Shown here: positions 1-64,000 of the stretch, one piece after another
Position numbering within the stretch: the first letter of the stretch is position 1
Layout: each line of letters opens with the position of its first letter
From: Candidatus Peregrinibacteria bacterium
GTDB taxonomy: Bacteria; Patescibacteriota; Gracilibacteria; UM-FILTER-43-11
Direction of reading: 5' to 3'
Length of the DNA: 64,000 nucleotides
NCBI GenBank assembly: GCA_016699515.1
Contig: CP064978.1
Span: 892,359-956,358, forward strand
Notes under the pieces: model-generated
What the model saw: only the letters and a program-made list of their open reading frames with translations
Databases searched by the model: none
Told to the model about the DNA's origin: nothing
Position numbers and translations under genes: made by a program

Positions 1-1069
1 ACTCATTGCGTCGATCGATAAGGATCTTCAATATGTTTGACCGCCTTGGCATTGATTCGGAACTACTCAAACGTCAACAAATCACGCAGCAAGAGGGATT
101 TTGGAATGATCCCAAGGTTGCGGAGGCCGTTTTGAAAGAGTTGAAATATTGGACTCACCTGCAGGAAACTTGGGGGGACATCCGACAAAAAAACTTGATG
201 CGGTTTTGTTTTCCGAAATGATTGATCAAAATAAAGCCGATGAATTGGCCTCGCTCGAAGCGGAATTGACCGCCCTTCATCGGATTCACCAAAAGGCTCA
301 TGTGGAGCTATTTTTGGATGGTCCTTACGATCAAAATGACGCCATTGTGGTTATTTCGGCCGGAACCGGAGGCGTGGACGCTCAGGATTGGGCTGAAATG
401 CTGCTGCGCATGTATGTGCGTTATGCAGAAAAGAAAGAGTTTGGTGTTCTGATTCACGAAAAAACCGTCGCAGCGGAGGCGGGCATTAAAAGTGCCACTT
501 TGGAAATCAAAGGGTTGATGGCGTATGGTTATTTGAAAGGTGAACACGGGGTGCACCGCCTGGTTAGACTTTCGCCTTTTAACGCCAAAAACCTTCGTCA
601 AACTTCGTTTGCCTTGGTGGAGGTATTGCCGGTTTTAAAACAAAACGAAGGCATTGAAATTCATGAAAGCGATCTGCGCATTGATACGTATCGCGCCAGC
701 GGCGCGGGTGGACAGCATGTAAACACTACCGATTCCGCTGTTCGCATCACTCACTTACCCACGGGCCTGGTGGTAGCGTGCCAAAATGAGCGTTCTCAAA
801 TTCAAAATCGGGCCCAGGCCATGCAGGAACTGCGCGCTCGATTGATGAAGCGCATGGAAGAAGAACAAAAAGAAAAAGTGGAAGAGTTAAAAGGCGGCTT
901 TAAAGAAGCGGCTTGGGGTAATCAAATTCGTTCGTATGTATTCCAACCCTACACCATGGTGAAAGATCATCGTACTCACGCCGAAACCAGCCAGGTGCAA
1001 ACGGTGATGGACGGAGATATTGATCTTTTTATTGAAGCTTTTTTGTTATCGGACGTAAAAGCCAGTTAA
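1..1069 (+). CDS. prfB: Peptide chain release factor 2 (5'-partial, two frame changes)
   Basis: ORFs 6..221 and 149..1069 together read as RF2: FWNDP region, SPF tripeptide (RLSPFNAKN) and GGQ (SGAGGQHVN). Frame 2..37 ends at in-frame TGA 38..40, the position of the canonical RF2 +1 site. There is a second frame change in the A7 run 187..193. Confidence 0.9.
32..41 (+). promoter_or_regulatory. Candidate programmed +1 frameshift site of prfB (TAT GTT TGA C)
   Basis: The upstream frame reads ..DKDLQYV then TGA. The +1 frame continues DRLGIDSELL... with the same 22-residue spacing to the W-N-(D/E)-P motif as I recall for E. coli RF2 (YL*DYDAKK...). Confidence 0.55.
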
Positions 1070-1164
1070 GCCTTCGTTTCCTCAGTGGGTAGGAAAGGTA
1101 TTGTTAATTTAAATAAGGTGTACACTTTAATCAGTTTACAATTTAGTTATTTAATAACAATTCT

Positions 1165-1425
1165 ATGCAAAAAAGGACTTATTCAAAAAATGAAGCCCAG
1201 GACGTAGCTTCTAAGATCGGCATTAATTGGGATGGAGTCACTTTTGATCTTGAGCAATTTACGGCAGGGATGAATGTGGAAGCCGAACACGGAGTACATG
1301 ATTCCGAAACCAATGTGACCAATGATGACCCTATCATTACTGGCAAAATTGCTTGGGCACATCTTAAAGAGATTAGTGACTATTATGATCGTTTAGAAAT
1401 AATGGAGAAAGGAGCGGAAAATTAG
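1165..1425 (+). CDS. Small hypothetical protein (86 aa)
   Basis: Clean ORF with ATG start in an otherwise non-coding gap. No motif I can name with certainty. Confidence 0.5.
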   Translation: MQKRTYSKNEAQDVASKIGINWDGVTFDLEQFTAGMNVEAEHGVHDSETNVTNDDPIITGKIAWAHLKEISDYYDRLEIMEKGAEN

Positions 1426-1562
1426 TCTATCTGGCACTCCATCCAAACCCCTCTATTTTTTCAACACCAAATATTGCAAATTGAATTAGGCACTTTCAGA
1501 TGCCTTTTCAAAATACCTAAATCAAACTCATTTCTCCTTTATTATGGATTGATAAGTTTCTT

Positions 1563-1649
1563 TGGTGCCGAAGAGAGGACTTGAACCTCCACGGGACGAA
1601 TCCCACAGCGCCCTGAACGCTGCGTGTCTACCAATTCCACCACTTCGGC
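1563..1649 (-). tRNA. tRNA-Leu (anticodon CAG), type II long variable arm, CCA encoded
   Basis: Reverse complement is GCCGAAG..CTTCGGC-A-CCA. The acceptor stem is 7 bp, the anticodon loop TTCAGGG, the T loop TTCAAGT, and there is a long variable arm. Confidence 0.9.
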
Positions 1650-1721
1650 TTTGCTTTCGCATTTTAAATCATCTGAGCCCATTTTCAAGCCGAATCTATT
1701 CCTAAGCATCGAATCGATTTT

Positions 1722-2216
1722 TTAAATAATCGGATGGCTGAGATTCCTTAAAAGATTTTCGTAGTCGTCGGGATGGATTCGATCGACAAACAACATTCCG
1801 TTCAGATGGTCCAGTTCGTGCTGAATGATCCTGGCGTTAAATCCGGTTAATTTCATGGTTTTTTTCGTGCCCCATTTCGTCTAAATACTGAAGGGTTACT
1901 TCTTTGTAGCGGGGCGTATTGGCCCATTTTCCGGGCAAACTCAAACACCCCTCTTCCATTTCGATGGTTTCACCCACTGAGTAAGAAATAATTTCGGGGT
2001 TCACCATGGCCACCACCCGCTCTTGATCGAGCAATGCCAAAAAAATGCGCTCGTTCACTCCTACTTGAGGCGCAGCAATCCCCACTCCTTTTGCTTTGAA
2101 CATGGTGTCTTCCATATCGCGCAAGAACTTCATCGTTTTTTTGGTGATGGTTTTAACGGACTTGGAGGGGTTCTTAGTACGATGTCTTTTCTGCCTTTTA
2201 CAATAGGAATCAGCAT
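1722..2216 (-). CDS. def: Peptide deformylase (two frame breaks)
   Basis: [18 protein letters not shown] and, in another frame, QHELDHLNG motifs. N-terminus [17 protein letters not shown] lies in a third frame. Breaks are at T7 1859..1865 and G4 2167..2170. Confidence 0.85.
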
Positions 2217-2271
2217 GGATGAAATTAATGACACGTTTAAAATACACAAATATTTCCGCAGCAGGCAAGGG

Positions 2272-2970
2272 CTAATCGAGTTTTTGTCCGATCGGTTTAT
2301 TTGCCTTTGCCACTATTTCCACCTGAGCACTTAAGGGCAATTGATTGACGACTTCCCATTCTACAGTGGGCGTTTGATCACCCCATGCCTCGTTCAATGC
2401 AGCTTCTGCATCTGCTCGATTGACGCTCTTTGGAATATAGACCTGCAATGTATGAACGGAAGCTAGCCCTAATTCAGCCGCCAGAAGCGCCGCACGAATG
2501 TTTTGAATGGTTTGCCGCATTTCAGCCTCCAATCCCCCCTCGACCAAAGCGGGTCTTTCTGATTTAGGATTTAGCCCCACCTGCCCCGACAAATACACCG
2601 GAACTGAATCACTTTCGTCGCCCGCGTTCGTATCATCCCATACGATTACCTGCATGGTCAGATCACCTTGCTCGGGTGCCAAGGCCAAGCGGGCCGGTTT
2701 GTGATCACTAAAGACTTCTGCGTATTTTGCATTCATGGCTGGGTAGCCGCTAATGTCGGGCAAACCCACTTTTACCATTGCCACACGGCTAAGATCTATC
2801 TGTTTTTTTATTTGTTCTAATATTTCAGCAGTTGCTGTGGCAATGTCGGGGTTTGAGGATTCAAAAGTATATGTGCGCTCTTGACCCGGCTTATTCGGGA
2901 CCAAGCCTAACGAATAAGGCCCAACCGCTGCGGGCGCTTCCGTTGAAGTTAAATATCTGAATGTCTCCAT
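2272..2970 (-). CDS. RidA/YjgF-family protein with two RidA-like halves
   Basis: APAAVGPYS motif at the N-terminus. The second half has VYLSGQVGLNP and a RidA-like C-terminal pattern. Confidence 0.6.
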   Translation of the reverse strand: METFRYLTSTEAPAAVGPYSLGLVPNKPGQERTYTFESSNPDIATATAEILEQIKKQIDLSRVAMVKVGLPDISGYPAMNAKYAEVFSDHKPARLALAPEQGDLTMQVIVWDDTNAGDESDSVPVYLSGQVGLNPKSERPALVEGGLEAEMRQTIQNIRAALLAAELGLASVHTLQVYIPKSVNRADAEAALNEAWGDQTPTVEWEVVNQLPLSAQVEIVAKANKPIGQKLD

Positions 2971-3227
2971 GGGGCATTGGTTAACTTATTTGGAGCGCAT
3001 GTTAGTGTTTTTAGGTAGATTTGTCAACCAAGGCCTTTACAAATAGGGTGTGGAACTTTACAATAGCGCCGCCTTAAAAAGCAGCGAGTGAGTGTTTGAA
3101 CTCAAGCCCGGGTGCAAACCTGCGAGCGAAGCGTTTCGGAGCGAAGGCCTCCGAGGCAACGAGGAAACGAAGCGGAGAACAAACATTTGAAAATTGGAGG
3201 AAACAATTTTAAAATGTTTGAGCTTAT

Positions 3228-3312
3228 GCCCGGGTGGTGGAATTGGTAGACACGCTGGTCTTAGGAACCAGTGCAGCAATGCGTGAAGGTTCGAGTCCTT
3301 TCCCGGGCACCA
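3228..3312 (+). tRNA. tRNA-Leu (anticodon TAG), long variable arm, CCA encoded
   Basis: GCCCGGG..CCCGGGC-A-CCA acceptor stem, anticodon loop CTTAGGA, T loop TTCGAGT. Confidence 0.9.
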
Positions 3313-3356
3313 TTACAAAAAATCAATCTTTCGAGGTCAGACGCACGGAAGATTTT

Positions 3357-3576
3357 TTATTTTTTAAATTTTACCCACGTACCAACTCCTATCGCTTGAA
3401 TAACCACCAACCCCACCATTAAATAGAGTGTGAAGTAGGGGCTATTGAGCCATTCATTGACTTTGTTCCCAATAAAATACGCTGGTAGGCCAAATAATAG
3501 GAGTTCCCGATTGGTCCAGGGCCAAGAGTATAAAGATCCCCAAATAACCGTAATTGGAAATTAATTCACTCATCAT
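3357..3576 (-). CDS. Small DedA-like membrane protein fragment (frame-broken, each piece under 60 aa)
   Basis: My own translation gives MMSELISNYGYLGIFILLALDQSGTPI..., then in another frame ..YFIGNKVNEWLNSPYFTLYLMVGLVVIQAIGVGTWVKFKK. Confidence 0.3.
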
Positions 3577-3635
3577 TCCCTGTTACCTTAACGCATTTTG
3601 TGCTATTTTGTGAGTGATTTTTATAACAAAATATT

Positions 3636-4805
3636 ATGAAAAAACTCATTTCACTTTTTGCCCTGGTAGCTCTTTTGGTTCCTATGGTGGCTTTGGGAGC
3701 AGATTTTCGAGCAGAAGAAGATTTGAAAGTTGATCAGCCAATCCCCGAGGATCTTTACGCCGCGGGTGGCAGTATTCATTTAAACAATGGAATTGACGGT
3801 GATGCTTCTTTGGCGGGCGGTCAAATTATGATCGATAGTGTGATTCGGCAAGATCTGAATGTGGCAGGTGGTCGTATTGATTTTAACGGCCAAGTTGAAG
3901 GTGATGCCCGTCTTACCGGCGGGGAAGTTTTTATTAATGGAACCATTCAGGAGGACCTGATTATTGCAGCCGGTCAGGTTAAAATCACCGCAAACTCGGT
4001 GATTGGAGAAGATTTGGTTTTGGGAGCCGGAAGTCTTGTTTTGGACGGTGTGGTGAATGGGGATGTATTTGGGGGGGCGGGCGAACTAAAAATCAACGGT
4101 ACGGTACGGGGAAATGTTAAATTAATGAGCGTTGATCAACTTTCCTTTGGGCCTAATGGTCGTGTTGAAGGAGATTTGAGTTATCGTGCTTCTAAAGAAC
4201 AGCTGGGCTTTAATGAAAAAGTTGGCGGCACTATTCAATTTGAGCCATCTGTTTGGGGGGATCGTGGCGATTCCACCCACTCTGGTTCCACTTTTACTGT
4301 TCACTCATTTAACTGGTTTCGATTGCTAAGCCTACTCTTCGTTGGATTCTTCTTTCTTTGGTTTTTGCGTCATTATGCAGCCGGGGGAACGGCAAAACTT
4401 AAGGAGCGCCCTTTTTTCAGTTTTTTGATTGGTTTTTTGATTGTATTTGTCACGCCTGTACTGGCCGGGTTTTTTGCCATCACACTCATTGGCCTTCCGG
4501 CAGCTTATTTAATTCTATTAACCTGGCTGATGGCACTTTATGTTGTAAAATTAGCGGCTGCTACCGCTATTGGCTTTTTATTGGTCAAAACAAGTGCTAA
4601 AAAGGATTCTTTTGTGCGCGTTTATCTTTCTTATGCGTTGGGAGCGTTTCTATTTACGCTACTGGCCATGTTGCCCGGTGCTATTGGCTGGTCGCTTCAA
4701 TGGGCACTCGTCTTTGTGGCGATTGGAGGCTTTGCTATGTACGAGCTTGAGTTATTTACTTTCCTTCAAAAAAGATTTAATCTAGCGCATGCCCTACGCC
4801 ATTGA
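3636..4805 (+). CDS. Membrane protein with signal peptide, bactofilin-like beta-helical repeats and a multi-TM C-terminus
   Basis: N-terminal signal-like helix, repeated (D/E)L..AGG.I...G.I.GD units, and about 5 hydrophobic helices at the C-terminus. Confidence 0.6.
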   Translation: MKKLISLFALVALLVPMVALGADFRAEEDLKVDQPIPEDLYAAGGSIHLNNGIDGDASLAGGQIMIDSVIRQDLNVAGGRIDFNGQVEGDARLTGGEVFINGTIQEDLIIAAGQVKITANSVIGEDLVLGAGSLVLDGVVNGDVFGGAGELKINGTVRGNVKLMSVDQLSFGPNGRVEGDLSYRASKEQLGFNEKVGGTIQFEPSVWGDRGDSTHSGSTFTVHSFNWFRLLSLLFVGFFFLWFLRHYAAGGTAKLKERPFFSFLIGFLIVFVTPVLAGFFAITLIGLPAAYLILLTWLMALYVVKLAAATAIGFLLVKTSAKKDSFVRVYLSYALGAFLFTLLAMLPGAIGWSLQWALVFVAIGGFAMYELELFTFLQKRFNLAHALRH

Positions 4806-5580
4806 TACTCATTGCCATATTCATCTAATGCCAGAATCTGAGCGAAAGGCCGTGTTTGACCGTGCGCTTGCGGCCGGGGTTCAAAAACTGATCAATGTGG
4901 CCTGTAGCCTGGAAGACGTGGCCTTATGCCTGCCCATCACGGATCAGATGGACAATGTATGGACCAGTGTTGGCCTGCACCCGACTACCCTGGGTTATGA
5001 TTTGGAAAAGGATTTAGAACGGGTTTACGAAGTGGCTAAGGATGAGCGGAAAGTGGTGGGGATCGGTGAGATGGGGCTCGATTATTACCACAATAAATTC
5101 GACCGTGACACGCAGATTGATTATTTGGTGGGACACTTAAACATAGCCAAACAGCTGGATCTGCCCGCCATCATTCATTGTCGCGCGGGCAAAAATCCCG
5201 GAGAAAACGAATCGGCTTTTTTGGATCTGATTAAGGTGCTAAAAAAGGAACGGTTTTCACGAGCGCAAATTCACTGCTTTAGCGGGAATTTGCGCGAGGC
5301 TGATCAGCTTTTGGAGCTGGGTTGCTATCTTTCATTCACCGGAATTATCACCTATTCACGGAACGAGGAGCTTCGAGACATTGTAAAACGCACGCCGCTC
5401 GACCGCATGTTGATTGAAACCGATAGTCCGTATTTAACGCCCGACGGTCATCGTGGTAAACCTAATGAACCAGCCTATGTAATGGAAGTGGCCAAGACGA
5501 TCGCAACTGTAAAACAATTACCCCTTGAGCACGTTCTTTTGCAGACCAGTACGAATGCGGAGGGGTTTTTTAATATTTAG
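4789..5580 (+). CDS. tatD: TatD-family metal-dependent hydrolase
   Basis: IDTHCHI start, GEMGLDY, IIHCR and ETDSPYL motifs. Confidence 0.85.
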   Translation: MPYAIDTHCHIHLMPESERKAVFDRALAAGVQKLINVACSLEDVALCLPITDQMDNVWTSVGLHPTTLGYDLEKDLERVYEVAKDERKVVGIGEMGLDYYHNKFDRDTQIDYLVGHLNIAKQLDLPAIIHCRAGKNPGENESAFLDLIKVLKKERFSRAQIHCFSGNLREADQLLELGCYLSFTGIITYSRNEELRDIVKRTPLDRMLIETDSPYLTPDGHRGKPNEPAYVMEVAKTIATVKQLPLEHVLLQTSTNAEGFFNI

Positions 5581-5630
5581 GGTGTAGGGTGTAGGGCATA
5601 GTGAGTAGGGCATAGTGAGTAGGGCATAGT
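5581..5630. repeat. Left arm of inverted low-complexity repeat (word GTAGGGCATAGTGA)
   Basis: GGTGTAGGGTGTAGGGCATAGTGAGTAGGGCATAGTGAGTAGGGCATAGT, an imperfect reverse complement of 6027..6075. Confidence 0.8.
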
Positions 5631-5641
5631 TTTGGTTATGC

Positions 5642-6005
5642 CTAATATATTTTTTTGAGCATTGCATTTAGCATTCTCATGATTTCATCAAGTAGTTGCT
5701 CCGATTTAACAAAAAACCTTTCGTCAGACATACTTATTTTTGGCAATGATTATTTGAGTTTCCAGCTCTCCTCCGGATGCAAATGATACTTGCAAAAACT
5801 GCCTATACTGCCTAGTTGTCAGTCTTCTGTAACCTTCAGCTATATTTGACGGAATGGAAACTGAACATCGGCGCATCTGAGACACTAGGCCATACATTTC
5901 TGATTTCGGAAAATTCGCTGTTAACATGTAAATCTCCGAGACTAGTTCGATCGATTTTTGCCAAACAATCAGGCTCTTGTAACTTGAAAATTCACTCATA
6001 TACAA
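5642..6005 (-). CDS. Four-helix-bundle protein (23S rRNA intervening-sequence protein / Avd-like family), one frame break
   Basis: YKSLIVWQKSIELV..., RRCSVSIPSNIAEGY, GELETQIIIAK. The C-terminal SDERFFVKSEQLLDEIMRMLNAMLKKIY is in a second frame, with the break near 5727. Confidence 0.7.
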
Positions 6006-6026
6006 AAAAATAAATTATAAACAAAA

Positions 6027-6075
6027 CTATGCTCTACGAACCACACCCTATGCCCTACTCACTACACCCTACCCC
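6027..6075. repeat. Right arm of the inverted repeat pairing with 5581..5630
   Basis: CTATGCTCTACGAACCACACCCTATGCCCTACTCACTACACCCTACCC. It overlaps the last codons and stop of radA. Confidence 0.8.
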
Positions 6076-7403
6076 CTTATTAATTGCTTCTGCCACCGAC
6101 GATACTTGAGTGACCGATAATTTTGAATTCACCTTCATTGTAGGCATAAGGATTTTTTGAAAACCGAGCTGCTCGCATTCCTTGAGCCGTCTTTCGATCT
6201 GCATTACCGAGCGCACCTCGCCCGAAAGGCCAATTTCCCCCATCACCGCCAGATCGGATGGGAGGGGTTTTTTGAGTTTTGAGCTGGCGATTGCCAAGGC
6301 GACGGCTAGATCGACGGCGGGCTCGGAAAGCTTGAGGCCCCCCACTACATTTACGAACACGTCGGAACTGTCGAGTTTGATTTGGGCATAGCGCTCCAAC
6401 ACGGCCATAATAATATTGAGGCGATTGAGCTCAATTCCGCTGGCGGTACGCTTGGGGTAACCAAAGTGAGTGGCCGAGGTTAGTGCCTGCACTTCGACCA
6501 AAAACGTGCGCGTTCCTTCGAGTACCGGTACCACCACCGAGCCAATTGGGTTCTTAGGGCGTCCTTCCAAAAAGATGGCGGATGGGTTTTTCACACTGAT
6601 CATGCCCTCTTCTTTCATGTCAAATACTCCCACTTCGTCGACCGCACCGAAACGATTTTTGGTGGTGCGGAGCAAGCGGTAATGATGATGGGAATCCCCT
6701 TCTAAAAACAAAACCGTATCGACCAGATGGGTTAGCACTTGGGGGCCGGCCAAATTGCCGTCTTTGTTCACATGGCCAATCAGCAAAACGGGAATCCCTT
6801 GAGATTTGGCTAGCTGCATCAACTGTTCCGCCACGTAACGAACCTGAGAAATAGAACCCGCCTGACTTTCGATATTTTCGCTTTGCATCACCTGGACGGA
6901 ATCGACCACCACAAAGCCGGGTTTTTCGGATTGGATGGTGGCCAAGATCGATTCTAAATGATACGCGTTCATCACATGAATGCCTGACTTTAGCCCTAAT
7001 CTTCGCCCGCGCGAGGCGATTTGTTCGACCGATTCTTCGCCCGAAAAATAAAGCACTTTTCGATCGAGTTTGGCCAGTTCGTTGGCCACCTGGAGCGTGA
7101 GCGTTGATTTTCCGATTCCGGGCAAACCGGCCAGCAAGGTGATCGAGTCGGCCACCAGGCCCCGCCCACCGCCCGGTCGAATTCGTCAATGCCGGTGTTC
7201 AAGCGCTTTTTAGTGATTTCGATCGACTGAATGGTGACTTCGGGCTTCAAAGCCATTGCCGAAATCAGCGGTTTATCATTTTTACCCACATTCACCACAT
7301 CTTCCACCAAGGTGTTCCACTGCTTGCACCCCATACATTGCCCCGACCATCGCGAGGATTCTTGGCTACAATTACTGCAAACGTAGATTGATTTTAGTTT
7401 CAT
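6055..7403 (-). CDS. radA: DNA repair protein RadA (one frame break)
   Basis: N-terminal zinc ribbon CSNCSQ..CMGCKQWNT, Walker A GLPGIGKST and a Lon-like C-terminal domain. The break is in the C4 run 7160..7163; one extra base restores ..AVGGGLVADSITLLAG. Confidence 0.9.
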
Positions 7404-7408
7404 CCTTC

Positions 7409-7442
7409 TTAGTTAAGAGTTAATAATTGAGAGTTAAGAGTT
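7409..7442. repeat. Left arm of inverted repeat (word TAAGAGTTAA)
   Basis: TTAGTTAAGAGTTAATAATTGAGAGTTAAGAGTT. It pairs with 7779..7816 and encodes the C-terminus (..LNSQLLTLN) and stop of the enclosed gene. Confidence 0.8.
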
Positions 7443-7777
7443 GTTTTTTTGATTGCGCCCAGGATGCGTAAAAGCTCTTCGCAGTCTTTGATCAGTACCG
7501 TCACTTTATCCAGGGGTGCCAACTCGGAATCCCTAATCAACCTAAGCCAATAATGGGTTTCTCGAGTTTCTTTGTAAGAAATACATAATTTTGCAATGAA
7601 ATCTTTTCGTGATTGTCCACCAGCAGCCTCCTCTACGTTGGCTCCGATGGATGTACCCGACCTTAAAATCTGTTTTGCAATTATGTATTCTCGTTGCTGA
7701 TGAGCAAGATATTTGTAAAAAGATATTATTTTAAGTGCAAAAAAATAACTTTTTTCTTGAATAATGCTACGTTTCAT
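7409..7777 (-). CDS. Four-helix-bundle protein (23S rRNA IVS protein / Avd-like family)
   Basis: 122 aa with SGTSIGANVEEA and ETHYWLRL motifs typical of this family. Confidence 0.8.
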   Translation of the reverse strand: MKRSIIQEKSYFFALKIISFYKYLAHQQREYIIAKQILRSGTSIGANVEEAAGGQSRKDFIAKLCISYKETRETHYWLRLIRDSELAPLDKVTVLIKDCEELLRILGAIKKTTLNSQLLTLN

Positions 7778-7778
7778 T

Positions 7779-7816
7779 TTAATTCTTAATTATTAACTCT
7801 TAATTCTTAACTAAAG
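7779..7816. repeat. Right arm of inverted repeat pairing with 7409..7442
   Basis: TTAATTCTTAATTATTAACTCTTAATTCTTAACTAAAG. Confidence 0.8.
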
Positions 7817-7910
7817 TAAGTATAGTAAACATTCGTTCACCCGTCAACATTTTTCCTCTAGAATCTAAAATCTAAAATCTATACTCTAGGTAGGTCATTA
7901 AGATTATATT

Positions 7911-8687
7911 ATGAGCAGTACCGCCGACAAAATTAAATACATTGAGGAAAACTTAAGTAAGTTTTTGCACTCCATTAATTTCACCAAAGCGGTGGTGGGC
8001 TTAAGCGGGGGGGTCGATTCGGCCTTGGTGGCTAAACTGGCCGTGAATGTTTTGGGAAAGGAAAACGTAATGGCGATCCATATGCCGTATGATGGTCTAA
8101 CGGCCGATCAAAACACGAAGGACGCTGAGGATTGGGCGAAGGAATTGGGAATTTCGTTCGAAGTGATTGAGATCAATGCGTTCACCAAGCCTTTCGATTC
8201 ACTCCCTTGGAATGCCTCGGATTTGGCAAGCATGAATAGTAAGGCCCGGGTGCGTGCGAATATTTTGTATCATTACGCCAATTCGCACGATGCGATTGTA
8301 CTGGGAACGGGGAATAAAACCGAATCGATGCTGGGATACTGCACCAAATATGGCGACGGCGCCGTGGATGTGCAACCGATTGCGACGCTTTATAAAACCG
8401 AAGTGTGGGAGGCGGCCAAACTGCTCAACTTGCCCCGAGCGATCATCGAAAAAACCCCCACGGCGGAACTAGTAGCCGGGCAAACCGACGAAGGCGACAT
8501 AGGCATGAGCTACGCCGCAATGGACCGCATTTTGAAAGACTACGAACTGGGCAATGGTCCGATTACCGACGAAGAGATTTCGATTCACAAACGCATTCAA
8601 AACAATCGCCACAAAAGCGAAATGCCCCCGGTGATCGATTGTAAACCGTGGGAGGAGCCGAAAATGGGGTGTTGCGGGAATTGCTAA
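7911..8687 (+). CDS. nadE: NH3-dependent NAD+ synthetase
   Basis: GLSGGVDSALVA PP-loop, GTGNKTE and YGDG motifs. Confidence 0.85.
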   Translation: MSSTADKIKYIEENLSKFLHSINFTKAVVGLSGGVDSALVAKLAVNVLGKENVMAIHMPYDGLTADQNTKDAEDWAKELGISFEVIEINAFTKPFDSLPWNASDLASMNSKARVRANILYHYANSHDAIVLGTGNKTESMLGYCTKYGDGAVDVQPIATLYKTEVWEAAKLLNLPRAIIEKTPTAELVAGQTDEGDIGMSYAAMDRILKDYELGNGPITDEEISIHKRIQNNRHKSEMPPVIDCKPWEEPKMGCCGNC

Positions 8688-9415
8688 CTGAGTGTGCCAG
8701 CCCGCATTTGTTTTAGGTACGGCTCATATTCTGCCCGGCTTGTACAACCGGTTGTGTGAATAATGTCCGCCATCATAAGGCCAAACCTTGTTTCCAATTC
8801 GGCCTCATTTACCCCTTCGCATTTTAATAATAACATGACGGCATTGCGACTGGCGTGAGTTAAATAAATCGCCCCAAGCAAGCATGAAAGTTCAATGATA
8901 TCTTTTACCGTCATTCCAGCGCTTTTGGCTTGTTTGATGTTAATTGCTTTACCTCCATCCGCCTGCCTGACCCTTTCAACCAAGGTAAGGTCAATGTTCC
9001 CGCTTTTAAATCCTTTTGCCAAGGCGGCCAATTGATACGCATGATATCGAGGCACCCCTTGTGCAATACTAAACGCCTCTTTGCTTCGCTGCGCATCCTC
9101 ATCTTCAGGTTTGTAGCCAAAGGTTTTAAGATACCACGTAATAAGCCCGGCACGGGTTCCACTAAGAATTTGAGTCCGAGCATCGTTCATGTTCACAAGC
9201 CTCAATATTTTCTCGGCCTGATCGGGGTATGCCTCAAAAAACTCCGCTGGATAGGTGGGATCTTCCGCAACTACATCGCCCGAAAAGACCCGGTCTGTTT
9301 GAGCGGCACAAGCGAGCAGTCGATTGATATGGCGTATAAAATCCCCCTTAACTTCCGGAGCAAAAACGTCTTGTCGAATGGCATAGTGCGCCGCATTGAA
9401 TGCCTCTCTATTCAT
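8684..9415 (-). CDS. Hypothetical protein (243 aa)
   Basis: Long clean ORF with ATG start and a promoter-like element upstream. No recognisable motif. Confidence 0.55.
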   Translation of the reverse strand: MNREAFNAAHYAIRQDVFAPEVKGDFIRHINRLLACAAQTDRVFSGDVVAEDPTYPAEFFEAYPDQAEKILRLVNMNDARTQILSGTRAGLITWYLKTFGYKPEDEDAQRSKEAFSIAQGVPRYHAYQLAALAKGFKSGNIDLTLVERVRQADGGKAINIKQAKSAGMTVKDIIELSCLLGAIYLTHASRNAVMLLLKCEGVNEAELETRFGLMMADIIHTTGCTSRAEYEPYLKQMRAGTLS

Positions 9416-9439
9416 GGACTTGACTTTAAAATTTTCTAT

Positions 9440-9467
9440 ATAATACTAAAAATTCTATTTTTGTCAA
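9440..9467 (-). promoter_or_regulatory. Sigma70-like promoter candidate for the 8684..9415 gene
   Basis: On the minus strand: TTGACA (9462..9467), a 16-nt spacer, then TATTAT (9440..9445), about 25 nt upstream of the ATG. Confidence 0.35.
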
Positions 9468-9540
9468 TATTAACCGCCATCTATAAAGAGCTAAGCCGCC
9501 TCGGTATGTGATGCAACTTCGGTTGTTAACTGAGGATCGA

Positions 9541-10248
9541 TCATAACCAACTCAAGTCCCCCGTCTTTTTCGCGAAGCATGCAGTTGGCGGGGTTTTGAT
9601 CGATCCACTGGCCTGCATTTTTCTTATTTCAGCCAAAGTGTCCATGGCTTTTCTTTTCAGTTGAACTACATAACCACCAGTGAGTTTTTCGGCCAATGCT
9701 TGTACTGCTGCAAATTTTGCGACCACTAGCTGATCATATTGATCACCCTCATTTGCTGGTCTATTTAATTTATAAAAAGCGGACGTATTAGGGTCATTAT
9801 CGTATTCCATTACATCCTGCAAACTTGGGCCGTTGATGTATTCCATGATTTGAACTTCTTGCCATCTTCCGTCTACTTTTTTGAGCTCAACTCCGTAAAA
9901 TTTTGGATGAGCGATGTTGAGCCGATCCAATTCGGAATAGCATTTCAGCACAGCCTCAAGGTCGCGACGGACTACCGAAGCCCTATCCACCAAAGCCCGA
10001 TCTCTTTCGGCAAGTTTTTCAGGGGCTGTGAGTTTATAAAGAATTCCGCCTTGCTCGTAACATTGAGCCTGTGTGCCATAACCCACGAAATTTAGCGAAT
10101 CGACCCCCTCTTTTAAAACAGCTTCCACCTGATCTCGGATTCCAGCGGCGGCTGCGGTTAGATAGAGAATTCTATCTGTGCTGTGCGTTAGCGCTACATG
10201 GTCGGACGGTTTTAATTCCCTTAAATAATCGACGGTGGGCAACTGCAT
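9541..10248 (-). CDS. Hypothetical protein with protein-kinase-like N-lobe features only
   Basis: VGYGTQAQCY..ILYKL (Gly-loop/Lys-like) and IMEYINGPSL (hinge-like). I saw no catalytic HxD or DFG motif. Confidence 0.45.
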   Translation of the reverse strand: MQLPTVDYLRELKPSDHVALTHSTDRILYLTAAAAGIRDQVEAVLKEGVDSLNFVGYGTQAQCYEQGGILYKLTAPEKLAERDRALVDRASVVRRDLEAVLKCYSELDRLNIAHPKFYGVELKKVDGRWQEVQIMEYINGPSLQDVMEYDNDPNTSAFYKLNRPANEGDQYDQLVVAKFAAVQALAEKLTGGYVVQLKRKAMDTLAEIRKMQASGSIKTPPTACFAKKTGDLSWL

Positions 10249-10264
10249 TTTTAACTTTTAATCA

Positions 10265-10687
10265 CTAATTGCGAACGGATCGCAAGTAACTTTCTAAAAT
10301 GATTTGGGCGGAAATCATGTCGCGCTGATTTTTTTGATCCCGCGATTTGACCCCCTGCATGCGTAATAATTGATTGGCGTGGCGCGTTGTTAAACGCTCA
10401 TCGAAAAAATCGATATCCGCTTCTACCGCTGTTGCAAGCTTTTTGGCAAACATTCGCGTTTTGTGAGCCCGCTCTCCCTCGGCGCCTTCCAGTTCGATCG
10501 GAAGGCCAATTATGATTTTTGTCACTTTTTCACGCTCGCATAACTCATTGATTTGACGCACCAACTCATCCACAGAAGAAACCAGTAAAAAATCGCGTGG
10601 AAACGCGATTTGTTTGGTTGTGTCCGTAATGGCTAATCCCACTCGCTTGTCGCCAAAGTCGATGGCGAGGTACTTACCGTTTGACAT
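10265..10687 (-). CDS. ruvX: Holliday-junction resolvase-like protein YqgF/RuvX
   Basis: YLAIDFGDKRVGLAITD N-terminus, about 140 aa. Confidence 0.85.
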   Translation of the reverse strand: MSNGKYLAIDFGDKRVGLAITDTTKQIAFPRDFLLVSSVDELVRQINELCEREKVTKIIIGLPIELEGAEGERAHKTRMFAKKLATAVEADIDFFDERLTTRHANQLLRMQGVKSRDQKNQRDMISAQIILESYLRSVRN

Positions 10688-10689
10688 GA

Positions 10690-10998
10690 TTACGCTTTAA
10701 CTTCCTCTTTTTTTGAGGTGGCGGTTGATTTAACAGATTTTGCTGCAGAAAGTGCTCGTTCAATGCGAGATTTCTTTCGAGCGGCATTGTTTTGATGAAT
10801 AATGTTCTTTTTTGCGCAAGTATCAATAGCACTTACCGCTTTTGGCAGCATTTTTACCGCTTTGTCCGATTCATTGGATTTTACCAAGCCCAAAATCAAC
10901 TTAATCATCGACTTCATGTGGCTGTTGTAGTGTCGATTGCGTTGAGTACGAGTTTTGTCTTGCTTAACACGTTTAATGGCTTGCTTGGTGATTGGCAT
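10690..10998 (-). CDS. rpsT: 30S ribosomal protein S20
   Basis: MPITKQAIKRVKQDKTRTQRNR... basic N-terminus typical of S20. Confidence 0.9.
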   Translation of the reverse strand: MPITKQAIKRVKQDKTRTQRNRHYNSHMKSMIKLILGLVKSNESDKAVKMLPKAVSAIDTCAKKNIIHQNNAARKKSRIERALSAAKSVKSTATSKKEEVKA

Positions 10999-11010
10999 TG
11001 TAGCGATTTA

Positions 11011-11075
11011 AGTTGTAGGTAGCAGGTTGCAGGTTGTATGCTTTGATGAATCACTTTTAACATACAACTTTTAAC
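11011..11075. repeat. Low-complexity hairpin (word GGTTGTA)
   Basis: AGGTTGTATG (11031..11040) pairs with CATACAACTT (11061..11070). The left side carries tandem GTTGTAGG/GTTGCAGG words. Confidence 0.6.
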
Positions 11076-11121
11076 AAAGCGCGAGGATTCTACCTAAATA
11101 TTGCGTTTTGTGCAACCCTTT

Positions 11122-12587
11122 TTAAAGTGATAACCCCTCTGAGCCAATCACAATACTCAGGTCGGCGCCGGGGAAATCTTGCGACTGATCGCTTGGGATC
11201 GACTCAACGGATAAAAATTCTTCCAGAGCCTTTATTTGCAGCGGTAATGCCGGAACCACTCTTTCCTTTCGATCCAAAGTCCATTGATTGAATTGAATGA
11301 ATGTTTTTTCTGATTCAATGCGATTTCCAGCCGCGTCAAGATAATCATCGATGTTCACCACGTCGAAGCCATAACGCGTTAACTGAGTAGCGATTTTACG
11401 GGCAGCGCCGGATGCCCCACTAGCATTGAGCACTTCCAGCCGAGCCGGATTGGCCATGGCCATGCCGTGATGAAATAAAAGCGAAGCGTATCGCTGAATC
11501 ATTTTAAAGTCACCTCCAAAAGGCACCAGTACATATAGTCCATCATAATCGTCTCGCAAGGGGACGTATAAAAATCCGCCATCGCGCTCGGGATCGTCAT
11601 TCAACACTTTCATAACCAAATTATTTCGATCAAAATGAGTGGCGAATTTTGCCATCGTGATCAGCTCACGTAATTCCATATCGGTATTCATGTTGTTTTG
11701 AATGGAATTGTAGATGTCTGTGAGCGTGCCGGGGCTAGTGAGCACTCCAGCGGATAAAGCTTTTTCTTTGATCGCCAAAAGCACTTGCTGCTGGCGCAGT
11801 GCACGATCGAAGTCTGAGGTGGTTTTTCGGCTACGCACGTATTTTAGCGCCGTTTCTCCGTCTAATTCTTGGGGCCGGCGGCGATGCGAAACGTTTTATA
11901 ACCCGTGTCGGTGTCGTTGGGATAATATGGATCTTCGATGGAGGCGTGCACGTTGTCGTTTACCCCCCCCATTGCATCGACCACCTCCACAAATCCACCA
12001 AAATCCACTCGAATGTAGTAGTGAATATCAAGATTTAATATATTCGATAATAAGGTTCGATAAACTTCAAAACCCTCCGGGTCGCCTAATGTTTGAGTGT
12101 TAGTGACATAGAACTGGTTAATTTTTCCGCTTCCGTACCCTTCGGTATGCAAAAAGAGGTCTCGTGGAATTGATAACATGGAAACCTGGTAGTTTTCAAA
12201 GTCGATGCTGGCCACAATGATCGTATCAATCAAACCGGCACCGTCACGCTCAAATCCCCCATCACCCAGCAAGACAATGTTGGTGCGCCCGCTTTCATCA
12301 TGTTTTAGCTCTTGCCCCGCCACAAACAGTAGTGACTTGAGGTCAAAATCCCAAATAAACCCAAGAAGCACCCGCGTGATGCTGAAGACCACGACTATGC
12401 TCACCAGCACCATGGTGGTGCCCACCACCACGCTGCGACCACGATACAAACCGATCACCGCACGGCCTAACGGCTTTAGAATTTTTCTTCCCAAAAAGAG
12501 CGCCAGCCACTTTATAAAAGAGAGCACATGTTTTAATGGCTTTAGGGGCGGATTTTTTCTGATTTGTCTTGTTTTGAAAGAGGTCAT
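11122..12587 (-). CDS. LytR-CpsA-Psr (LCP) family protein (one frame break)
   Basis: N-terminal TM, NIVLLGDGG..LIDTIIVASID, LSIPRDL. The break is in the G4 run 11881..11884; an extra base gives ..RIAAGPQELDGETALKYVRSRKTTSDFDRA. Confidence 0.8.
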
Positions 12588-12669
12588 TCGCTTTGGTTAG
12601 CCGCGGAAAACCTTACCACTTTTGCAAGTGGTGGGCAATGCTAAAGACTCCGGGGATTGTGGAGTGATC

Positions 12670-12699
12670 GTAGAGTGTGGTCGTACGACCACACTCTAC
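12670..12699. terminator. Perfect 30-nt palindrome downstream of rplL
   Basis: GTAGAGTGTGGTCGTACGACCACACTCTAC. There is no clear U-tract on the minus strand, so the terminator role is uncertain. Confidence 0.4.
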
Positions 12700-12710
12700 G
12701 CCCTCGTTCA

Positions 12711-13121
12711 CTATTTCAGTGTTACGGTAGCTCCAGCTTCTTCCAACTGAGCCTTCATTTTATCGGCTTCGTCTTTCTTGACACCTTCTTTAACCATCTT
12801 AGGCGCACCATCCACTAGATCTTTAGCTTCTTTCAAGCCAAGACCGGTGATTTCACGCACTACTTTGATGACGGCGATCTTTTGACCTCCGGCGCTGGTC
12901 AATTCAACGTCGAAAGTATCTTTTTCTTCTGCAGCAGCGGCTTCACCTCCTCCGGCTGGAGCAGCAGCAACCGCAACGGGTGCAGCAGCAGAAACACCAA
13001 ATTCTTCTTCCATAGCCTTTACCAAATCGGCTAATTCAAGAACGGTGAGTTTTTTTACTTCATCCAAAATGGATGCAGCGGCTTTGGAAAGTTTAATTTC
13101 CTTTTTTTCTGAGTCAGACAT
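12711..13121 (-). CDS. rplL: 50S ribosomal protein L7/L12
   Basis: Ala/Glu-rich hinge and the C-terminal [19 protein letters not shown] motif. Confidence 0.95.
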
Positions 13122-13165
13122 AATAATAAATTAGTAAGTAAGTAAATAAATTATTAATAAAACGA

Positions 13166-13813
13166 TTACGCTTCCGTGTTCTCTTCTGCTTTTACTTCTT
13201 CGGCGGGCGCTTCTTCTGCAGCCACTTCTTGCGGAGCAGCCACTTCCTCTGCTACGGCCGGCGCCGCTGGAGCCTCTTTTTGCCCTTCGGCAGGCAAGGT
13301 GTCTTTATACGCATTCACCACGCGCACGAAACTGGCAATTAAATTGCCCAACAAACCAACGGTATTGGAAATAGGAGCATTCATTGACCCCATCAACTTG
13401 GCAATCAACTCGTTCTTTCCTGGTAACATTGCCAACTTTTTGATCTCTTCTTCTCCTACTACACGGCCGTCGACCACGCCTCCCAGCAAGATCAATTTAT
13501 CGTTTTGCTTCGCAAAGTTGAACAATACCTTTAGGCCTTCCAATTCATCTTCGTAGCTGAATGTAGCCGCTACGGGCCCTTCCATCATTTCGCGAGTCAG
13601 CCCGTGAATATCGTTCTTTTCGGCTGCAATTCTCATCAATGTTTTTTTTGCCACCGAAACTTCGGAGCCGGTTGCGCGCAATTTTCTGCGTAAATCAGAC
13701 ATTCCCGCTACGTCTAGACCGCGATAACCGGTAAAAACGACGGTTTTTGAGCGGCTGAACTGATCAATCAGTCCGGTTAAAATGTCTTCTTTTTGTTGTT
13801 TAGTAACAGCCAT
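13166..13813 (-). CDS. rplJ: 50S ribosomal protein L10 with an Ala/Glu-rich C-terminal extension
   Basis: L10-like N-terminal 160 aa directly upstream of rplL. The tail is APAAPAVAEEVAAPQEVAAEEAPAEEVKAEE. Confidence 0.9.
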   Translation of the reverse strand: MAVTKQQKEDILTGLIDQFSRSKTVVFTGYRGLDVAGMSDLRRKLRATGSEVSVAKKTLMRIAAEKNDIHGLTREMMEGPVAATFSYEDELEGLKVLFNFAKQNDKLILLGGVVDGRVVGEEEIKKLAMLPGKNELIAKLMGSMNAPISNTVGLLGNLIASFVRVVNAYKDTLPAEGQKEAPAAPAVAEEVAAPQEVAAEEAPAEEVKAEENTEA

Positions 13814-13816
13814 TTT

Positions 13817-13860
13817 CTTAGTAGTTAAGAGTTAAGAGTTAATAATTAAGAGTTATTAAC
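13817..13860. repeat. Solo arm of the TAAGAGTTAA word repeat
   Basis: GTAGTTAAGAGTTAAGAGTTAATAATTAAGAGTTATTAAC directly upstream of the rplJ start. It has the same word and orientation as 7409..7442. Confidence 0.7.
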
Positions 13861-14128
13861 AGACTCAAAAAAATCTCGGGCGAGCGCAGCGAGACGTACT
13901 TATTCAAGATTCAAAATTATAACATTCAAGATTAATTTTGAAACGAATTGTATGTCTGCGGGGCTTCTACCCACCTAAGGCGGGATGCCTGCTTTCTGCG
14001 ACGTGACCATTTTACGGATTTAAATGTAGATGTCAAATCTATTTTGCTGTAAGTTGTAGAATGTTAGTAATGCATAGCTCTTTGCATCCTGACAACCGAT
14101 CCTTTATTAATATGTATTTTTAAGTCCA

Positions 14129-15076
14129 GTGAAACATTTTACCGTTGATGACAAAGGAGCAGACCGACGCTTGGATCAGTATTTATCCTCCGTTCGGCCC
14201 GACCTTACCCGTGCCTTCGTTCAAAAGATGATCAAAGGGGGTTCCGTGTTTGTGAATCAGAAAAAAATTACTAAAGCCTCCCATTCAGTACAAAAAGACG
14301 ATGAATTGGTGGTGCTCATCCCTTCGATTAAAGAAGTAGGCATTGTGGCCGAGGATATTCCACTGGACGTTGTTTATGAAGATCACGACATGCTGGTGAT
14401 TAATAAGCCTGCCGGAATGGTGGTGCACCCCACTGATCATGGGTCCCACGTTTCGGGCACATTGGTCAACGCGGTGATGCACTATTGTCATGATAGTTTG
14501 AGTGGCATTGGCGGGGATCGACGCCCCGGCATCGTTCATCGGCTCGATAAACAGACCTCGGGGCTCATTATGGTGGCCAAACACGATGGCGCCCATCGCG
14601 CCCTGGCGCATCAAATCGAATCCCGAAGTATTGTTAAAGAATATATTACCTTGCTTAAGGGGCGCCTTAAGCCGAAAGAAGGCAGCATAGAAGCTCCGCT
14701 GAAAGCTCAACCCAAGGGGGGGCGAACCGACGTGCAAATTTCCAATTCCATCACGGCAAAATACGCTCTCACTCATTATCATGTGCAGGAGTATTTAGGT
14801 GAATACAGCTTGGTTAACGTGCGCATTATTACCGGAAGAACCCATCAAATTCGCGTCCACTTTGCCGCTATTGGCCATCCGGTGGTGGGTGACGAAATGT
14901 ATGGCGACGCCACGACCAATCAAGCGATCGAATCGCTCAGTGGTTTACGGCGCCAATTTTTACATGCGGCTCAGCTGACTTTTCGACTGCCAAAAAACGA
15001 CGAGGAAATTACGCTTACCTCTGAGCTGCCTGATGATCTCAGTCAAACCATTGAAACGTTGAAGGTTGTAAGTTGA
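14129..15076 (+). CDS. rluD: RluA-family 23S rRNA pseudouridine synthase (RluD-like)
   Basis: S4-like N-terminus (RLDQYLS), catalytic HRLDKQTSGL, GRTHQIRVH. Confidence 0.85.
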   Translation: MKHFTVDDKGADRRLDQYLSSVRPDLTRAFVQKMIKGGSVFVNQKKITKASHSVQKDDELVVLIPSIKEVGIVAEDIPLDVVYEDHDMLVINKPAGMVVHPTDHGSHVSGTLVNAVMHYCHDSLSGIGGDRRPGIVHRLDKQTSGLIMVAKHDGAHRALAHQIESRSIVKEYITLLKGRLKPKEGSIEAPLKAQPKGGRTDVQISNSITAKYALTHYHVQEYLGEYSLVNVRIITGRTHQIRVHFAAIGHPVVGDEMYGDATTNQAIESLSGLRRQFLHAAQLTFRLPKNDEEITLTSELPDDLSQTIETLKVVS

Positions 15077-15126
15077 AGGTTGTAAGTATCGATTTTCCTA
15101 CAACATAAAACTTGCAACTTACAACA
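15058..15126. repeat. Low-complexity hairpin (word GGTTGTAAG) overlapping the rluD stop
   Basis: GTTGTAAGTTG (15065..15075) pairs perfectly with CAACTTACAAC (15115..15125). The left arm encodes the rluD C-terminus ..LKVVS and its stop. Confidence 0.7.
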
Positions 15127-15151
15127 AAAAAGAGCCCGTAGGCTCTTTTTA
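15126..15151. terminator. Bidirectional rho-independent terminator between rluD and rplU
   Basis: AAAAAAGAGCC-CGTA-GGCTCTTTTT: a stem flanked by an A-run and a T-run. Confidence 0.7.
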
Positions 15152-15152
15152 A

Positions 15153-15464
15153 TTATTTAATATTAAGAACCTCAATTTGGCTATACTGTTGGCGATGTCC
15201 TTGAGTGCGTTCGTAGCGTTTTTTTGGCTTCTTTTTATACACTCGAATCTTTTCTCCTTTGGTGTGGGCTTTTACTTCAATTTCGATTCCTGCCCCCGAT
15301 ACAAAAGGAGCCCCAATATCGGTTTTGGCGCCGTTTGACCGAAGGAGCACGGTGTCTAATTTAAGCTTGTCACCCTCTTTGGCATCTTTTAAGTGATCCA
15401 CCTCAACGGTGATTCCCTTTTCAAGCTTGTATTGCTTTCCAGCGATTTCTGCGATTACGAACAT
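15153..15464 (-). CDS. rplU: 50S ribosomal protein L21
   Basis: MFVIAEIAGKQYKLEKG... typical L21, 103 aa. Confidence 0.9.
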   Translation of the reverse strand: MFVIAEIAGKQYKLEKGITVEVDHLKDAKEGDKLKLDTVLLRSNGAKTDIGAPFVSGAGIEIEVKAHTKGEKIRVYKKKPKKRYERTQGHRQQYSQIEVLNIK

Positions 15465-15467
15465 CTT

Positions 15468-15505
15468 CTTTAGTTAGGAGTTAAGCGTTTATAATTAAGA
15501 GTTAG
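15468..15505. repeat. Solo arm of the TAAGAGTTAA word repeat between rplS and rplU
   Basis: CTTTAGTTAGGAGTTAAGCGTTTATAATTAAGAGTTAG. It contains the rplS stop codon (15495..15497) and its last codons. Confidence 0.65.
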
Positions 15506-16031
15506 ACTCTTCTTTCATTTCTTCGGCTGATTCTTCTTGGGGAACTTCTTCGACTACCGGAGCTTCGGCACTTTCTTCGGCTTGATCCATGGCAGTTTCT
15601 TCGGCTTTTTTAGCTGCTTCCGCTTCTACCGCTTCGGCAATCAAAGCGTCCATTTTGGCTTCTTCATCGGCTCGTTCTTGATCCGTCACTTGTTTTTCCT
15701 TCAAGCGAGCAGACTTACCAAAGCGATCGCGCATGTAGTACAGTTTAGCGCGACGCACTTTCGCCTTTTTGCGAATGTCGATCTTTACGATGTTGGCCGA
15801 ATGAAAAGGGAACACTTTTTCCACTCCAATGCCTTCTACCACCTTGCGAACCGTGAAGGTTTTAGAAAGTCCTGATCCACTGGCCACACGAATCACCAAA
15901 CCTTCAAAAATCTGAACGCGCTCTTTACCGGCTTCTTTAATTTTTTGGTGCACACTCACCGTGTATCCCGCACGTACTTCGGGGATGCGTTTGAATTGTG
16001 ACTTCTGTACTTCTTGAATCAGTGGATGCAT
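15495..16031 (-). CDS. rplS: 50S ribosomal protein L19 with an acidic C-terminal extension
   Basis: The L19 core (PEVRAGYTVSVHQKIKE.., RRAKLYYMRD) is followed by about 60 aa rich in E/A. Confidence 0.9.
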   Translation of the reverse strand: MHPLIQEVQKSQFKRIPEVRAGYTVSVHQKIKEAGKERVQIFEGLVIRVASGSGLSKTFTVRKVVEGIGVEKVFPFHSANIVKIDIRKKAKVRRAKLYYMRDRFGKSARLKEKQVTDQERADEEAKMDALIAEAVEAEAAKKAEETAMDQAEESAEAPVVEEVPQEESAEEMKEESNS

Positions 16032-16114
16032 CGGAGAAAATTTAACCTATATAAATGTAAAAAATTTTGCCCGCTTACTTTAGTCAAGTTTTAGCGATAA
16101 AGCAAGTGAATTTT

Positions 16115-16685
16115 TATTGGGCGGCTTTCAGCTCTTTTTGGAGTTTATTGATGGCAAAAATGGACTCGGGGTCTTTGATGAGATCTCGAATGAATTTATC
16201 TTTGCATTCCAAGCGATATAAAAAGTCTTTTTGATTCATGTTGGTAAAGCGCAGATCCTTGCCGGATTTGGAGTTTTCAGAAAGAAAACGCTGCAGTTTT
16301 GCTTGTCTAATTCGCCCACCACCAACAAGTCCACCGCCGACTCTTTGCCGGCGAACACTCCGTTTAGAATCAATAGATCCACCTCCCCCATTTTGGCGAT
16401 TTTTTTGATCAAATCCTGCTCACCGCTCATCGCCTTAAGCAGAATGTTTTTTAGCTCATCAAAAATAACGTATTCGGTATTTACGTAAAAATACTTTTTG
16501 CGGTTTCTCATTCGGCTTTTGAGCAGTCCGATCTTTTTAAGATTGTCCAACTCGCGGCGAATCGAATTGATTTGTTCGTCCAACTTGCGCGTGAGCTCAC
16601 GTATAAAAAATTCCTGATCGGGGTTGAGCAAAAACGTAGTGAGGAGCTTGATGCGCGTGTTGGAACTGAAGAGAGATTTGAGCAT
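16115..16685 (-). CDS. Winged-helix (ArsR-like) transcriptional regulator candidate (one frame break)
   Basis: RIKLLTTFLLNPDQEFFIRELTRKLDEQINSIRRELDNLKKIGLL. The C-terminal part continues in another frame after T4 16297..16300. Confidence 0.5.
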
Positions 16686-17131
16686 AAGTATGAAAACAAA
16701 AAATACCAACAATATTGTTTCATGTAGATTGGTTTTTTGTTTGTTGAGGGTTGTACGTTGAAGGTGAGTTTTGGAGCTTACCGTCTACTACTTAATGTGG
16801 AGCATTTGTGTGCACATATTTTATACATTTAAGTTCATTTCTGATCAACCTCTTTTAAAAAAAAAAGTACCCCCTTGTCCTGTTTTTTGTTTTATATAAG
16901 CCGTATATTTTAATTGACATATTGTTTTTTAATTTCATTTTAAGAACTTCTTTTTTTGTTCAAGTATCTTTTTTTTGTACAATCGGTTTTTGAGCCTTTT
17001 TTAAATGAATAAATATTTTATTCAAATATACGGTTTTTTGTTTTAAAAAGCCCGATTTTATGTGTTAAATTTATCGAGCTTGCTTTTTAAACCGGTGATG
17101 ATGTATAATTTTTTTTAAACCTTAATTTTCT

Positions 17132-17368
17132 TTAATTTAGTTCCGATTCGTCATCGGCATCGGGTGCTTTGGCGCCGGGTTCCTTCCAAAATAAAACGAG
17201 TAGTCCTCCGATGACCGCACCCAGCCCCGCTGCCTGAAAAAGCACAAAGGTGGGGCTACTGTTGGTGCTAATTAAATACCATACGCAGCTTGCGCCAATT
17301 TGAGGAAGACTAAGCACCAGCAGCATTAAAAATACTAAGATGGCGCCAACAAGATAAAAGGTTTTCAT
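17132..17368 (-). CDS. Small two-TM membrane protein (78 aa)
   Basis: Two hydrophobic helices and an acidic tail. No homology recognised. Confidence 0.4.
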   Translation of the reverse strand: MKTFYLVGAILVFLMLLVLSLPQIGASCVWYLISTNSSPTFVLFQAAGLGAVIGGLLVLFWKEPGAKAPDADDESELN

Positions 17369-17426
17369 GAGCTATTTATTTTACTTTGCTTTATTGTATC
17401 ATGTTTTCACCTATTTCACTAGCTGT

Positions 17427-18080
17427 ATGTCTTTCAATAAATCTCATGTGCAGGAACTGATGGCGGAATTTCAGTCAAACCATGTGGTTATGGTGGCCGT
17501 TTGTAAAGGCCGAACGCGCGCCGAGATCAATGAATTGGTTGCGCTGGGCGTGACTCACATTGGGGAAAATCGCCTGCAAGAAGCGCAAGAAAAATTGATG
17601 GGCTTGCCCAGTGGCATCACAAAACATTTTATCGGCCACCTGCAAACCAACAAAGCGGCTGGAGTGGTGCACTTGTTTGACGTCATTCAAAGTGTGGATC
17701 GACTCAAGTTGGCCCAGGCCATTGATCGTGCTGCCGAACAAGCGGGCAAAGTAATGCCCGTTTTAATTCAAGTTAATACAAGCCTGGAGCCGCAAAAAAG
17801 AGGGGTTTCGCCTTCTGAATTGGAGGCGTTGGTTCGCGATATGATGGTCTTGAGTCACCTACGAATTGTGGGACTCATGACGCTGGCGGTTCGTTCGACC
17901 GACTCGGTTTTGGTGCGCCAAAATTTTAAAAAACTGCGAGAGCTTTTTGACTTAATAAAAACAAAAAACCCTTCACTTGAACTAAAATATTGTTCAATGG
18001 GAATGAGCGGTGATTATCCGCTCGCTTTGAGTGAAGGCGCCACGATGGTGCGGATCGGCCGGGGGCTTTTTAGCGACTAG
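17427..18080 (+). CDS. yggS: YggS-family pyridoxal-phosphate homeostasis protein
   Basis: VAVCKGRT, HIGENRLQEA, HFIGHLQTNK, MGMSGDY. I chose the internal ATG at 17427 over the ORF-track start. Confidence 0.8.
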   Translation: MSFNKSHVQELMAEFQSNHVVMVAVCKGRTRAEINELVALGVTHIGENRLQEAQEKLMGLPSGITKHFIGHLQTNKAAGVVHLFDVIQSVDRLKLAQAIDRAAEQAGKVMPVLIQVNTSLEPQKRGVSPSELEALVRDMMVLSHLRIVGLMTLAVRSTDSVLVRQNFKKLRELFDLIKTKNPSLELKYCSMGMSGDYPLALSEGATMVRIGRGLFSD

Positions 18081-18672
18081 CCCCTTGGGTCATTTCGTCG
18101 ATACGGCGAGCGGTGGTTTTGCCTGTGATGGCGTCGATTCCCGCGGAAGTGGGTGATGGCCCTTGCCGCTCCCCTTCGGCCTGAATGCTCGCACGTTCGT
18201 CGGCAGCATTAATGATATCGGCAATATTTTGGTTTAATTCCCCCTTGATCATTGCCTCTAATTTCGGCCCAAAAACCTCCTTCACCTTGGCGTATCTTGC
18301 GTTGATGTCGCTCGGCTGGTCACCTTTGAACCATTGGGGATGCTCGTTTTTTGTTGCTGCGATTACGCTCTGAAGTTCGCTAACCGATTGCTCAAGTAGT
18401 TGGTTCATGTGCGTCGCATAATCCTTTAGCGCTTGATTCACCGCTGCCTCATTGTCAATCACCAAAAATCCTGTGTATTCTTTGAGTGCTGCGGTTTTAA
18501 AGGCATTTAACTGACTTTGAACCAAATCGGTTTGATCCTGCAAATACAACGCCAAATGTTCGTTTTCCTTGGCCAATTGCCCCAAATTTTCTGGGGAAAA
18601 ATTGACTTCGATTTGGTGGACGGCGGATTCAGGATTTTGAGTGACTTTTACGGGTTCGAATACTTCTGGCAT
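18070..18672 (-). CDS. Hypothetical coiled-coil protein (200 aa)
   Basis: Clean ORF abutting the upstream ORF (a 2-nt gap to 18675). No motif recognised. Confidence 0.5.
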   Translation of the reverse strand: MPEVFEPVKVTQNPESAVHQIEVNFSPENLGQLAKENEHLALYLQDQTDLVQSQLNAFKTAALKEYTGFLVIDNEAAVNQALKDYATHMNQLLEQSVSELQSVIAATKNEHPQWFKGDQPSDINARYAKVKEVFGPKLEAMIKGELNQNIADIINAADERASIQAEGERQGPSPTSAGIDAITGKTTARRIDEMTQGASR

Positions 18673-18674
18673 AA

Positions 18675-19004
18675 TTAAAGATTAGAAAGTAGAGAGTCTG
18701 CTGCGGAGTCGTCTTGGTTTTTTTTGGTGTTCTCTGCCTGCTTAAGGACCTGCTTTTTTTCTTCTTGAAGATGATACGAGATGGTATTGAGTGAGTCGCC
18801 TGTTTGCTTAAGTAAGGCGTTTTGTTTTTGCATAAATTCGTGATTGACCGCCAACATTCTTTGCGCAGTATTCAAATAATCGACGATTCGCTGTTTTTCG
18901 TCTTCGGTAAATAGATCGATTTGCTTAATAATACGCTGATAGTTTTCGGCGGTTAGCAAGTCGCGATTTTGATCGATGGTTTTTAATACCTCCGCTTTGG
19001 TCAT
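18675..19004 (-). CDS. Hypothetical coiled-coil protein (109 aa)
   Basis: Clean ORF with a heptad-like charged sequence. Confidence 0.5.
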   Translation of the reverse strand: MTKAEVLKTIDQNRDLLTAENYQRIIKQIDLFTEDEKQRIVDYLNTAQRMLAVNHEFMQKQNALLKQTGDSLNTISYHLQEEKKQVLKQAENTKKNQDDSAADSLLSNL

Positions 19005-19039
19005 TTTTTGTTTTGTTTTCCTTTCATTATAGCAAAAAA

Positions 19040-19720
19040 TCAGTCTTTAAGCAATAAAGTGATGTAATTGGCTATCGCGATCATAAGGCCCTGAAAACGC
19101 TCAAAGCTTCGTGAATCACCCCCGTTTTTTAAATACACCGCTTTTAATGCGTTGTAATGGGTGTTTTCCTCTCTTAGCACAGCCATTAAGGCGGCGGCTT
19201 CTTCGACCAGTCGATCGGTTTCGCTGGCGTCTTTACTGTCAATGGATGCTTGAATCTGTTCAATTAACCCTAAAAAATGGCTATAGGATTCTATTTCATC
19301 AAAGCCAATTTCTTGGGTAAGCGCTGATAATTCCTGCAATGGAAACATTGCTATCTGTGTGTGGATCTGCTCTTTGAAATCTGGAACCCCTTGTTTTTCG
19401 GCTGGTTGAGCAACCGCGACCGCATCCGGCGCGAAACGAACCGGCATTGAACGGGGGCCATCGGCGGAAGTTGGGGCGGAATCGAGTGGGGATGCTACCC
19501 CCTTTTGGGGGGTTTTTCCCGGCAGCATTGGTTTGGACTTCTCCTCCGACCGAACGGATTCAGTCCTTCTTTGCACAGCACAAGGGGCGATAAGTAGGGC
19601 ACCCACCACCGCCAACCCCGCCGCCCGGCGAACCCAAGTACACAGCTTTTCATAGCCGTCGCTCGGTTCGGTTAGACTTTCACGGGCACAACCCCCTCCA
19701 GTTTGTTCGCTATTTCGCAT
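19040..19720 (-). CDS. Hypothetical single-pass membrane protein
   Basis: One TM (RRAAGLAVVGALLIAPCAV), a Pro/Ser-rich linker and a helical C-terminal domain. The start codon is uncertain. Confidence 0.45.
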   Translation of the reverse strand: MRNSEQTGGGCARESLTEPSDGYEKLCTWVRRAAGLAVVGALLIAPCAVQRRTESVRSEEKSKPMLPGKTPQKGVASPLDSAPTSADGPRSMPVRFAPDAVAVAQPAEKQGVPDFKEQIHTQIAMFPLQELSALTQEIGFDEIESYSHFLGLIEQIQASIDSKDASETDRLVEEAAALMAVLREENTHYNALKAVYLKNGGDSRSFERFQGLMIAIANYITLLLKD

Positions 19721-20067
19721 TTGAAAAATAAGTAATATATAAACTCATACATATATATTTTTGTCTCTATTTCATATACTCTTAACATTTGTCGGGTGTT
19801 CGGCAAACAGTTCTGACGATATTTGCCTCCGTCGGGTTGAAAATTTTTCCGGGGAATTATGGGTTTTTCGGCAGGAGCAGGTGTTTGTTGTGAAGCTTTT
19901 GGCCAGTTACATCCTCGGATTGCCAATACTGCGGCAAGTGCACCTAAAACCAATAGACCAAAAATTCTACTGCGAGTTACTTCGCTCGGCGTCATAGGGC
20001 CATATTCATCCTCATGTCGCTCTTCTTGTTCGTCGAGTGGAGGAGGCAGGGTTTCAGCTTGGGGCAT
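19672..20067 (-). CDS. Hypothetical single-pass membrane protein (3' end uncertain)
   Basis: An acidic N-terminus then a TM (RIFGLLVLGALAAVLAI). The ORF runs on into AT-rich sequence, which may be read-through. Confidence 0.4.
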   Translation of the reverse strand: MPQAETLPPPLDEQEERHEDEYGPMTPSEVTRSRIFGLLVLGALAAVLAIRGCNWPKASQQTPAPAEKPIIPRKNFQPDGGKYRQNCLPNTRQMLRVYEIETKIYMYEFIYYLFFKCEIANKLEGVVPVKV

Positions 20068-20100
20068 GCAACGGGATTAGGGGCAAAGAATGGATGCAGG

Positions 20101-22740
20101 TTAGTTATCGAGAGTGCGCTGTACTTTTTCTATTTTGAATGCTTCTAAAATATCCCCCACTTCCACCGGCTTGGGGGTTTTGATCTTAATTCCACACTCC
20201 GAGCCTTTTTCGAGCTCGGCCACCTCTTCTTTTACATGTTTCAAACTTTCCAATTTAGCCTCAAAGAGCAGCTCATCGTGGCGTTTCACCCGCACCAAAG
20301 CTTCTTTTTGAACGCGGCCTTCGGTCACTTTACAACCGGCAATGACCCAAATCTTTTTGTTAAGGAAGATTTGTTTGATTTCGAGTTTGCCCAGTTCGAT
20401 CACATTAATTTCGGGTTCCAGCATGCCAGACATGATCGCTTTTACATCTTCGATCAACTTATAAATGATGGTGTACTCTTTGATATCTACATGCTCTTTT
20501 TCTGCCAGTTTAACTACATGTGCATTGGCTTCTACATGAAAACCAACCAAAAGCGCTTGACTGGCTGATGCCATAATTACGTCGGTGTCGGAAATATTCC
20601 CCACGCCATAATGAATTACTTTTACCGCTATTTCATGGCCTTTGATTTTGTTCAGCGCTTGTGTGATCGCCTCGAGAGAACCTTTGGTGTCGGCCTTGAT
20701 CACCAATTTGAGATATTTCATATCTCCTTTATTGATTTGGGAGACAATGCGCTCCACCATTGAGCCCGATTGCGATTCGTCGTCCAAGCGTTTCATGTCG
20801 ATCAGTTGAGCCAATCGTTGTTTGGCCACTCGTTCGTTCTTGAACGCCTGAAGGATGTCGCCGGCTTTGGGTACTTCTGACAGACCCGAAATACGCGCCG
20901 CCCCCGAAGGAGGGCATTCTTTGAGCACATTTCCATTGTGGTCGTGCATCACTTTGATTTTCCCCAATGTGGTTCCTACCACTACTGAATCGGTAGCGTG
21001 CAGCGTTCCTGTATTGACCAAAATGGTTGCCACAGGCCCCAACGATGGATCGAGATGCGATTCGACCACCGTTCCTACCGCCAAGCGATTTGGATTGGCC
21101 TTCAGCTGCTCGACTTCGGCTACCAACAGAATCATTTCAAGCAAATCATCGATTCCCTGACCTGTATGAGCAGAAACCGGAGCGACCACCGTGCTCCCTC
21201 CCCAGTCTTCGGGCTGCAAACCATGCTCAACCAATTGACCCTTCACTTTATCTAAATTGGCATTGGGCTTATCGATCTTATTAATGGCAACAATGATGGG
21301 GACTCCCGCTTCTTTAGCGTGATTGAGCGCTTCGATGGTTTGCGGTTTTACTCCTTCGTCGGCGGCAACCACCAAAATCGCGATGTCGGTTACTTTGGCC
21401 CCACGGGCGCGCATCGACGTGAATGCTTCGTGACCCGGGGTATCCAAAAAGGTAATGAGTTTGCCGTTCTTTTCTACTTGATACGCTCCAATGTGCTGAG
21501 TGATTCCACCCGCTTCTGCGGCTACCACGTTGCTGCTGCGAATCGTATCGAGCAATTTGGTTTTTCCATGATCCACATGCCCCATGATGGTTACAATCGG
21601 AGGACGAGTTACCAGGAGCGACTTGTCTTCTTCAGCCATCAGGGCGTGCATATCGCCCGCCAGCAGATCTTCGGAACTGACTTCTTTTTCGGTCATTTTT
21701 ACTTCCACCCCCAAATCAGCCGCAACCAACATGGCCGTTTCGAAATCGAGTTGTTGATTAATGGTTGCCATAATGCCGTTTTTAAGCAAATTGGCAATAA
21801 CGTCCATAACGGGCAAACCACACTTTTCGGAAAATTCTTTTAGGCTGATGACGGCTGGAATTTCGATGACACCGGTTTTGGGTTTGATTTGTGGCTGGGC
21901 TTTATGGCCGCGCTTTTGACTGGTGGCGCGATGTTTTTTTTGATCGCGAAAGCGTTCTCGGTCCAATTCGCGTTCAAATTCAATTTCTTCCGCTCGAACG
22001 TTTTCGTCTGCTTGATAGTGTACGCGCGCCACATGCGGCTTGTTGGCGGCATGCGGATGACGCATGACTGAAAGAATTTCCTCTTCGGAATGTCGTTTTT
22101 TTCCTTTCTTTCCCTTGGTTTTGTAATACTTTTTAGGCAGGTGGCTGGTGTCACTTTCTGCCGGCTTAGTGTCCACTTCAATGCGGTGAGAAACGCGCAG
22201 TTGTGCAAAGCCCTTCTTGGGAAGGACCTTGATTTCATTTTTGGCGATCGCGGCGGCAATGCGGTCATTCACCGTTTCTTCGCGCTTTTCTTTTTTTGGT
22301 TCAGCCGCCCCTTTGGCTTTGGGCAAATCCACTTCATCGTTCACCGATGAATCGGCAACGGAACTTTCGCTCTCCTCATCGGTCTCTTTACTATCTTGCT
22401 CTTCTTGCATTGATACCTCCTCGGCTTTTTCGGTGATTTTTTCTTCTACCTGTCCTTCTTTTCCAACGATGAAAATGCGCTTTTCCTTTTTACCCTCTTC
22501 TTTTTTTTCCTTTTCGCTGGACGAAGCCACTCCTGATAAGTCTTCTTGGAACTCGCTTTCCACGCGTCGGTGGGTGAGCGTTGGCTTAACTTTTCCCTTA
22601 AGGAAGCGAACAATCCCTTTTCCTAAATTGTCGTCCACTTCGTGGGCAGCGCTATCGATCCCGAAATTGGTTTTGGTGAGTTCCTTTCGAAGCTCTTGAG
22701 TTGTGATGCGAAGCTCTTTCGCAATGTCCGCCAGACGCAT
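20101..22740 (-). CDS. infB: Translation initiation factor IF-2
   Basis: 879 aa with [13 protein letters not shown] and NKID G-motifs, a Lys/Glu-rich N-terminal region and an IF-2 C-terminal domain. Confidence 0.95.
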
Positions 22741-22824
22741 TAAAAAAGGGTTAAAGGCCCTAGTAAGGTACCACAGAGGGGTGAAAAAACAAAACCCAAA
22801 TATCCGGTGTTGTCCGACGTTTGG

Positions 22825-24616
22825 TTATGAATCTATTTCTTCACTTTTGGCGATGGAATGGGCGATGGCCAGAATGGTTTCTTTAAGCTCCACGGGGCCC
22901 TTCACCACGTAATGGCTCGCTTCATCCCGCGGGACGGTGGCGTAGAATATTCCATTTTCCGTATTTTCGGAGGTGGTTTTTTGGCCTGAATCCAACCACA
23001 ATTCAATCAATGCCTGGTCGAGCTCTTCCACCTCTTTATCGGCGAATCCCACCAGCCATAAATGCCCTTCTGCCGCGCCGAAACTACGAAAATACCAATT
23101 TTTTGGGTAGTAAACATCGAATTGTTTGTGGGTATTTTGGTAGAGCCTCATGTTGTCGAGTGCCACTTGAATAGGCACTAGCTTTTCTTCCGTAAGCTCA
23201 CCGGCTGGTTCGACTGGTTCGGCTGGTTCGACTGGTTCGGCTGGTTCGACTGGCTTAACCGGTTCGACAGGTTCCGGCTCGGCATTTTGAACTTTGGCAA
23301 TTTGAATCGCCTCGCCGGACACCAAAGCCCACTTTGTCTTTTTCTGCTCGATAGAGCGCTTTTTGGTTAAATTGAAGCGATGTGTTATTCACGAGGGTAT
23401 ACTGATACCCCGCCCGGAATGTTTCGCCGTTTTGGGTGTAAATTACAAAAAGGATTTGGTCGGATTCTACCACCTCGTGGCGCACCACTTCGGCGTCGGT
23501 CGGAATAAGGTTTTGTTGATTAAAAAAAGCGATCACATTGCGAGCGGAAGTAATCGGCTCGGTGGAATCGCTCTCTTGTTTTTCGGCGATGAGCGCATCC
23601 AATTGCGCCTGTCGATCCGCCTGCTCGTCAACATCAATTGATGCTTCGGGCATCTTGGGCTCATCTAAACACACATAGCCGGTGGGGCACTTGTTTTGAT
23701 TGTAGGTGCGTGGCTTGTAATTGGTGCAGCCGGCGGGCACGGGAACAAAGGGGCAATTCAAACTTTCGTCGGTTGAATTGATGGGCACACATACCCCTTC
23801 GGAAGCTTGATCGCCGCCATTCAATTCACAGCGAAATCCTTCGGCACAAGCCAGTTGCTCTGCCCCTCCGCATTGATCTCCACTTTTTACGGATGTTTGA
23901 GCGATTTGAATGCTTTCAATCATGGCTAAAAAGTCTCGCTCCACGTTTTCGTCTCTTTTGAGCAATTGAATTTGGATTACTTTTTGGCGGGCGGTGTTTT
24001 CGATATAAAAACGAATTGAGTCGCTGGCTTGAAAACGCAACGCTGACTTGCCCGAAATGGTTACCGGCTGCCCTACGCTATTTTCGCGATCAGCCACCCA
24101 TGCATCGAGCCCCAAATCGGTGTCGATTGTATTGATCTGAACTAGGTCTTCTGCATTGTGGCGAAAGGTAATACTGCCGACCCCCTCACGCTGTTCCCAG
24201 TATGCCGGATATTCAAAGGTAAGGTCGTCGCTGGCACTTTGGTATTGCTTCTTTTGCCCCAAAGCACTTTCGTCCGCCAATTCGATTTGTAATACATTAA
24301 ACACCTGTGTTTTATTGTCGATTAACGTTTGCATTTCGCCTTTCACTTGCACTTTTTGATCCACAAAATTCGACAGCGAAATGCGACTGCTTTGCAGGGC
24401 GATTTCTCCGGTTGCGGTTATCAGTTGATGCGTTCCTCTCTTAAAGCGATTCGAGTCGATTGGTTTTAGCACCCCGATGTACATTTGTGATGCCTCACCG
24501 GTATCGGTCATTTCGCTGCCCGGCTGATTGATGCGATCGTCTAAATTGGGAGTTTTGGGTTGGCAAGCGCTCACCATCAACAAGGTTACTACCGCTAGTA
24601 AAAATTGTTTTTTCAT
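22825..24616 (-). CDS. Large lipoprotein with Cys-rich middle region and PVEPAE tandem repeat (one frame break)
   Basis: Lipobox LLMVSAC. ORFs 23255..24616 and 22825..23325 join (break somewhere in 23310..23365). Tandem repeat at 23203..23280. Confidence 0.6.
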
Positions 24617-24678
24617 AATGCTTTTTTTATTGACGTAACTTATTATACCTAATGCATGACTTAATAATCAATTCGGAT

Positions 24679-25252
24679 ATGTTTATTGTGCTGGAAGGAT
24701 TGGATGGCGCTGGCACCACCACTCAGGCTGAGCGTTTGGCAGGGATGCTAACAAAGAAAGGGCGAACGGTTGTAAGGACCCAAGAGCCTACCGGGGAAGG
24801 TGACATTGGCCAATTGCTGAGAAGAATACTAAAAAAAGAGGTGAAGGTAAGTGCCGAAGCGCTGCAGCTTCTTTTTTGTGCGGATCGCGCGGAACATTTA
24901 AAAAATACTGTTGTTCCCGCTTTGGAGCGCGGCGCAGTGGTGATTTCGGACCGGTATTACTTTTCTACCGTGGCGTACGGGTCGTTGACGATTCCGGATT
25001 ATGAATGGCTTTATCAGCTCAACCGCCTGTTTTTAAAACCGGATTTGACCTTCCTTTTGTCGGTTTCACCGGAAACGTGCTTGGAAAGGATCCGTATGCA
25101 GCGGTGCTGGCGAACTTTTTGAACAAAAGGAAGCGCTCGTTAAGATTGATCAGACCTATCAGGCGATTATGAAAAATGATCCAAGTATTGTTGTGATCGA
25201 TGGAGAAAGGTCACCGGAAGCGATCACGGATGAATTGATTCGCTATATTTAA
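24679..25252 (+). CDS. tmk: Thymidylate kinase (one frame break)
   Basis: FIVLEGLDGAGTTTQ P-loop and DRYYFST. The C-terminal ..GAGELFEQKEALVKIDQTYQAIM.. is in another frame, with the break near 25095. Confidence 0.8.
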
Positions 25253-25263
25253 CCACTAAAAAA

Positions 25264-25292
25264 GACCTGCATCGAATGGTGCAGGTCTTTTT
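25264..25292. terminator. Bidirectional terminator between tmk and the pilin gene
   Basis: GACCTGCA-TCGAATGG-TGCAGGTC followed by TTTTT and preceded by AAA. Confidence 0.65.
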
Positions 25293-25305
25293 GATGATCG
25301 AACCA

Positions 25306-25876
25306 TTATCCACTCACACACATGGCTGGAGTAAGTGAGTTAGGAATTTGACAGCCTCCGTCGGTGTTGAATACTTCTACTCCTTCTGAAATTACATAAA
25401 CACGTGCGACGGTTCCGGTGGTGTCTTGGCACACATGATATCCGGTTCCCCGCTGCATTGTAGGTGCTGGTGTTGGGGTCTACAGGGATTTCTCGCAAGT
25501 AGTCGGGAATTAACACGGTGGAGCAATCAAAGGTGGAGTTTCCAGCGGGAGTTCCTAATTCTACTGCCCCTTCAAACGCACCTGTTCCAGCGCTAGCGCC
25601 ACTTAAATCTGGATCACATTCAGGAATAGCGGTTAAGGTGGGAGTGGCCCCCAATAAACAGCGTGGTAATGCTCCGCGAGCCGTAGGCGACGTTTGGAAT
25701 TGGTAAATAGCGCTTAAAATGGTTCCGATCTCTGACTTGCGTTCAGAGTCGTTTGCTTTACCGAACTGGCGGGCAGGATTGACTGCCACCAACACAATTC
25801 CAGCCAAGATTGATATGATCCCAATAACGATCAAAAGTTCGATCAGGGTGAAGCCTTTACGGTTGGTAGTTTTCAT
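25306..25876 (-). CDS. Type IV pilin (prepilin N-terminal methylation motif), one frame break
   Basis: KGFTLIELLIVIGIISILAG. The C-terminal Cys-containing part ..TGYHVCQDTTGTVARVYVISEGVEVFNTDGGCQIPNSLTPAMCVSG is in another frame, with the break at C4 25447..25450. Confidence 0.75.
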
Positions 25877-25896
25877 TGTAAATGGGTTAGTTATGT

Positions 25897-25942
25897 AAAA
25901 GCCTCGGCGTTCCTTGATTTCTTGAGGATAGGCCGAGGCTTT
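25897..25942. terminator. Hairpin between the two pilin genes (possible attenuator or terminator)
   Basis: AAAAGCCTCGGC (25897..25908) pairs with GCCGAGGCTTTT (25931..25942). Confidence 0.5.
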
Positions 25943-25959
25943 TATAAATCTACAAACGA

Positions 25960-26543
25960 TTATCCTGATACACACATGGCCGGAGTGGTGGTTCCAGGAA
26001 CTTCACAACCACCATCGGTATCGAATACTTCTACTCCTCTGGCAATCACATAAACACGAGAAACTCCTCCGGAAGTTGCTTGACAAACGTAGTATCCGGT
26101 CGCAGCAGTGCTGTAGGTATTGGTGTTTGGATCCACTGGGATTTCACGTAGGTAATCGGGAACCAAGGTGGTGCTGCAATCATAAGTGGCTGCTGTTACG
26201 GGCGAACCCAATTGTACTGCACCTTCGAAGCCCCCATTTCCGCTTCCAACACCGCTGTTATCTGGATCGCATTGAGGAATGGCAGTAGCGGTTCCTGGTG
26301 CAACCCCAACAAACATTGAGGCAATGCGCCACGAGCCGTGGGCGAGGTTTGGAATTGATAAATAGCACTCAGGATGGTGCCGAGTTCAGATTTGCGTTCT
26401 GAATCGTTTGCTTTACAGAACTGCTGAGCAGGATTAACTGCAACCAGAACGACTCCGGCAAGAATGGAAATAATACCGATCACAATCAAAAGCTCAATAA
26501 GAGTGAACCCTTTGGAGCGGTTAGGCAAAACATTTTTAAGCAT
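25960..26543 (-). CDS. Type IV pilin paralog (one frame break)
   Basis: KGFTLIELLIVIGIISILAG. ORFs 26196..26543 and 25960..26316 join at C4 26305..26308. It has the same C-terminal PAMCVSG end as the neighbouring pilin. Confidence 0.75.
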
Positions 26544-26667
26544 AACTTTTAATGTTTATTTAATAAAGTTAAACTCATTGTATCAAAAATTTGACCAACG
26601 ACAAGTTTTACCACCTTTTTAAAGCCAAAATACAATGGCTAAAATGAAAAAATAGTTTAAAAAATAT

Positions 26668-27240
26668 TTATTTCAAATACAGTCGAATGCTCATTTCAAT
26701 CGTGGACAAGCGACTTCGTTGTCCCTGATCCACAACATTATATTTTAAATCGAGTGACATGAGTTTGGTAATGAAGCTTGATTTTTCGATTTCGTACAGA
26801 GCCTCGTAAAGGGTTTGATCGAATGATTCGGGTATTTTAAAACTAACGTGGTAATCGGCATAGTGATCCATAAAAATTTGGCTTTGTTGCCCCCGAATGA
26901 TCACTTGCACTTCGGGGTCGATCGGCACAAAGAGGTTTTCTAAAAATCCAATGAAGGGGACGACTTCTTCAAAATCAGCAAAGGCTTTGTTGGCCACTAA
27001 ACTAATATCGCTCCCAACGATTTCTTGATCGGATGTTTCGATGATTCGCTTTAACCCAATGAATGCTTCTTCATCTTTTTTGATATCCGCTTGAATTTGA
27101 GTGATTTGGTCGCGGTATGAAAATCGAAACCATTGCAAAACGATTCCAGCCAGAAAAAAAATAAAAATCAATATAATTAAGGTGCGCAATAAACGGCTGC
27201 CTTTTAAGATACGCCAATAATTTAAATTAGAGTGATTCAT
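26668..27240 (-). CDS. pilO: PilO-like pilus assembly protein
   Basis: One N-terminal TM (LLRTLIILIFIFFLAGIVL) followed by a coiled coil, positioned after the PilM/PilN-like genes. Internal ATG at 27240 chosen. Confidence 0.45.
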   Translation of the reverse strand: MNHSNLNYWRILKGSRLLRTLIILIFIFFLAGIVLQWFRFSYRDQITQIQADIKKDEEAFIGLKRIIETSDQEIVGSDISLVANKAFADFEEVVPFIGFLENLFVPIDPEVQVIIRGQQSQIFMDHYADYHVSFKIPESFDQTLYEALYEIEKSSFITKLMSLDLKYNVVDQGQRSRLSTIEMSIRLYLK

Positions 27241-27941
27241 CGCTTGAATTAGTGGTTGGAGCAGGGTCGCCTGCGGGCGCGTCTGGCGTTTCTGGGGCTG
27301 GGTCACTTTCTGTCTCTTCAATGGCGTCAACCCCCTCTTGTGTGGCAGATGGGTCAGCGGTGACCTCTTCGTCGTTCGTTCCATGCAGTGAATCAAAAAC
27401 GGCGATCGGGTCGATGGTTAGATCAATATTAATGAAACGCTCGCCTTTGCCCACCAGATTGGAAAGGGGCGAAAAGACTTCGGAAAATAACGTCTGATTG
27501 CTGAGCAGTACGATGAAATTTTCGGTGGCCGGCCTGGAAAGTGCGCGCGCTCGCAACCGCATTAGCATTTCGTCGCGCGCGTTGACCGAAAAATTGGCGG
27601 TGAGCAAACTGACGTCGTCCGTGTTTAAGTCTTCAATCGATTTAATGAGAAAGTCGATCGGGATTGAGGTTTGCAAAATGGTAGCAATTTGGCTGGCCAG
27701 CTGAGCTTTTTGCTGATTGTGTTTTGCCACTTGATTGACATAGGGGTTGGCCAGTTTTCTTTCGAAATGGAGCGCTCTTTCAGCATGGCATTCAACTCGA
27801 AATAGCTGCTGGCCGTTGACATGCCCGAGAAGAGCAAAAGGCGGTCAAAACCGAAAATAGGCCCAACAAGCCGTTTCGTAGCATGGGATAGGTTTGTTTT
27901 TTTTGAAGCGCATCGCGCTTGTCGGTTGGGAGCAGATTGAT
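27227..27941 (-). CDS. pilN: PilN-like segment (several frame breaks; no stop separates it from PilM as assembled)
   Basis: GINLLP signature, a TM (LLGLFSVLTAF..), then a coiled coil and an acidic tail. Breaks are near 27752 and 27838. Confidence 0.45.
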
Positions 27942-28985
27942 TCCTTGCGCCTCTTGTTTTGTTCCTACCAGCGGCCATAGCGCCAGCCCACCAGCAATGG
28001 CGTATTCCGATGTGAGCGATTGAGATGTTAAGTAGCTCATTTCTTTCCATTCCATCTGCGGGAACGCCGCTTGGAGCGCGTCTTTTAAGGAAGGCATTTT
28101 TGCGTAAGGCCCAACCAAATAAACCGTTTTTAATTCAAAATTTTCTTGGTTGCGCGCTGCATTGATTAATTCATTCATACGCCGAATCAAATCCTGGTAA
28201 GATTCCGCGAGGGCTTGCTGTAATTGAGATTCCAAATTGGTGTCGGCTTTTTGACCCCTTGCAACAGCGCCGTTGCGTCTTTGAGTGGGATGCTGAGCGT
28301 CTCTTTTATTTTTTGAGCTAAAAATGCGCCTGCGACTTTTGAACTGAGCGTTTTGTGCTCCTGGCCCGGCTTGCCAATCGTCATCAACGTGCCGTTTTGA
28401 CCCAGGTGGATCGCCATAAAATTTTGTGCATTGACGTTGAATTGATTTTCACACGCGCGGATGAGAGCATGATGCATTACGTCGACCCCACTACATTCAA
28501 CCCAGTCTCGTCGATCCTTGAATCACCGCGGCCACCAGGCCGTCTTGCGCTGCGATAAATTCCAAGGCGGTTTCGACCGGTTTGGGGTCGTTTCCGGCAA
28601 TGGGATAGTAATCAATGATGGCCTGATTGAGCTCGATTGGAATAAAGTCGGCGGCCTCTTTTTTGATCCACTCTTCATCTTCTTTTTGTTCAGGCTTGAG
28701 TGTGATGCGGTGGGAAAAGGTTTTTTCTTCGGGGATGGCAATGACCACCTCTTTGGTTTTGAGGGGCCCATTCTTTCCGTTTTCAATCAATTGTTTTAAC
28801 GCCGCTTTAAATGCCTCGGGGTTATTGATGATGATGTCATCTTCGACCACGCCCAATTCCAGTTCTACTTTGGACGCATTCACCAAAACCAATTGATCTT
28901 TTTTAACCAGCCATTCCACTGCAGTTAATGCGTGGCTGGAAATATCGAGGCCGATTAGTTTTTTGGGGAGACGACTTAGTGACAT
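27942..28985 (-). CDS. pilM: PilM-like actin-fold pilus assembly ATPase (about three frame breaks)
   Basis: KLIGLDISSHALTAV N-terminus and EYAIAGGLAL C-terminus. The fragments 28497..28985, 28187..28477 and 27792..28235 join near 28245, 28480 and 28497. Confidence 0.65.
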
Positions 28986-29004
28986 TCGTTAGTGCAAGTA
29001 GGGG

Positions 29005-29472
29005 CTAGAGTTCGTTGATCGAGAGGATGTCGATCGTGTTGTAGTGGTTCACTCCTGAGTAATTGGCAAAATTTACATCATACGTTTCAATGCGCAATTG
29101 ATACTGAAACGTGCGATTAAATCCATTACTGACCCCGTGTATATCCAAAGTAGCCAGACGCTCTTGAATGCCCGGAGCAATTTGTTGAGGACTGAACCAT
29201 TGCATGGTACTGGTGCAGGTATCATCCGGACCTATTTGGTAGTTCAGATTTCCGGGAAATTGATATTCCTGTTTTAAACGCCACATCACGTCTTCAAAAC
29301 AGGTGCTTACGTTCAAGCGTGCATTTTCGTAATAAATACTGTTCAACGATAACGAGGCGTTATTTACTCCATCCAACAACATTCCCATTGCAAAAAACAT
29401 TGCCACGGTGGTGACAATGAGCAAGCTCACAATTGCGATGAATCCCTGTGGGCGATGAGTTTTTTTTTGCAT
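29005..29472 (-). CDS. PilX-like minor pilin candidate
   Basis: RPQGFIAIVSLLIVTTVAMFF hydrophobic N-terminus resembling the PilX N-terminal domain. Confidence 0.45.
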   Translation of the reverse strand: MQKKTHRPQGFIAIVSLLIVTTVAMFFAMGMLLDGVNNASLSLNSIYYENARLNVSTCFEDVMWRLKQEYQFPGNLNYQIGPDDTCTSTMQWFSPQQIAPGIQERLATLDIHGVSNGFNRTFQYQLRIETYDVNFANYSGVNHYNTIDILSINEL

Positions 29473-29493
29473 AATTCTTAAGGTCGGCTGAAG

Positions 29494-29522
29494 GACTCCG
29501 CCCGCCGTAGGCGGGCGGAGTC
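29494..29522. other. GC-rich 13-bp hairpin inside the pilus operon
   Basis: GACTCCGCCCGCC-GTA-GGCGGGCGGAGTC. Confidence 0.6.
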
Positions 29523-29537
29523 TGTTGGCCTAACGCC

Positions 29538-31647
29538 TTACCATTTTAAATGAAGGGTTAAGTAATCGATCACCATGAAGGCGGGAGCGCTTTCACTGCC
29601 GACCGGTGGTACGCCGTCCCAATTGAATTGGATGCGAGCGCGAATGGTTCGATTTTCAAAGCCTCCGACAAAACGTTTTGCATCGGGGCCGTTGTATAGT
29701 ACTTCGAACGTTTGTTGGTCGCTGCTTTCTCCATCGGCGCCAATCGATCCGACAGTTTCCCACGAATCGCTCACCCAATTAAACAGCTGCACGTTTTGAC
29801 TTCCCATCAAAACCCCCTTCATAGGACAGCTGGATTCCAGCTGATCACAGAAGAATTGCGTGATGCTTTGATAGGCGATTTGACCGCTGACATTGATGCT
29901 TTCAAGCGAATCCACTTGGCTGTCGGAAAGAATGGTTTTGAATTGTTTTTCCCACCATAGGTTGTCTTGACCTTGTTGAGTGCCCCCAATGTAGGCGGGA
30001 TTTAAGCTGTCGTCGTCTCCAATGGTGCTCCAGCGTGAGCACCATTCAGGCAAGGTGCCGTTATTACGGTAGCAACGATCTCCCAAAACATTCAATCCGG
30101 TTAGAATTCCGGTTCCGGTGTCTCCACAGTTTTCACTGCAGCCTCCGGGACAGTAGTACGCGTATCGGTACGTGGTGTAGGCGTCTGATGGATAGGTGAT
30201 GTGTTTTCCTTCACCAAAATTAACTTCAAACGCTTGCAATCCTAATGTGTTTTGAACCGAATTGACCGAGAATACGTATTGTTCCCCAATAATTCCTTCC
30301 AGTTTAATTTCAAAACCATTTTGATCAATGACAGAGTCTCCGGCGTATTGAAGGTAGTTGGTTGATTTATTGTATACCCAACTTTCCGTTCGGGTTTGCG
30401 TGGTAACTTCCACTTCTGATCCGTCGGCGTTATCGACCTGGAAAATGAACACATCGGTTTCTTTGCGGTTGTTGTCCCCAAGCCAGTTGCCCACGCGCCA
30501 TAGTTCGGCATGATAGTCGTCGGGGCTGGCATTAAGATGCACTTCGTATTCGACTTCATTTTCTGGATTCACTCCCAACCATGGAATGTATTCCGATAGG
30601 GCTTGGGCCAAAATGATGAAGGCTTTATCGAATCCGGGTAGGCCGGTCATGTTGAGTACATTCTGGTAAACATCGTCGGGCAACTTGGTGTTGGCCACCA
30701 TGACTTCACGGAAGTGTCGGTGCCACATGACCGGAGGATGATTTTCAATCAACGCATTCAAAACGCTTGGTGGGAGCGGGCTGGAACTCAGCAAAATTTG
30801 ACGCATTTGGAATGTATCGATCGTAGGCTGTTGAGTGATGAGCTCAAGCAAGTGGGCATCGTTGCTGCAATTAAGCGCAAACACGCCAGAGCCTCCAAAG
30901 CTTGCCCCCAAACTTTCGCCACCGGATTCCGCTCCACCGTATGCCGAAGAATCACATCCATCTCCTACTCCATCCAAGTCAAAATCTTCTTGGAACGGAT
31001 TGTAGATCAAGACACAATTATCCATTTCATCACAAATACCATCCGCATCGGCGTCACCGGTGCATTGGGGATGATGAGGAAATTGATCTTGATAATCGGG
31101 ACTTCCATCGTTGTCGTAATCCCCTTTTTCCAAGTTGGCAGATACGATGTATTCCTGTGGCACTCCATCTTGTCCATCTTGAGCGGACAGGCGGGCGGTA
31201 ACCCCCATTACGATTTGCGGGTCATTCAAGCGGTCTTCGATTCGTTCAAAGAACAAACTATGAATATTGAGTGTATCAGGCGACAATCGGCTGGTTTCAC
31301 CCCCCTTCGGTGATCTCGATGGTGTTGTTGGCTGTATCCACTTGGATCACCACCACTTGATCATTGGCATCGAGCATGCTGAGGCGGCCATCCGCCATGT
31401 CAAAAACGGAGTCAGCTACATTCACACGAGTTGCCCCGCTGATGAGGTTGTACATCCGTTCGATCACAAATTGGGCATCCGCATTGGTTTGCTTTTCCCC
31501 TTCGTGCTGACGATCAAATCGCACGGAGTTGATGGATACCGTAAGTAAAGTGGGAGTGATGACCAAGAAAATTGCCACGTACAGCAATAATTCTATGAAG
31601 GTCACTCCCGATTGATTCCTGAGGGGGCTTAGGAGACGCTTGAACAT
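29538..31647 (-). CDS. Large pilin-like protein with thrombospondin-type-3-like Ca-binding repeats (one frame break)
   Basis: Prepilin-like N-terminus SGVTFIELLLYVAIFLV (ORF 31297..31647) joins ORF 29538..31286 at C6 31300..31305. DNDGSPDYQD, DADADGICDEMDNC and DFDLDGVGDGCD repeats. Confidence 0.6.
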
Positions 31648-31687
31648 TATAGAATAAGGTTAAATAAGTAAAAAAATAATAAATGAA

Positions 31688-32222
31688 TCAATAATTGACT
31701 GTTTTAAGCCAATCGGTTACATACACCGTGTGCGAAGCGAGGTCATCGGGAATGTAGTCGGGTGACCAAAGGATGCTGATATCGACGCGCTTGGTGTTGG
31801 TGTCGGTCGATGACTGCCCCGTATCACCATCGAAATAAAGATCATTGCTGCCCGAATGCCTCAGGGCATCCGAAACAGTGATTTGTCGTTCGAAGGTGTC
31901 CATATCGGGGACGTCACTTTTTACCAACCAAGATCCGGTGCCCGGATTTCGAATGAGAAAAAAAGTTCCATTGTTTAATTGGGTAAAATCGAGATTACGT
32001 AAGTGGTGCAAAATATCGTTGGTTTCGCTGAGAGTAATGGCAGCCTGCCCCTGAATGTAGGATTGACCGGTGATTTTGCGGGCACCGATAAATACCCCCA
32101 ACGACGTGGTGGTTAACACTAAAAACAACACTGTTACAATGATCAATTCGACCAAACTGGACCCCTTTTGGATAAGGCTGCTGGGTGAGCATGAATTTTT
32201 TTATTTGTTTTTGTGGAACCAT
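31688..32222 (-). CDS. Minor pilin (one frame break)
   Basis: ..PKG(S)SLVELIIVTVLFLVL prepilin motif is restored by a 1-nt change in C4 32162..32165. Confidence 0.55.
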
Positions 32223-32263
32223 TTGCTTTACATTAGCGTATTTTTTTAAAGAACACCACTTTT

Positions 32264-32728
32264 TTATTCAATCACCCCAAACGTGTTGACGTTAAAAGTA
32301 AAATTCGTGTTTTGATTTCCGATGGTAATGGTGCCGTCGTTTTGCGTGCGCGCCGTGCGATTTTCAAATACGATTTCATTGGTAATGCCCGGCTGCGGAT
32401 TGAGCTCAAAATCAAGAATGTCAAAATATTTAAGGTCTAAGGTAATATTGCCGGAGCCACCGGACGTGTACATGTTTTGGAAGATGGTGAACTGATGATT
32501 GATCGGATCGATATGCACTCCGTAATTCGCGTTCGTCGCATTTTTAAGTGCCAATGATCGCGCGCGCTTTAACAAAGTGAGTGTGCTATTGATATCGATA
32601 TTCCCCAGCGAAGCGCGATAATACTGAAAATAGGCTCCCACCCCCACACTGGCCAAGATAATAAAAATACTGGCGGTGAGCAGTATTTCTGCCAAAGAAA
32701 ATCCCTTTGAATTGCTTTTGATGCTCAT
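32264..32728 (-). CDS. Minor pilin (GspH/FimT-like)
   Basis: KGFSLAEILLTASIFIILASVGV prepilin cleavage/methylation motif. Confidence 0.7.
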   Translation of the reverse strand: MSIKSNSKGFSLAEILLTASIFIILASVGVGAYFQYYRASLGNIDINSTLTLLKRARSLALKNATNANYGVHIDPINHQFTIFQNMYTSGGSGNITLDLKYFDILDFELNPQPGITNEIVFENRTARTQNDGTITIGNQNTNFTFNVNTFGVIE

Positions 32729-32741
32729 GATGGTGAAGGGG

Positions 32742-34063
32742 TTAGGTTTGTCCCACGTCGGAAATAAGTGTGTAAATCGGCCCGATCACGGTGATTACCA
32801 AACCGGCCACCATTAAACCGAGTAGCACCATGATGGCGGGCTCGATGATGGTGGAAATATTTTTTACGTCGGTGTCCACGATTCCTTTGTAATAGCGCGC
32901 CATGTAATCGATTACCTGCGGCAATTTACCAGTGCGTTCGCCCACTCGAATGAGTTTAACAAACATCCCCGGAAACTTGGAGTCTTCTTTAAAGCTTTGC
33001 GAAAGGGCGGCTCCGCCTTTGATTTTTCCCAACATGTACTCAATTTCGGATTGGAATATGCTGTTCCCCACCACTTTTTGCGTGATTTCCAAACAACGAA
33101 GAATGGTGATGCCACTTGCGATCAGTGAACCAAAATGATGACTCACCTGGGCGGTGTTATAATTGCGAACAATTCGCCCAATCACCGGTAATTTAAGATA
33201 CAATCGGTCTTTTATTTTTTTAACTTTGGGCGTCCTTAACAAAGAAAAAAACTCACACCTCCCACCAGCCCGCCCACCATGAGCAAGGCGATGTATTTGT
33301 TGATAAAATTGGTGATCGCAATGATGATTTGAGTGGTGAAAGGAATTTCGGCCCCAAGCTATCAAAGATGGTTAGAATACGAGGCATAACAAACACCGCC
33401 AATACGATCATGAAGGTGAACATAACCGTCATAATGATTTTTGGATAAATCAGCGCCCCTTTTACTTTTGCTTTAAACCGATCGTTTTCTTCTAGATTGT
33501 CGGCCAGCCCCATCATCGTTTCGGAAAGGGTACCCGATTGTTCCCCGACGCTTACGATATTCACATAGATTTCGGGGAATATTTTGGGGTATTTTCGCAT
33601 GGCGGCCGATAGTGACTGACCGTTGTTGAGGCGCTCCAAAATTCCTTCTTAATTTGTATTGAAATGACTTGTTGCCATTTTGCGCAGCCAAAAATTTAAT
33701 CGATTCAAAAATCGTTACTCCTGCGCCCAACATCACCGCCAAATGACGGGTGAATTCGAGCACCTCTTTTTGAGAAACCGTTCCAATGGTGCTCAGCTTT
33801 TCCACCAGGGTCATTTTCTTTTTCTTCTGCACTTGTGGTACTGCTTTTTCGGTGGGGCCTTGTGTGAAATTCTGCGATTCGACTTCCACCACTCCTTCCC
33901 CACCCACGGCTTGCAACACTTCTCCGTCTTCGTCGACCAAGTTTCGCTCAACTTCCGAAGTTCTTTCTTCTTCGATCGCTTTGCTGACCGCTTGAGACGA
34001 ATGTTGCTCAGGTTCGGGCGGCGTGGTTTGGATCCCTGATTTTTTTAAACTTAAGGTAGGCAA
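32742..34063 (-). CDS. pilC: Type IV pilus platform protein PilC (GspF family), three frame breaks
   Basis: Three ORF fragments carry the two GspF-type repeats. Breaks are at A7 33245..33251, C4 33352..33355 and near 33640. It has a long acidic N-terminal extension. Confidence 0.8.
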
Positions 34064-34099
34064 GAACTGAGTGAAAAATTAATGGTTAATAAGCACTTA

Positions 34100-35856
34100 T
34101 TACGTTTTGATAACACGCACCACTTCTTCCAAACTGGTTACGCCCGAGAGCGCTTTGAAAATTCCGTCTTCCAACATGGTGTTCATTCCATTTTCGATAG
34201 CAACCGCTTCAATTTCGTCCGCACTTGCTTGTTTAAGAATGGTTTTTTTAATTGCTTCGTTCATTTCCATGACTTCGTAAAGACCAATTCGGCCTTTGTA
34301 TCCGGTTTGCCCACACGCTTTGCAACCGATTCCTTTATAAAAATAATAGTTGTCTTTAAATTGCAGCGTTTCCAGCTCTTGGTCGGAATAGATTTTTTTA
34401 CTCATTTTTTTGATCAACTCAACCATGTTTTTGTTGTTGTAGATCATGTTGAGCGTTTCGGCATTGTACACTTTGGTTTCGACGCATTGCGTACACACTT
34501 TGCGCACCAACCGTTGGGCGATCATGCAGTTGATGGCCGCCGTGAGCAAAAAGGGTTCAATTCCCATTTCGACCAAGCGCGGAATTCCCACCGCGGTACT
34601 ATTGGCATGCAACGTGGAAAACACCATATGCCCTGTCATCGCCGATTCCACACCAATTTGAGCGGTTTCCTGATCACGAATTTCCCCCACCAAAATATCG
34701 TCGGGATCCTGACGCAACAATGCGCGTAGTCCGTTGGCAAAGGTAAGGTTGGTGGCGTGATTCACTTGTACCTGATTGATACCGTCGATCCCGTATTCGA
34801 TTGGATCTTCGATGGTTGCCACATTGATTTCGGGCGAATTGATCAATTCAATCACATTGTAAAGCGTCGTGGTTTTTCCCGATCCGGTGGGCCCGGTTAC
34901 GATCAACATTCCATACGGTTTGGTGGAATTAGCGATTACTTTTTTGTAATCCGTTTCACTCAATCCGGATTCTCTGAGTCCTACCGAGTCTTCCAGTTCC
35001 ACCAAAATACGCATCACGATTTTTCCCCAAAGTGAGTCGGTAAAATGGACACACGAAATGACACGGAATCGTTATCGAGTTTTAAGTTGATACGACCGTC
35101 CTGAGCGGCACGGGTTTCGTCGATGCGCAAGCTGGATAAAATCTTACATCGGGTTACCAAAGGCTCATGAATGATTTTAGGTAAATTAACAATTTTATGC
35201 AGCACTCCATCGATCCGATAGCGAATGACGGTGTACTGTTTGGTGGCTTCAATGTGTATATCGGACGCGTGGTGACGGTAAGCATGCAACAAGATGGTGT
35301 CAAAAATCTTTACGATCGGAATTTCTTCACTAATGTTGTTAATGATCGCTTCGGATACTTTTTCATCCGGCTTTAGAAAACGAATGTGTTCCGGGAGCAT
35401 GTTCAAAAAAATGTGCTTCAGCTCCTGATTGTATTTTCCGATGATGTTCTTAATATTGCTGGTGGTGGTGTAATACACCTCAGCTTCTCGCCCGGTTTTC
35501 TTTTCCAGATCACTGATCATTTCCAGGTCGAGCGGATTGACGGTCGCGATTTTAATAATGTTCTTTTCCTCGTTCACTTCGAACGTAATCACCCCTTGCT
35601 TAAGGGCGATGTTTTCGGGAACGATTTCGAGCACCTCATTGGGAATTTGAATTTTGGAAAGATTGATGTAAGGGTAGCCTAAAATATCCGCTACCATTTT
35701 TCCTAAAATTTCATCCGCCACAATGTGCCGTTTTTGCAAGGTTTCAAAAAACGGACTTCGGGATTGCCTGGCTTCATCCAGTGTGGACTGGATCAGATCT
35801 TCGGATATTCCCTTTAACCGAAGGGCTTCGATGAGTTTGTTTTCTGGAATCATCAT
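34100..35856 (-). CDS. pilB: Type IV pilus assembly ATPase PilB (one frame break)
   Basis: GspE N-terminal domain, Walker A GPTGSGKTTT, and Cys motifs CTQC..CKAC. Adding one base to T5 35020..35024 gives ..PTHFGEKIVMRILVE. Confidence 0.9.
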
Positions 35857-35860
35857 ACGA

Positions 35861-36673
35861 TTACTGACTTAGGGCTTTAGTGGTATTTTTTGCAGACCGG
35901 GTCGGTCGATTTTCTTTAGGCTCGCTTGCCTTATTGGCAGCCGGTTTTTCGGTTGCCGGTTTTTCGGGCTCTTTCTGGGCAGCCTGCTTTGATACTTCCG
36001 CAGGCTTCACTTCTTTTTTTGCATTTGTTGGCGCGGCGGTTGCCTCACCGGGATTTGACTGTTCTTTTACCGGCTGCTCTTTTGCGGGAACCGGCGCCGT
36101 TAATTTGGCGATTTTCTGACCACAATTATTACAAAAGTGCGAATTTGGGCTGATGACCAAGTGACACTTGGGACACTGAGTGATTTTGGAGCGCACTTGG
36201 TTTTCCAGGTTCGTGATGACTTTTAATTTGTTTTTCAGCTCTAGCACCAATTCATCCAAATTGCGCGGATCGTCCTTTTGATTCACAATGGCTTCGATCA
36301 GCTCGTCGAAACGAGTGAGCTGTTTTAGAAAGATGTTTTGCACTTTGTACGTGGAAAGTTTTGCCAAATCTTCGGCCCCCTTTAAGCGCGAATACACCAC
36401 CACGGGCATAGTGGGCGCAAGGGTTTTAAAGGCTTCCAATAAATAATATCCGTTCACGAGCGGCAAGATGATTTCGAGCACGATTAAATTGAATTCTTTT
36501 TCGGATATTTTTTTGAGCGCCTCTTTGGCATTGGAAACTTGTTCCACATTGACCCCTTGCTTCTCTTTCAACTCATGCGTTTTGATGTATTCTTCGATGC
36601 CATGAACGATGTCTTTATCGTTGTCGATCAAAAGAATGTTCAGTTGCCGAGCGGTTGTTTTAATGGTGTCCAT
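35861..36673 (-). CDS. Atypical receiver-domain protein with C-terminal zinc ribbon and Lys/Pro/Ala-rich tail
   Basis: CheY-like fold pattern (ILLIDND.., ..LIVLEIILPLVNG, ..IFLKQ). Glu sits where the phospho-acceptor Asp is expected. CPKCHLVISPNSHFCNNCG. Confidence 0.65.
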   Translation of the reverse strand: MDTIKTTARQLNILLIDNDKDIVHGIEEYIKTHELKEKQGVNVEQVSNAKEALKKISEKEFNLIVLEIILPLVNGYYLLEAFKTLAPTMPVVVYSRLKGAEDLAKLSTYKVQNIFLKQLTRFDELIEAIVNQKDDPRNLDELVLELKNKLKVITNLENQVRSKITQCPKCHLVISPNSHFCNNCGQKIAKLTAPVPAKEQPVKEQSNPGEATAAPTNAKKEVKPAEVSKQAAQKEPEKPATEKPAANKASEPKENRPTRSAKNTTKALSQ

Positions 36674-36697
36674 AAAGGATGGAAATTGAAATAAGGA

Positions 36698-37762
36698 CTA
36701 TTGGTCAAAAAATACGTCGATCAATTGACGATTGATGGCATAGGCCGAAGCGACCTCGCGCGTGATTTTTCCGTCTTTCGCCAGTTTTACCAAACATTGT
36801 TCCAAGCGAACCATTTCGGTGTTTTCACCCGACTGAAGCGCGTTGTATATTTGCTCGGTTTTTTCGGAACGAATGATGTTGCGAACCGCATCGTTGGCCA
36901 TGAGCTGCTCGTAAGCAAACACCAGTTTTCCATCCACCCCCGGCACCAAGCGTTGCGAGATGATTCCGGTAGGTGCGCCAGATAATTGCTGACGAATTTG
37001 CTTTTGCTTCTGTTCCGGGAACGCGTCGATGATCCGATCCAAGGTTTGAACGGAATTATTGGTGTGCAATGTCGAGAACACCAAATGTCCGGTTTCGGCC
37101 AAGGTAATGGCGGCTTGCATGGTTTCGTGATCGCGCATTTCTCCAATCATAATCACATCGGGATCCTGACGCATAGCCCCGCGCAACGCTTCGTCGAACG
37201 TGGAGGTGTGTTCCCCCACTTCACGCTGTTCAATGATCGATTTTTTGTTATCGATGATGTATTCGATCGGGTCTTCAATGGTGATGATGTGCTCTTCACG
37301 CGTGCTGTTGATGTGATTTAAAATCGATGCCAAGCTGGTCGATTTTCCATGGCCGGTTGGCCCCACAAACAAAAAGAATCCTTGGCGATAGTTTTCGGCT
37401 ATGTCCAAAAAAATATTCGGCAAACCCAGCTGTTCAAAGTTTAAAATATTGTTTCGCACCAAGCGCAAACTGAGCGATAATCCGTGCTGCTGGCGATACA
37501 AGTTCGCGCGAAACCGAAAATCTTTTTTGTAGGCGAACGCAAAGTCGGTACTGCCTTTTTCTCGAAACTCAACTTGAGATTTTTCATTCAGCAATTTAAT
37601 AAAATCTTCGTCGCCTTGTTGCATTTTAAAAATCGGCGCGTCTTCCACTTCGTAGAGCTTTCCCGAAACACGAATAACCGGGCGGCGGTCGCTTTGGTAG
37701 TGAATGTCGGACGCATTTTGGTTGATGGCTAAATCAAACACTTTTTCGTAATCAACGTTCAT
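36698..37762 (-). CDS. pilT: Twitching-motility retraction ATPase PilT
   Basis: ASDIH, Walker A GPTGHGKST, IITIEDPIE, GHLVFSTLHT. 354 aa. Confidence 0.9.
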   Translation of the reverse strand: MNVDYEKVFDLAINQNASDIHYQSDRRPVIRVSGKLYEVEDAPIFKMQQGDEDFIKLLNEKSQVEFREKGSTDFAFAYKKDFRFRANLYRQQHGLSLSLRLVRNNILNFEQLGLPNIFLDIAENYRQGFFLFVGPTGHGKSTSLASILNHINSTREEHIITIEDPIEYIIDNKKSIIEQREVGEHTSTFDEALRGAMRQDPDVIMIGEMRDHETMQAAITLAETGHLVFSTLHTNNSVQTLDRIIDAFPEQKQKQIRQQLSGAPTGIISQRLVPGVDGKLVFAYEQLMANDAVRNIIRSEKTEQIYNALQSGENTEMVRLEQCLVKLAKDGKITREVASAYAINRQLIDVFFDQ

Positions 37763-37863
37763 GATTTTTTGGTTTTTAGTTTTAAAAATCTAATTATTAT
37801 ACCAAAATACAGGGTAAAAGTCCACCCTTGTAGCGCGACTGATGTTTGCAGTGATCCGTACAA

Positions 37864-39168
37864 CTATTTTCGCAAGGCACGCATCATTTCAATTCGCTGA
37901 TCAATGAGCGTTTTGGTGCCAATATCGCGACGAAAAAAGATAGGACCCTGGATGGACTCAACGGCTTTTTGAACGTTTTTTTCAGCTTCTTCCAGCGTAT
38001 CTGCTTTTGCCACGAATGCCATTGCGCGTGAACCACCCAACACCCAATCGTCTCCGGCGGCCTCAACCGATGCATAGTACACGCCCACCCCCTGGAAAGC
38101 CTTTGTTTGATGAATTCGTTCGCCTTTTACTGGATTTTCGGGATACCCCTTGGGAACGATGTACTTACACACGGTGGCTTTCTTTTCAAATTCAATGTTG
38201 AGCTGATCCAATGTTCCGTGAATGATTGCTAGGCACACTTCTACCAAGTCGGTTTTTAAAAGTGTGAGCGCGTTCATCACTTCGGGATCACCAAAGCGCG
38301 CATTGTACTCAATCAAACGCACTCCGTTTTTTACGGCCATGAATCCGCCATACATAATTCCTTTGAATCCGGTGCCCAATTCTTTTTTGAGGGCCGCCGC
38401 GGTTTCGACGGTGATTTGATGAGCGGCGGTTAAGTCGGATGCCTCTAGAAAAGGTAGGTTTTCGCGGTCGCTGTAGGTTCCCATTCCACCCGTGTTTGGG
38501 CCCTGGTCGTTTTCGTACGCCCGTTTGTGATCCTGAATCGGAAGCATGTCGATTACATGGTCGCCGTCCACAAAACTCATTAAACTGAACTCTTGACCGA
38601 CCAATTTTTCTTCGATCACCACCTGTCCGTCGCTCTTTAAAAACGCCCGCGCTTGTTCTACCCCCTGATCGATGGTTTCAAAATGATCCCCCTGCACCAA
38701 TACCCCCTTTCCCCCATGAAGCCCGTCGGCTTTTACCACTATCTGCCCAAGGCTTTCCGCAAATTCTTTTAGGCCATCGGGGGATGTAAATACTTTGAAT
38801 TCAGGGTTTCCGGAAATGCCATATTTTTCGAGCAATTCACGCGTAAACCCTTTGGAACTTTCGAGTTGTGCCATTGCTTGCGTGGGGCTGGCCGATGGTA
38901 TGCCGATCTCTAAAAGCGCATCCACCACGCCGGCAGCCAGGGGTGCCTCGGGGCCCACCACAGCAAAATCCGGTCGGTACTCATCGACAAATGCCTGAAT
39001 GGCTTTGGTATCAGTTAAATTGCCCACATGATACCTGGCAGCCAGCGGCTCAATACCGGGATTCAGCGTATTGCCGAATACGTAAAGCTGATCGCACTGG
39101 GGAGATCGCGCCAGTTGTTCCGCAATGATGTGCTCGCGAGCACCGCTTCCTATCAATGCAATTTTCAT
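37864..39168 (-). CDS. purD: Phosphoribosylamine-glycine ligase
   Basis: MKIALIGSGAREH start, ATP-grasp region and GPNTGGMG motif. Confidence 0.9.
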   Translation of the reverse strand: MKIALIGSGAREHIIAEQLARSPQCDQLYVFGNTLNPGIEPLAARYHVGNLTDTKAIQAFVDEYRPDFAVVGPEAPLAAGVVDALLEIGIPSASPTQAMAQLESSKGFTRELLEKYGISGNPEFKVFTSPDGLKEFAESLGQIVVKADGLHGGKGVLVQGDHFETIDQGVEQARAFLKSDGQVVIEEKLVGQEFSLMSFVDGDHVIDMLPIQDHKRAYENDQGPNTGGMGTYSDRENLPFLEASDLTAAHQITVETAAALKKELGTGFKGIMYGGFMAVKNGVRLIEYNARFGDPEVMNALTLLKTDLVEVCLAIIHGTLDQLNIEFEKKATVCKYIVPKGYPENPVKGERIHQTKAFQGVGVYYASVEAAGDDWVLGGSRAMAFVAKADTLEEAEKNVQKAVESIQGPIFFRRDIGTKTLIDQRIEMMRALRK

Positions 39169-39213
39169 TCTAAGGAGTGAAGGAGTAAGTTTACCAAATT
39201 ATATTAATGCTTT

Positions 39214-40716
39214 TTAAGCTGCGGTTTTGTTTACATCATCCGTGTCGTGATAAGGACGGGCTTCTTCTACTCGTTTTAGCACTTCTTCTGTGATGTTTCC
39301 GGCAGGATAACCACCCCCCATGCATGAAGCGGTGAATTTTTTAATCTTTGGATTTCCCTCGCGCGCGGCCGCAATCAAATCGTCGAGCGTTTGGTAGTAA
39401 AGTTTATCGGCACCGATGGCCTCGCAAACCTGATCGATGGTGCGGTTGTGGGCAACCAGCTCTTTGCGTGTGGGCATATCAATGCCATACACATCCGGAT
39501 TAATGATCGGAGGCGCTGCTGAAGCAAAATATACTTTCCTTGCCCCGGCATCGCGCGCGAGCTGAATGATTTTGCGCGAGGTGTTACCGCGCACAATGCT
39601 GTCATCCACCAACAAAACGTTTTTGTTTTTAAACTCGAGCGGAATTGGGTTGAGTTTGTATCGAATCGACTTTTTGCGCGCCTCTTGATCGGGCATAATG
39701 AACGTGCGCCCGATGTAGCGATTCTTAATAAATCCTTCGCGAAACTTTACTTTAAGCTCATGAGCAAGGGTGAGTGCAATGTGTCGAGAGGTGTCGGGGA
39801 TGGGGATGACGACATCGATTCCCAATTTGTTTTTATTCTCCGGTGGGTTTTGCTTGATTTGCTTGGCCAATTTTACTCCCAAGCGCATGCGCGTTTTATA
39901 CACACTCACCTGGTCGATCAAGCTATCGGGACGAGCCAAATAAACGTGCTCAAAGATGCAGGGTTGCAACTTTCCTTTGACACATTGTTTAGTGTGTAAT
40001 TGGTGATTTTCGTCGATAAATACCGCTTCACCCGGCTGCACATCGCGCACGATTTTGTAGCCCATGGTTTGAAACGCCACACTTTCGGAGGCAATCATGT
40101 ATTCCTTTTTTTTGCCGGCTTCCTCGCGCATGCCAATAATAAGAGGTCGAATGCCAAATGGATCACGAAATGCCAAAAGCCCATGCCCCGCAATCATCGC
40201 CACACATGCATATCCTCCTTCTACTCGTTTAAACAAACGGGTCATCGCCTTGAAGATGCGCGCTGCGCTCAATTTGGATTGCCGATGCGTTTCTTTCATC
40301 AGCTCAAACGCCAATACGTTCAATAAAACTTCTGAGTCGGAGGTGGTGTTTAAGTGGCGCAAATTTTCGGTAACCACTTCGTTTTTGAGCGACTCGTAAT
40401 TGGTTAAGTTTCCATTGTGCGCCAGGGCAATGCCATAGGGAGCGTTCACATAAAATGGTTGGGCTTCTTCGTCGCTCTGACAACCTGCGGTGGGGTAACG
40501 CACATGCCCGAGCCCCATGGTTCCCAGCAATCTAAGAACGTGGCGAGTGTGAAACACATCGCGCACCAGCCCATTGGCTTTGCGTAAATGAATATGGCGA
40601 CCGTCATAAGTGGCCATTCCGGCAGCATCCTGCCCACGGTGCTGCAGTGTGATGAGCCCGTCGTAAAGTTCCTGAACGACATTTTGATTTCCCATGATTC
40701 CAACGACGCCGCACAT
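39214..40716 (-). CDS. purF: Amidophosphoribosyltransferase
   Basis: MCGVVGI N-terminal nucleophile and the PRTase motif VLLVDDSIVRGNT. The start is set at the Met before Cys, because the longer ORF-track N-terminus is translated repeat sequence. Confidence 0.9.
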   Translation of the reverse strand: MCGVVGIMGNQNVVQELYDGLITLQHRGQDAAGMATYDGRHIHLRKANGLVRDVFHTRHVLRLLGTMGLGHVRYPTAGCQSDEEAQPFYVNAPYGIALAHNGNLTNYESLKNEVVTENLRHLNTTSDSEVLLNVLAFELMKETHRQSKLSAARIFKAMTRLFKRVEGGYACVAMIAGHGLLAFRDPFGIRPLIIGMREEAGKKKEYMIASESVAFQTMGYKIVRDVQPGEAVFIDENHQLHTKQCVKGKLQPCIFEHVYLARPDSLIDQVSVYKTRMRLGVKLAKQIKQNPPENKNKLGIDVVIPIPDTSRHIALTLAHELKVKFREGFIKNRYIGRTFIMPDQEARKKSIRYKLNPIPLEFKNKNVLLVDDSIVRGNTSRKIIQLARDAGARKVYFASAAPPIINPDVYGIDMPTRKELVAHNRTIDQVCEAIGADKLYYQTLDDLIAAAREGNPKIKKFTASCMGGGYPAGNITEEVLKRVEEARPYHDTDDVNKTAA

Positions 40717-40728
40717 ATTTTTTGGATT

Positions 40729-40775
40729 AAAAATTACGAATTCACAATGACGAATTACGAATTTTTTCGTAATCG
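40729..40775. repeat. Low-complexity region (word ATTACGAAT) with a small hairpin
   Basis: AAAAATTACGAATTCACAATGACGAATTACGAATTTTTTCGTAATCG between the folD stop and the purF start. Confidence 0.65.
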
Positions 40776-40792
40776 AACTATTATTAAGCTTT

Positions 40793-41650
40793 CTAACTAT
40801 TTTGACGCATTCGTTTCGCTGCATGCACCGTGTTCACCATTAAGGCTGCCACCGTCATTGGACCCACTCCGCCGGGAACCGGCGAAATGTAGCTGGCTTT
40901 TTTACTGACATTTTCAAAATCCACGTCTCCGCAAAGCGATCCATCTTCTCTTCGATTGATTCCAACGTCGACCACCACGACGCCGTCTTTCACCATATCC
41001 GCTGTGATAAGATTTGGCTTTCCTACGGCTACAATCAAAATATCAGCGCGACGGGTGTGACTGGCTAAGTCGCTCGTATAAATGTGACATGTGGTTACGG
41101 TGGCATTGCGATTCAGCAACATGGTGCTGATGGGTTTTCCCACGTGGTTGCTATGCCCCACCACAACGACCTCTCGCCCCTGAATTTGAATGTCGTAATG
41201 GTCCAATAATTTAACAATGCCCAATGGGGTGGCGGGTGGCAAATCTTCAAAGTCCGGGCTTAAAAACATTTTACCCAAATTGTAGGCATGAAAGCCGTCG
41301 ACGTCTTTTTTGGGATCGATCGCCCGAATGATTAAGGGGACTTCAATGTGGGACGGCAGCGGCAATTGAACAATAAAGCCCGTTACCGAATCGTCTTGAT
41401 TGAGTTGTTCCACTTGGGCCAAGAGCTCATTTTGTGTGGTGGAATCGTTTAAATGAATTTTTACAAAATTCACCCCGGCTCTTTCACAGGCGACTTGTTT
41501 ATTACGCACATAAGACGCGGACGCCGGATTATCGCCCACCTGAATCACCACTAATTTTGGTTTTAGGGCCTCGATCTCACTTTTAAGCGAATCGATCAAC
41601 TCAGCAGAGAGTGCTTTGCCGTCTAAAGGGTCATGGTGATAATAAATCAT
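40793..41650 (-). CDS. folD: Bifunctional methylenetetrahydrofolate dehydrogenase/cyclohydrolase
   Basis: VGDNPASASYVRNK and VVVVGHSNHVGKP motifs, 285 aa. Confidence 0.9.
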   Translation of the reverse strand: MIYYHHDPLDGKALSAELIDSLKSEIEALKPKLVVIQVGDNPASASYVRNKQVACERAGVNFVKIHLNDSTTQNELLAQVEQLNQDDSVTGFIVQLPLPSHIEVPLIIRAIDPKKDVDGFHAYNLGKMFLSPDFEDLPPATPLGIVKLLDHYDIQIQGREVVVVGHSNHVGKPISTMLLNRNATVTTCHIYTSDLASHTRRADILIVAVGKPNLITADMVKDGVVVVDVGINRREDGSLCGDVDFENVSKKASYISPVPGGVGPMTVAALMVNTVHAAKRMRQNS

Positions 41651-41743
41651 GGAGGTGCGCCCATAATAACGAATCCTGATTTATTCAAGATTTAAAATAA
41701 AAGATTGGCTGATTTTTTGCCGATGCGACTTGATTTTGAGTGT

Positions 41744-42873
41744 TTAAAGTTCGCGCTGCTCTTGGCGACTACGTAATTCCTGCAGAATTTCCTTCATTTC
41801 GCCGAATGAAGAACAGCGAAACTGACACTCAAACGCCTGCTTATTAAAAACCCACCGACCGATGCAATCGGGGTAGCCGGGCCGGGGGCCAATATGCAAT
41901 TGATTGCTCAGATTGTCGTCGCAACATACATTTTGCCCGTCGACCGTCACCTGCTTGCTGCAGGTTAAACTCACCGGATCGGTTTGTGGGACGCCCGGAG
42001 TTGGAATCACTGGATTGGGTTCTTCGGGTACGGGCGGTTGGCCGTCGAAACAGGTAAACGCGCAACGCTGTTCACTTTCGTTAAATCCCCACGACCCCGA
42101 ACAATTGACGGTGGGCGTGTTGTGATACACATGATAACAACATTGATCTTTGACCGCCTGGGACCCCACACCACATTGTGGAAATGTGGCCGGTGTGTTG
42201 GGAACCACCGGTAGTTCTCCGTTTGGATTGGGATTGGATGGGCCCACTCCGGTATCCAGTTGAACCGGCCCGTTACTTGTTGTTGAATTTGAGTTATTGA
42301 ACGGATTGGATGGTGGAGGCAATGTCACTCCACTGGAGGCCGGAGCATCGGATTGGATTGTGCCCACGCCCGAAATTTGGATGGTCCCATCCGGAATAAA
42401 GGTAATCGTGTCTTGCCCCACAACATTCCCAAAACCCGACGAGGGCGTGTAAAGCCTTCGCCCGCGATCGTCTTGCACGATGACATTTTGGTTGATCAGC
42501 TGAGTGAGGTCAATGCTCACATTGTGTGGCACCACAATAATGCCCGATATCGAGCCTTCCAAACGACCGTCCGCGTAGCGAAATTTGATCGTGTCATCGT
42601 TCACACGAAAAAAACGCACCTGTCGCAGCTCGCTGGGCGGCCCCTCTAAATCGATTGAAATGTAGTCGATATCGGCAGTGATGATTTGTAGTACCGCCCC
42701 GCTGGAATTATCAATTTCCAGCGTATTGCCACCCGCCTTTTTAATGGTGTCGCTCTTATGGTTCGCGCTGGCACCGGAACGCAGCCACCAAAAAACGAGG
42801 AGGGCTATTACACATATTCCCCCTGCGATCAGGGCGATGAGCAGCGGTCGCGTGATTCCTTTTTATTATTCAT
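41744..42873 (-). CDS. Membrane-anchored Cys-rich secreted protein (one frame break)
   Basis: An N-terminal TM (LLIALIAGGICVIALLVFWW) appears once T5 42860..42864 is corrected. There are two C-terminal Cys modules (..QCCYHVY..CSGSWGF..CAFTC and ..VCCDDN..CIGRWVF..CQFRC). Confidence 0.5.
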
Positions 42874-43013
42874 GGGCTTATTTTTTCTGTATTGTACAAG
42901 AATACTCGATTGAATCAAAGTGAAGTCTTGGTTCTGCTGAATCGACCGTGCCCTTACCCCCCTTTCATTTACGCTTAAACTATGATATAATGATTAGATT
43001 TTATTTGTGATGC

Positions 43014-46000
43014 TTGGGTATGGGTTCAGTTGCCTTAAAGCACGGGTTTAGACCTAAAATGGCTTTGATCATTGGGTTTTTTGGCGTGCTGGCCAGCGCA
43101 TTGCTGGTTTCGACCGCCGAACAAGCCGGTACTACGTTTTCACTGACCGCCAATACGGTTCCGGTTGGGCAGTACCCCACCACACTCACTTTGGACATTG
43201 ACCCCAATGCCGAGAGCGCCGGGCTTTTAGGAGCCGAAGTGCATCTCAGCTATGATCCCAATTTACTTTCGATTCAGTCGATTTCTACCAATTGCGGCTT
43301 TAATAGCTGTCTTGATTTTTCGGAATCCGGCACGCTCAAGTTTTTGGGAGCTTCGGGATTGCAGCAAGATGGTGGCCAGATACTCACCACGACTCAAACG
43401 TTCGCCACACTTCAAATTTTAGCTGCTCAAAGCAGTACCCTTACTTTTAGCAAATGTTCCATCATCACCAACCAGGCTTCGTTGGCAACGTGCACGGCAC
43501 TGCCTTTTACGATCCAGGCGAACGGCACCGTTTCGACTTCTTGTGGGAACGCTACCTTGGACACCGGTGAAACGTGTGACGACGGCAATACGGTGAATGG
43601 CGATGGTTGCAGCAGTGTGTGTGCTTTGGAAACCGGTGGAGGAATGTGTGGAAATTCCGCGGTGGACACCGGTGAAACGTGTGACGATGGCAATACGGTG
43701 AATGGCGATGGTTGCAGCAGTGTGTGTGCTTTGGAAATTTGCGGCAATGGTATTTTGAATTTTGGAGAACAGTGTGACGATGGAAACCAAATTGACACCG
43801 ACAGCTGCACGAATACTTGTACCAACACTTCATTGGTGCTGGAAAATCCGATTTGTGGAAATTTGGTGATTGAAGGAAGTGAACAATGTGATGATGGAAA
43901 CGATTTGGCCGGCGACGGCTGCAATCAACAATGTTTGTTAGAAGTGATACGAAGAGAAGTGGCTTTGGACTTTTTGACGTTTAAAACGGTGAGTGGGGTT
44001 AAGAGCGCCTTGGTGGGCAAAACCCTTCCGCTGATCACCAATGCCCATTTTACGGATGAGAGCGTCCAAAACATCACCCAACTTGAAGGTGTGATTTATT
44101 CCAGCTCCAAACCAACTGTTGCCACCATTGAACAAGGGAATTTGATTACCAAGCGCAAAGGAACGACGACATTTTTTGTGAGCTATAGCACCGGTGGAGT
44201 GACTCGCAATGCGCAGTTTAGCTTTACGGTCACCGAACCTGCCCCCGAACCCGTTCCGGTGGCGCCCGTTGAACCAGTGAAAGAACCTGAAACTCCACCC
44301 GTAGTAGAAGCTCCGCCCCAAGAAGATCCATCGAATGAACCGCTTAGACCCGCCGCGCATTCACTGACCGAAGGTGAACTGGGTGCGATTGCTTCCGCCT
44401 CGGAAGTGGTGGAATCCGGTGCGTTTGTGGATCAATTTCAACTTGATCTGCCCGACTCCACTCAAACCATCGACCATCAAATTGAATCGTGCACCGGGAA
44501 TGGTTATTTTAAAGGCATCGATCTTTCTACGCTCATTGGTGATGCGGACGGTGATGGTCTTACCGATCGATCGGAATGTTACGTAGGCACGAATCCACGC
44601 TCGTATGATACCGATCGGGATGGATGCAGCGACGGAGAAGAGGTGAACTTGCTTGCCACCAATCCCACGCGAGCGGGAGATTGTGATGCAAAAGCAGAAT
44701 CGGAAGCGGAACCTATCAAGCCCATGGTTTCTATCACCGATCCCCAACAAGGATGGATTGTGCGCAGCAACACGCCGCGGTTAGCCGGAGTGGTCAGCCG
44801 CAACGCGACTCAGGTGGAATTGGTTGCCTTTCATGCTGATCAGTCCGCCCTGGCCGCCTTAAAAAAAGTGGCTGAACAATTGGCGGCCGATCCGCGAGCC
44901 GACCTGGCGAGCAGCTTAATGGATGAACTGGACAATCGCATAAAACAGCTGAACGCGTTTTGGCTGGAGAATGGAGACTTTTTTGACTATGGCTCACTCA
45001 ATACTTTAATTCGCCGCGTGAGCGATATTGCCACTCAGAATGGCGCAATGGGGTGATTGAAAACGGCGACACTGCAGCGATTCAAGAAGGTGCGACTGCG
45101 ATCCTTGATTTGGTCAATCCCGCGCTTTTGAACCCGATTTATCTTGGTAAAACTCAGGAGTTTTCTGAAACGTTTGTAGGTGAAAAGAAATTGAATCGCT
45201 TTGAAATTAATGCTTTCGAGCTGCAAGATCAAAAGGTGTACAACTTGGTTGCAATTGCCACTTACGAAGATGGAACCACTTTAAAATCGGCCGCTGTTTC
45301 TTTTGGAGTTAATGAAGGCTTGGGCGTTAACGCGCCGGACCCACGCACCCTGGATAACGTACCGATTGAGTCCGATCAACTTAACTTTAGTTGGATTCCC
45401 GGGGCTTATGCACAATCCGACTCCCTCATTCGCATTCATCAGACCCAACCGGTGATTGAAGGCGATTCGGAGTTTGGCACGCAAGTGTATGCCATTTGGA
45501 ATAGTTTGGTTTTGGCTTCATCGGTTATTTCGGATAGTGAGGAGGGCTTCTTTTCGATCAAGGCCCCGCAGGCTTTGGAAGGTGGATCACTTCATCGTGT
45601 GAGCTTGTACGCCTTAAAACGTGTGGGCAATAAGGTGATTCGTTCCGATACGGTCGATGTGCATTTTGAAGTGGCTCCCGCTGCCTTGAGTGTATTGAAT
45701 GTATCGCTCGCCCTTGGCGTGCTGGCCCTTTTGATCGCGATTTATTGGATCGTTCGTCGAGTGCTCATGCGCCGAAAATCATCGTTGAATCCTGATGACT
45801 TGTTGCCCGAGGAAGGGCGTGTGGAACGTGTGCTGCATACCTACGACCATTCCATTGCCAGTTTTTCTCCACTGCCTACTCATCCGCAACCCTTGGTGTT
45901 TCCGGCCGCTCCTTCTCCTTTTCCGGTTACAAAACCGGCTGCTCCGTCGGCAACGCCCGTTGCCTCCTCGCTGATTTCACCGTTCCCCTTACTACTGCCG

Positions 46001-46147
46001 GCACCTTTGCCACCCACTACTCCATTGCCCGAGGCCGGTGATCCCACCTTTGATCTGTTTCAAACCGACTTAACGGAAAATACCGAAGAAGCCCTGCTGG
46101 AGCGGTATGAAGACGATGCCTTGCAAGATCTAGCTCACAAACATTAA
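43014..46147 (+). CDS. Very large surface protein with cohesin-like N-terminus, Cys-rich CxxxGExCDDGN repeats, Ig-like domain, TSP3-like repeats and a C-terminal TM (one frame break)
   Basis: ORFs 43014..45056 and 45053..46147 join if G4 45050..45053 gains one base (..NGAMGVIENGD..). Five repeats are of the type CGN..DTGETCDDGN.VNGDGCSSVC. TM is LALGVLALLIAIYWIV, followed by a Pro-rich tail. Confidence 0.6.
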
Positions 46148-46410
46148 ACTTGTTCAACGGTGATGCGTGGGTCGATCGCCATTTTGAGCGTTTGTTCGAT
46201 GTAGGGAAATGTCGCCGATTCGCCAATGGCACAGTTTCCGCAGGCTCCGTAATAGCGCACTTTGATGTTCGTTCCTTCAATGTCCATAATTTCCATTCCG
46301 CCTCCGTCCATCATGAGCGCAGGGTAAATCTCGGGCTCCAACACTTCGTTGACCCAATCCACTTGATCGTCGATATCCATGGTGGCGAAATCTTTTTTAG
46401 GCGTGCTCAT
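46144..46410 (-). CDS. NifU C-terminal-domain (Nfu-type) Fe-S cluster protein
   Basis: ..ALMMDGGGMEIMDIEG..VRYYGACGNCAIG..: the CxxC motif in its Nfu context. Confidence 0.75.
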   Translation of the reverse strand: MSTPKKDFATMDIDDQVDWVNEVLEPEIYPALMMDGGGMEIMDIEGTNIKVRYYGACGNCAIGESATFPYIEQTLKMAIDPRITVEQV

Positions 46411-47339
46411 GCGGGGTGAGTTTAAGCTGTGAATCCTGCTCCATTTTTTCTTTGATCAATTGAATCTCGTCCAATAGTTTAACAAAATCTTCTTTGGGCA
46501 TGATGTGCGTGCCAACCAATCCCAGCTTGAGATTGAGATCCTTTTTCTTTAACAATCGATTGAGAAACCAGAATCCGCCAAAAAAGTAGACGTACACCAC
46601 CAAAAAAGCCAGAGGGTGCTGCGTAGAAAGAATAAAATCATACATCGCATGGATTCCCATGGCTAAGGTTAAGCCAATCAAATACATTTCGCGATAATAC
46701 AGGTCGGATTTTTTGAAGCGCAAGACATTTTTCATAAACTGCAAAATCGGGTGATGCTCCTTCTTCATGTATTGAATTTTAAGCACGGGTGACGCAAAGT
46801 GAGCCATTCCATAATAATAACCCAATATTCCGGAGCACAACACATGCACCATGGTCACCACCGTAACTCGCATGAGCGCAAATACAAAAAATCCACCCGC
46901 GGAAAGCTGACCCCAATTGTGGCTGAAGTAGACCATGTTTTCATAAAAAGCGAACCCCAACGCGCTAATGATTGCCAGCCGTATGACGTCGTCGATTGAA
47001 TTAAAAAAGCGCCGGCTGACCAGTCTCATCATCCAAAACTTGGCAAATTCCTCGATGACCCCTACCCCCACAAAGCTCAGAAACAGAGCCAACAATGGAT
47101 TTTCAAAAAATAAATTTTTCAAGTTTTCCTGAAAATCAACCGGATTGACCTGAAAGAAAATAAGATTGATGGTTTCGCCCCAATACCCCTGGTAAATCAA
47201 AATCAATCGCCGCGATCATGCCCGCAATAAACGTAATAAGCACCAACCAAGGATTTTTACGGTGATGCCTTAAGAACAAATAAAGCCATGCGATAGCGGG
47301 CAACACAGCACTGAGAAGGACAATGGCGGTTTTGAACAT
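46397..47339 (-). CDS. PrsW-family intramembrane protease (one frame break)
   Basis: Multi-TM protein with VIEEFAKF, FAFYEN and GIHAMYDF motifs. The fragments join near 47207. Confidence 0.6.
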
Positions 47340-47390
47340 TATTTTTGGTTATCTTTGCTTAGTATACTTATATCCTGGGGATTTTCACAA

Positions 47391-47533
47391 GGTCACTGCC
47401 GAGTCACTGGATCACTAGGTCACTCGCTTCGCTTGATCACTAGATCACAAAATTATTAATTATTTTTTGCCCCAGTGATCAAGTCCCGATGATCATCGGG
47501 ACGAGTGATCCAGTGAAGAAGTGATCCAGTGAC
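47391..47533. repeat. 143-nt low-complexity palindrome (word GTGATCCAGTGA / TCACTGGATCAC)
   Basis: The left arm carries tandem GTCACTG/GATCACT words and the right arm their complements. The inner perfect palindrome is CCCGATGATCATCGGG. It abuts the nadB stop. Confidence 0.75.
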
Positions 47534-48725
47534 TTAGATGACATAATGCCCCCCCACGCTTTGGCGTCGCTTTGCGCAGGCGTCTAAAATGGCTTTAGCT
47601 ACCAGTTTTCGGTGATGAATGCGGATATCACGCGAGGGGATCGAGTCGATTTCGACCCGTGCCTGCGCATATCCGTCCGCACTACGAATAATTCCAGCAT
47701 GCTCCCACATGATTTTTCCCAGGCGCTTGGCATAGGCTTTTACCTCGGGGAGAGGTTCGATGATGAGGGTGGGTGGGTTTTCGAATGATGTTTTTTGAAG
47801 GCGCGACCCTTCGACGAGCTCAGGATCATTCGCGCCTTCTTTCGACTCAATACTATTTGCCAAGCGCTCGGCAAATACCATTCCTTCTAAAAGGGCGTTT
47901 GACGCCAGTCGGTTGGCTCCATGCACGCCGGTGCAGGCAACTTCTCCCACGGCATACAAACCCGGCAGCTGGGTTTTTGCATTCAAATCGACCGGAATCC
48001 CGCCGCTGGCAAAGTGGGCCACCGGGGTAATGGGTACGCGGTCTACTGTTAAGTCGATGCCATAGTCTTTCAGGCGTTTATAAATGTTGGGAAACTTTTT
48101 TGATTTCAGCCGCGTTCAAATGATTCATTTGCAAATAAACTCCCCCTTCATTTGCTCAAAATAAATCGCTCGAGTGACGATGTCTCGCGGCGCCAATTCA
48201 GCGTCCACATGAACCTTTTAAAAACTCAACTCCGGCCTCATTTACAATTTTAGCGCCGAAGCCACGCAGCGTTTCGGACAACAAAAAATAACGCCCTGCG
48301 TCTAAATGATCCACCGCGGTGGGAGTAACCTGTTTAATCAAATGATTGAGAATGTCTTGCCCGGTAAAATCACTGGTGTGCCATACGCGCGCATGGCTGT
48401 GTGCCGCTTCGAGCGCGGGTTCCTGCTGAAAGGGAACCCCGATCGATTTTAAAAATCGAATCGAGCGCGGAGCATGCTCCACTAAAACCCGCACCGCCTT
48501 TTCGTCATTCAAATAACTGCCGGCCTTGAGCGTATCTTGAATGTGCGACTCGAAGGAATCTTCCGGCAACATGACCGCAGCCACTCCGCCCTGAGCCCAA
48601 TAAGTATTGGCTTCACGCAATTTTCCTTTGGTTACCACCGTTACCGAGCCTTTATCCTTTAAAAAATAAGCGGCCGAGAGTCCGGCGATACCGGAACCAA
48701 TGATGAGAAAATCGGTTTGATTCAT
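47534..48725 (-). pseudogene. nadB: L-aspartate oxidase, degraded (internal deletion plus at least three frame breaks)
   Basis: FAD N-terminus DFLIIGSGIAGLSAA and C-terminal HGANRLASNALLE are present. About 100 aa between the H..D.TG and LLSE.LRG.GA regions are absent relative to E. coli NadB as I recall it. 48040..48190 needs several frame changes. Confidence 0.7.
47797..47843. repeat. 47-nt palindromic element, copy inside nadB
   Basis: GAAGGCGCGACCCTTCGACGAGCTCAGGATCATTCGCGCCTTCTTTC is the exact reverse complement of 49068..49114. It is translated as KEGANDPELVEGSRL. Confidence 0.85.
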
Positions 48726-48790
48726 TTTTTATAGTCAATCCTTATTCTTATAACTTCTTTTGCGAAAATACCTCCACTTGCCTGTTGATA

Positions 48791-49801
48791 TTATAGCGAT
48801 CCGGTGTTTTTGATACAAAAATAAGCCGCCCCCGCAATCATAGCAGCGTTGTCGGTGCAGTAGATTAGTTTTTGCGGCATGCAAAGCGGCAGGCGGTCGT
48901 TTAATTTTTCGGTGACCGCTTGGCGGAGCGACTGGTTGGCCGACACTCCCCCGGCCAAATGAACCTCTTTTACATCGAAGGCTTCGGCGGCGGCCACGAG
49001 TTTATCGGAAAGGACATCGATTACGGCTGCCTGAAAGCTGGCGGCAAGGTTGTTGATATCCGTTTCTGAAAGAAGGCGCGAATGATCCTGAGCTCGTCGA
49101 AGGGTCGCGCCTTCTTTGGTTAAATTCTCTACCTGGCGCAATACCGCGCTTTTAAGGCCGGAAAACGAAAAATTATAACGATTGTTTTTGTCTAAATGCA
49201 CGCGCGGAAAATTGAAGGCGGCAGGATTACCGGCGGCGGCACGTTTGCTGATGATGGGCCCGCCGGGGTATCCCAGCCCCAACATACGCGCAACTTTATC
49301 AAACGCTTCACCGGCGGCATCATCCAAAGTTTCGCCGATCGATTCAAATTCGTGATGTCCTTTTAACCGTACCAATTCGTTGTGTCCTCCGGAAACCGTG
49401 AGCACCAAAATAGGAAATTGAATTGGCTCGCTGCGCTCCAAAAAATTGGCATAAATATGCCCGGCAATATGGTGCGTGGGAATCAACGGCTTTTGATACA
49501 AATAACTGAGCGCCTGTGCGGTATTCACCCCCACCAAAAGCGAGGCGATCAGGCCCGGCGCGTGCGTAACGGCGATCGCGTCGATGTCACCCCATCCCAC
49601 TCCGGCTTTTTCCAAGGCTTCGTCGATCACCGGATTGATTTGTTTAAGATGCTCACGCGCTGCCACCTCGGGAACTACTCCCCCGGTTTTGGTGTGCAAA
49701 TCCATCGAACTGGCGATCACATTGCTGTGCACCTTGATTCCGTCTTCCACCACGGCGGCTGCCGTTTCGTCACAACTGGTTTCGATTCCGAGTATTTTCA
49801 T
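48791..49801 (-). CDS. tsaD: tRNA N6-adenosine threonylcarbamoyltransferase TsaD
   Basis: ILGIETSCDETAAAV, HIAGH, GGHNEL, GGVSAN. Confidence 0.9.
   Translation of the reverse strand: MKILGIETSCDETAAAVVEDGIKVHSNVIASSMDLHTKTGGVVPEVAAREHLKQINPVIDEALEKAGVGWGDIDAIAVTHAPGLIASLLVGVNTAQALSYLYQKPLIPTHHIAGHIYANFLERSEPIQFPILVLTVSGGHNELVRLKGHHEFESIGETLDDAAGEAFDKVARMLGLGYPGGPIISKRAAAGNPAAFNFPRVHLDKNNRYNFSFSGLKSAVLRQVENLTKEGATLRRAQDHSRLLSETDINNLAASFQAAVIDVLSDKLVAAAEAFDVKEVHLAGGVSANQSLRQAVTEKLNDRLPLCMPQKLIYCTDNAAMIAGAAYFCIKNTGSL
49068..49114. repeat. 47-nt palindromic element, copy inside tsaD
   Basis: GAAAGAAGGCGCGAATGATCCTGAGCTCGTCGAAGGGTCGCGCCTTC is translated on the minus strand as KEGATLRRAQDHSRL within TsaD. 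Confidence 0.85.
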
Positions 49802-49850
49802 AGCTTGAGCTTGGGTCTTATCTTTTTATTCAAGTGACATAATAATACCT

Positions 49851-49971
49851 AATTACGAATACACAAATTACAAACAAATTCAAATACTTAAATACCAAAT
49901 AATTTAAAACTTAAAATTTGAAATTGGTTATTTGGTATTGCTTGTGATTTGTGTATTGGGTATTCGTAATT
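49851..49971. repeat. 121-nt imperfect AT-rich hairpin (word ATTACGAAT), no ORF
   Basis: AATTACGAATACACAAATTACAAACAA...AAATACCAAATAA pairs with TTATTTGGTATT..GTGATTTGTGTATTGGGTATTCGTAATT, in the divergent tsaD-lgt intergenic region. Confidence 0.75.
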
Positions 49972-49977
49972 TAATAT

Positions 49978-50761
49978 ATGAATATGATCAACCCAATCGC
50001 ATTCCAACTTGGCCCCATTTCGGTTCATTGGTATGGCATTCTTTATGGCGTGGGGTTATTTGTGGGCCTGTGGATGCTGACGCAGTTGAACCAAAAACGA
50101 CCGGTTTTTAAAAACAATGATTCATGGTTTGATTTGCTATTTTGGGTATTTTTGCTGGGGGTGATTTTAGGAGGTCGATTGGGCTACGTGCTGTTTTACA
50201 ATCTGCCGTTCTATCTGGAGCCTCTCGCTAAAATTTTTGCCGTGTGGCAAGGCGGCATGTCTTTTCATGGCAGGCTTTTGGGCACTGCACTGGTGACCTA
50301 TTTATATGCCAAAAAGCGCCGCGTCCGTTTTGTGGATGTCGCCGATTTACTCGTTATTCCCAGGGGCGCTGGCCCAAAGCCTGGGCCGATTGGGGAATTT
50401 TATTAATGGTGAATTGATGGGGCGAGTGATTCAAAACGAATCGTGGCAATGGCTGGGGGTCGATTTTGGCGATGGTCTTCTGCGCTACCCTTCCCCCCTT
50501 TTTCAGTCGATCGCTTTATTGGTGAATTTTTTGATCCTGCTCTTTATTTTCAACCAAAAACCCAAACCAGGAACGCTGCTGGCCAGCTACCTGATGATGA
50601 ACGGGGGCTTTCGGCTAGTCACCGAACTCTTCCGCGAACCCGACACCCAGATTGGCTTTCTAATCGGCCATTTAACCTTGGGTCAGATCCTGAGCGTGGG
50701 AGTAATGGGGGTGGGGGTTTGCACGCTCGGCTTTTCTCTAAAATTCAATAAGAGTACTTGA
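49978..50761 (+). CDS. lgt: Prolipoprotein diacylglyceryl transferase (one frame break)
   Basis: VHWYGILY, GGRLGYV and GRLGNFINGEL motifs. The fragments join near 50355. Confidence 0.8.
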
Positions 50762-50799
50762 AACAAGTTTGATAAAAGACCTCACTTGCTCACTCCTCA

Positions 50800-52068
50800 T
50801 TATGAGCTACGTGCGTATTCCATGGCAGTTTCTTTTGCTTCACTTCTATTAATTGCTGGATAAATAGACTGAGGAAACAGTGCCTCATCTAGCCTATGGT
50901 CAAAAAATCTTGCCACCTCGTACTCTTTCCAAGATCCCCCTCGTAAATTCATGTAATTTATAAATTGACGCTGAGTAAATATTTGAAATTCGTAATTTAC
51001 ACCTCCTATTATGTAATTTACCTTTGTCAATTCTAGGGCTGCGGAACCCACATTCCCTTTCTGCCTTCCGTACACCTCACGAAATTCTAATCCTTCGGCT
51101 TTGGCCGCTCTTTGAAGTGCGCTTTGAAATTCATTAATATCCTCTTGAGATTGACAAATAACTTGCAGACCGTTTAAGTCTCTATCTAATAAAGACATAT
51201 CTTTTGTGTCTCTTCTTAACATTTTCAATACGCGAGAAATCGGACTCTTAGTTCTTTGTTCAACTACTATATTTGCTGCAGAGCCGTCTTCTCTAGTGAA
51301 TTGGCGCACTGCAATGGGCGTTAGCTTATGCCCATCTGGAATTTGATCTGGTGGACTAGGAAGACATTCCACTTCAATGCACCTCATTGAAACATCTTCA
51401 TGCTGTGATAATAGGTACATATCGCTGTGTTTACCCATATGCCCATTCCGAACGAAAAGGCGTTCATTCATTAAATCATTTAAACGATCTAATCCATCTT
51501 TTTTTTCTTCAATGTAGGTGTCTATTTTGGCAATTAAATCAATAAGAATCAATTTTCTTTTTGCCTCAAACCGAATGCGCTCATCGTATCGTCTGTCCAT
51601 TGATAATAAAAGGAGCTTAGCCGGATCGTTACAACTTTTTACCTCATTCATATGATCAATTTGCCATTCATCCTCACGAAACATTTTTTGAACTACATCC
51701 GAAATAAGGCTATTCACTATTTGGCCATAGCGAACAAGTATCGACTCTGGCAGCCGACCACAATGTCCAAACACTTTTTCAGTCATTCTATCCCTTATAA
51801 ATTTAGCTAACTCAATATTTGAGGATAACCTGTCTGCTTTTTTAAGATCTCGTAGCGTCACCCCACTTGGCAACAATTCCTCAATCTCCCTCCTTTTTTC
51901 AACAAACTGTTCATATCGACTTGGCCCGTCCACCCCCTTCCCCCTCCCTGTTCGTGCTAGTTTCAACAAAGCGGTGAGATCACTTTTTGCTGTGACTGCA
52001 AAAATGGTTCTTCCGGGCTTATCGCCAAGTTCTGGATAATTTTGCACATATCTCTCGGGCAAAGACAT
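50800..52068 (-). CDS. Orphan 422-aa protein with a possible divergent RelA/SpoT-type nucleotidyltransferase domain at the C-terminus
   Basis: Uninterrupted ORF. Weak motif resemblance: RTKSPISRVLKMLRR, DLNGLQVI, YEFQIFTQRQ. In two hand-counted 60-nt samples GC was 40-43%, against 52% in a tsaD sample. Confidence 0.4.
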   Translation of the reverse strand: MSLPERYVQNYPELGDKPGRTIFAVTAKSDLTALLKLARTGRGKGVDGPSRYEQFVEKRREIEELLPSGVTLRDLKKADRLSSNIELAKFIRDRMTEKVFGHCGRLPESILVRYGQIVNSLISDVVQKMFREDEWQIDHMNEVKSCNDPAKLLLLSMDRRYDERIRFEAKRKLILIDLIAKIDTYIEEKKDGLDRLNDLMNERLFVRNGHMGKHSDMYLLSQHEDVSMRCIEVECLPSPPDQIPDGHKLTPIAVRQFTREDGSAANIVVEQRTKSPISRVLKMLRRDTKDMSLLDRDLNGLQVICQSQEDINEFQSALQRAAKAEGLEFREVYGRQKGNVGSAALELTKVNYIIGGVNYEFQIFTQRQFINYMNLRGGSWKEYEVARFFDHRLDEALFPQSIYPAINRSEAKETAMEYARSS

Positions 52069-52315
52069 AGTGGTTTTATTATATTGTATTAAATAAAATA
52101 ATAACTATACTTGTCAATTTATTCCCCCTGGAACTAAAAAAACCTCCACTGGGGAGTGAGGTGTGTTTTGGGGCTTAAAGCTCAACGTGCAAAACTCACC
52201 TCACGCGGTGTGAAGTTGGACGAGTTTAGTGCAAATTGGGCAATACGAAATGTTCATAGGGCTATTGAGCAATTACTTCTCATTTTATCGAATTTTTAAT
52301 AAATGTCAATAGCTG

Positions 52316-52344
52316 TTGAAAATTTGGCTTAAATATGCTAAAAT
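52316..52344 (+). promoter_or_regulatory. Sigma70-like promoter candidate for the cyclase gene
   Basis: TTGAAA (52316..52321), a 17-nt spacer, then TAAAAT (52339..52344), about 25 nt before GTG 52370. Confidence 0.35.
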
Positions 52345-52369
52345 ATAAAGATATTTTTAAGGTTGGCTG

Positions 52370-54407
52370 GTGAACAAAAAATGGCTGAAATTCATTGGTT
52401 TGAACTTAATTCTGCTCCTTGCGGTTGCGCTCGCGGTGCATCGTGGAATTTTTTGGGCATTCAAACTGGGGTTCAAAATCGTTTTTATGACTTTGATCAG
52501 GCAAGTTCCAACATTGTGGTGATTGCGATCGATGAGCGCACATTGGCCGAAAATGGCTTGGGTCCTTTAAGCCAATGGCAGCGAAATTATTACCGGGTGG
52601 CGATTGAAACCCTGCTGAATGCGGGGGCGCAGGTGGTTGGTCTGGATGTAACCTTGCCCAATGCCTCGGTGAATGGCCCAGAAGACGAAGCGCGTTTGGC
52701 TGATCTTTTGAGCGTCATCACAACGTAGTGGCGGCCGCACGCATGTATACCGATGCTGACGGCGCTCAGGCGGAGCTTCCCAGCCAATCGTGGGCTGTGC
52801 CCACGGCTCAATCGGGATGGATTAATGTGAAGGTGGATGCGGATGGTTCTGTGCGTCAAATTCCTCTGTTTTACTTGTTTGAAAATGAGGTGATTGAGGC
52901 ATTTTCATAGAATTGCACAACATTTTTTGAACACTCATGTGAGTCATTATCCGGTTGATGGAGATTTTTTGACACTAGAACCGTCCGGGTCCGTTCCGGT
53001 GGTGCGACAAGTCGATGAATCTCGTGGGGCGCAGCGTTCGTTGATGAACATCAACTATTTTGCCGGCCCGGGGTCTTACACCACACTTTCGTTTTGGGAT
53101 GTGTATCAGGGTAAATTGGTCGATACTCACGGCCAACCGGTATCACTCAGCGGTAAAATCGCTTTGATCGGGCCCACGGCCATCGACCTGCAAGACACGT
53201 ATCTTTCCCCCGTGAGCGAGGGGGCCCAAATGGCGGGTGTTGAAATTCACGCCAATGCGGTTCAAACCCTCATCGAAGGTCGCTTTTTACGAAATCAATC
53301 TTCGACTTCTTTGTGGATCTTGCTGATTGCCACGCTGCTGATCAATGGACTTTTGTTTGGACTATTGCGGGCGCGTTACGCCACCCCACTTTTTTTGGTG
53401 GAACTGATTGCCTGGCTGATTGCGGGAATTGCCGCTTATGAAAGTGGATTGCTATTGAATGTGGTCTATCCGATTTTTGCATTGATACTAAGCTTTACCG
53501 GTACTTTTTTGGTGCGCTACGTGTTGGAGGCGAAGGATCGACGTTTTTTGGAGCGCGCCTTTGGGCATTACCTGAACCCCACCATGGTTGAGCAAATCAT
53601 TAAAAATCCTTCCCTTTTGAATTTGGGTGGTGAAAAACGCATGGTAACCGTGTTTTTTTCGGACGTTGAACACTTCACGTCGATTTCTGAGCGTATGCCT
53701 CCCGAAGCGCTGATGAGCTTTTTGAATGAGTACTTGGCCGCTATGTCCGATGTGATTTTGAAATACAATGGAACGCTGGATAAATACGAAGGCGATGCCA
53801 TTATGGCATTTTGGAACGCCCTGATTGAGCAAAAGGACCACGCTAAACTGGCTTGTTTGGCCGCACTGGAAAATCAAAAAATACTAAGTCAGCTTGGGGA
53901 AAAATGGGCGGCGAAAGGGTATCCGGCTTTGCATGTGCGCATTGGCCTTAATACCGGTGACGTGATTGTGGGCAATGTGGGGTCCAAAGATCATATTAAT
54001 TACACAGTGATGGGCGACGCGGTGAATTTAGGGTCTCGATTGGAAGGGGTGAATAAAGTGTATTCTACCCGCATCATGATTTCGGAAAGCACCTATGATC
54101 ACGTCAAACAAGACCTCGTTTGCCGCGAGGTTGACCGGATTCGCGTGAAGGGAAAACACGAGGCAGTGCGTATTTTTGAGTTGATTGGGGTGAAAGAGGA
54201 AGTTTCCAGCACTCAAATTGAGCTTATCAAGCGCTTTGAAGAAGGGCTGGAGCACTACCGCACGCGCAACTTTTTAGCCGCAATCGATCTGTTTCGCTCG
54301 CTGGAAAGGATCCGATTGCCCTTTTATTCATTGCGCGCTGCGAACAACTCGAAAACAATCCACCCGCTGCCGACTGGGACGGCGTATGGCAGCTGACCGA
54401 AAAGTAA
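52370..54407 (+). CDS. CHASE2-domain membrane sensor fused to a class III adenylate/guanylate cyclase (at least five frame breaks)
   Basis: IVVIAIDERTL..WQRNYY (CHASE2), TM block, VTVFFSDVEHFTSISE..YEGDAIMAFWNA..GLNTGDVIVGNVGS (cyclase). The breaks lie near 52455, 52715, around 52900 (two, in T runs) and near 54310. Confidence 0.8.
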
Positions 54408-54432
54408 GCCTTGTTTGGCTTTGCGACTACGA

Positions 54433-54996
54433 CTAGGCTTTTAGCAAATAGGCGGCAGCAAACACCACCGAAATCAGCATGGCGTTGATCATCATCATAA
54501 TGTAGTCGCGCGTGTAAGGAGGGTTTTTTGAGCCACTTTGAAAGATCCAGCGCGATACGTCGAAGAAGTAGGTGCCCAATACCAAAACGATCAAATAACT
54601 CATGAGCATTTGATTATAAAAAACCGAGGTGAATGATAATGGAACGGTGGCTTCGACCGGGCCGATTAAATACAGTGAGACCAAAATAATGGTGCCGACA
54701 TGTATGACTTGGTCCAACACGTACAACTCAAATTTGTTCCAATGGGGAACATACTTTTGAGCGCTGATTTTGAGTTGGTCGCTTAGGTTGTGCACCAAAA
54801 AAATCAATCCAATGCCCCACCACACCAGCGGCTGGTTGGAAAAAGGAAATACGAGCAATCCTGAAATCACCAAATGGGCAAAACTGTGGATCAGTACGCC
54901 TAAAAAATGCTTTTCTTTGTATTGCACTAACTGACGAGACTGAAGGGGGAAATCGGCTAGAAAATGAGAAAGAATTAGGTGGAGTGTGAGATACAT
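54433..54996 (-). CDS. DUF3307-like integral membrane protein
   Basis: LILSHFLADFPLQS N-terminal motif and about 6 TM helices. Confidence 0.5.
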   Translation of the reverse strand: MYLTLHLILSHFLADFPLQSRQLVQYKEKHFLGVLIHSFAHLVISGLLVFPFSNQPLVWWGIGLIFLVHNLSDQLKISAQKYVPHWNKFELYVLDQVIHVGTIILVSLYLIGPVEATVPLSFTSVFYNQMLMSYLIVLVLGTYFFDVSRWIFQSGSKNPPYTRDYIMMMINAMLISVVFAAAYLLKA

Positions 54997-55001
54997 TATT
55001 T

Positions 55002-55078
55002 TAATTACGAATGACGAATTACGAATGACGAATGACGAATTATGAATTACGAATTATGAATTACGAATGACGAATTAA
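55002..55078. repeat. Tandem degenerate heptamers GAATTAC/GAATGAC (word ATTACGAAT), single arm
   Basis: TTAATTACGAATGACGAATTACGAATGACGAATGACGAATTATGAATTACGAATTATGAATTACGAATGACGAATTAATA. It contains the stop codon of the cNMP-binding gene. Confidence 0.75.
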
Positions 55079-55467
55079 TAGAGTTCATTGGCTCTTTTCA
55101 CCACTTCGTAACTCACTCGGGTTGCGATCGACTCGTTCGTTTGCAATAAGTGATTGAAGTCCTCTTTGCTCAACGTCAACACTTCAACATCGGTAAGGGT
55201 TTTTAGGGTTGCATTGCGTGGCTCGTTAGACACCAGTGCCATTTCTCCAAAAAATGCATGATCGCCCAAGGTGCTCAAAATGGCATTGTCACGGATGACC
55301 TGAACTTTGCCGCGCTTGATGATGTACATGGTGTCGCCCAGCTGTCCCTCTTCAAAAATAATATGGTCTGCGGGAAAATAATTCATTTGCACCGTGCGGG
55401 CAATTTGATTGAGATCTTCGTCGCTCAATGATGCGAAAAAGGGAATGTTTTTTAGAATTTGTAGCAT
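55075..55467 (-). CDS. Single-domain cyclic-nucleotide-binding protein
   Basis: FFGEMALVSNEPRNATL, the canonical cNMP-binding phosphate-binding cassette pattern. 130 aa. Confidence 0.8.
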   Translation of the reverse strand: MLQILKNIPFFASLSDEDLNQIARTVQMNYFPADHIIFEEGQLGDTMYIIKRGKVQVIRDNAILSTLGDHAFFGEMALVSNEPRNATLKTLTDVEVLTLSKEDFNHLLQTNESIATRVSYEVVKRANELY

Positions 55468-55476
55468 TTTATTTTT

Positions 55477-55559
55477 AGGAGTAAGGATTAAGTGGTAAGG
55501 AATAAGCTCGGGAGGTTGGGATGAGTTTTTTTCATCCTTCCCAATCCCTTATTCCTAAG
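55477..55559. repeat. Low-complexity hairpin (word AGGAGTAAGGA)
   Basis: AGGAGTAAGGATTAAGTGGTAAGGAATAAG ... CTTATTCCTAAG with an inner GGATGA/TCATCC stem. The related word CTAAGGAGTGAAGGAGTAAGT occurs at 39170..39190. Confidence 0.6.
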
Positions 55560-55651
55560 AAGATTTTATCACCCTCCCCCCACTTACACCATTGCTTTTT
55601 TAAAAAAGATATGCTACGGTCGAAGCTCGTGGTCATTTTAATTTTCATCCC

Positions 55652-58546
55652 TTGAATAAAATAATTGTAAAAGGGGCTCGCGCCCATAATTTAAAGAACG
55701 TCGATGTAGAAATTCCACGCGATCAACTCGTGGTTTTAACCGGCCCTTCGGGCTCGGGCAAATCGTCGCTCGCGTTTGATACGATCTACGCCGAAGGTCA
55801 ACGCAGGTATGTGGAAAGTTTGAGCACCTACGCGCGCCAGTTTTTACAATTGATGGAAAAACCCGATGTGGATTCGATTGAAGGTCTTTCGCCCGCTATT
55901 TCGATCGACCAAAAAACCGCCAGCCGCAATCCACGTTCAACCGTAGGAACGGTGACTGAGATTTATGATTATTTACGCCTTTTGTTTGCCAAGGTTGGCA
56001 CGCCTCATTGCCCTGAATGCAATCGATTGATTCAACGTCAATCAGCAAGCCAAATGGTGGATATTATTGCCGACATGCCCGAAGGCAAACGCTTTATGCT
56101 TTTGTCCCCTATCATTAAAGATCGAAAAGGATCGCACGAAAAAGTGATCGAAAAAATCAGAAAAGATGGTTTTGTGCGCTTCCGTGTGAATGGAACTATT
56201 TATACCGTCAATGAAACAGTTGCCTTGGATCCCAAAAAAAAGCATAGCATCGAAATTGTGGTCGATCGCTTGGTGGTGCGCGATTTAAAGAAAAAATGGG
56301 TCACGCTTCAATCGGGCGAAACCGTTGAAGAAAAAAATGAAGATCGTTCGCGCTTGGCTGATTCCCTTGAAACTGCTTTGCGATACGGCGAAGGCATGAT
56401 TAAGGTGGTGGATGCCGATACGAATGAAGAAGAGCTTTTTTCGGAAAATTTTGCCTGCGACCACTGCAACATTTCCATCCCCGAAATTCAGCCTCGCTCG
56501 TTCAGCTTTAATTCGCCCCATGGGGCATGTGAGGATTGTCATGGCCTGGGAACCAAGCAAAAAATCAATCCCGATTTGGTGATGCCTAACCCCAAACTTA
56601 CCATTGCCGAGGGAGCAATTTTGCCTTGGTCGAATTCGTCCATGCGGCTGAATTGGTACAATGGACTTTTAAAAGAGGTGGGCAAAAAACACGGATTCAG
56701 TATCGATACGCCGATCGGCAAGCTGACCGATGAACAAGTGCGACTGATCCTTTATGGCACTGGCGAAGAAACCTATCGCACCCATTACAGCTCGCAACAC
56801 AACAGTCATGAATACACCACCACGTTTGAAGGCGTCATTCCCAATTTGGAGCGGCGCTATCACGAGTCCGAATCGGATTACGTGCGGCATAACATTGAAC
56901 GTTTTATGGAAGAACTGGCCTGCGAAAGCTGTGGTGGACAACGGCTTAAGCGCGAGGCGCTGAGCGTTCAAATCGATCAAAAGTCCATCATTGATGTGAC
57001 CGAGTTTTCCGTGGAGCAGGCGCAAGCATTTTTTGCCAAATTCAAACCTGAACATCCCGATTACTCTTTGAATGATTCCCAATACGCCATTTCGAAATTG
57101 ATCATTCAGGAAATTTCAAATCGCCTGGAGTTTTTGAACAATGTGGGGCTTTCTTATTTAACGCTCAGTCGGGCGGCTAATACCCTTTCGGGCGGAGAAG
57201 CACAACGCATTCGCTTGGCCACTCAAATTGGCTCATCCCTTCAGGGAGTGCTTTATGTTTTGGATGAGCCGTCGATCGGATTGCATCAGCGTGATAACGA
57301 TCGCCTGATTAAAACCATGGAGAATTTACGTGATTTGGGCAATACCGTTTTGGTGGTGGAACATGACGAGGATACGATCAATGCCGCCGATTATGTACTG
57401 GATATCGGTCCGGCTGCCGGAAAACATGGAGGCTATGTGGTGGCAGCGGGAACCGCTGAAGAGATCAAGCAAAATAAACAATCGATCACCGGTGATTATT
57501 TATCGGGACGGAAACAGATTGAAATTCCGGCCAAGCGCCGCAAGGGCAGCAACCATTTTTTAGAGATACTAGGTGCCGAGGAACACAACCTTCGCAAGGT
57601 GAATGTGAAGATTCCTTTGAACTGTTTTATTGGCGTGACCGGTGTATCGGGCTCGGGAAAATCGTCATTGATCAATCATATTTTGTGCCCGGTGCTCAAC
57701 ACCAAGCTCAACCGTGCCAAGCAACGCGCCGGAAAACATGAGGCGATTAAAGGCATTGAACACTTGGACAAAATCATTAACATTGATCAATCCCCCATTG
57801 GCCGTACTCCCCGCAGTAACCCTGCCACCTACACCGGAGTGTTTACGAATATTCGCGAACTGTTTGCCTCAACCAGCGAGGCGCAATTGCGTGGCTACAA
57901 AGAAGGGCGCTTTAGTTTTAATGTAAAAGGCGGCCGTTGTGAATCGTGCAAAGGAGACGGGATTGTGAAAATTGAAATGCACTTTCTACCGGATATTTAT
58001 GTGCCTTGCGAAATTTGTAAAGGCAGACGCTACAATGCCGAAGCGCTGGAAATTACCTGGAGGGGCAGCAACATTGCCGACGTTCTGGACATGACGGTGA
58101 ACGAAGCGCTGGAAGCCTTTGAAAGCATTCCACAAATCAAGAGCAAATTGGAAACCTTGCAAGATGTGGGATTGGGATACATTCACTTGGGTCAGAGCGC
58201 CACCACGCTTTCGGGTGGAGAGGCTCAGCGGGTCAAGCTGGCTACCGAGCTGGCTAAACGTGCTACCGGCCGCACCATTTATGTGTTGGATGAACCCACC
58301 ACCGGGCTTCATTTTGACGACGTTAAAAAACTGCTGAATGTACTTCAGGCCTTGGTAGATAAAGGAAATACGGTGCTGACCATCGAACACAATTTGGATG
58401 TGATCAAGTCGGTGGATTATGTGATCGATTTAGGGCCCGAAGGTGGCACCGGGGGCGGCAACATTGTATGCACCGGTACGCCCGAAGAAGTGGCCAAGCA
58501 CAAAGAAAGCCACACCGGACGCTATTTGGCGAAAATGCTTCTTTAA
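55652..58546 (+). CDS. uvrA: Excinuclease ABC subunit A
   Basis: 964 aa with two ABC ATPase modules (GPSGSGKSS, GVSGSGKSS), zinc-finger Cys clusters and LSGGEAQR signatures. Confidence 0.95.
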   Translation: MNKIIVKGARAHNLKNVDVEIPRDQLVVLTGPSGSGKSSLAFDTIYAEGQRRYVESLSTYARQFLQLMEKPDVDSIEGLSPAISIDQKTASRNPRSTVGTVTEIYDYLRLLFAKVGTPHCPECNRLIQRQSASQMVDIIADMPEGKRFMLLSPIIKDRKGSHEKVIEKIRKDGFVRFRVNGTIYTVNETVALDPKKKHSIEIVVDRLVVRDLKKKWVTLQSGETVEEKNEDRSRLADSLETALRYGEGMIKVVDADTNEEELFSENFACDHCNISIPEIQPRSFSFNSPHGACEDCHGLGTKQKINPDLVMPNPKLTIAEGAILPWSNSSMRLNWYNGLLKEVGKKHGFSIDTPIGKLTDEQVRLILYGTGEETYRTHYSSQHNSHEYTTTFEGVIPNLERRYHESESDYVRHNIERFMEELACESCGGQRLKREALSVQIDQKSIIDVTEFSVEQAQAFFAKFKPEHPDYSLNDSQYAISKLIIQEISNRLEFLNNVGLSYLTLSRAANTLSGGEAQRIRLATQIGSSLQGVLYVLDEPSIGLHQRDNDRLIKTMENLRDLGNTVLVVEHDEDTINAADYVLDIGPAAGKHGGYVVAAGTAEEIKQNKQSITGDYLSGRKQIEIPAKRRKGSNHFLEILGAEEHNLRKVNVKIPLNCFIGVTGVSGSGKSSLINHILCPVLNTKLNRAKQRAGKHEAIKGIEHLDKIINIDQSPIGRTPRSNPATYTGVFTNIRELFASTSEAQLRGYKEGRFSFNVKGGRCESCKGDGIVKIEMHFLPDIYVPCEICKGRRYNAEALEITWRGSNIADVLDMTVNEALEAFESIPQIKSKLETLQDVGLGYIHLGQSATTLSGGEAQRVKLATELAKRATGRTIYVLDEPTTGLHFDDVKKLLNVLQALVDKGNTVLTIEHNLDVIKSVDYVIDLGPEGGTGGGNIVCTGTPEEVAKHKESHTGRYLAKMLL

Positions 58547-58630
58547 ATTACTTATTATCAATTATTTATTACTTATTAACTGCTCGTTCAAATTCCCTGC
58601 CAGTTAATAAGTAATGGTTAATAAGTAATT
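58547..58630. repeat. Low-complexity hairpin (word TTAATAAGTAA) between convergent uvrA and the PP2C gene
   Basis: CTTATTAACTG (58572..58582) pairs perfectly with CAGTTAATAAG (58601..58611). The arms extend with tandem TTACTTATTA words, and the right arm contains the PP2C stop. Confidence 0.75.
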
Positions 58631-59432
58631 ATTCGCTGCGTTTAGCAACCAATAGTGTCATATCATCTTGTTGAGGGGCTCCCCCCATGAATGACTGAAT
58701 GTCTTTAGCAACACGGTCCATAATGGTATTGGCACTTTTGTGATGCGCGTTTTTTACAATCGCATTCATCAACCGCTCCATCCCGTATTGCTCTCGGTGG
58801 TCGCGGCGCGCCTCTAGCACCCCGTCGGTATACAGTACGGCAATGTCGTTGGGCTGCATTTCGATTTGATGCGTGGTGATTCGTGCCGATAGGTCGGGCA
58901 CCATTCCCAATGCCATTCCTCCGATTGGCAAGAGCTCGACTTGATTTTGTTCAGCACGATACAACAAAATAGGGTAATGGCCGGCCTGTGTAAACGAAAG
59001 CGTATTGATGGCGTGATTCCAATTGGCCATCACCATGGTCATAATGAATTCAGAACTGAATTTTCGGTGAAATACCTGATTCAAGGCGATCAAAATTTCT
59101 TCGGTGGAACGATATTGATTCATGAATGCGGTGATGAGCGCATTATTTAACACCGCAATTAAACTTGCGGGCATCCCGTGCCCCATCACATCGCTCACAT
59201 AAAACATCAAATTTCCTTCATCCACGGGCAAAAAATCGTAGTCATCCCCGCCCACCGTTTCGGCCTGCCACAAACCCGCTGCCAGATCGAGATTGGGCAC
59301 TTGTGGCACCGATTGAGGCAATAGTTCGCGCTGGATGCGTCCAGCGAGTTCTAGCTCTTTTATCATTTGCTGCAAACCAAATTGGGTTTGAAGATAAGGA
59401 GTTTTTTGATCGGTAGGGGTCCATTTAGGCAT
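58629..59432 (-). CDS. PP2C/SpoIIE-family serine phosphatase (stand-alone)
   Basis: ELELAGRIQRELLP, GGDDYDF, DVMGHG, TDGVLEA. ATG 59432 preferred over the TTG of the ORF track. Confidence 0.8.
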   Translation of the reverse strand: MPKWTPTDQKTPYLQTQFGLQQMIKELELAGRIQRELLPQSVPQVPNLDLAAGLWQAETVGGDDYDFLPVDEGNLMFYVSDVMGHGMPASLIAVLNNALITAFMNQYRSTEEILIALNQVFHRKFSSEFIMTMVMANWNHAINTLSFTQAGHYPILLYRAEQNQVELLPIGGMALGMVPDLSARITTHQIEMQPNDIAVLYTDGVLEARRDHREQYGMERLMNAIVKNAHHKSANTIMDRVAKDIQSFMGGAPQQDDMTLLVAKRSE

Positions 59433-60999
59433 CGGTTTTTTTAATAACAATTAAAGTGATATCGTCGGCTTGGGGATAACTGCCCATGTAGTCACGCACA
59501 TCTTTCATAATTCCATCATGAATCTCGCGCGCTGTATTTAAATGACTGTTTTTTAAAACTGATTCTTTAAAACGCTCCATTCCATAATTTTTAGTGGGGG
59601 CTGACCAAGCCTCGGGAATCCCGTCGGTGTAAAGTACAATCACGTCTCCTTGAGCTATTTTGACCGACTCCGTTTTAACCACTTTGCTCACGTCGGGAAC
59701 CATTCCCAATGCCATTCCTCCGGACGATAACACTTTGAGTTCGTTTCCACTCACATGGATCATGGGGTCGTGCCCGGCCTGGGTAAAATGAATGGTGGAA
59801 TCGGAAACCGACCAAATCGCCATCAACATTGTCATGAAAACATCTGCACGTGTTTTGGCTTTTAAAATACGGTTCAAATGGATCACTAATTCTTGAGTGG
59901 TGTTGTACCGATCCATAAAAGCCGGGACCAATGCATTGTTAATGGCAGAAACCAATCCGTCCGAAACTCCATGGCCGGTTACGTCGGCAATGTAAAAAAG
60001 CAATTGGTCGTCCCCAATGGGAATGAAGTCGTAACAATCTCCCCCCACCTCTTCGGCCGATTTTAAGCTCGCCGCCATATCCAACCCTTTCATAACCGGC
60101 AGTTCGGTTGGTAGTAACGCGCGCTGAATTTCTCCGGCCAATTCCAACTCACGCGTGAGCTTTTCTTTTTCCACCAATTGGTCGGTACTATTTTTTAAAT
60201 CAGCCGCCATTCGATTGAACGTTTGGGCCAATTGCCCCATTTCGTTTTTGGTATTCACATCGATGTGAGTGTCCAGATCTCCTTTACCAATTTTCAACGC
60301 TCCTTGAGTGAGAGTTTTGATCGGCTTGGTAATTTGTCCGGCAATGATTTGCCCCACCGCTAACGTAATTAAAATGCCCAGCGCCGCCAGAATGATCATG
60401 GAATTGCGTGTGGTGCGAATCCGTTCGGCCAAGGCTTGATACGTGACGCCGTAGCGCACCGAAAATGCGCGGAGAGAATTGTTGGGATCGCGAAAGGGAT
60501 AAATCACGTCGCTGATCTGCTCGTCTGCAGAAATAGGATCCGCTTGCGCTCCATTAAAATCTGTAAAATCCACTTCGGTTTGGCCTTCGGAACGACTGAG
60601 ATACACCACACGACCTTCGACGGTTTTTACCGATGGTAAAATCGCCTGAATGCGCTCCAACAATTCTTCGTCAACCAATTTTACCTGATTATTGGCCGAC
60701 TGATAGAGCGCCTCACCAGCGTAATTGAATACCCCCATTCCATCGATATCTTCGTTTAAGTTAAAAATTTCGGCTTCAACGCGCTTAAAATAAACATCGA
60801 TGCCTTGCAACAAATTATTCTCGTAATTGGCGATCACGCGCTCGTGGGTCAAATCGGCAAAGCTGATGGCATTTTCAAAAATATCCAAGTTAATTTCCTT
60901 CACCTTTTGGTTGACTACAAAATAAGCGGTGGTGATTAAGGTGAGCAAAATCACAAACGAGGTTCCGGCAATGATTTGAGCACGAATAGAACGGAGCAT
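59425..60999 (-). CDS. Membrane sensor with HAMP domain and PP2C/SpoIIE phosphatase domain
   Basis: Two TMs flank a periplasmic region. HAMP (ITKPIKTLTQGALKIGKGDLD), ELELAGEIQRALLP, GGDCYDF, DVTGHG, TDGIPEA. Confidence 0.8.
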   Translation of the reverse strand: MLRSIRAQIIAGTSFVILLTLITTAYFVVNQKVKEINLDIFENAISFADLTHERVIANYENNLLQGIDVYFKRVEAEIFNLNEDIDGMGVFNYAGEALYQSANNQVKLVDEELLERIQAILPSVKTVEGRVVYLSRSEGQTEVDFTDFNGAQADPISADEQISDVIYPFRDPNNSLRAFSVRYGVTYQALAERIRTTRNSMIILAALGILITLAVGQIIAGQITKPIKTLTQGALKIGKGDLDTHIDVNTKNEMGQLAQTFNRMAADLKNSTDQLVEKEKLTRELELAGEIQRALLPTELPVMKGLDMAASLKSAEEVGGDCYDFIPIGDDQLLFYIADVTGHGVSDGLVSAINNALVPAFMDRYNTTQELVIHLNRILKAKTRADVFMTMLMAIWSVSDSTIHFTQAGHDPMIHVSGNELKVLSSGGMALGMVPDVSKVVKTESVKIAQGDVIVLYTDGIPEAWSAPTKNYGMERFKESVLKNSHLNTAREIHDGIMKDVRDYMGSYPQADDITLIVIKKTDA

Positions 61000-61117
61000 C
61001 GAAGAAAGATTAATCTTTTTATTATAGCATTTTTCCCTCGAAAATTCAATGGTAAAACTTGACAAGTAGGCATGCTATTTGGTTTAATTTTCCCCTTAAC
61101 CCCTAACCCATTGCCCT

Positions 61118-61774
61118 ATGGGACGAGCCGGAAAAAAGCCTTCTATTCGACACAATGAAAATGAAGCAATAAAATCCCTTTTAAGAGCCTCAAAAGCCCA
61201 AAACTTTGGGCCGGACCAAATGCCCCTAGCAACCAATGGCAGGCCTGATTTTTTGATTTGCGGCGCCGTACGCGACGCGCTTTTTAGTGTTTTTAAATTA
61301 TCGGGCACTCTTGCCTCCGATAACATTCCAGCACTAAAGGAGCGCTTGGATGATTTACAACTTGAGTTAATGGAAACAATGGAGGCGAGCGGGTTGAACG
61401 AAGGACCACTCACTAATGCACGCGCCTTGGTGGATCAAGTTTTGCAAGCTGCTGGATATGACCCCGAGGCATTTGGAGGAACCGAGGAAATCTATAACTA
61501 CAAAACGCACCAAAAAGAACCGCATGGTCGAACTATGTCTCTGCAAGATTTATGCACAGCTCTCGATCGGCTACCTGTCACCGATGCGCTACAAGCGTTG
61601 CGACAGGGCGTTTTAGAAGCCTTGAAGGCGAACGAAGATTTACAAACCGACCTTAGACTACGATGGGTTGATGAGCAAATGCAAAACCTAGGCGTTGTTA
61701 AGCCCAGCGCAGATCAAGGGAAAACACCAAAAAAACATGTGGGGCCCCGTAGCAATCGTTGGGAATATAGGTAA
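61118..61774 (+). CDS. Hypothetical protein (218 aa)
   Basis: Clean ORF with no recognisable motif. Confidence 0.45.
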   Translation: MGRAGKKPSIRHNENEAIKSLLRASKAQNFGPDQMPLATNGRPDFLICGAVRDALFSVFKLSGTLASDNIPALKERLDDLQLELMETMEASGLNEGPLTNARALVDQVLQAAGYDPEAFGGTEEIYNYKTHQKEPHGRTMSLQDLCTALDRLPVTDALQALRQGVLEALKANEDLQTDLRLRWVDEQMQNLGVVKPSADQGKTPKKHVGPRSNRWEYR

Positions 61775-61776
61775 GC

Positions 61777-62181
61777 CTAAACCGTCAACAAAATAAAGGC
61801 CACTGTTGCCCCAAACAACGCCCCCACAATCACTTCGATGTGAGTGTGACCGAGCGATTCTTCGAGTTTGGCTTTGGGCATTAGTTTGTTTAGCCAGTAG
61901 GCGTGTTGACCGGCTTCGTTGCGCACATTGATGGCGTCATACATCACCACCAGTGCCACCACTGCGCTGGTCATAAACGCGGTGCTTTGAAGTCCTTCGC
62001 GGTAGGCCACCACCACCACCAATGCGGATACAAACGATGAATGGCCACTGGGCATTCCCCCGGTGTTGATGAAGCGGATTTTGTGACGTTGACGAAAAAG
62101 ATCCACCATTGCCTTGGCAATTTCGGCAGCCAAAATGGCCACAAAAGGGATCGAAATGGGATATTCGCGAAAGAATTCCAT
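61777..62181 (-). CDS. Divergent PAP2-family membrane protein (acid phosphatase / vanadium haloperoxidase-related)
   Basis: GGMPSGHSSFVSAL motif, 134 aa, 3-4 TMs. Confidence 0.65.
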   Translation of the reverse strand: MEFFREYPISIPFVAILAAEIAKAMVDLFRQRHKIRFINTGGMPSGHSSFVSALVVVVAYREGLQSTAFMTSAVVALVVMYDAINVRNEAGQHAYWLNKLMPKAKLEESLGHTHIEVIVGALFGATVAFILLTV

Positions 62182-62290
62182 GACAAAAATTTATTACGCT
62201 TATTCTAAGTTAAAAAGGGGGGTCCATGCAAGCGTTGTCGGGTTGTTTGTTTCCCTGTTCTATGGTACTATCCGATCAAACACAAATCCA

Positions 62291-62845
62291 ATGACATACT
62301 TATTTAAACGGCTCATTGCTTCGGCAATGCTTATCGTCACCCTTACGGCTTGCGGCGGATCCACACCCCCCGAGGACACCCTTCAAACCTATCAGGGCGA
62401 TCATTTCACGATCAGCGTTCCCAAGGAGTGGGAAGTTTTGACGCGCTCTGATTTTTTTGCCGATATTCCTCAGCAGGCTTTGGTGGCCTTTACCAGCCCC
62501 GAAGGTTACGACGGGTTCTTTTTGAACATTAGCGTATTGGGTGAAGACCTAAATCAAGCCGTTTCTTCGATCGATTATGGACGTGCCAATATTAATTTAG
62601 CCAATCAAAACGTGGTGGACTACGAAAAAATACAAGAGGCCACGCTCGACGTGGGTGAACAAAAAGCCTTGGTTCATATTTTCCACGGGCGACTAAATCC
62701 GAGCGAGAAATTGATACGTTTTGTGCAAATGTATGTTACCAGCGGAGAAATGGGTTATGTTGTTTCGGCAGGAATGCTGCCCGACACCCCCAAAGATATT
62801 CGTGATCAAATAGGAGCGGCAGTGACCAGCTTTCGGTTGCAGTAA
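62291..62845 (+). CDS. Lipoprotein of unknown function
   Basis: Signal peptide with lipobox LTAC (MTYLFKRLIASAMLIVTLTACGG). Internal ATG chosen. Confidence 0.6.
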   Translation: MTYLFKRLIASAMLIVTLTACGGSTPPEDTLQTYQGDHFTISVPKEWEVLTRSDFFADIPQQALVAFTSPEGYDGFFLNISVLGEDLNQAVSSIDYGRANINLANQNVVDYEKIQEATLDVGEQKALVHIFHGRLNPSEKLIRFVQMYVTSGEMGYVVSAGMLPDTPKDIRDQIGAAVTSFRLQ

Positions 62846-63019
62846 TTTTATAACCTTGGTATTCGAGTTGCTTTTATTGGGCAACTTTGTTAAAAATGCC
62901 TTGCACCCAAAATAAGGTACCGTGGCGAAGCCTGCCTACCGGTAGGTAGGTTGGCTCATTTTCTACCATGGTGCAATCAAGGTTCCGCTCGCGCAGGTTT
63001 CAAGAGCGCTCAAATCAAA

Positions 63020-63096
63020 GGTACCGTGGCGAAGTTGGCTAACGCTGGGCTCTGCAAAAGCTCCATTCGCAGGTTCGAGTCCCGCCGGTACCTCCA
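63020..63096 (+). tRNA. tRNA-Cys (anticodon GCA), CCA encoded
   Basis: GGTACCG/CGGTACC acceptor stem, anticodon stem GGGCT/AGCTC with loop CTGCAAA, T loop TTCGAGT (one A-C mismatch in the T stem), discriminator T, then CCA. Confidence 0.85.
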
Positions 63097-63186
63097 TTAA
63101 TAATAGACTAAGTCGGCGGACGAGAAGTTGATCCGCCGCAGGCGGAAGTCCCGCCGGTACCTCCATTCATTTTTACCTGTTGCCCA

Positions 63187-63882
63187 ATGTCTTCCTCGTC
63201 CGAAGTGGCTCTTTCACCATCGGTAATTCAGCGCCACGAAGGCTTGGGGATAGATTATGTTAAACGGCCTGGCGGACTACCTGACCTGATTAAACTCACG
63301 CGTCGCCGACTCCTTTTGACTCCCCGACCTTTTGCCACTACAAAAACTCATTACACCTTCTGCGTTTTGGGCCATACCGTTCACATCGAAGTGGATCGCG
63401 AAGCGACGCCGGAAGCGGAAAGCTTAAAACAAGTCGAACTGTTTGCTGAAGAGCTGGCGAATTTTTTACGCATAAAACAGCAAGAAGTAGTTCAGTTAGG
63501 CAATGAGGCCTCTCATTTTGAGCAACTCATTGCAGCGTTGGGCCAGGGCAACGCTTGGATTATTACCAGTGTGTTCCGGTTCGCCCATTCGGTGCGCAAC
63601 GTATTTCATTTTCGATCCCCTTTTGTTAAACGATATACGCAAAATCATAGCAATTTGCTGTCGGACACCTTATCGATTGTTCAACAATCTATCCAGTCGG
63701 TTGAAACTTTACACCAACAATTAAACAATACTGGTGATGACTATTCAAATTCATTGCAAGAACTCTTGGGGAAAATATTGGCTGATCTGAATGCTTTAAG
63801 TAGTTCATTCGCATGCCAGATAGCGGCACAAAGCGCGATCCGAAACATCTTGGGCTACAACGACAGTCGCTCAACCTTATAA
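63187..63882 (+). CDS. Hypothetical protein (231 aa)
   Basis: Clean ORF with no recognisable motif. Confidence 0.45.
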   Translation: MSSSSEVALSPSVIQRHEGLGIDYVKRPGGLPDLIKLTRRRLLLTPRPFATTKTHYTFCVLGHTVHIEVDREATPEAESLKQVELFAEELANFLRIKQQEVVQLGNEASHFEQLIAALGQGNAWIITSVFRFAHSVRNVFHFRSPFVKRYTQNHSNLLSDTLSIVQQSIQSVETLHQQLNNTGDDYSNSLQELLGKILADLNALSSSFACQIAAQSAIRNILGYNDSRSTL

Positions 63883-64000
63883 ATCATCCCGCGTTTGTCA
63901 TCGGTGATGTAGAGGGTTCCCCCTGGCTGGATTAAAAGATCGACCGGGCGACCGATTGACTGGCCATTTTCGTCGAGCCACCCAGTAATAAAATCAGATT
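63855..64000 (-). CDS. C-terminal end of a beta-propeller (PQQ/sorbosone-dehydrogenase-like) protein; the gene continues beyond the window
   Basis: My translation is ..SDFITGWLDENGQSIGRPVDLLIQPGGTLYITDDKRGMIYKVERLSL-stop. The GRPV..G.LY..DD..G.IY pattern is typical of that C-terminus. Confidence 0.4.
   Translation of the reverse strand, partial: SDFITGWLDENGQSIGRPVDLLIQPGGTLYITDDKRGMIYKVERLSL

Follow-up and report, generated by a model that had tools for sequence, protein, structure and literature searches.

Tandem repeats with a heptanucleotide unit are reportedly represented by the STRR sequences of cyanobacteria. Repeats of TAACTGA occur in marine Beggiatoaceae, cyanobacteria and Bacteroidota, where they are located 5′ of start codons and provide stops in all frames (MacGregor 2015, PMC4679880). 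Likewise, GGGAATC and GGGGATT repeats are present in Xanthomonas and Nostoc, the former genus containing 70–75 inverted heptamer pairs (Rehm 2015, PMC4692102), and the TTTTGAA repeats of Nostoc lie near start codons (bioRxiv 10.1101/2022.06.06.494920). A second related system is the IVS of Coxiella, in which RNase III cuts a 28-bp stem whose loop contains an S23p ORF (Warrier 2016, PMC4990558); this ORF is reported to be under reductive evolution (PMC4990558).

Here, we analysed a window of 64,000 nt (CP064978.1; 88% coding) from a Candidatus Peregrinibacteria bacterium, a member of the candidate phyla radiation (CPR); homologues of its RluD and UvrA proteins are likewise named as Peregrinibacteria/Patescibacteria. 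The window contains 13–16 period-7 arrays as compared to 0.3–2.5 in shuffled sequences: at a threshold of 15/21 matches, 13 regions were found where block shuffles predict 0.27, and at 14/21 matches 16 regions where 2.5 are expected. This roughly 50-fold enrichment is restricted to period 7 and its double, 14. The unit of 7–14 nt proposed by the sequence-only reading has to be narrowed to a heptamer, the locus at 47391 showing a period of about 8. Every array in the window is located at a gene boundary, with 12 of the 16 regions being mostly non-coding, three covering the terminal codons of a gene and one extending across a gene junction. TRF together with reading of the sequence recovered short-word tandem arrays at all positions listed before, and TRF also bore out that word families recur between loci (Table 1), at least eight unrelated words coexisting within the 64 kb. 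We lean towards the view that these loci sample, on a local scale, simple-sequence repeats in the form of tandem heptanucleotide arrays present throughout the genome, with intergenic DNA and gene ends being the only places that would tolerate them.

Table 1. Arrays, hairpins and enclosed genes in the 64,000-nt window.
Feature	Position	Strand	Remarks
Cassette 1, left arm	5574-5652		heptamers TAGGGTG / GTAGGGC ATAGTGA; first unit is the TAG stop of tatD (4789-5580); also spans the stop of gene 1 (5642-5644)
Four-helix-bundle gene 1 (S23p / 23S_rRNA_IVP)	5642-6000	-	frameshifted near 5724 (three-frame translation)
Cassette 1, right arm	6004-6082		complement of left arm; contains final codons and TAG stop of radA (6055-6057)
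Cassette 2, left arm	7405-7442		AGTTAAG / AGTTAAT units; holds gene 2 stop; 5 nt upstream of radA start (7403)
Four-helix-bundle gene 2	7409-7777	-	intact, 122 aa
Cassette 2, right arm	7779-7820		TTAATTC / TTAACTC units; directly 5′ of gene 2 start codon
Unpaired array	7856-7888	+	AATCTAA; 5′ of nadE (start 7911)
Unpaired array	11011-11040	-	GGTTGCA / GGTTGTA; close 5′ of rpsT start (10998); adjoining small hairpin only
Unpaired array	13817-13855	-	AGTTAAG (TAACTCT in mRNA sense); ends 4 nt before rplJ start (13813)
Second direct array	13902-13933	-	ATTCAAG; in rplJ leader region
Empty hairpin	15058-15125		convergent rluD/rplU; GTTGAAG GTTGTAA arms; MFE -24.4, z -5.5; rluD TGA stop (15074-15076) within left arm
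Direct array	15468-15500	-	AGTTAGG AGTTAAG ...; fills rplS-rplU spacer; spans rplS stop (15495-15497), abuts rplU start (15464)
Weak short array	16745-16770	-	GTTGAGG GTTGTAC GTTGAAG; 5′ of ORF 16236-16712; fold not significant
Short array	39170-39190	-	AAGGAGT GAAGGAG TAAG; abuts purD start (39168)
Array	40729-40775	-	AATTACG / AATGACG; probable folD-purF spacer; 7-bp mini-hairpin; z -1.0
Empty hairpin	47391-47534		repeated-word arms GTCACTGGATCACTAG..., period about 8; MFE -65 to -67, z -7.8; stop of nadB C-terminal fragment (47534-47536) at base
Empty hairpin	49844-49971		divergent tsaD/lgt; AATTACG / AATACAC-type words; z -6.4
Longest array, unpaired	55003-55077	-	AATTACG / AATGACG, 10.7 copies; z +1.9; between cNMP-binding gene stop (55075-55077) and DUF3307 gene start (54996)
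Empty hairpin	55477-55560		divergent cNMP-binding gene/uvrA; left arm AGGAGTA AGGATTA array; z -4.3
Empty hairpin	58546-58630		convergent uvrA/SpoIIE-PP2C; ATTACTT / AAGTAAT array arms; z -5.8; flanked by uvrA stop (58544-58546) and SpoIIE/PP2C stop (58629-58631)
Short unpaired array	61089-61120		CCCTAAC-type; between divergent ORFs 59425-61065 and 61118-61774

At least twelve loci had been assigned to one architecture with paired arms. RNA folding yielded only seven array-armed hairpins, five of which are empty (15052-15133, 47385-47540, 49840-49975, 55470-55570 and 58540-58636; z −4.3 to −7.8) and two of which hold a four-helix-bundle gene; about one third of the intergenic tandem 7-base repeats are paired into long hairpins. 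Thus, the enclosure of such genes by two palindromes stands, whereas many of the supposedly empty palindromes are unpaired arrays. The remaining loci, about eight, are direct arrays located mostly immediately 5′ of start codons, and folding of those at 7856, 11011, 13817, 13902, 16745, 39170, 40729, 55003 and 61089 gave z values of −2.2 to +1.9; the locus at 15468 is a further direct array. In addition, one gene name had to be changed, as 39214-40824 is purF and not nadB, the nadB remnant being located at 47534-48022.

Both gene-enclosing inverted repeats proved to be real, and both enclosed ORFs encode PF05635/TIGR02436 four-helix-bundle proteins. Gene 1 matches Pfam PF05635 with 2e-30, and its frame-corrected protein matches TIGR02436 with 5e-33; the corresponding values for gene 2 are 4.6e-24 and 1.1e-28, with a further match to PDB 2rld (1.5e-28). 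The genes lie on the minus strand in the operon order gene 2 - radA - gene 1, in the setting tatD/radA/nadE, and a promoter-like site (7847-7819, minus strand) is found just beyond the right arm of cassette 2. When the minus-strand RNA was folded, 51 long-range pairs connected the arms of cassette 1 (duplex −75 kcal/mol), and 31 connected those of cassette 2.

The association of this gene family with flanking 7-nt arrays is a new observation; the heptanucleotide-repeat papers PMC4679880 and PMC4692102 do not mention it. Protein homology supplied a sample of 36 four-helix-bundle genes from seven bacterial phyla, of which 23 carry arrays on both flanks, as compared to one of 141 control genes, and this sole exception is itself a four-helix-bundle gene. 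The first set contributed 20 of 29, and of seven genes from another subfamily three have arrays on both flanks and two on one. Moreover, the median inverted-complementarity score of the flanks is 20.5 versus 8.0 in controls (Mann-Whitney p = 8e-12). The flanking arrays of the gene in L181 are direct and not inverted, and hence the stem is not universal. Host operons include cas6/cas4, cmr2/cmr3, hsdS/hsdR, drmD/MmeI and RND adaptor/permease. The words AATTACG, TAGGGTG, TTTTGAA, AATCTAA and CTTCTGCC are common to unrelated phyla, a recurrence that pure local slippage does not predict.

Arrays of the same kind were found in related genomes (four in 21 kb, one of low complexity; three in 13 kb; and eight, four and one in 23, 23 and 13 kb of further relatives), some at equivalent intergenic sites with other words, while other sites lack them; 80 unrelated loci yielded 23 arrays in 727 kb. 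Presence or absence is polymorphic: in L002 and L003, both relatives, the rluD and rplU genes share 8 nt and the hairpin is absent, the radA-nadE interval of one relative lacks the four-helix-bundle genes, and the DUF3307/cNMP spacer, occupied by the 10.7-copy array in the window, is 6 nt in length in L176. The folD-purF spacer of L002 comprises 19 nt, and in one relative another array occupies the position of the second rplJ leader array. At the tsaD/lgt spacer of L176 we observed a hairpin with the word TCTAAAT, and at the uvrA/PP2C site of L176 and L178 hairpins built from other words. As these two sites are kept and their words are entirely different, local turnover fits better than insertion. 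Moreover, two contigs compared over 800 nt differ only in a single 7-nt unit, which was gained independently by one arm of a related cassette and points to slippage.

The polymorphism at rluD/rplU and the missing gene cassettes would also be compatible with non-autonomous, MITE- or REP-like mobile elements, their enzyme being encoded elsewhere and the four-helix-bundle cassettes representing the gene-carrying form. In favour of this explanation, words recur at several loci of the window, four-helix-bundle genes reside in unrelated operons, and homologous genes of other phyla are flanked by identical words (AATTACG in L084, L086, L096 and L097; TAGGGTG both in the window and in L109 of N. punctiforme); furthermore, there is a weak correlation between arm word and protein identity (Spearman −0.28, permutation p 0.007). 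However, no two hairpins of the window are near-identical, no target-site duplication was seen at them, and no transposase or RAYT-like gene was recognised in the part of its ORFs that was scanned, and the earlier label of a mobile element family is not supported for the empty hairpins. Copies of a master element would not be expected to have arms with internal repeats and imperfect matching, as observed here; templated arms are likewise not supported, given a complementarity of only 72–92% and the unit gained by one arm on its own. Furthermore, the proteins of L097 and L109 are 77% identical and have different arm words, hairpins at conserved sites of relatives consist of unrelated words, and the only change caught in the act is the 7-nt slippage step. 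As a general explanation, mobility is therefore improbable; only the gene-bearing cassettes, found inside unrelated operons of many phyla, make it plausible.

Equally doubtful is the idea that the arrays serve as multi-site platforms for a sequence-specific nucleic-acid-binding protein in a regulatory network, with the hairpins being secondary. Candidates for such a binder would be the four-helix-bundle protein, which is pentameric, and RNA binders of the S1, Csp or CsrA type; DGR Avd proteins, relatives of the four-helix-bundle proteins, bind nucleic acids. The tight linkage of four-helix-bundle genes to arrays and the limited vocabulary of words recurring across phyla would agree with such a role, as would the location of arrays a few nucleotides from the starts of rpsT, rplJ, rplU, radA, purD and others, which matches the placement of the TAACTGA (PMC4679880) and Nostoc TTTTGAA repeats (bioRxiv 10.1101/2022.06.06.494920). 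Yet one specific binder could not account for so many unrelated words in 64 kb, both orthologous sites of relatives and closely related four-helix-bundle proteins differ in their words, and the downstream genes have no common function. Moreover, most arrays have no four-helix-bundle gene nearby (only two of 54 AATTACG arrays do).

The overlap of gene ends with arms was confirmed: the stops of radA, rluD, rplS, the 7409 gene, the cNMP-binding gene and SpoIIE/PP2C lie in or against an array, the stop reported to abut an arm is that of the nadB C-terminal fragment, and a comparison of ORF ends with array coordinates adds tatD and uvrA. Most words contain TAA, TAG or TGA, and consequently no reading frame stays open across three or more copies, which explains why neighbouring genes end inside arrays; 10 of 23 arrays close all three frames on each strand, as compared to 4.5 and 3.6 expected. 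It is very improbable that ordinary Rho-independent termination explains the hairpins and chance low complexity the direct arrays: two hairpins (15058, 58546) do lie between convergent genes, those at the uvrA/PP2C site are conserved in relatives and the intergenic DNA looks AT-rich, but, in line with the sequence-only reading, no array hairpin is followed by a T-run and a consensus terminator scan remained at chance, selecting only a separate small canonical GC hairpin (15127-15150) beside hairpin 15058-15125, two hairpins (49840, 55470) are located between divergent genes and two around whole genes, and the roughly 50-fold enrichment concerns period 7 alone.

Taken together, we consider it moderately probable that the arrays are slippage-driven repeats whose stems act on transcripts and which include IVS-like gene cassettes. 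Slippage during replication, one 7-nt step at a time and as partly seen above, would lengthen and shorten arrays and switch their word, and arrays of complementary words facing each other are predicted by folding to form a long stem. Since related genomes have hairpins with different words at the same sites, selection appears to maintain the stem and not the sequence. On transcripts, the stems may serve as double-stranded processing structures that protect 3′-ends and separate adjacent cistrons, and they are probably substrates of an RNase III-type enzyme; a signature of RNase III is absent from the window, which says little as it covers only ~5% of the genome. The gene-bearing hairpins have the architecture of a 23S rRNA IVS, apparently moved into a protein-coding operon, and the stem would allow excision of a promoter-less passenger gene from the host transcript, leaving its neighbours unharmed. 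Unpaired arrays 5′ of start codons may represent G-poor leaders without Shine-Dalgarno-like sequence, as for the TAACTGA repeats. The hairpins between divergent genes have no obvious role at 3′-ends, and slippage alone leaves the preference for a 7-nt unit unaccounted for.

Among known systems, DGR Avd proteins share the fold family of the four-helix-bundle proteins, and PF22296 (bAvd) weakly matches gene 1 (5.4e-5); the NF033474 score of 21 bits is far below the cut-off of 80, and beside the genes neither a reverse transcriptase nor a template/variable repeat was seen. REP/BIME elements and MITEs are likewise small intergenic palindromes, often touching stops and thought to affect mRNA stability, but the copies in the window have no shared consensus and their arms are internally tandem-repetitive; no target duplication was seen, and no RAYT or transposase was recognised among the ORFs scanned.

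The cassettes resemble the 23S rRNA IVS of Coxiella and Leptospira: a PF05635/TIGR02436 gene is placed in the loop, the entire ORF is enclosed by terminal inverted repeats that form a long stem (28 bp in Coxiella; 51 and 31 pairs in the two cassettes), the passenger gene points in the direction of the host transcription unit and, as in Coxiella, one copy is decaying. In contrast to the IVS, they lie outside rRNA between protein-coding genes, their arms are tandem heptamers instead of unique sequence, and excision by RNase III is putative. With the heptanucleotide repeats, the arrays share the 7-nt unit in degenerate head-to-tail copies, the strongly intergenic location a few nucleotides from start codons or on stops, stops in all frames, in some cases an arrangement as convergent inverted pairs that can fold into stem-loops, and copy-number steps of 7 nt. 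Individual words are shared: TTTTGAA is found in relative L002 as well as in Nostoc 7120, and a Planktothrix gene (L110) is flanked by complements of the GGGGATT type. They differ in that many words occur within 64 kb instead of one dominant word, and in their host, a 1.3-Mb genome of the CPR, for which we found no earlier report of such arrays in the literature. The arrays belong to the known, unexplained class of intergenic heptanucleotide repeats, including inverted pairs, of cyanobacteria, Xanthomonas, Beggiatoaceae and Bacteroidota.

Short tandem arrays were found by Tandem Repeats Finder at all loci named in the sequence-only reading, nearly all with a period of 7 or 14. A period scan over units of 3-16 nt revealed an enrichment over block shuffles for 7 and its double, 14, only, which identifies the repeated word as a degenerate heptamer. 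Thus, the presence of an array at every named locus was borne out, while the word length of 7-14 nt was not: the quoted 10-14-nt words correspond to 1.5 or two units. With its period of about 8, locus 47391 is the exception. At a threshold of 15/21 matches we observed 13 period-7 regions versus 0.27 in the shuffles, and at 14/21 matches 16 versus 2.5. Twelve of these 16 arrays are mostly non-coding, three run over the terminal codons of a gene and one lies across a gene junction; all 16 are located at gene boundaries, yet 88% of the window is coding. Both the head-to-tail 7-nt unit, detected at nearly all loci (not at 47391) by Tandem Repeats Finder and the shuffle-tested scan, and the bias to non-coding DNA near start or stop codons are features of heptanucleotide SSR arrays, the known class to which the arrays of the window very probably belong. 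A separate, in-frame kind of repeat with a 9/18-nt unit (CTGGTTCGA, ~8 copies) is present at 23202-23279 within overlapping minus-strand ORFs.

The HIP1 motif (GCGATCGC) is not enriched in the window (3 matches versus 1.2 expected), indicating that the host is not a typical cyanobacterium, and RluD and UvrA homologues at 65-80% identity are named Candidatus Peregrinibacteria or Patescibacteria. The HIP1 count and these relatives rule out a heterocystous cyanobacterium with STRR repeats as the host. The same relatives exclude a member of the Bacteroidota, suggested by the absence of a Shine-Dalgarno-like sequence, none being visible upstream of the start codons inspected.

The loci were sorted by an inverted-repeat search and RNA folding with shuffle controls, which yielded three groups: empty hairpins with arrays as arms, hairpins enclosing a gene, and unpaired direct arrays (Table). 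Seven stems were computed, two of which carry a four-helix-bundle (S23p-family) gene in the loop. The single architecture that had been ascribed to at least 12 loci therefore holds for about seven palindromes; the rest are unpaired direct arrays. The latter mostly stop a few nucleotides short of a start codon, namely those of nadE, rpsT, rplJ, rplU, purD and the DUF3307 gene.

Table. Array-armed hairpins, unpaired arrays and array-associated stop codons in the window
Class	Gene or element	Position	Folding evidence
Empty array-armed hairpin		15052-15133	z -5.5
Empty array-armed hairpin		47385-47540	z -7.8
Empty array-armed hairpin		49840-49975	z -6.4
Empty array-armed hairpin		55470-55570	z -4.3
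Empty array-armed hairpin		58540-58636	z -5.8
Gene-enclosing pair	cassette 1 (gene 1)	arms 5574-5652/6004-6082	51 long-range pairs, z -6.6 (minus-strand RNA fold)
Gene-enclosing pair	cassette 2 (gene 2)	arms 7405-7442/7779-7820	31 long-range pairs, z -5.0 (minus-strand RNA fold)
Unpaired direct array		7856	folding with shuffle controls
Unpaired direct array		11011	folding with shuffle controls
Unpaired direct array		13817	folding with shuffle controls
Unpaired direct array		13902	folding with shuffle controls
Unpaired direct array		16745	folding with shuffle controls
Unpaired direct array		39170	folding with shuffle controls
Unpaired direct array		40729	folding with shuffle controls
Unpaired direct array		61089	folding with shuffle controls
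Unpaired direct array, longest	10.7 copies	55003-55077	z +1.9
Array appearing unpaired		15468	by appearance
Stop in or at array edge	tatD	5578-5580	
Stop in or at array edge	radA	6055-6057	
Stop in or at array edge	four-helix-bundle gene 2	7409-7411	
Stop in or at array edge	rluD	15074-15076	
Stop in or at array edge	rplS	15495-15497	
Stop in or at array edge	nadB C-terminal fragment	47534-47536	
Stop in or at array edge	cNMP-binding gene	55075-55077	
Stop in or at array edge	uvrA	58544-58546	
Stop in or at array edge	SpoIIE/PP2C gene	58629-58631	

Upstream of rplJ, conserved blocks (e.g. ATGCCTGCT.TCTGCGAC) are present in the window (13940-14036) and in the syntenic locus L002 of a related Peregrinibacterium (7960-8071), together with a strong promoter-like site at 14036-14009 (minus strand). 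This region, which had no Rfam match, is probably an L10-leader-like structure, and it carries different heptamer arrays in the window and in L002. The proteins L19 (15495-16031, 178 aa) and L10 (13166-13813, 215 aa) exceed the usual bacterial lengths; they are similarly long in the relatives (184-227 aa and 202-242 aa, respectively), and the extra part of L19 is a C-terminal extension.

When ORF coordinates were set against the arrays, the stop codons of nine genes were located inside or abutting an array, in line with the overlap of arms and gene ends proposed from the sequence. All three frames are closed by 10 of 23 arrays per strand, versus 4.5 and 3.6 in shuffles of the same sequences, and in this the arrays of the window resemble the TAACTGA repeats described by MacGregor (PMC4679880). 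Annotated gene ends beside arrays may reflect the repeat and not an ancestral stop codon. The gene at 39214-40824, previously named nadB, is purF. The actual nadB is split into an N-terminal ORF of 175 aa (48198-48725) and a C-terminal ORF of 162 aa (47534-48022) and lacks the middle part of its FAD-binding domain; the syntenic ORF in the related locus L176 comprises at least 485 aa, and the split gene is a probable pseudogene. A perfect 47-nt inverted duplicate (47797-47843 and 49068-49114, 1.2 kb apart), which carries a 10-nt terminal inverted repeat of its own (GAAGGCGCGA...TCGCGCCTTC), lies inside the nadB C-terminal fragment and the tsaD coding sequence; candidate explanations are a small palindromic insert within the genes, gene conversion and an artefact of assembly. 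Moreover, radA (6055-7403) consists of two overlapping ORFs (6055-7155 and 6996-7403), pointing to a frameshift or sequencing error near 7155-7190, and lgt is likewise represented by two overlapping ORFs (49978-50406 and 50306-50761), being a single gene of ~255 aa in relatives.

Five syntenic loci of related Peregrinibacteria (L002, L003 and L176-L178) were compared with the window site by site. Period-7 arrays are present in all five, at 1 to 8 per 13-23 kb. As a background control served 80 unrelated RluD loci (727 kb; 40-48% relatives from other phyla, found via universal motifs in a metagenome scan), which contain 23 arrays concentrated in few contigs. This comparison of orthologous spacers, which the sequence-only reading had proposed, revealed presence/absence polymorphism. 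In L002 and L003, rluD and rplU overlap by 8 nt and hence have no hairpin between them; the region from radA to nadE in L002 is free of four-helix-bundle genes; and the DUF3307/cNMP spacer comprises 6 nt in L176 versus 78 array-filled nucleotides in the window. In addition, the folD/purF spacer measures 19 nt in L002 versus about 110 nt in the window. At other sites the position is retained: hairpins with unrelated words occur between uvrA and the PP2C gene in L176 and L178 and between tsaD and lgt in L176, and the equivalent places ahead of rpsT and within the rplJ leader carry arrays with other words in L002. Same-site hairpins with unrelated words argue against repeated insertion of one element. 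These sites persist in position while their sequence turns over completely, a pattern suggestive of selection for the stem and not for the sequence.

Single words recur between unrelated hosts. AATTACG is common to the window and to loci L003, L084, L086, L096 and L097, TAGGGTG/GGGTGTA to gene 1 of the window and N. punctiforme (L109), AATTAAG to the window and the 64%-GC contig L053, and a CTTCTGCC-type word to Nostoc 7120, Stanieria and Gemmatirosa. TTTTGAA occurs in L002 and L093, and repeats of this word are present in Nostoc 7120 (bioRxiv 10.1101/2022.06.06.494920). Protein identity of the enclosed genes and word distance correlate weakly (Spearman -0.28, permutation p 0.007). A strict code linking protein subfamily to arm word was rejected: proteins with 77% identity have different words, and seven extra genes of the gene-1 subfamily are associated with GGGAAAA, AAAAGCT or CTTCTGCC, not with TAGGGTG. 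The arms of a hairpin are unlike each other in unit composition and copy number, which lends no support to the correction of one arm from the other or to the templated elements considered in the sequence-only reading. A stretch of 800 nt shared by the independent contigs L091 and L092 differs by a single 7-nt unit, located in the downstream arm of a cassette, and this difference is a direct instance of slippage-type change.

Heptamer-array hairpins were also seen immediately downstream of rluD in two metagenome contigs of 64-66% GC from unrelated bacteria, L082 (10950-11035, 17310-17616) and L053 (7337-7458). In L082, a putative L28 (rpmB) gene, recognised by eye, has arrays on its flanks as well, and the L053 word GAATTAA is the word flanking gene 2 of the window.

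Both enclosed genes belong to PF05635 (2e-30 for gene 1, 4.6e-24 for gene 2) and TIGR02436. Gene 1 is frameshifted, gene 2 matches PDB 2rld (1.5e-28), and the two proteins are too divergent for a mutual tblastn match. The family was sampled by protein homology alone, and the flanks were inspected afterwards. In the first set of 29 genes (the two of the window, two genome contigs, 16 IMG/VR contigs and nine plasmid loci with ten genes), period-7 arrays flank 20 on both sides and five on one side. Of the controls, 141 other genes of these loci, a single one has arrays on both sides, and this lone exception (L096, 551-925) is a second four-helix-bundle gene. Likewise, alignment of the upstream flank with the reverse complement of the downstream flank gave a median score of 20.5 versus 8.0 for controls (Mann-Whitney p = 8e-12). 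In the second set, seven plasmid genes of the gene-1 subfamily, three have arrays on both flanks and two on one flank; period-8 arrays accompany two more, and in one case the arrays are in direct orientation. The carriers comprise Peregrinibacteria, Bacteroidota, Spirochaetota, Chloroflexota, Bacillota, Cyanobacteriota and Gemmatimonadota. Nearly all members of this homology-only sample from seven phyla have arrays around them, in most cases paired into a hairpin, which provides a lead on the role of the family.

The converse does not hold. Arrays as markers of four-helix-bundle genes were rejected, as the distance to such a gene is 150 nt or less for only 2 of the 54 AATTACG arrays from IMG/VR, and 830 kb of other loci contained none; most arrays are empty.

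The genes are typically co-oriented passengers of operons, located between hsdS/hsdR, drmD/MmeI, DUF1156/Swt1-HEPN, cas6/cas4, cmr2/cmr3 or an RND adaptor and permease. Six loci (L105, L106, L110, L111, L181 and L184) represent the defence-operon placements, DUF1156/Swt1-HEPN occurring twice, and in all six, tandem arrays of short period (7, about 8 in L184) border the gene. In L181 (Pseudanabaena pPg_01, cas6/cas4), the 14 AAAAGCT and 10 AAAAGCC units that flank the gene share one orientation, an exception to the hairpin rule. In L093 (668-952), the cassette is followed by six tandem ~49-nt units, each a heptamer array (CAAAACT/CAAAATT) bracketed by GCAAC...TTGCGACG, and thus by a higher-order repeat built from array hairpins.

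Heptanucleotide repeats have been recognised in cyanobacteria since 1990 and later in Xanthomonas, Beggiatoaceae and Bacteroidota. To our knowledge, there is no agreed origin or function for them, and we know of no role for the 'four helix bundle protein' family with its thousands of homologues. In Beggiatoaceae, cyanobacteria and Bacteroidota, heptamer repeats directly precede start codons, among them those of ribosomal-protein genes, and such leaders rarely contain a canonical ribosome-binding site and have stops in all frames (MacGregor 2015, PMC4679880). The GGGAATC heptamers of Xanthomonas, most of them transcribed, include 70-75 convergent inverted pairs (Rehm 2015, PMC4692102). The Coxiella 23S intervening sequence (IVS) is described as a selfish element whose 28-bp stem, a substrate of RNase III, carries an S23p ORF in its loop (Warrier 2016, PMC4990558). 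Heptamer arrays between genes, also as inverted pairs, are known elsewhere. What appears to be new is the CPR host, the number of different words and, most of all, the general location of four-helix-bundle genes within such hairpins outside rRNA, and these points are directly testable. None of the papers searched, which cover the literature in part, describes heptamer arrays in CPR bacteria or connects S23p/four-helix-bundle genes with such arrays. Many-word arrays in a streamlined 1.3-Mb CPR genome indicate that they are no peculiarity of large, repeat-rich genomes. Taken together, the observation made from the sequence was partly confirmed and its interpretation partly supported.

As to the mechanism, arrays would arise and change through replication slippage, and complementary pairs would be retained because the stem is useful on the transcript, where it might serve processing by a double-strand-specific nuclease, protection of 3'-ends and insulation of neighbouring cistrons. 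The unpaired arrays could act as G-poor, unstructured leaders, and the cassettes may be IVS-like passengers excised from host transcripts by virtue of the stem. Such an RNA-level function of arrays and stems is conceivable, if somewhat short of an even chance. It is rather improbable, though of wider consequence, that four-helix-bundle genes and heptamer hairpins form one system of IVS-like selfish cassettes outside rRNA, which would invade operons and be excised at the RNA level, the pentamer binding the arrays or helping to generate and maintain them. The invaded operons, CRISPR-Cas, restriction-modification and DISARM clusters among them, would be spread over at least seven phyla. If true, this would provide a function for a very abundant protein family of unknown function and an origin for heptamer repeats that have long lacked an explanation in cyanobacteria, Xanthomonas and other bacteria. 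The link between genes and arrays suggests cheap tests that could settle both puzzles.

Among the known classes of elements, MITEs combine terminal inverted repeats with a target-site duplication and occur in many nearly identical copies. The seven hairpins of the window (~5% of the genome) include no such copies, and no border duplication was seen, the relatives being too distant to define insertion borders. REP/BIME elements are many copies of one conserved imperfect ~35-nt palindrome, with a RAYT transposase in the genome, whereas the hairpins of the window share no consensus and vary in word and length. Intrinsic terminators combine a short GC-rich stem with a following T-run. In contrast, the array stems are AT-rich and lack T-runs, the terminator scan remained at chance, and only 15127-15150, adjoining one hairpin, fits the class. 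Promoter and terminator consensus scans of the window showed no enrichment and lend no support to a plain terminator or promoter reading, in agreement with the earlier view that these are not ordinary terminators. The four-helix-bundle genes do not fit the class of DGR Avd proteins, since the NF033474 score is 21 bits against a cut-off of 80 and the neighbours are tatD, radA and nadE instead of a reverse transcriptase and template/variable repeats.

At gathering score, Rfam 15 detected only three tRNAs in the window and no known RNA family at the arrays. The window yielded no RNase III signature motif, a result that is uninformative at ~5% of the genome. An IVS is defined by an S23p ORF in the loop, a stem of terminal inverted repeats, insertion in helix 25 or 45 of the 23S rRNA and excision by RNase III. 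The cassettes of the window resemble IVSs in their S23p-family ORF (PF05635, TIGR02436) in the loop and in the terminal inverted repeats that form the long-range pairs of their minimum-energy folds (Table). They differ in their location between tatD, radA and nadE, in a window devoid of rRNA according to Rfam, and thereby extend the architecture of the 23S-rRNA IVS to protein-coding operons.

Follow-up and report, generated by a model that had tools for sequence, protein, structure and literature searches.

We report that positions 5578-6077 of a 64-kb stretch of DNA from a member of the Candidatus Peregrinibacteria (CPR; the whole stretch of 64,000 nucleotides is referred to as the window) probably constitute an intervening sequence (IVS)-type cassette at a non-rRNA site, in which a promoter-less gene for an S23p/IVS protein is held between inverted arrays of heptamers. 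The cassette is ~500 bp long, lies between two protein-coding genes, and contains a single gene, which encodes a four-helix-bundle protein. Many bacteria have the same package, at sites that are unrelated to one another, which suggests a self-contained hitch-hiking element and not a peculiarity of rRNA. It is best regarded as an old gene cassette, present in low copy number, that hitch-hikes as a selfish or commensal element.

Results

Anatomy of the cassette

On one side of the cassette lies tatD, a host gene for a TatD-family DNase (4789..5580, plus strand; PF01026, 2.1e-71) that converges on radA (6055..7403, minus strand; ORFs and Pfam), the host gene that lies upstream of the cassette gene and runs in the same direction; nadE is a further neighbour. 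Relative to the cassette gene, the tatD-proximal arm (5578..5630), delimited by TRF, inverted-repeat search and the minimum free energy (MFE) fold, is the 3' arm, and the radA-proximal arm (6027..6077), delimited by TRF and inverted repeats, is the 5' arm. The former consists of ~7.5 tandem heptamers, TAGGGTG in 2.7 copies followed by GTAGGGC/ATAGTGA in 2.9 copies, and the latter of the same words in inverted orientation, giving GGGTGTA/GGGCATA/GTGAGTA as the heptamer words of this cassette (cassette 1). TRF reported arrays at 5578-5596 (TAGGGTG), 5591-5630 (GTAGGGCATAGTGA, 2.9 copies) and 6043-6077 (ACACCCT, five copies), with a further row at 6027-6071. The inverted-repeat search paired 5586-5629 with 6034-6077 over 44 nt at 80% complementarity, and an extended pair, 5574-5652 with 6004-6082, spans 79 nt at 72%.

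The original prediction had described a gene of the 23S-IVS four-helix-bundle type, outside any rRNA, bracketed by arms that are imperfect reverse complements. The bracketing is real, with coordinates refined to 5642..6002 for the gene and to the limits given above for the arms, the 44-nt pair confirms the imperfect complementarity, the family assignment holds over the full length of the protein (see below), and no rRNA was found anywhere in the 64-kb window. Its statement that the right arm encodes the end of radA also proved correct: the radA stop codon (6055-6057) lies inside the radA-proximal arm, and the last seven radA codons (KGVGCSE) are therefore encoded by the arm. The left arm had been placed just past the tatD stop, and the two do adjoin; the stop itself, the TAG at 5578-5580 with which the tatD ORF ends, nevertheless belongs to the arm, the left array beginning with these three bases. 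The tandem-heptamer structure of the arms, the frameshifted state of the gene copy, the second cassette at 7397-7830 and the wide spread of the layout go beyond what had been predicted.

Two smaller features lie where the arms meet the gene. An AT-rich spacer or 5' leader separates the 5' arm from the ATG (6003..6026, minus strand) and was recognised by comparison of the window with a related locus, L081, in which ~27 of 30 positions are the same despite a dS of 0.7. At the opposite end, the terminator scan identified a small terminator-like hairpin, GGGCATAGTTTTGGTTATGCCT, with a T-rich run (5622..5653, plus strand), which faces incoming tatD transcription. This hairpin has nine pairs, a loop of four and the tail AATATATTTT, is made of the innermost heptamer and spacer, extends into the 3' end of the cassette gene (opposite strand), and is kept together with its T-run in L081. 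No terminator-like site was found by the scan on the minus strand from radA to the cassette.

The cassette gene and its protein

The cassette gene (5642..6002, minus strand; 119 aa after frameshift correction) was assigned by profile matches to the four-helix-bundle family PF05635 (23S_rRNA_IVP)/TIGR02436. The frameshift-corrected product, which was used for these matches as the uncorrected ORF covers the first 93 aa only, matched PF05635 over profile positions 1-106 of 106 with 118 bits (cut-off 33.8, E = 2.6e-34) and the NCBIfam model TIGR02436, likewise at full length, with 113.6 bits (cut-off 24, 5.1e-33). Residues 7-115 match PDB entry 2GSC (Xcc0516) with an E-value of 5.8e-21, and the GxxRxxxSxxxNxxE motif described for the family (PMC3936711) is present as G37, R44, S48, N52 and E55, in columns that are invariant or nearly so in the family alignment. 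The family is homopentameric according to Lin et al. 2006, as cited in PMC4990558, and the IVS ORF family is still called functionally uncharacterised (PMC11270868, PMC4990558).

As written, the ORF (5724..6005) ends after 93 aa. Comparison with the intact homologue in L081 (P0001; 119 aa, 85% identical to the cassette-1 protein) located the break at a 2-nt contraction of an A7 run (the plus-strand T-run at 5737-5741). In radA, a G-run near 7150 has likewise lost 1 nt, as judged against loci L002 and L003, and the gene is thereby split into ORFs 6055..7155 and 6996..7403; a pilC-like gene in the same assembly is also split. Because radA and the pilC-like gene are broken in like manner and the break is a homopolymer contraction, the frameshift in the cassette-1 gene is probably a homopolymer sequencing error, and pseudogenisation was dropped as an explanation. 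The dN/dS between the window gene and its L081 counterpart is 0.11, and close pairs give 0.07-0.17; substitution rates of this order, with a dN/dS of ~0.1, indicate that the protein is under purifying selection.

Pairing of the arms

Folding of 6090..5570 (minus strand) gave a predicted energy of -160 kcal/mol versus -120 ± 6 kcal/mol for shuffled sequences (z = -6.4), with 51 bp of inter-arm pairs joining 6076..6017 to 5639..5586. This predicted fold shows that the arms can form a stem of ~50 bp. The local-alignment score of the cassette-1 arms was 58, versus a median of 14 and a maximum of 25 for random spans of the same length in related loci; the same inverted-repeat score for the flanks of other genes has its 95th percentile at 25, and when the 70 genes of the window were ranked by flank score the two four-helix-bundle genes came first and second.

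Arm mismatches from 60 loci comprised 77 G.U and 73 A.C pairs (p = 0.81), in a test that is blurred by register ambiguity in tandem arrays. As there is no excess of G.U, selection keeping complementarity for a sense-strand RNA helix is not visible, and this null result makes us less confident that selection acts on the RNA stem. RNAduplex gave a median of -47 kcal/mol for cognate arms versus -32 kcal/mol for non-cognate arms, a comparison of poor discrimination given that 100-nt fragments always yield long duplexes.

The radA/tatD junction in related genomes

radA and tatD are convergent in all of the Peregrinibacteria relatives that we compared. Thirteen relatives have the two genes overlapping or no more than 51 nt apart and lack the hairpin; neither a pre-existing hairpin that could have been a landing pad nor any trace of the arms was found at these 13 sites. 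Two other relatives, L081 and L002, hold a cassette at the junction. The cassette of L081 is the same as that of the window, with a difference of ~3 heptamer units in both arms. L002 carries a cassette of another lineage, with 52% protein identity and TTAGCTT-type arms, and its protein ranks 125th of 125 relatives. The original prediction had envisaged the insertion of a discrete cassette at a convergent gene junction, for which relatives should reveal an empty site and the arms should fold upon each other. The 13 empty junctions define that site and, with the occupied ones in L081 and L002, bear out the insertion; the arms pair (51 bp, z = -6.4), and flanking inverted repeats accompany the gene in every relative that has it at the junction. 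Comparison of the relatives thus shows the cassette to be absent from the junction in most of them and to have arrived with its own arms.

Recurrence of the layout at other loci

In 57 of 78 metagenomic loci the flank inverted-repeat score exceeded the 99th percentile of random-span controls, and in 54 of 79 it exceeded the 95th percentile of other genes. Tandem arrays were present in 127 of 160 cassette flanks versus 36 of 244 control segments, with a period of 7 in 89 flanks and of 8 in 30, and a median copy number of 4.3 (interquartile range 3.4-4.7). The median arm length was 31 nt on either side; the two sides are correlated (rho = 0.40) and have the same period in 47 of 51 loci. The arrays were inverted at 56 loci, direct at 6 and neither at 17. 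The ~8% of loci with direct arrays are incapable of forming a stem, and some of them hold intact genes. The arms are locus-specific, their words differing between the two cassettes of the window and from one locus to another. No rRNA was found at 16 related loci, and the same layout is present on cyanobacterial and Bacteroidota plasmids and, in other phyla, between cas genes; cyanobacterial four-helix-bundle genes are flanked by heptamer arrays. Cassettes outside rRNA were located in Riemerella anatipestifer (L170), in Geminocystis (L169) and in Picosynechococcus PCC 7003, there between cmr2 and cmr3 (L175). One locus, L159, contains an exact 1.16-kb tandem duplication and is uninformative as a case of two paralogues.

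Protein identity correlates with the sharing of arm 6-mers (Mantel, 0 of 2000), a correlation that is partly confounded by shared ancestry. Similar cassettes are found in unrelated flanks in L002 and L108 and again in L083 and L098, and the window and L002 have homologous flanks with different cassettes. These pairs show that the gene and its arm words travel together between genomic contexts. Cassettes in unrelated flanks are at most 67% identical, and we infer cassette movement from old events only. We found neither a transposase or integrase nor a target-site duplication, and within a single genome no two nearly identical copies lay in different contexts.

All three frames are closed by stops on the sense strand of 66% of upstream arms, versus 23% on the antisense strand, and on the antisense strand of 63% of downstream arms, versus 33% on the sense strand; TAG accounts for 319 of 440 arm stops. 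Read in this way, the arms are shown to carry inward-reading stops in all three frames, which now end radA and tatD. In 25 of 51 cases upstream and 13 of 20 downstream, the array itself contains the stop codon of the host gene. At 58 of 70 loci the gene upstream of the cassette runs in the same direction and turns its 3' end towards it, and at 6 it is divergent; the gene downstream converges on the cassette at 23 of 61 (38%), versus a baseline of 7%. These counts show that a cassette nearly always follows directly on the 3' end of a gene read in its own direction, and that convergent junctions are over-represented among the sites.

A second cassette and gene-less repeats in the window

A second, unrelated cassette of the same design lies on the far side of radA (7397..7830, minus strand; Pfam, TRF and fold). 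Its PF05635 gene (7409..7777, minus strand; Pfam 4.6e-24) is intact and encodes 122 aa, its arms are inverted heptamer arrays at 7410-7442 and 7779-7813 built from AGTTAAG/AATTAAG words (TRF), and its predicted fold has 36 inter-arm pairs (z = -4.6). In L001 this position is occupied by a decayed homologue with arms of AATTACG words. Positions 13823-13842 contain the cassette-2 words once more, those of cassette 1 were found nowhere else in the 64 kb, and gene-less hairpins of similar design are present in the window. Across loci, arm words occur elsewhere on their own contig at 8.3 per 100 kb versus 1.8 per 100 kb on other contigs.

Discussion

We propose that the cassette would be transcribed by read-through from radA, and that its arms could then form a long double-stranded RNA for cleavage by RNase III, by analogy with rRNA IVSs, which would separate the cassette mRNA from that of radA. 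Since 7 is not a multiple of 3, a heptamer array can present stops in every frame whatever the repeat number, and the three-frame stops would end host translation in any frame and at any number of repeats. The inner hairpin and its T-run may stop incoming tatD transcription.

The arrays might instead belong to a cognate-repeat system akin to REP/RAYT, a reading that we hold tentatively and consider rather unlikely. The arrays would then be putative recognition sites of the enclosed pentameric protein, with ~4-5 words per array for five subunits; the protein would maintain, regulate or mobilise the arms and likewise the same-word gene-less hairpins at other places in the genome, and the RNA stem and its cleavage by RNase III would be secondary. 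Consistent with this, the arm words follow the protein and not the site or genome, as is seen between the two cassettes of the window and between the window and L002, although physical linkage and common descent alone can explain such a correlation. The family is described as homopentameric (2GSC; Lin et al. 2006 as cited in PMC4990558), which fits the median of 4.3 copies, yet arrays of ~31 nt are also compatible with an RNase III substrate. The greater recurrence of arm words on their own contig, the cassette-2 words at 13823-13842 and the gene-less hairpins of the same design in the window also point to such a system, whereas the window contains no further occurrence of the cassette-1 words. 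The lack of G.U bias and the intact genes with direct arrays argue for it as well; the preponderance of inverted over direct arrays, 56 to 6, argues against it, as pure binding sites do not need it. Avd, the homologue from diversity-generating retroelements (DGRs), binds nucleic acid and a polymerase. Extended further, and with similar reserve, PF05635 genes with flanking heptamer arrays could form a phylum-spanning class of cognate proteins and repeats, in which the protein would recognise its own words (~5 per array) and maintain or move both the cassettes and the gene-less hairpins found at gene ends, and of which the 23S IVSs, and possibly the cyanobacterial and Geobacter arrays, would be special cases; we regard this generalisation as doubtful.

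It is improbable that the cassette is a domesticated host module, i.e. a vertically inherited and often lost resident regulatory device, such as an insulator of RNA processing or termination between convergent genes that works with an accessory RNA-binding protein. A resident device would suit the strong purifying selection acting on the protein, the retention of non-coding parts between the window and L081 at their dS of 0.7, the position at operon ends and at convergent junctions, the terminator-like hairpin oriented against tatD, the low copy number and the lack of any recent transposition in our comparisons, but in 13 relatives the radA and tatD ends overlap or abut with the arms untraceable, and the cassette of L002 at the same junction is of another lineage, closer to cassettes in unrelated contexts. 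In addition, the same design is found inside rRNA, between cas genes and on plasmids of other phyla, and decayed copies are known (L001; Coxiella, PMC4990558). We give almost no credence to an orphan Avd accessory gene of a DGR: there is weak similarity to bAvd (PF22296, 35.6 bits, below the cut-off of 40) and a score of 21 bits to the NCBIfam Avd equivalog (NF033474), but the cut-off of that model is 80 bits, no reverse transcriptase or TR/VR pair was found near the cassette, whose neighbours are tatD, radA and nadE, and the flanking repeats are tandem heptamers and not TR/VR. Membership in the Avd/DGR group was rejected on the equivalog score and the lack of a reverse transcriptase. A chance inverted repeat or an assembly artefact is just as hard to credit; the assembly does carry homopolymer indels, but independent contigs from other samples have the same layout and junction (L081, L002), and both the inverted-repeat score, far outside the controls, and the fold z-score speak against it. 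A classical transposon or MITE was also rejected, given the locus-specific arms, the lack of target duplication at the cassette boundaries and the lack of a transposase.

The IVS-type hitch-hiking cassette thus remains our preferred reading, and in the searchable, incomplete literature we found no account of its flanking architecture outside rRNA. The IVSs of rRNA have been oddities of unknown origin for 35 years. The present locus and its relatives show that the package of gene and inverted heptamers is not tied to rRNA: it colonises the 3' ends of ordinary genes in CPR, cyanobacteria and Bacteroidota, is found between cas genes, and is passed on as a unit under purifying selection. On this view the IVSs mark one of the places where a more general hitch-hiking cassette has landed, and an explanation is at hand for stray 'four helix bundle protein' annotations, which lie between unrelated genes in their thousands. 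The arms gain a rationale in the heptamer period, which yields three-frame stops at any repeat number, and the function of the family becomes testable in the cultivable Riemerella, Nostoc and Picosynechococcus.

Comparison with known systems

REP/REPIN sequences with their RAYT genes ('REPtrons') resemble the cassettes in that a single gene stands between oppositely oriented copies of a short repeat and gene-less hairpins of the same repeat are scattered intergenically, often at gene ends. RAYT, however, is an HUH/Y1 transposase, whereas the cassette protein is a 120-aa helical bundle without a known catalytic motif, and REP repeats are single palindromes, whereas those of the cassette are tandem heptamer arrays with modest dispersal of the same word. 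A REP/RAYT example was contained in locus L140. Correia elements and other MITEs have terminal inverted repeats that give rise to RNA hairpins cut by RNase III when co-transcribed with their neighbours; Correia elements are non-coding, high-copy and conserved in sequence, with a TA target duplication. Like them, the cassettes are small insertions at gene boundaries, which would be co-transcribed and provide a double-stranded RNA substrate that alters the ends of adjoining mRNAs; unlike them, the cassettes have a conserved gene, low copy number and locus-specific arms, and no target duplication.

The Avd protein of DGRs and the cassette protein have a distantly homologous pentameric four-helix-bundle fold, the pentamer being a prediction for the cassette protein. 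The heptamer repeats of cyanobacteria are known as STRR. These and the paired tandem-repeat arrays termed 'global regulator sites' in Geobacter metallireducens (PMC2700814) consist of three to five tandem units of 7-9 nt in opposite-strand pairs, are intergenic and mostly at gene ends, and resemble the gene-less hairpins of the window; they were published without a link to four-helix-bundle genes. The gene lists for the heptamer/octamer arrays of Geobacter contain IS110-family insertions between or beside the array pairs and no four-helix-bundle genes, and the likeness is one of analogy only.

The stem-plus-ORF layout of 23S rRNA IVSs, to which the original prediction had likened the cassette, is recovered in its PF05635 protein, its long pairing arms and the heptamers from which these are built, as in canonical IVSs. 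The ORF-bearing 23S rRNA IVSs of Leptospira, Coxiella burnetii, Brucella, Xanthomonas and Azospirillum encode proteins of the PF05635/S23p family, as does the cassette. In both, terminal inverted repeats form a long stem whose loop contains the ORF, the arms are runs of tandem heptamers that differ in number from one close relative to the next, and the ORF is in sense with the host transcript, at a size of ~430-500 nt. On plasmid AZO_p2 of Azospirillum lipoferum (L172), a 23S rRNA gene (Rfam LSU, 915 bits) contains a canonical IVS whose ORF is flanked by inverted arrays of four heptamers, GGACGGA/TGACAGA, and in the Coxiella IVS RNase III cuts a terminal stem of 28 bp, and two to three tandem GACAGAT heptamers, in a number that varies among strains, precede the ORF (PMC4990558). 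In contrast to these IVSs, the cassette lies between protein-coding genes and not in helix 9, 25 or 45 of 23S rRNA, and its arms overlap and terminate host ORFs with inward three-frame stops. Excision by RNase III has been demonstrated for rRNA IVSs and is predicted for the cassette from the length of its stem, and the Coxiella IVS ORF is reported to be decaying (PMC4990558), whereas the cassette subfamily is, by its dN/dS, under purifying selection. As the window contains no rRNA and the flanks are those of tatD and radA, the cassette would work like an IVS without being an rRNA IVS.

A four-helix-bundle gene enclosed by inverted heptamer arrays

The four-helix-bundle gene of the cassette (5642..6002, minus strand) lies between tatD (4789..5580, plus strand) and radA (6055..7403, minus strand), and its product matches PF05635 (E = 2.6e-34, profile positions 1-106 of 106), TIGR02436 (5.1e-33) and PDB entry 2GSC, Xcc0516 (5.8e-21). 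As written, the ORF stops after 93 aa; comparison with P0001, an intact 119-aa homologue with 85% identity encoded on contig L081, traced the break to an A7 run that is 2 nt too short (T-run 5737-5741 on the plus strand). As radA is also disrupted where a G-run at about 7150 has shrunk by 1 nt (G5 to G4), and a T2SSF/pilC-like gene at 32742-34063 is likewise split, the cassette frameshift was read as a probable sequencing error, and all three breaks are probably homopolymer indel errors of sequencing or assembly rather than decay or real pseudogenes. Frameshifts interrupt at least three genes within 64 kb, and both breaks that were located are homopolymer contractions (G5 to G4 and A7 to A5). 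The cassette protein is under purifying selection, with a dN/dS of 0.11 between the window and L081 genes (dS 0.70) and values of 0.07-0.17 for other close pairs.

The original prediction that inverted repeats bracket this gene was borne out, the arms being complementary over 44 nt at 80% and over 79 nt at 72%; more exactly, they are inverted tandem-heptamer arrays of GGGTGTA, GGGCATA and GTGAGTA words, at 5578-5630 on the tatD side and 6027-6077 on the radA side. As predicted, the end of radA (its final seven codons and TAG, 6055-6077) lies inside an arm, but the left array starts at the tatD stop codon itself (5578-5580), which is its first TAG, and not after it. A search of the window found no rRNA, so the gene is indeed outside any rRNA. 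The expected pairing of the arms was also recovered: the cassette RNA folded at -160 kcal/mol versus -120 ± 6 for shuffled sequences (z = -6.4), with 51 base pairs between the arms (6076..6017 with 5639..5586). The flank inverted-repeat score was 58, compared with at most 25 in random spans and a 95th percentile of 25 for other genes. A small hairpin followed by a T-run (5622-5653, plus strand) is oriented against incoming tatD transcription, and scanning the minus strand from radA to the cassette revealed no terminator-like site.

Insertion at the radA/tatD junction

RadA relatives, the closest of them 72% identical, place the organism in Candidatus Peregrinibacteria/Peribacteria (CPR), and radA and tatD are convergent in all RadA relatives compared. 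Thirteen relatives have radA and tatD ORFs that overlap or are separated by no more than 51 nt, and none of these 13 has a repeat array or hairpin between them. L081 carries the same cassette; its arm words belong to the word family of the window cassette, and both arms are shorter by about three units. Contig L002 likewise carries a four-helix-bundle gene here, oriented as in the window and flanked by arms of TTAGCTT-type words. Array-free junctions in the 13 relatives and occupied ones in L081 and L002 uphold the proposal that a discrete cassette was inserted at a convergent junction. As the former lack the array and the latter cassettes each have arms of their own, the arms came in together with the gene. 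The L002 protein is 52% identical to that of the window, last of 125 relatives, and each of the two has more than 100 closer proteins from other contexts; on these sequence comparisons, cassettes seem to have entered the junction on more than one occasion. Other inserts are found here as well, namely a different one of ~860 nt in L001 (2130-2980), encoding a predicted membrane-anchored protein and no four-helix-bundle cassette, and unrelated inserts of 1-2.7 kb in L011, L015 and L018, making the junction a recurrent insertion site.

The gene and its arms as one unit

Across 73 loci, sharing of arm 6-mers followed protein identity (Spearman 0.29; Mantel 0 of 2000), with 39% of 6-mers shared in pairs of at least 70% protein identity and 1% in pairs below 40%. 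The locus pairs L002/L108 and L083/L098 have similar cassettes in unrelated flanks (67% protein identity, with 70% and 77% shared arm 6-mers), while the window and L002 have homologous flanks and different cassettes. This double dissociation of cassette and flanks shows that gene and arms form a unit. Between the window and L081, arms and spacers are conserved far above expectation from a dS of 0.7.

Recurrence of the design in other loci

In a survey of 80 metagenomic loci encoding relatives of the cassette protein, the flank inverted-repeat score exceeded the 99th percentile of random controls in 57 of 78 loci, and a tandem array was present in 127 of 160 flanks versus 36 of 244 control segments. 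The array period was 7 in 89, 8 in 30 and 9 in 6, and the two sides agreed in period in 47 of 51 loci. Median array length was 31 nt on each side, the two sides being correlated (rho 0.40), and arrays were inverted in 56 loci, direct in 6 and neither in 17. Words differ locus by locus (e.g. TTAGCTT, GTGACGA, TAGGGAA, GGGGCCA, GTGATTG), and all 16 loci tested lie outside rRNA.

The same design occurs on plasmids of cultured bacteria, including Geminocystis (GGGAAAA words), Stanieria, Calothrix, Picosynechococcus and, in the Bacteroidota, Riemerella anatipestifer (AAGGTTC words). On a Picosynechococcus PCC 7003 plasmid (L175) the gene sits between cmr2 and cmr3 within inverted AGGAGAT arrays, and on a Pseudanabaena galeata plasmid (L174) it sits between cas6 and cas4, with arrays that are direct instead of inverted and very long (AAAGCTA x14 upstream, AAAAGCC x10 downstream). 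These two loci match the '23S_rRNA_IVP in cas loci' observation (PMC3936711) and may explain it. Plasmids gamma and alpha of Nostoc sp. PCC 7120 (L166/L167) encode an identical four-helix-bundle protein (WP_010994075.1); each gene adjoins the end of an ISL3-type transposase gene and keeps only a downstream CTCTGCC heptamer array, the upstream arm seemingly having been displaced by the IS. An exact ~1.16-kb tandem duplication spans the whole cassette in L159 (1600-3400), with proteins and arms 100% identical, and is either real or an assembly artefact. In L094 (4230-4845), L126 (2900-4600) and L128 (2100-3420), ordinary genes, including a membrane protein gene, cheY- and cheB-like genes and an epimerase gene, are bracketed by arrays with the words of the nearby cassette; same-word arrays can thus fill several neighbouring intergenic regions.

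Placement and polar stop codons

Of 70 informative loci, 58 have the cassette gene immediately behind the 3' end of a gene that runs in the same direction, and only 6 have a divergent upstream neighbour. Convergence with the downstream neighbour was seen in 23 of 61 cases (38%), whereas for the remaining adjacent gene pairs of these loci the convergent share is 7%. These counts place cassettes at the tails of transcription units in the sense orientation, much as IVS ORFs lie in sense within pre-rRNA. Stops in all three frames were found on the sense strand of 66% of upstream arms versus 23% on the antisense strand, and on the antisense strand of 63% of downstream arms versus 33% on the sense strand; unit-shuffled arrays gave 47% and 31%. 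Of 440 stops, 319 are TAG, a triplet present in 78 of 119 consensus units. As neither 7 nor 8 is divisible by 3, a stop-bearing word shuts every frame at any unit number, which suits arms that run into the coding ends of host genes and vary by slippage. In about half of cases the array contains the stop of the host gene, likewise for radA and tatD in the window.

Further arrays in the window

An unrelated cassette of the same design, cassette 2 (7397-7830), lies beyond the other end of radA, which is therefore flanked on both sides by co-directional cassettes. Its intact PF05635 gene (7409..7777, minus strand) is accompanied by inverted AGTTAAG/AATTAAG heptamer arrays at 7410-7442 and 7779-7813, the left arm coding for the C-terminus of the enclosed protein, and a promoter-like site lies upstream (7847..7819, minus strand). 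L001 has a degraded homologue of this gene at the same place, with AATTACG arms. Four gene-less, short-looped hairpins built from inverted tandem arrays of 7-8-nt units (15058-15125, 58546-58629, 47404-47532 and 40732-40790) stand at gene ends and look like ORF-less versions of the cassette; that at 58546-58629 is exactly between the stops of two convergent ORFs, and that at 15058-15125 contains the stop of the upstream ORF and is followed by a canonical terminator.

Several other repeats were noted. A solo heptamer array (13820-13856) upstream of the L10 ribosomal protein gene has an 18-nt exact stretch, AGTTAAGAGTTAATAATT, in common with a cassette 2 arm, and is followed by a non-complementary ATTCAAG array (13902-13933). 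A cyclic-nucleotide-binding-domain gene (55075..55467, minus strand) is bracketed by an AATTACG/AATGACG array of 10.7 copies (55003-55077) and a non-complementary TAAGGAG-type array (55477-55506); the AATTACG words are the arm words around the degraded L001 gene and recur at 40746. Overlapping ORFs (22825..23325 and 23255..24616, minus strand) contain a tandem 9/18-nt repeat at 23202-23279 (CTGGTTCGA, ~8 copies).

Interpretation and relation to known systems

We consider it fairly probable that the segment 5578-6077 represents a hitch-hiking cassette of the IVS type. Having entered between radA and tatD, it would be transcribed by read-through from radA, its arms could pair as a ~50-bp double-stranded RNA stem, and cleavage of this stem by RNase III, by analogy with rRNA IVSs, would split the cassette mRNA from that of radA, while the arms would end host translation in whichever frame. 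Of this picture, the data show the insertion, the coupling of gene and arms, purifying selection on the protein, the capacity of the arms to pair, the polarity of the stops and the placement, and co-transcription and RNase III cleavage are inferred from them and from the rRNA analogy. Two observations argue against a purely RNA-level logic and keep another reading open: arm mismatches show no excess of G.U (77, versus 73 A.C), and arrays are direct in ~8% of loci, where the genes are intact. The arrays might instead be candidate recognition sites for the enclosed pentameric protein, a reading we regard as rather unlikely, although each array has 4-5 words, the words follow the protein, same-word arrays are enriched on the same contig (8.3 versus 1.8 per 100 kb) and gene-less hairpins of cassette design are present in the window. 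Such recognition sites would have a parallel in REP elements with their RAYT gene. Contig L140 has a RAYT-like (IS200-like, REP-associated) transposase gene at 57-677, with GC-rich REP-like palindromes around it and a four-helix-bundle cassette on the same contig. The cassette lacks both a transposase and a target duplication, and the relocations visible are all old.

The protein family and rRNA IVSs are already known. Stray 'four helix bundle protein' genes with unrelated neighbours have been noticed, unexplained, examples being those of cas loci and of the gmk-nadD interval (PMC3936711, PMC5524665), and the family is still termed functionally uncharacterised (PMC11270868). An incomplete coverage of the literature yielded no account of inverted heptamer arrays around non-rRNA copies, of array/gene co-inheritance or of the arrays' polar stops.

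Returning to the IVS-type reading, a 23S rRNA gene (Rfam LSU, 915 bits) on the Azospirillum lipoferum 4B plasmid AZO_p2 (L172, 13795-15339) has a canonical IVS at about 530-1010, in which a four-helix-bundle ORF lies between inverted arrays of four heptamers (GGACGGA/TGACAGA). These are similar to the GACAGAT heptamers repeated in tandem, two or three by strain, ahead of the S23p ORF in the 428-nt Coxiella burnetii IVS, which has a 28-bp terminal stem cut by RNase III (PMC4990558). The stem-plus-ORF layout originally proposed is thus matched by a PF05635 gene, 51-bp inter-arm pairing and heptamer arms as in the Azospirillum and Coxiella IVSs. The window cassette has the defining gene, stem and heptamers of an rRNA IVS but not the defining location within 23S rRNA and, given the Azospirillum arrays and the Coxiella description, is an element of the same kind as ORF-bearing rRNA IVSs, and would work as they do, at a different kind of site.

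Follow-up and report, generated by a model that had tools for sequence, protein, structure and literature searches.

What kind of element is a small four-helix-bundle (4HB) gene that sits between two inverted arms, directly in front of radA? The window, that is, the whole 64,000-nucleotide stretch of Candidatus Peregrinibacteria DNA that was analysed, carries two such cassettes, one on either side of radA. An earlier look at the letters alone, hereafter the sequence-only reading, had described both and connected their proteins with diversity-generating retroelements (DGRs). We asked whether the bracketing holds for this gene and for its family, which known element it resembles most, and what the arms might do.

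Two bracketed genes beside radA and their family

The gene at 7409..7777 (minus strand) encodes a protein of 122 aa with clear profile matches to PF05635 (E = 4.6e-24, 85.1 bits against a cut-off of 33.8) and TIGR02436 (E = 1.1e-28, 99.6 bits against a cut-off of 24). It belongs to the c2-type subfamily, with relatives at 58-67% identity in many phyla, and its residues 1-115 match PDB entry 2RLD (E = 1.5e-28), which holds 5 chains. The upstream arm (7779..7816, minus strand; inverted-repeat pairs I5 and I7) consists, in the sense of the gene, of the five heptamers TTAGTTA, AGAATTA, AGAGTTA, ATAATTA and AGAATTA, then A, then ATG, and ends 1-2 nt before the start codon. The downstream arm (7409..7442, minus strand), located by inverted-repeat search, TRF and the sequence itself, reads AACTCTT, AACTCTC, AATTATT, AACTCTT and AACTAA, and its end is separated from the radA start codon by 5 nt (GAAGG ATG). 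TRF assigns a period of 7 and 4.6 copies to each arm, with the consensus units AGTTAAG and TTAATTC; this tandem-heptamer make-up was absent from the sequence-only reading.

The two arms are complementary in two registers, 34 nt at 79% (7409-7442/7781-7814) and 25 nt at 92% (7413-7437/7779-7803). The sequence-only reading had placed the gene between an inverted repeat and its imperfect complement, and its coordinates and sequences for gene and arms agree with the DNA. It was also right that the arm encodes the C-terminus of the protein, as the last 11 codons and the stop (..TTLNSQLLTLN-stop) lie within 7409..7442. The ortholog in the related locus L082 ends at the first TAA of the arm (..KTLNS-stop), where the window has CAA, indicating that the tail QLLTLN is a read-through into the arm. 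The bracketing of the gene by inverted arms is real and above chance: its arm-complementarity score is 40, compared with a median of 16, a 95th percentile of 22 and a 99th percentile of 27.7 among 216 control ORFs.

A 1-nt frameshift within a G/C run near 7160-7175 divides the neighbouring radA (6055..7403, minus strand) into two ORFs, of which the N-terminal one matches Zn_ribbon_LapB in Pfam and the C-terminal one AAA_25/ChlI. Some orthologs elsewhere are intact (434-471 aa), and RadA homologs, the best of them 77% identical, place the DNA as Peregrinibacteria-like. The 5' leader of radA houses the 7409..7777 cassette, and its 3' end enters the other one, here called the first cassette. The upstream arm of the first cassette (6027..6082, minus strand; TAGGGTG, TAGTGAG, TAGGGCA and further units; inverted-repeat pairs I1-I3 and TRF) holds within its heptamers the last 8 codons and the stop of radA (..KGVGCSE-stop). 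Its 4HB gene (5642..5999, minus strand) is of the c1-type subfamily and matches PF05635 with E = 2e-30, although only over positions 1-81 of the 106 in the profile. The gene is broken near 5730 by a 1-nt frameshift, leaving 92 aa that are continued in another frame as ..SDERFFVKSEQLLDEIMRMLNAMLKKIY and a stop. The protein matches PDB entry 2GSC (XCC0516; E = 4e-20) and is 54% identical to the 4HB protein in the same slot of locus L083. The downstream arm (5578..5630, minus strand), found by inverted-repeat search, TRF and in the sequence, reaches into the next gene as well, since the convergent tatD terminates, on the plus strand, at the first TAG of this arm (5578-5580). Altogether, the first cassette is enclosed by a 79-nt inverted repeat of 72% (5574-5652/6004-6082). 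Its organisation is that of the 7409..7777 cassette, with unrelated words (GTAGGGC/GTGAGTA), and BLASTP between the two 4HB proteins found no similarity. The earlier description of two cassettes that flank radA with one architecture and different arm words is thereby borne out.

The suggestion of a tie to DGRs holds for the Pfam superfamily and fails for the 7409..7777 gene. PF05635 is the Pfam family found most often beside DGR reverse transcriptases and resembles bAvd (PMC10053308). On the reading as a remnant or stand-alone Avd accessory gene, the likeness to bAvd extends to the 4HB superfamily fold, the pentameric assembly and the small, basic character, and the first-cassette protein does match the bAvd model PF22296 weakly, at 24.1 bits. 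However, the cut-off is 40, and the 7409..7777 protein gives no match at all. Moreover, bAvd depends on a reverse transcriptase next to it and on a template/variable repeat pair. A Pfam scan of the approximately 46 window ORFs found no reverse transcriptase (RVT) domain, as the sequence-only reading had said, and the window's five direct-repeat families of at least 40 nt are neither DGR-like nor close to the cassettes, leaving no template/variable pair. In addition, no reverse transcriptase is adjacent at seven orthologous loci, and the heptamer-arm architecture is foreign to DGRs and undescribed for Avd genes. An origin from a DGR is therefore highly improbable, and with neither reverse transcriptase nor repeat pair we rejected a DGR identity for the radA locus.

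To place the two cassettes within the family, which has at least 7998 relatives in a sequence search, 156 cassettes from more than 12 phyla (80 c2-type from genomes and 76 c1-type from metagenomes) were compared with the 216 control ORFs. The inverted-arm architecture holds across the 4HB family. Median flank complementarity is 40.5 for the c2-type (n = 80) and 32 for the c1-type (n = 76) against 16 for the controls (Mann-Whitney p = 8e-32 for c2 against controls), and 120 cassettes exceed the 99th percentile of the controls. The sequence-only reading had named copies lacking inverted repeats as the finding that would speak against it; in fact 133 of the 156 lie above the control 95th percentile. 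The cassettes are wedged into same-strand operon spacers, the upstream neighbour being on the same strand in 118 of 134 cases and the downstream neighbour in 113 of 140, with median gaps of 45 nt upstream of the ATG and 31 nt downstream of the stop. The arrays have median lengths of 24-32 nt, or 3.5-4.5 units. In the two sets, the stop codon falls inside the downstream array in 35/68 and 33/56 cassettes, and the ATG lies at most 10 nt from the upstream array in 26/59 and 20/41.

A predicted hairpin in the radA leader and its rRNA precedent

The 7409..7777 cassette is outside rRNA and sits between a promoter and radA. The promoter, of the sigma-70 type (TTGACG-17-TATACT, 10 of 12 consensus matches in a promoter scan), occupies 7819..7847 on the minus strand, and its spacer contains an SOS-box-like palindrome, GAACGAATGTTTAC, at 7825-7838, the sole match to its pattern in the window. 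Six related genomes (L081-L086) also have the block TTGACnnGTGAACnnnnGTTyACTAtAmT upstream of their radA slot. From the promoter sequence, transcription is predicted to start near 7812, where the upstream arm has its outer edge, so that the predicted radA leader RNA folds with the 4HB ORF looped out. Minimum-free-energy folding revealed arm-arm pairing as the closing stem of both cassettes, with energies of -105.8 kcal/mol (z = -4.6) for the 7409..7777 cassette and -160.7 kcal/mol (z = -6.3) for the first cassette, and in each case 0 of 100 shuffles were as good. An Rfam scan of the window returned three tRNAs only, placing the arms outside any known RNA family. The arm alignments, 119 in number, carry no RNA-sense signature, with 68 would-be G.U and 82 would-be A.C mismatches, and 311 of the 461 mismatches are transversions. 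In view of this lack of asymmetry we do not claim covariation as proof of RNA structure, and the complementarity could persist at the DNA level or through concerted evolution of quasi-palindromes.

The closest known case is the intervening sequence in the 23S rRNA of Coxiella, rather than a DGR, a precedent absent from the sequence-only reading. In Coxiella burnetii an S23p (PF05635) ORF lies inside the 23S intervening sequence, 3-4 tandem GACAGAT heptamers stand just before its ATG in numbers that vary among strains, and RNase III cleaves in vitro at the first of these heptamers (PMC4990558). Like this element, which has counterparts in Leptospira, Brucella and of the Xanthomonas type, the window cassettes combine a PF05635 ORF, terminal inverted repeats that form a stem (about 28 bp in Coxiella), a 5' arm of tandem heptamers ending at the ATG, a variable heptamer copy number and a host transcript that carries an element with no promoter of its own. 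In CPR bacteria, 23S_rRNA_IVP and GIY-YIG ORFs also occur within rRNA insertions. The differences are likewise distinct. The Coxiella element is located in helix 45 of 23S rRNA, from which RNase III excises it in vitro, whereas the host RNA in the window is mRNA (the radA leader, and the 3' ends of radA and tatD). The heptamer words differ, and in the window both the cassette gene and host genes take their stop codons from the arms. The Coxiella ORF is seemingly untranslated and decaying, whereas the 4HB family here is well conserved, which speaks against the parallel.

We propose, at a probability of roughly one half, that the 7409..7777 cassette is an intervening-sequence-type hairpin cassette outside rRNA, riding in the transcription unit of its host. 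The PF05635 gene and the two inverted TA-anchored heptamer arrays would be inherited as one unit that has neither promoter nor terminator of its own. The conserved SOS-box-like promoter would drive RNA synthesis, which would begin at the upstream arm's outer edge. As read from the sequence, the transcript would comprise the five heptamers, the 4HB ORF, the complementary heptamers with the tail and the stop, and, 5 nt further on, the radA ribosome-binding site. The arms would then pair into a computed imperfect duplex of about 34 bp with the ORF looped out, and this duplex may be a substrate of RNase III, as is the Coxiella intervening sequence. By the same analogy, cleavage would free the cassette RNA and leave a radA mRNA with a short processed leader. 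In all frames the arms serve as stop barriers as well, and they supply the stop of the cassette gene and, in the first cassette, those of radA and tatD.

Turnover of the radA slot

Comparison with related genomes revealed that the slot between promoter and radA is occupied differently from one relative to another. The window and L082 have orthologous 4HB genes with AGTTAAG arms, L083, L085, L086 and L036 have 4HB genes of other clades with other words, L081 has a GxxExxY/PDDEXK_3 gene between inverted repeats, and L084 has the hairpin alone, built of L081-type arms. That a single slot is refilled with small genes of various kinds, each within a hairpin, points to turnover of cassettes at fixed sites. 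Such turnover may proceed by homologous exchange through conserved flanks or arms. The intergenic slots are hot spots at which small genes (4HB, GxxExxY, GIY-YIG) swap. A scan of viral contigs for further GxxExxY and GIY-YIG genes found no relatives, and tblastn over all fetched loci returned known copies only, so that the extension of hairpin bracketing to those families is anecdotal.

The same observations could be explained at the DNA level, with the cassette as a mobile or exchangeable unit whose arms serve as terminal inverted repeats or as DNA hairpins for a recombinase or transposase acting in trans. In a variant of this explanation, the arms provide short homology for recombination into existing heptamer hairpins, and the RNA stem is incidental. 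Different cassettes in one slot, with the empty hairpin of L084 sharing its arms with the filled L081, fit such an element, as do gene-less heptamer hairpins in the window (15058-15125, of GTTGTAA units, and 58547-58629) and in loci L013, L031 and L057. The arm mismatches without strand asymmetry are equally compatible with it; array copy number differs between close relatives (L006 and L009, and Coxiella strains; PMC4990558), and c2-type proteins about 60% identical across many phyla suggest horizontal transfer. However, there is no target-site duplication and no direct repeat outside the arms, no transposase or recombinase is associated with the cassettes, and the 4HB fold has no known catalytic activity. 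Near-identical copies are also missing, the two window cassettes being unrelated and orthologous cassettes 54-58% identical compared with about 75% for RadA, so that recent transposition is not seen. Finally, the turnover of the slot can be explained by homologous exchange via the conserved neighbour genes, which needs no mobility encoded by the element. Among known systems, REP/BIME, miniature inverted-repeat elements and the minimal mobile elements of Neisseria share with the cassettes short intergenic hairpin-forming inverted repeats, and a fixed slot between conserved genes that receives alternative small cassettes in different strains. In contrast to these, the window arms are tandem heptamers with clade-specific words that enclose a conserved protein gene, with neither target-site duplication nor a RAYT or transposase partner. 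We therefore consider a mobile or exchangeable unit at the DNA level unlikely.

Heptamer words and their possible readers

The arm words follow the protein clades. Words of the form TA[CGA]GAAT characterise one clade and TAG[GC][GC][TA]N the other, and both families are present in the one genome of the window. AATT-containing words make up 108/127 in the c2-type and 5/97 in the c1-type (Fisher p = 1e-36), a comparison confounded by host taxonomy and by sampling source (c2 genomes, c1 metagenomes). The first two positions are shared, with T at position 1 in 107/127 c2-type and 87/97 c1-type words and A at position 2 in 118/127 and 92/97. Within clades, protein identity and word distance are correlated as well (Spearman -0.47 and -0.21; permutation p = 0.001 and 0.002), and the co-variation of arm word and protein clade that the sequence-only reading had put forward as a check is thus positive. 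The upstream word is also close to the reverse complement of the downstream word, at a Hamming distance of 0.85 compared with 1.72 after permutation in one set and 1.16 compared with 2.82 in the other; no permutation of either set was as low as observed. The strict 7-nt period, the invariant TA anchor and the clade-specific words across phyla are left unexplained by pairing alone, which counts against the intervening-sequence model.

Heptamer arrays are not confined to the cassettes. The window contains 11 period-7 arrays compared with 0.53 in shuffles, as counted by a gentle detector with shuffle controls (a strict threshold gives 3), and the other periods from 4 to 12 are at chance. By the definition of at least three tandem heptamers with period 7 over-represented, these are intergenic heptamer repeats of the STRR/GGGAATC/TAACTGA type. 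A 25-nt arm module occurs 7 times at 4 loci in the window and in 0 of 100 shuffles. One solo copy of the downstream-arm module of the 7409..7777 cassette, (CTTAACT)n-CTAAGAAA-ATG, lies directly upstream of rplJ (13823..13855, minus strand) and is 80% identical over 41 nt to 7405-7445; another, found by repeat and pattern search, lies directly upstream of rplU (L21), between rplS and rplU (15479..15503, minus strand). Pfam confirms the neighbours as Ribosomal_L10 (rplJ), Ribosomal_L21p and L19. The sequence-only reading did not include these modules, which stand before rplJ and rplU with no 4HB gene. The rplJ module has no convincing partner arm, and the ATTCAAG array at 13902-13933 nearby stays unpaired with it in the fold. 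Lone arm modules before rplJ and rplU that lack a partner arm also speak against the intervening-sequence model.

One explanation, less probable than the intervening-sequence model and compatible with it, is that 4HB proteins, which form pentameric rings in crystals, bind arrays of TA-anchored heptamers as oligomers, each heptamer being occupied by one protomer. The ligand may be RNA, single-stranded DNA or double-stranded DNA. Arrays at the protein's own gene would give autoregulation, solo arrays of the same word (before radA, rplJ and rplU) would be targets in trans, and the inverted layout would be a by-product, or would allow switching from stem to protein-bound state and back. Recognition would account for words constrained beyond pairing, in period 7 and in T/A at positions 1-2, and for clade-specific word families with protein similarity tracking word similarity within clades. 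Median arrays of 3.5-4.5 units stand beside the 5 chains of crystal entries 2RLD and 2GSC, and the same 25-nt module precedes both rplJ and rplU. Solo arrays in the flanks of 140 loci resemble the word of the local cassette more closely (mean distance 1.54 against 2.48, p = 5e-4), with 52% against 21% within one mismatch, although some of these arrays may be parts of paralogous cassettes that went unrecognised. Proteins that read spaced short repeats are known, as HutP binds UAG-N4-UAG-N4-UAG and TRAP binds spaced GAG/UAG triplets. CspB is cited as binding heptamer repeats with one protein per heptamer (in PMC4679880), and XCC0516 is cited as a homopentameric toroid (in PMC4990558). On the other hand, co-variation of word and clade is expected too if arms and gene are simply co-inherited, and the AATTACG array (10.7 copies, 55003-55077) and the GTTGTAA hairpin (15058-15125) have no cognate 4HB gene within 64 kb.

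The Xanthomonas protein XCC0516 connects the cassettes to a wider class of repeats. The arrays that flank its gene, between accB and accC, are GGGAATC repeats, a word with 186 occurrences in the Xcc genome (PMC4692102); a 4HB gene flanked by published genome-wide repeats suggests that 4HB proteins may read heptamer arrays. Intergenic heptamers are found genome-wide as GGGAATC in Xanthomonas and GGGGA(C/T)T in Nostoc (PMC4692102), and as TAACTGA in Beggiatoaceae, cyanobacteria and Bacteroidetes (PMC4679880). Like the cassette arms, the repeats of Xanthomonas, Nostoc, Beggiatoaceae and the STRR type have 2-14 tandem units, are intergenic and frequently occur as inverted pairs in convergent orientation (Xanthomonas has 70-75 of these); an array commonly terminates right in front of a start codon, and array length varies among close relatives. 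Unlike the cassettes, most of these arrays enclose no gene. Both papers treat the heptamers as G-quadruplex or translational elements, and the terms 4HB, S23 and 23S-intervening-sequence protein have zero occurrences in their texts. A full-text search, with most subscription journals outside its reach, found no literature that links non-rRNA PF05635 genes with heptamer arms, which does not prove that there is none.

A broader claim, slightly more doubtful than recognition of the arms as such, is that PF05635 proteins are the missing partners, acting in trans, of the tandem heptamers that many bacterial genomes contain in excess, covering GGGAATC in Xanthomonas, STRR and GGGGAYT in cyanobacteria, TAACTGA in Beggiatoaceae, AATTACG in Bacteroidota and others. 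If so, each ring-shaped oligomer would read TA-anchored arrays of its own word, with the arrays at its own gene used for autoregulation and the solo arrays (radA, rplJ, rplU) forming a regulon controlled at the transcriptional or the post-transcriptional level. On this view, the intervening sequences of rRNA would be the same element at one special insertion site.

PF05635/TIGR02436 is among the most abundant small protein families of unknown function, with two crystal structures and no role known outside the Avd proteins of DGRs, and the enrichment of heptamer tandem repeats that is reported for bacteria has no accepted explanation (PMC4692102, PMC4679880). For genome annotation, it matters that the cassette gene and its host neighbours receive stop codons and unusual C-terminal tails from the arms. 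For the family, 4HB genes and heptamer repeats are physically coupled in more than 12 phyla, in the layout of the Coxiella rRNA intervening sequence.

Anatomy of the two cassettes beside radA

The second cassette lies before radA, and its minus-strand ORF 7409..7777 encodes a 122-aa protein that matches the profiles PF05635 (23S_rRNA_IVP, 85.1 bits) and TIGR02436 ("four helix bundle protein", 4HB; 99.6 bits) and the solved structure 2RLD (E 1.5e-28). As the sequence-only reading had described, the gene is enclosed by imperfectly complementary arms, and the inverted repeat was found in two registers, 7409-7442 with 7781-7814 (34 nt, 79%) and 7413-7437 with 7779-7803 (25 nt, 92%). That reading had overlooked the internal make-up of the arms, both of which are tandem heptamers with a period of 7 and 4.6 copies each. 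In gene sense the upstream arm reads TTAGTTA AGAATTA AGAGTTA ATAATTA AGAATTA, followed by A and the ATG, and the downstream arm reads AACTCTT AACTCTC AATTATT AACTCTT AACTAA, followed by GAAGG and the ATG of radA. The C-terminus is indeed arm-encoded, the final 11 codons and the stop lying within the arm. In the ortholog of the related locus L082, the ORF stops at the first arm TAA (..KTLNS*), where the window has CAA; therefore, the C-terminal tail QLLTLN is a read-through into the repeat.

The first cassette, between radA and tatD (arms 5578-5630 and 6027-6082; minus-strand ORF 5999..5642), follows the same plan with other words (TAGGGTG, TAGTGAG, TAGGGCA), in agreement with the claim of one organisation and different arm words. 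Its protein shows no BLASTP similarity to that of the second cassette and matches PDB entry 2GSC, XCC0516. Its arms also provide the stops of the two adjoining host genes: radA draws its final eight codons and TAG from the upstream arm, and tatD, on the opposite strand, has its TAG (5578-5580) at the first heptamer of the other arm. A 1-nt frameshift interrupts the first-cassette ORF near 5730. Single-base frameshifts split three window genes, namely this one, radA (in a G/C run at 7150-7190, giving ORFs 6996-7403 and 6055-7155) and a type II/IV secretion ATPase gene (T2SSE, split at 35014-35017 into 34100-35017 and 35014-35856). In this 1.34-Mb single-contig genome they look like long-read homopolymer errors and not true pseudogenes, at least in radA.

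The arm score measured how well the upstream flank matched the reverse-complemented downstream flank, and 216 ordinary ORFs of the comparison loci served as controls. The second cassette scored 40, against a control median of 16 and 95th and 99th percentiles of 22 and 27.7. In the RNA folds of both cassettes the arms form the closing stem (z -4.6 for the second, -6.3 for the first), with a stability equalled in none of 100 shuffles. The window holds 11 period-7 arrays versus 0.53 in dinucleotide shuffles; by the same comparison, periods 4-6 and 8-12 do not exceed chance. The cassette feature is real and statistically robust. Other repeats in the window are a tandem duplication at 25342-26513 (period about 655 nt, 74-78% identity), covering ORFs 25340-25975 and 25960-26543, and a 105-nt repeat at 43542-43737 inside a DUF4215/TSP3-repeat protein gene.

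Heptamer arms across the family

Relatives of the two proteins were fetched as two sets of 80 loci, the c2 set (second-cassette type) from species genomes and the c1 set (first-cassette type) from metagenomes. Hosts of the c2 set include KSB1, Bacteroidota, Desulfobacterota, Nitrospirota, Verrucomicrobiota/Lentisphaerae, Planctomycetota, Chloroflexota, Cyanobacteria, Ignavibacteria, Balneolaceae, Gemmatimonadota, Acidobacteriota, Gammaproteobacteria and several lineages of the candidate phyla radiation (CPR). Viewed directly, the upstream flanks carry (AATTACG / AATTAGG / AATTAAG)n or (TAGGGTA / TAGCGTT / TAGGCAC)n with the complement downstream. The sequence-only reading had turned on whether other copies carry flanking inverted repeats, and they do: the arm score exceeds the control 95th percentile in 70/80 of the c2 set (78 loci and the two window cassettes; Mann-Whitney p 8e-32 against controls) and in 63/76 of the c1 set, and 120 of the 156 in both sets exceed the 99th percentile. 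The architecture is thus a property of the 4HB family and very widespread.

The two arms of a cassette share their word, with a Hamming mismatch of 0.85 versus 1.72 in permuted pairings (c2) and 1.16 versus 2.82 (c1); no permuted pairing reached the observed value. The sequence-only reading had asked whether arm word and protein clade co-vary, and they do. AATT-containing words make up 108/127 in c2 versus 5/97 in c1 (Fisher p 1e-36), and within the clades protein identity correlates with word distance (Spearman -0.47 and -0.21; permutation p 0.001 and 0.002). The word family is TA[CGA]GAAT in c2 and TAG[GC][GC][TA]N in c1, with the 7-nt period and a nearly invariant TA anchor common to both, and the two families stand next to each other in the window genome. 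The anatomy, the predicted stem and the family-wide complementarity and 7-nt period were all computed or read directly from the sequence.

Arrays also occur without a 4HB gene. In the window, the second-cassette downstream arm has a 25-nt core with 7 matches at 4 loci and none in shuffles, and this core returns on the minus strand immediately before the start codons of rplJ (L10) at 13823-13855 and rplU (L21) at 15479-15503. What these two sites have in common with the second-cassette downstream arm spans about 41 nt and consists of heptamers followed by CTAAGAAG-ATG; neither site has a 4HB gene, and the module may be a shared 5'-leader element. Gene-less hairpins of inverted heptamer arrays were found at 15058-15125, 58547-58629, 49860-49960 and 40732-40770, and one of inverted 8-mer arrays at 47404-47532. 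These hairpins resemble empty cassettes and sit at gene ends or between convergent genes, namely downstream of a gene for pseudouridine synthase, in the spacer of uvrA and a gene for a SpoIIE-type phosphatase, and in the folD-purF spacer. A solo array, (AATTACG/AATGACG) x10.7, lies at 55003-55077, with a DUF3307 gene on one side and a gene for a cNMP-binding domain on the other; its word AATTACG is the most frequent arm word of c2-type cassettes in other phyla, and no cognate cassette was found within the window. The flanks of 140 comparison loci (595 kb) contain 108 further period-7 arrays, whose words lie within one mismatch of the local cassette word in 52% of cases versus 21% for words of other loci (locus-level permutation p 5e-4).

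Host transcription units and slot turnover

Cassettes are co-oriented with the upstream neighbour in 118/134 cases and with the downstream neighbour in 113/140. The median spacing is 45 nt between the preceding stop and the cassette ATG and 31 nt between the cassette's own stop and the following start, so that the spacers fit the arms and nothing else. In the two sets the cassette stop codon lies within the downstream array in 35/68 and 33/56, and the ATG follows the upstream array by at most 10 nt in 26/59 and 20/41.

A promoter, TTGACG-17-TATACT, is predicted on the minus strand at 7847-7819. Its predicted transcription start is the first heptamer of the second cassette's upstream arm, and the predicted radA mRNA therefore opens with the 4HB ORF enclosed by its two arms. 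The -35/-10 spacer of the promoter contains an SOS-box-like palindrome, GAACGAATGTTTAC (7825-7838, minus strand), of the form GAAC-N4-GTTyAC, which resembles a LexA (Cheo-type) box; it is the only match within the window, with none at uvrA (55652-58546). The promoter/palindrome block is conserved upstream of radA in six related Peregrinibacteria-like genomes (L081-L086). A further array, (TCTAAAA) x3.6 at 7857-7888, framed by CCTCTAGA...TCTAGG, sits in the spacer from which nadE and the radA/4HB promoter diverge.

By its RadA homologs, the best hit of which has 77% identity, the organism falls among Peregrinibacteria-like CPR bacteria. Promoter, radA and tatD are kept in seven related loci (L036, L081-L086), and two slots vary. 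The promoter-to-radA slot holds an orthologous c2-type 4HB gene with AGTTAAG arms in the window and L082, different 4HB clades in L083 (word AGTGCTG), L085 (GATTAAC), L086 (GAGCTTA) and L036 (AATTACG), a GxxExxY/PDDEXK_3 gene (TIGR04256) within inverted repeats in L081 (2470-3000), and nothing except a hairpin of L081-type arms in L084. The radA-to-tatD slot holds c1-type 4HB genes with GTAGGxx arms in the window and L083 (54% identical), a GIY-YIG gene within a 33-nt non-heptameric inverted repeat in L082, L084 and L086 (about 4320-4720; arms TTTTGTCATTCCGACCGAAGCGGAGGAATCCCT), and a plain terminator hairpin in L081. The GIY-YIG copies of L082 and L084 look decayed, because no gene is called there and in-frame stops interrupt them.

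Since their contents differ across related loci, the slots are hot spots for the replacement of one hairpin-bracketed small gene by another, which suggests a wider class comprising 4HB, GxxExxY/PDDEXK_3 and GIY-YIG genes. This fixed-slot turnover, like the dependence on host transcription units and the arm-supplied stops, comes from computation or the sequence itself. No target-site duplication was found at the cassettes, and neither near-identical copies nor a transposase were seen; exchange at the DNA level via hairpins or short homology is a possible model. A diversity-generating retroelement was rejected here: the window has no reverse transcriptase, as the sequence-only reading had stated, and likewise no template/variable repeat pair or above-threshold bAvd match.

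Relatives and possible mechanism

The closest precedent is the 23S rRNA intervening sequence of Coxiella burnetii, which contains an S23p (PF05635) ORF, terminal inverted repeats forming a 28-bp stem, and three or four tandem GACAGAT heptamers up to the ATG, their number varying by strain; RNase III cuts it in vitro at the first heptamer (PMC4990558). The window cassette shares all of its sequence-level features except the defining rRNA location, and is therefore a variant of the type and not a member: an intervening-sequence-type cassette in mRNA spacers. The rRNA insertions of CPR bacteria also hold 23S_rRNA_IVP and GIY-YIG ORFs.

By analogy with Coxiella, we propose that RNase III would cut the arm duplex and part the cassette RNA from the radA mRNA. 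Arm mismatches carry no sense-RNA signature in the form of a G.U-compatible excess (68 vs 82), and the majority are transversions. Nor does pairing alone account for the 7-nt period and its TA anchor, for words specific to a clade or for the solo modules. For these reasons we keep alive a second model, in which the oligomeric 4HB protein is a candidate reader of the heptamer arrays; the crystal entries contain five chains, and the median arrays have 3.5-4.5 units. The ring proteins HutP and TRAP are precedents for the reading of spaced triplets. RNA processing, array reading and DNA exchange are compatible with one another.

Heptamer repeats have been reported before, as 70-75 convergent pairs of GGGAATC in Xanthomonas, described as G-quadruplex-forming sequences, and GGGGAYT in Nostoc (PMC4692102), and, for the most part shortly before start codons, as TAACTGA in Beggiatoaceae, cyanobacteria and Bacteroidetes (PMC4679880); 4HB or S23 proteins are named in neither paper. 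In the Xanthomonas loci L167-L169 (about 1430-1875), orthologs of the crystallised protein XCC0516 lie between accB and accC, an essential operon, with GGGAATC GGGAGTG GAGAATC GGGAATC upstream and CCCATTC CCCATTC TCGACTC CCTATTC downstream, immediately before the accC ATG. At least one published Xanthomonas repeat pair therefore represents the arms of a 4HB cassette. In addition, '23S rRNA IVP' stands in a figure abbreviation key for CRISPR-linked proteins of a large CRISPR discovery screen (PMC10910872), an association to which the repeated arms around 4HB genes might contribute. No description of this architecture at non-rRNA loci was found in the full-text literature searched, largely outside subscription journals. 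The finding ties the unexplained heptamer repeats of bacteria to a protein family that is abundant and of unknown function, and both are directly testable.
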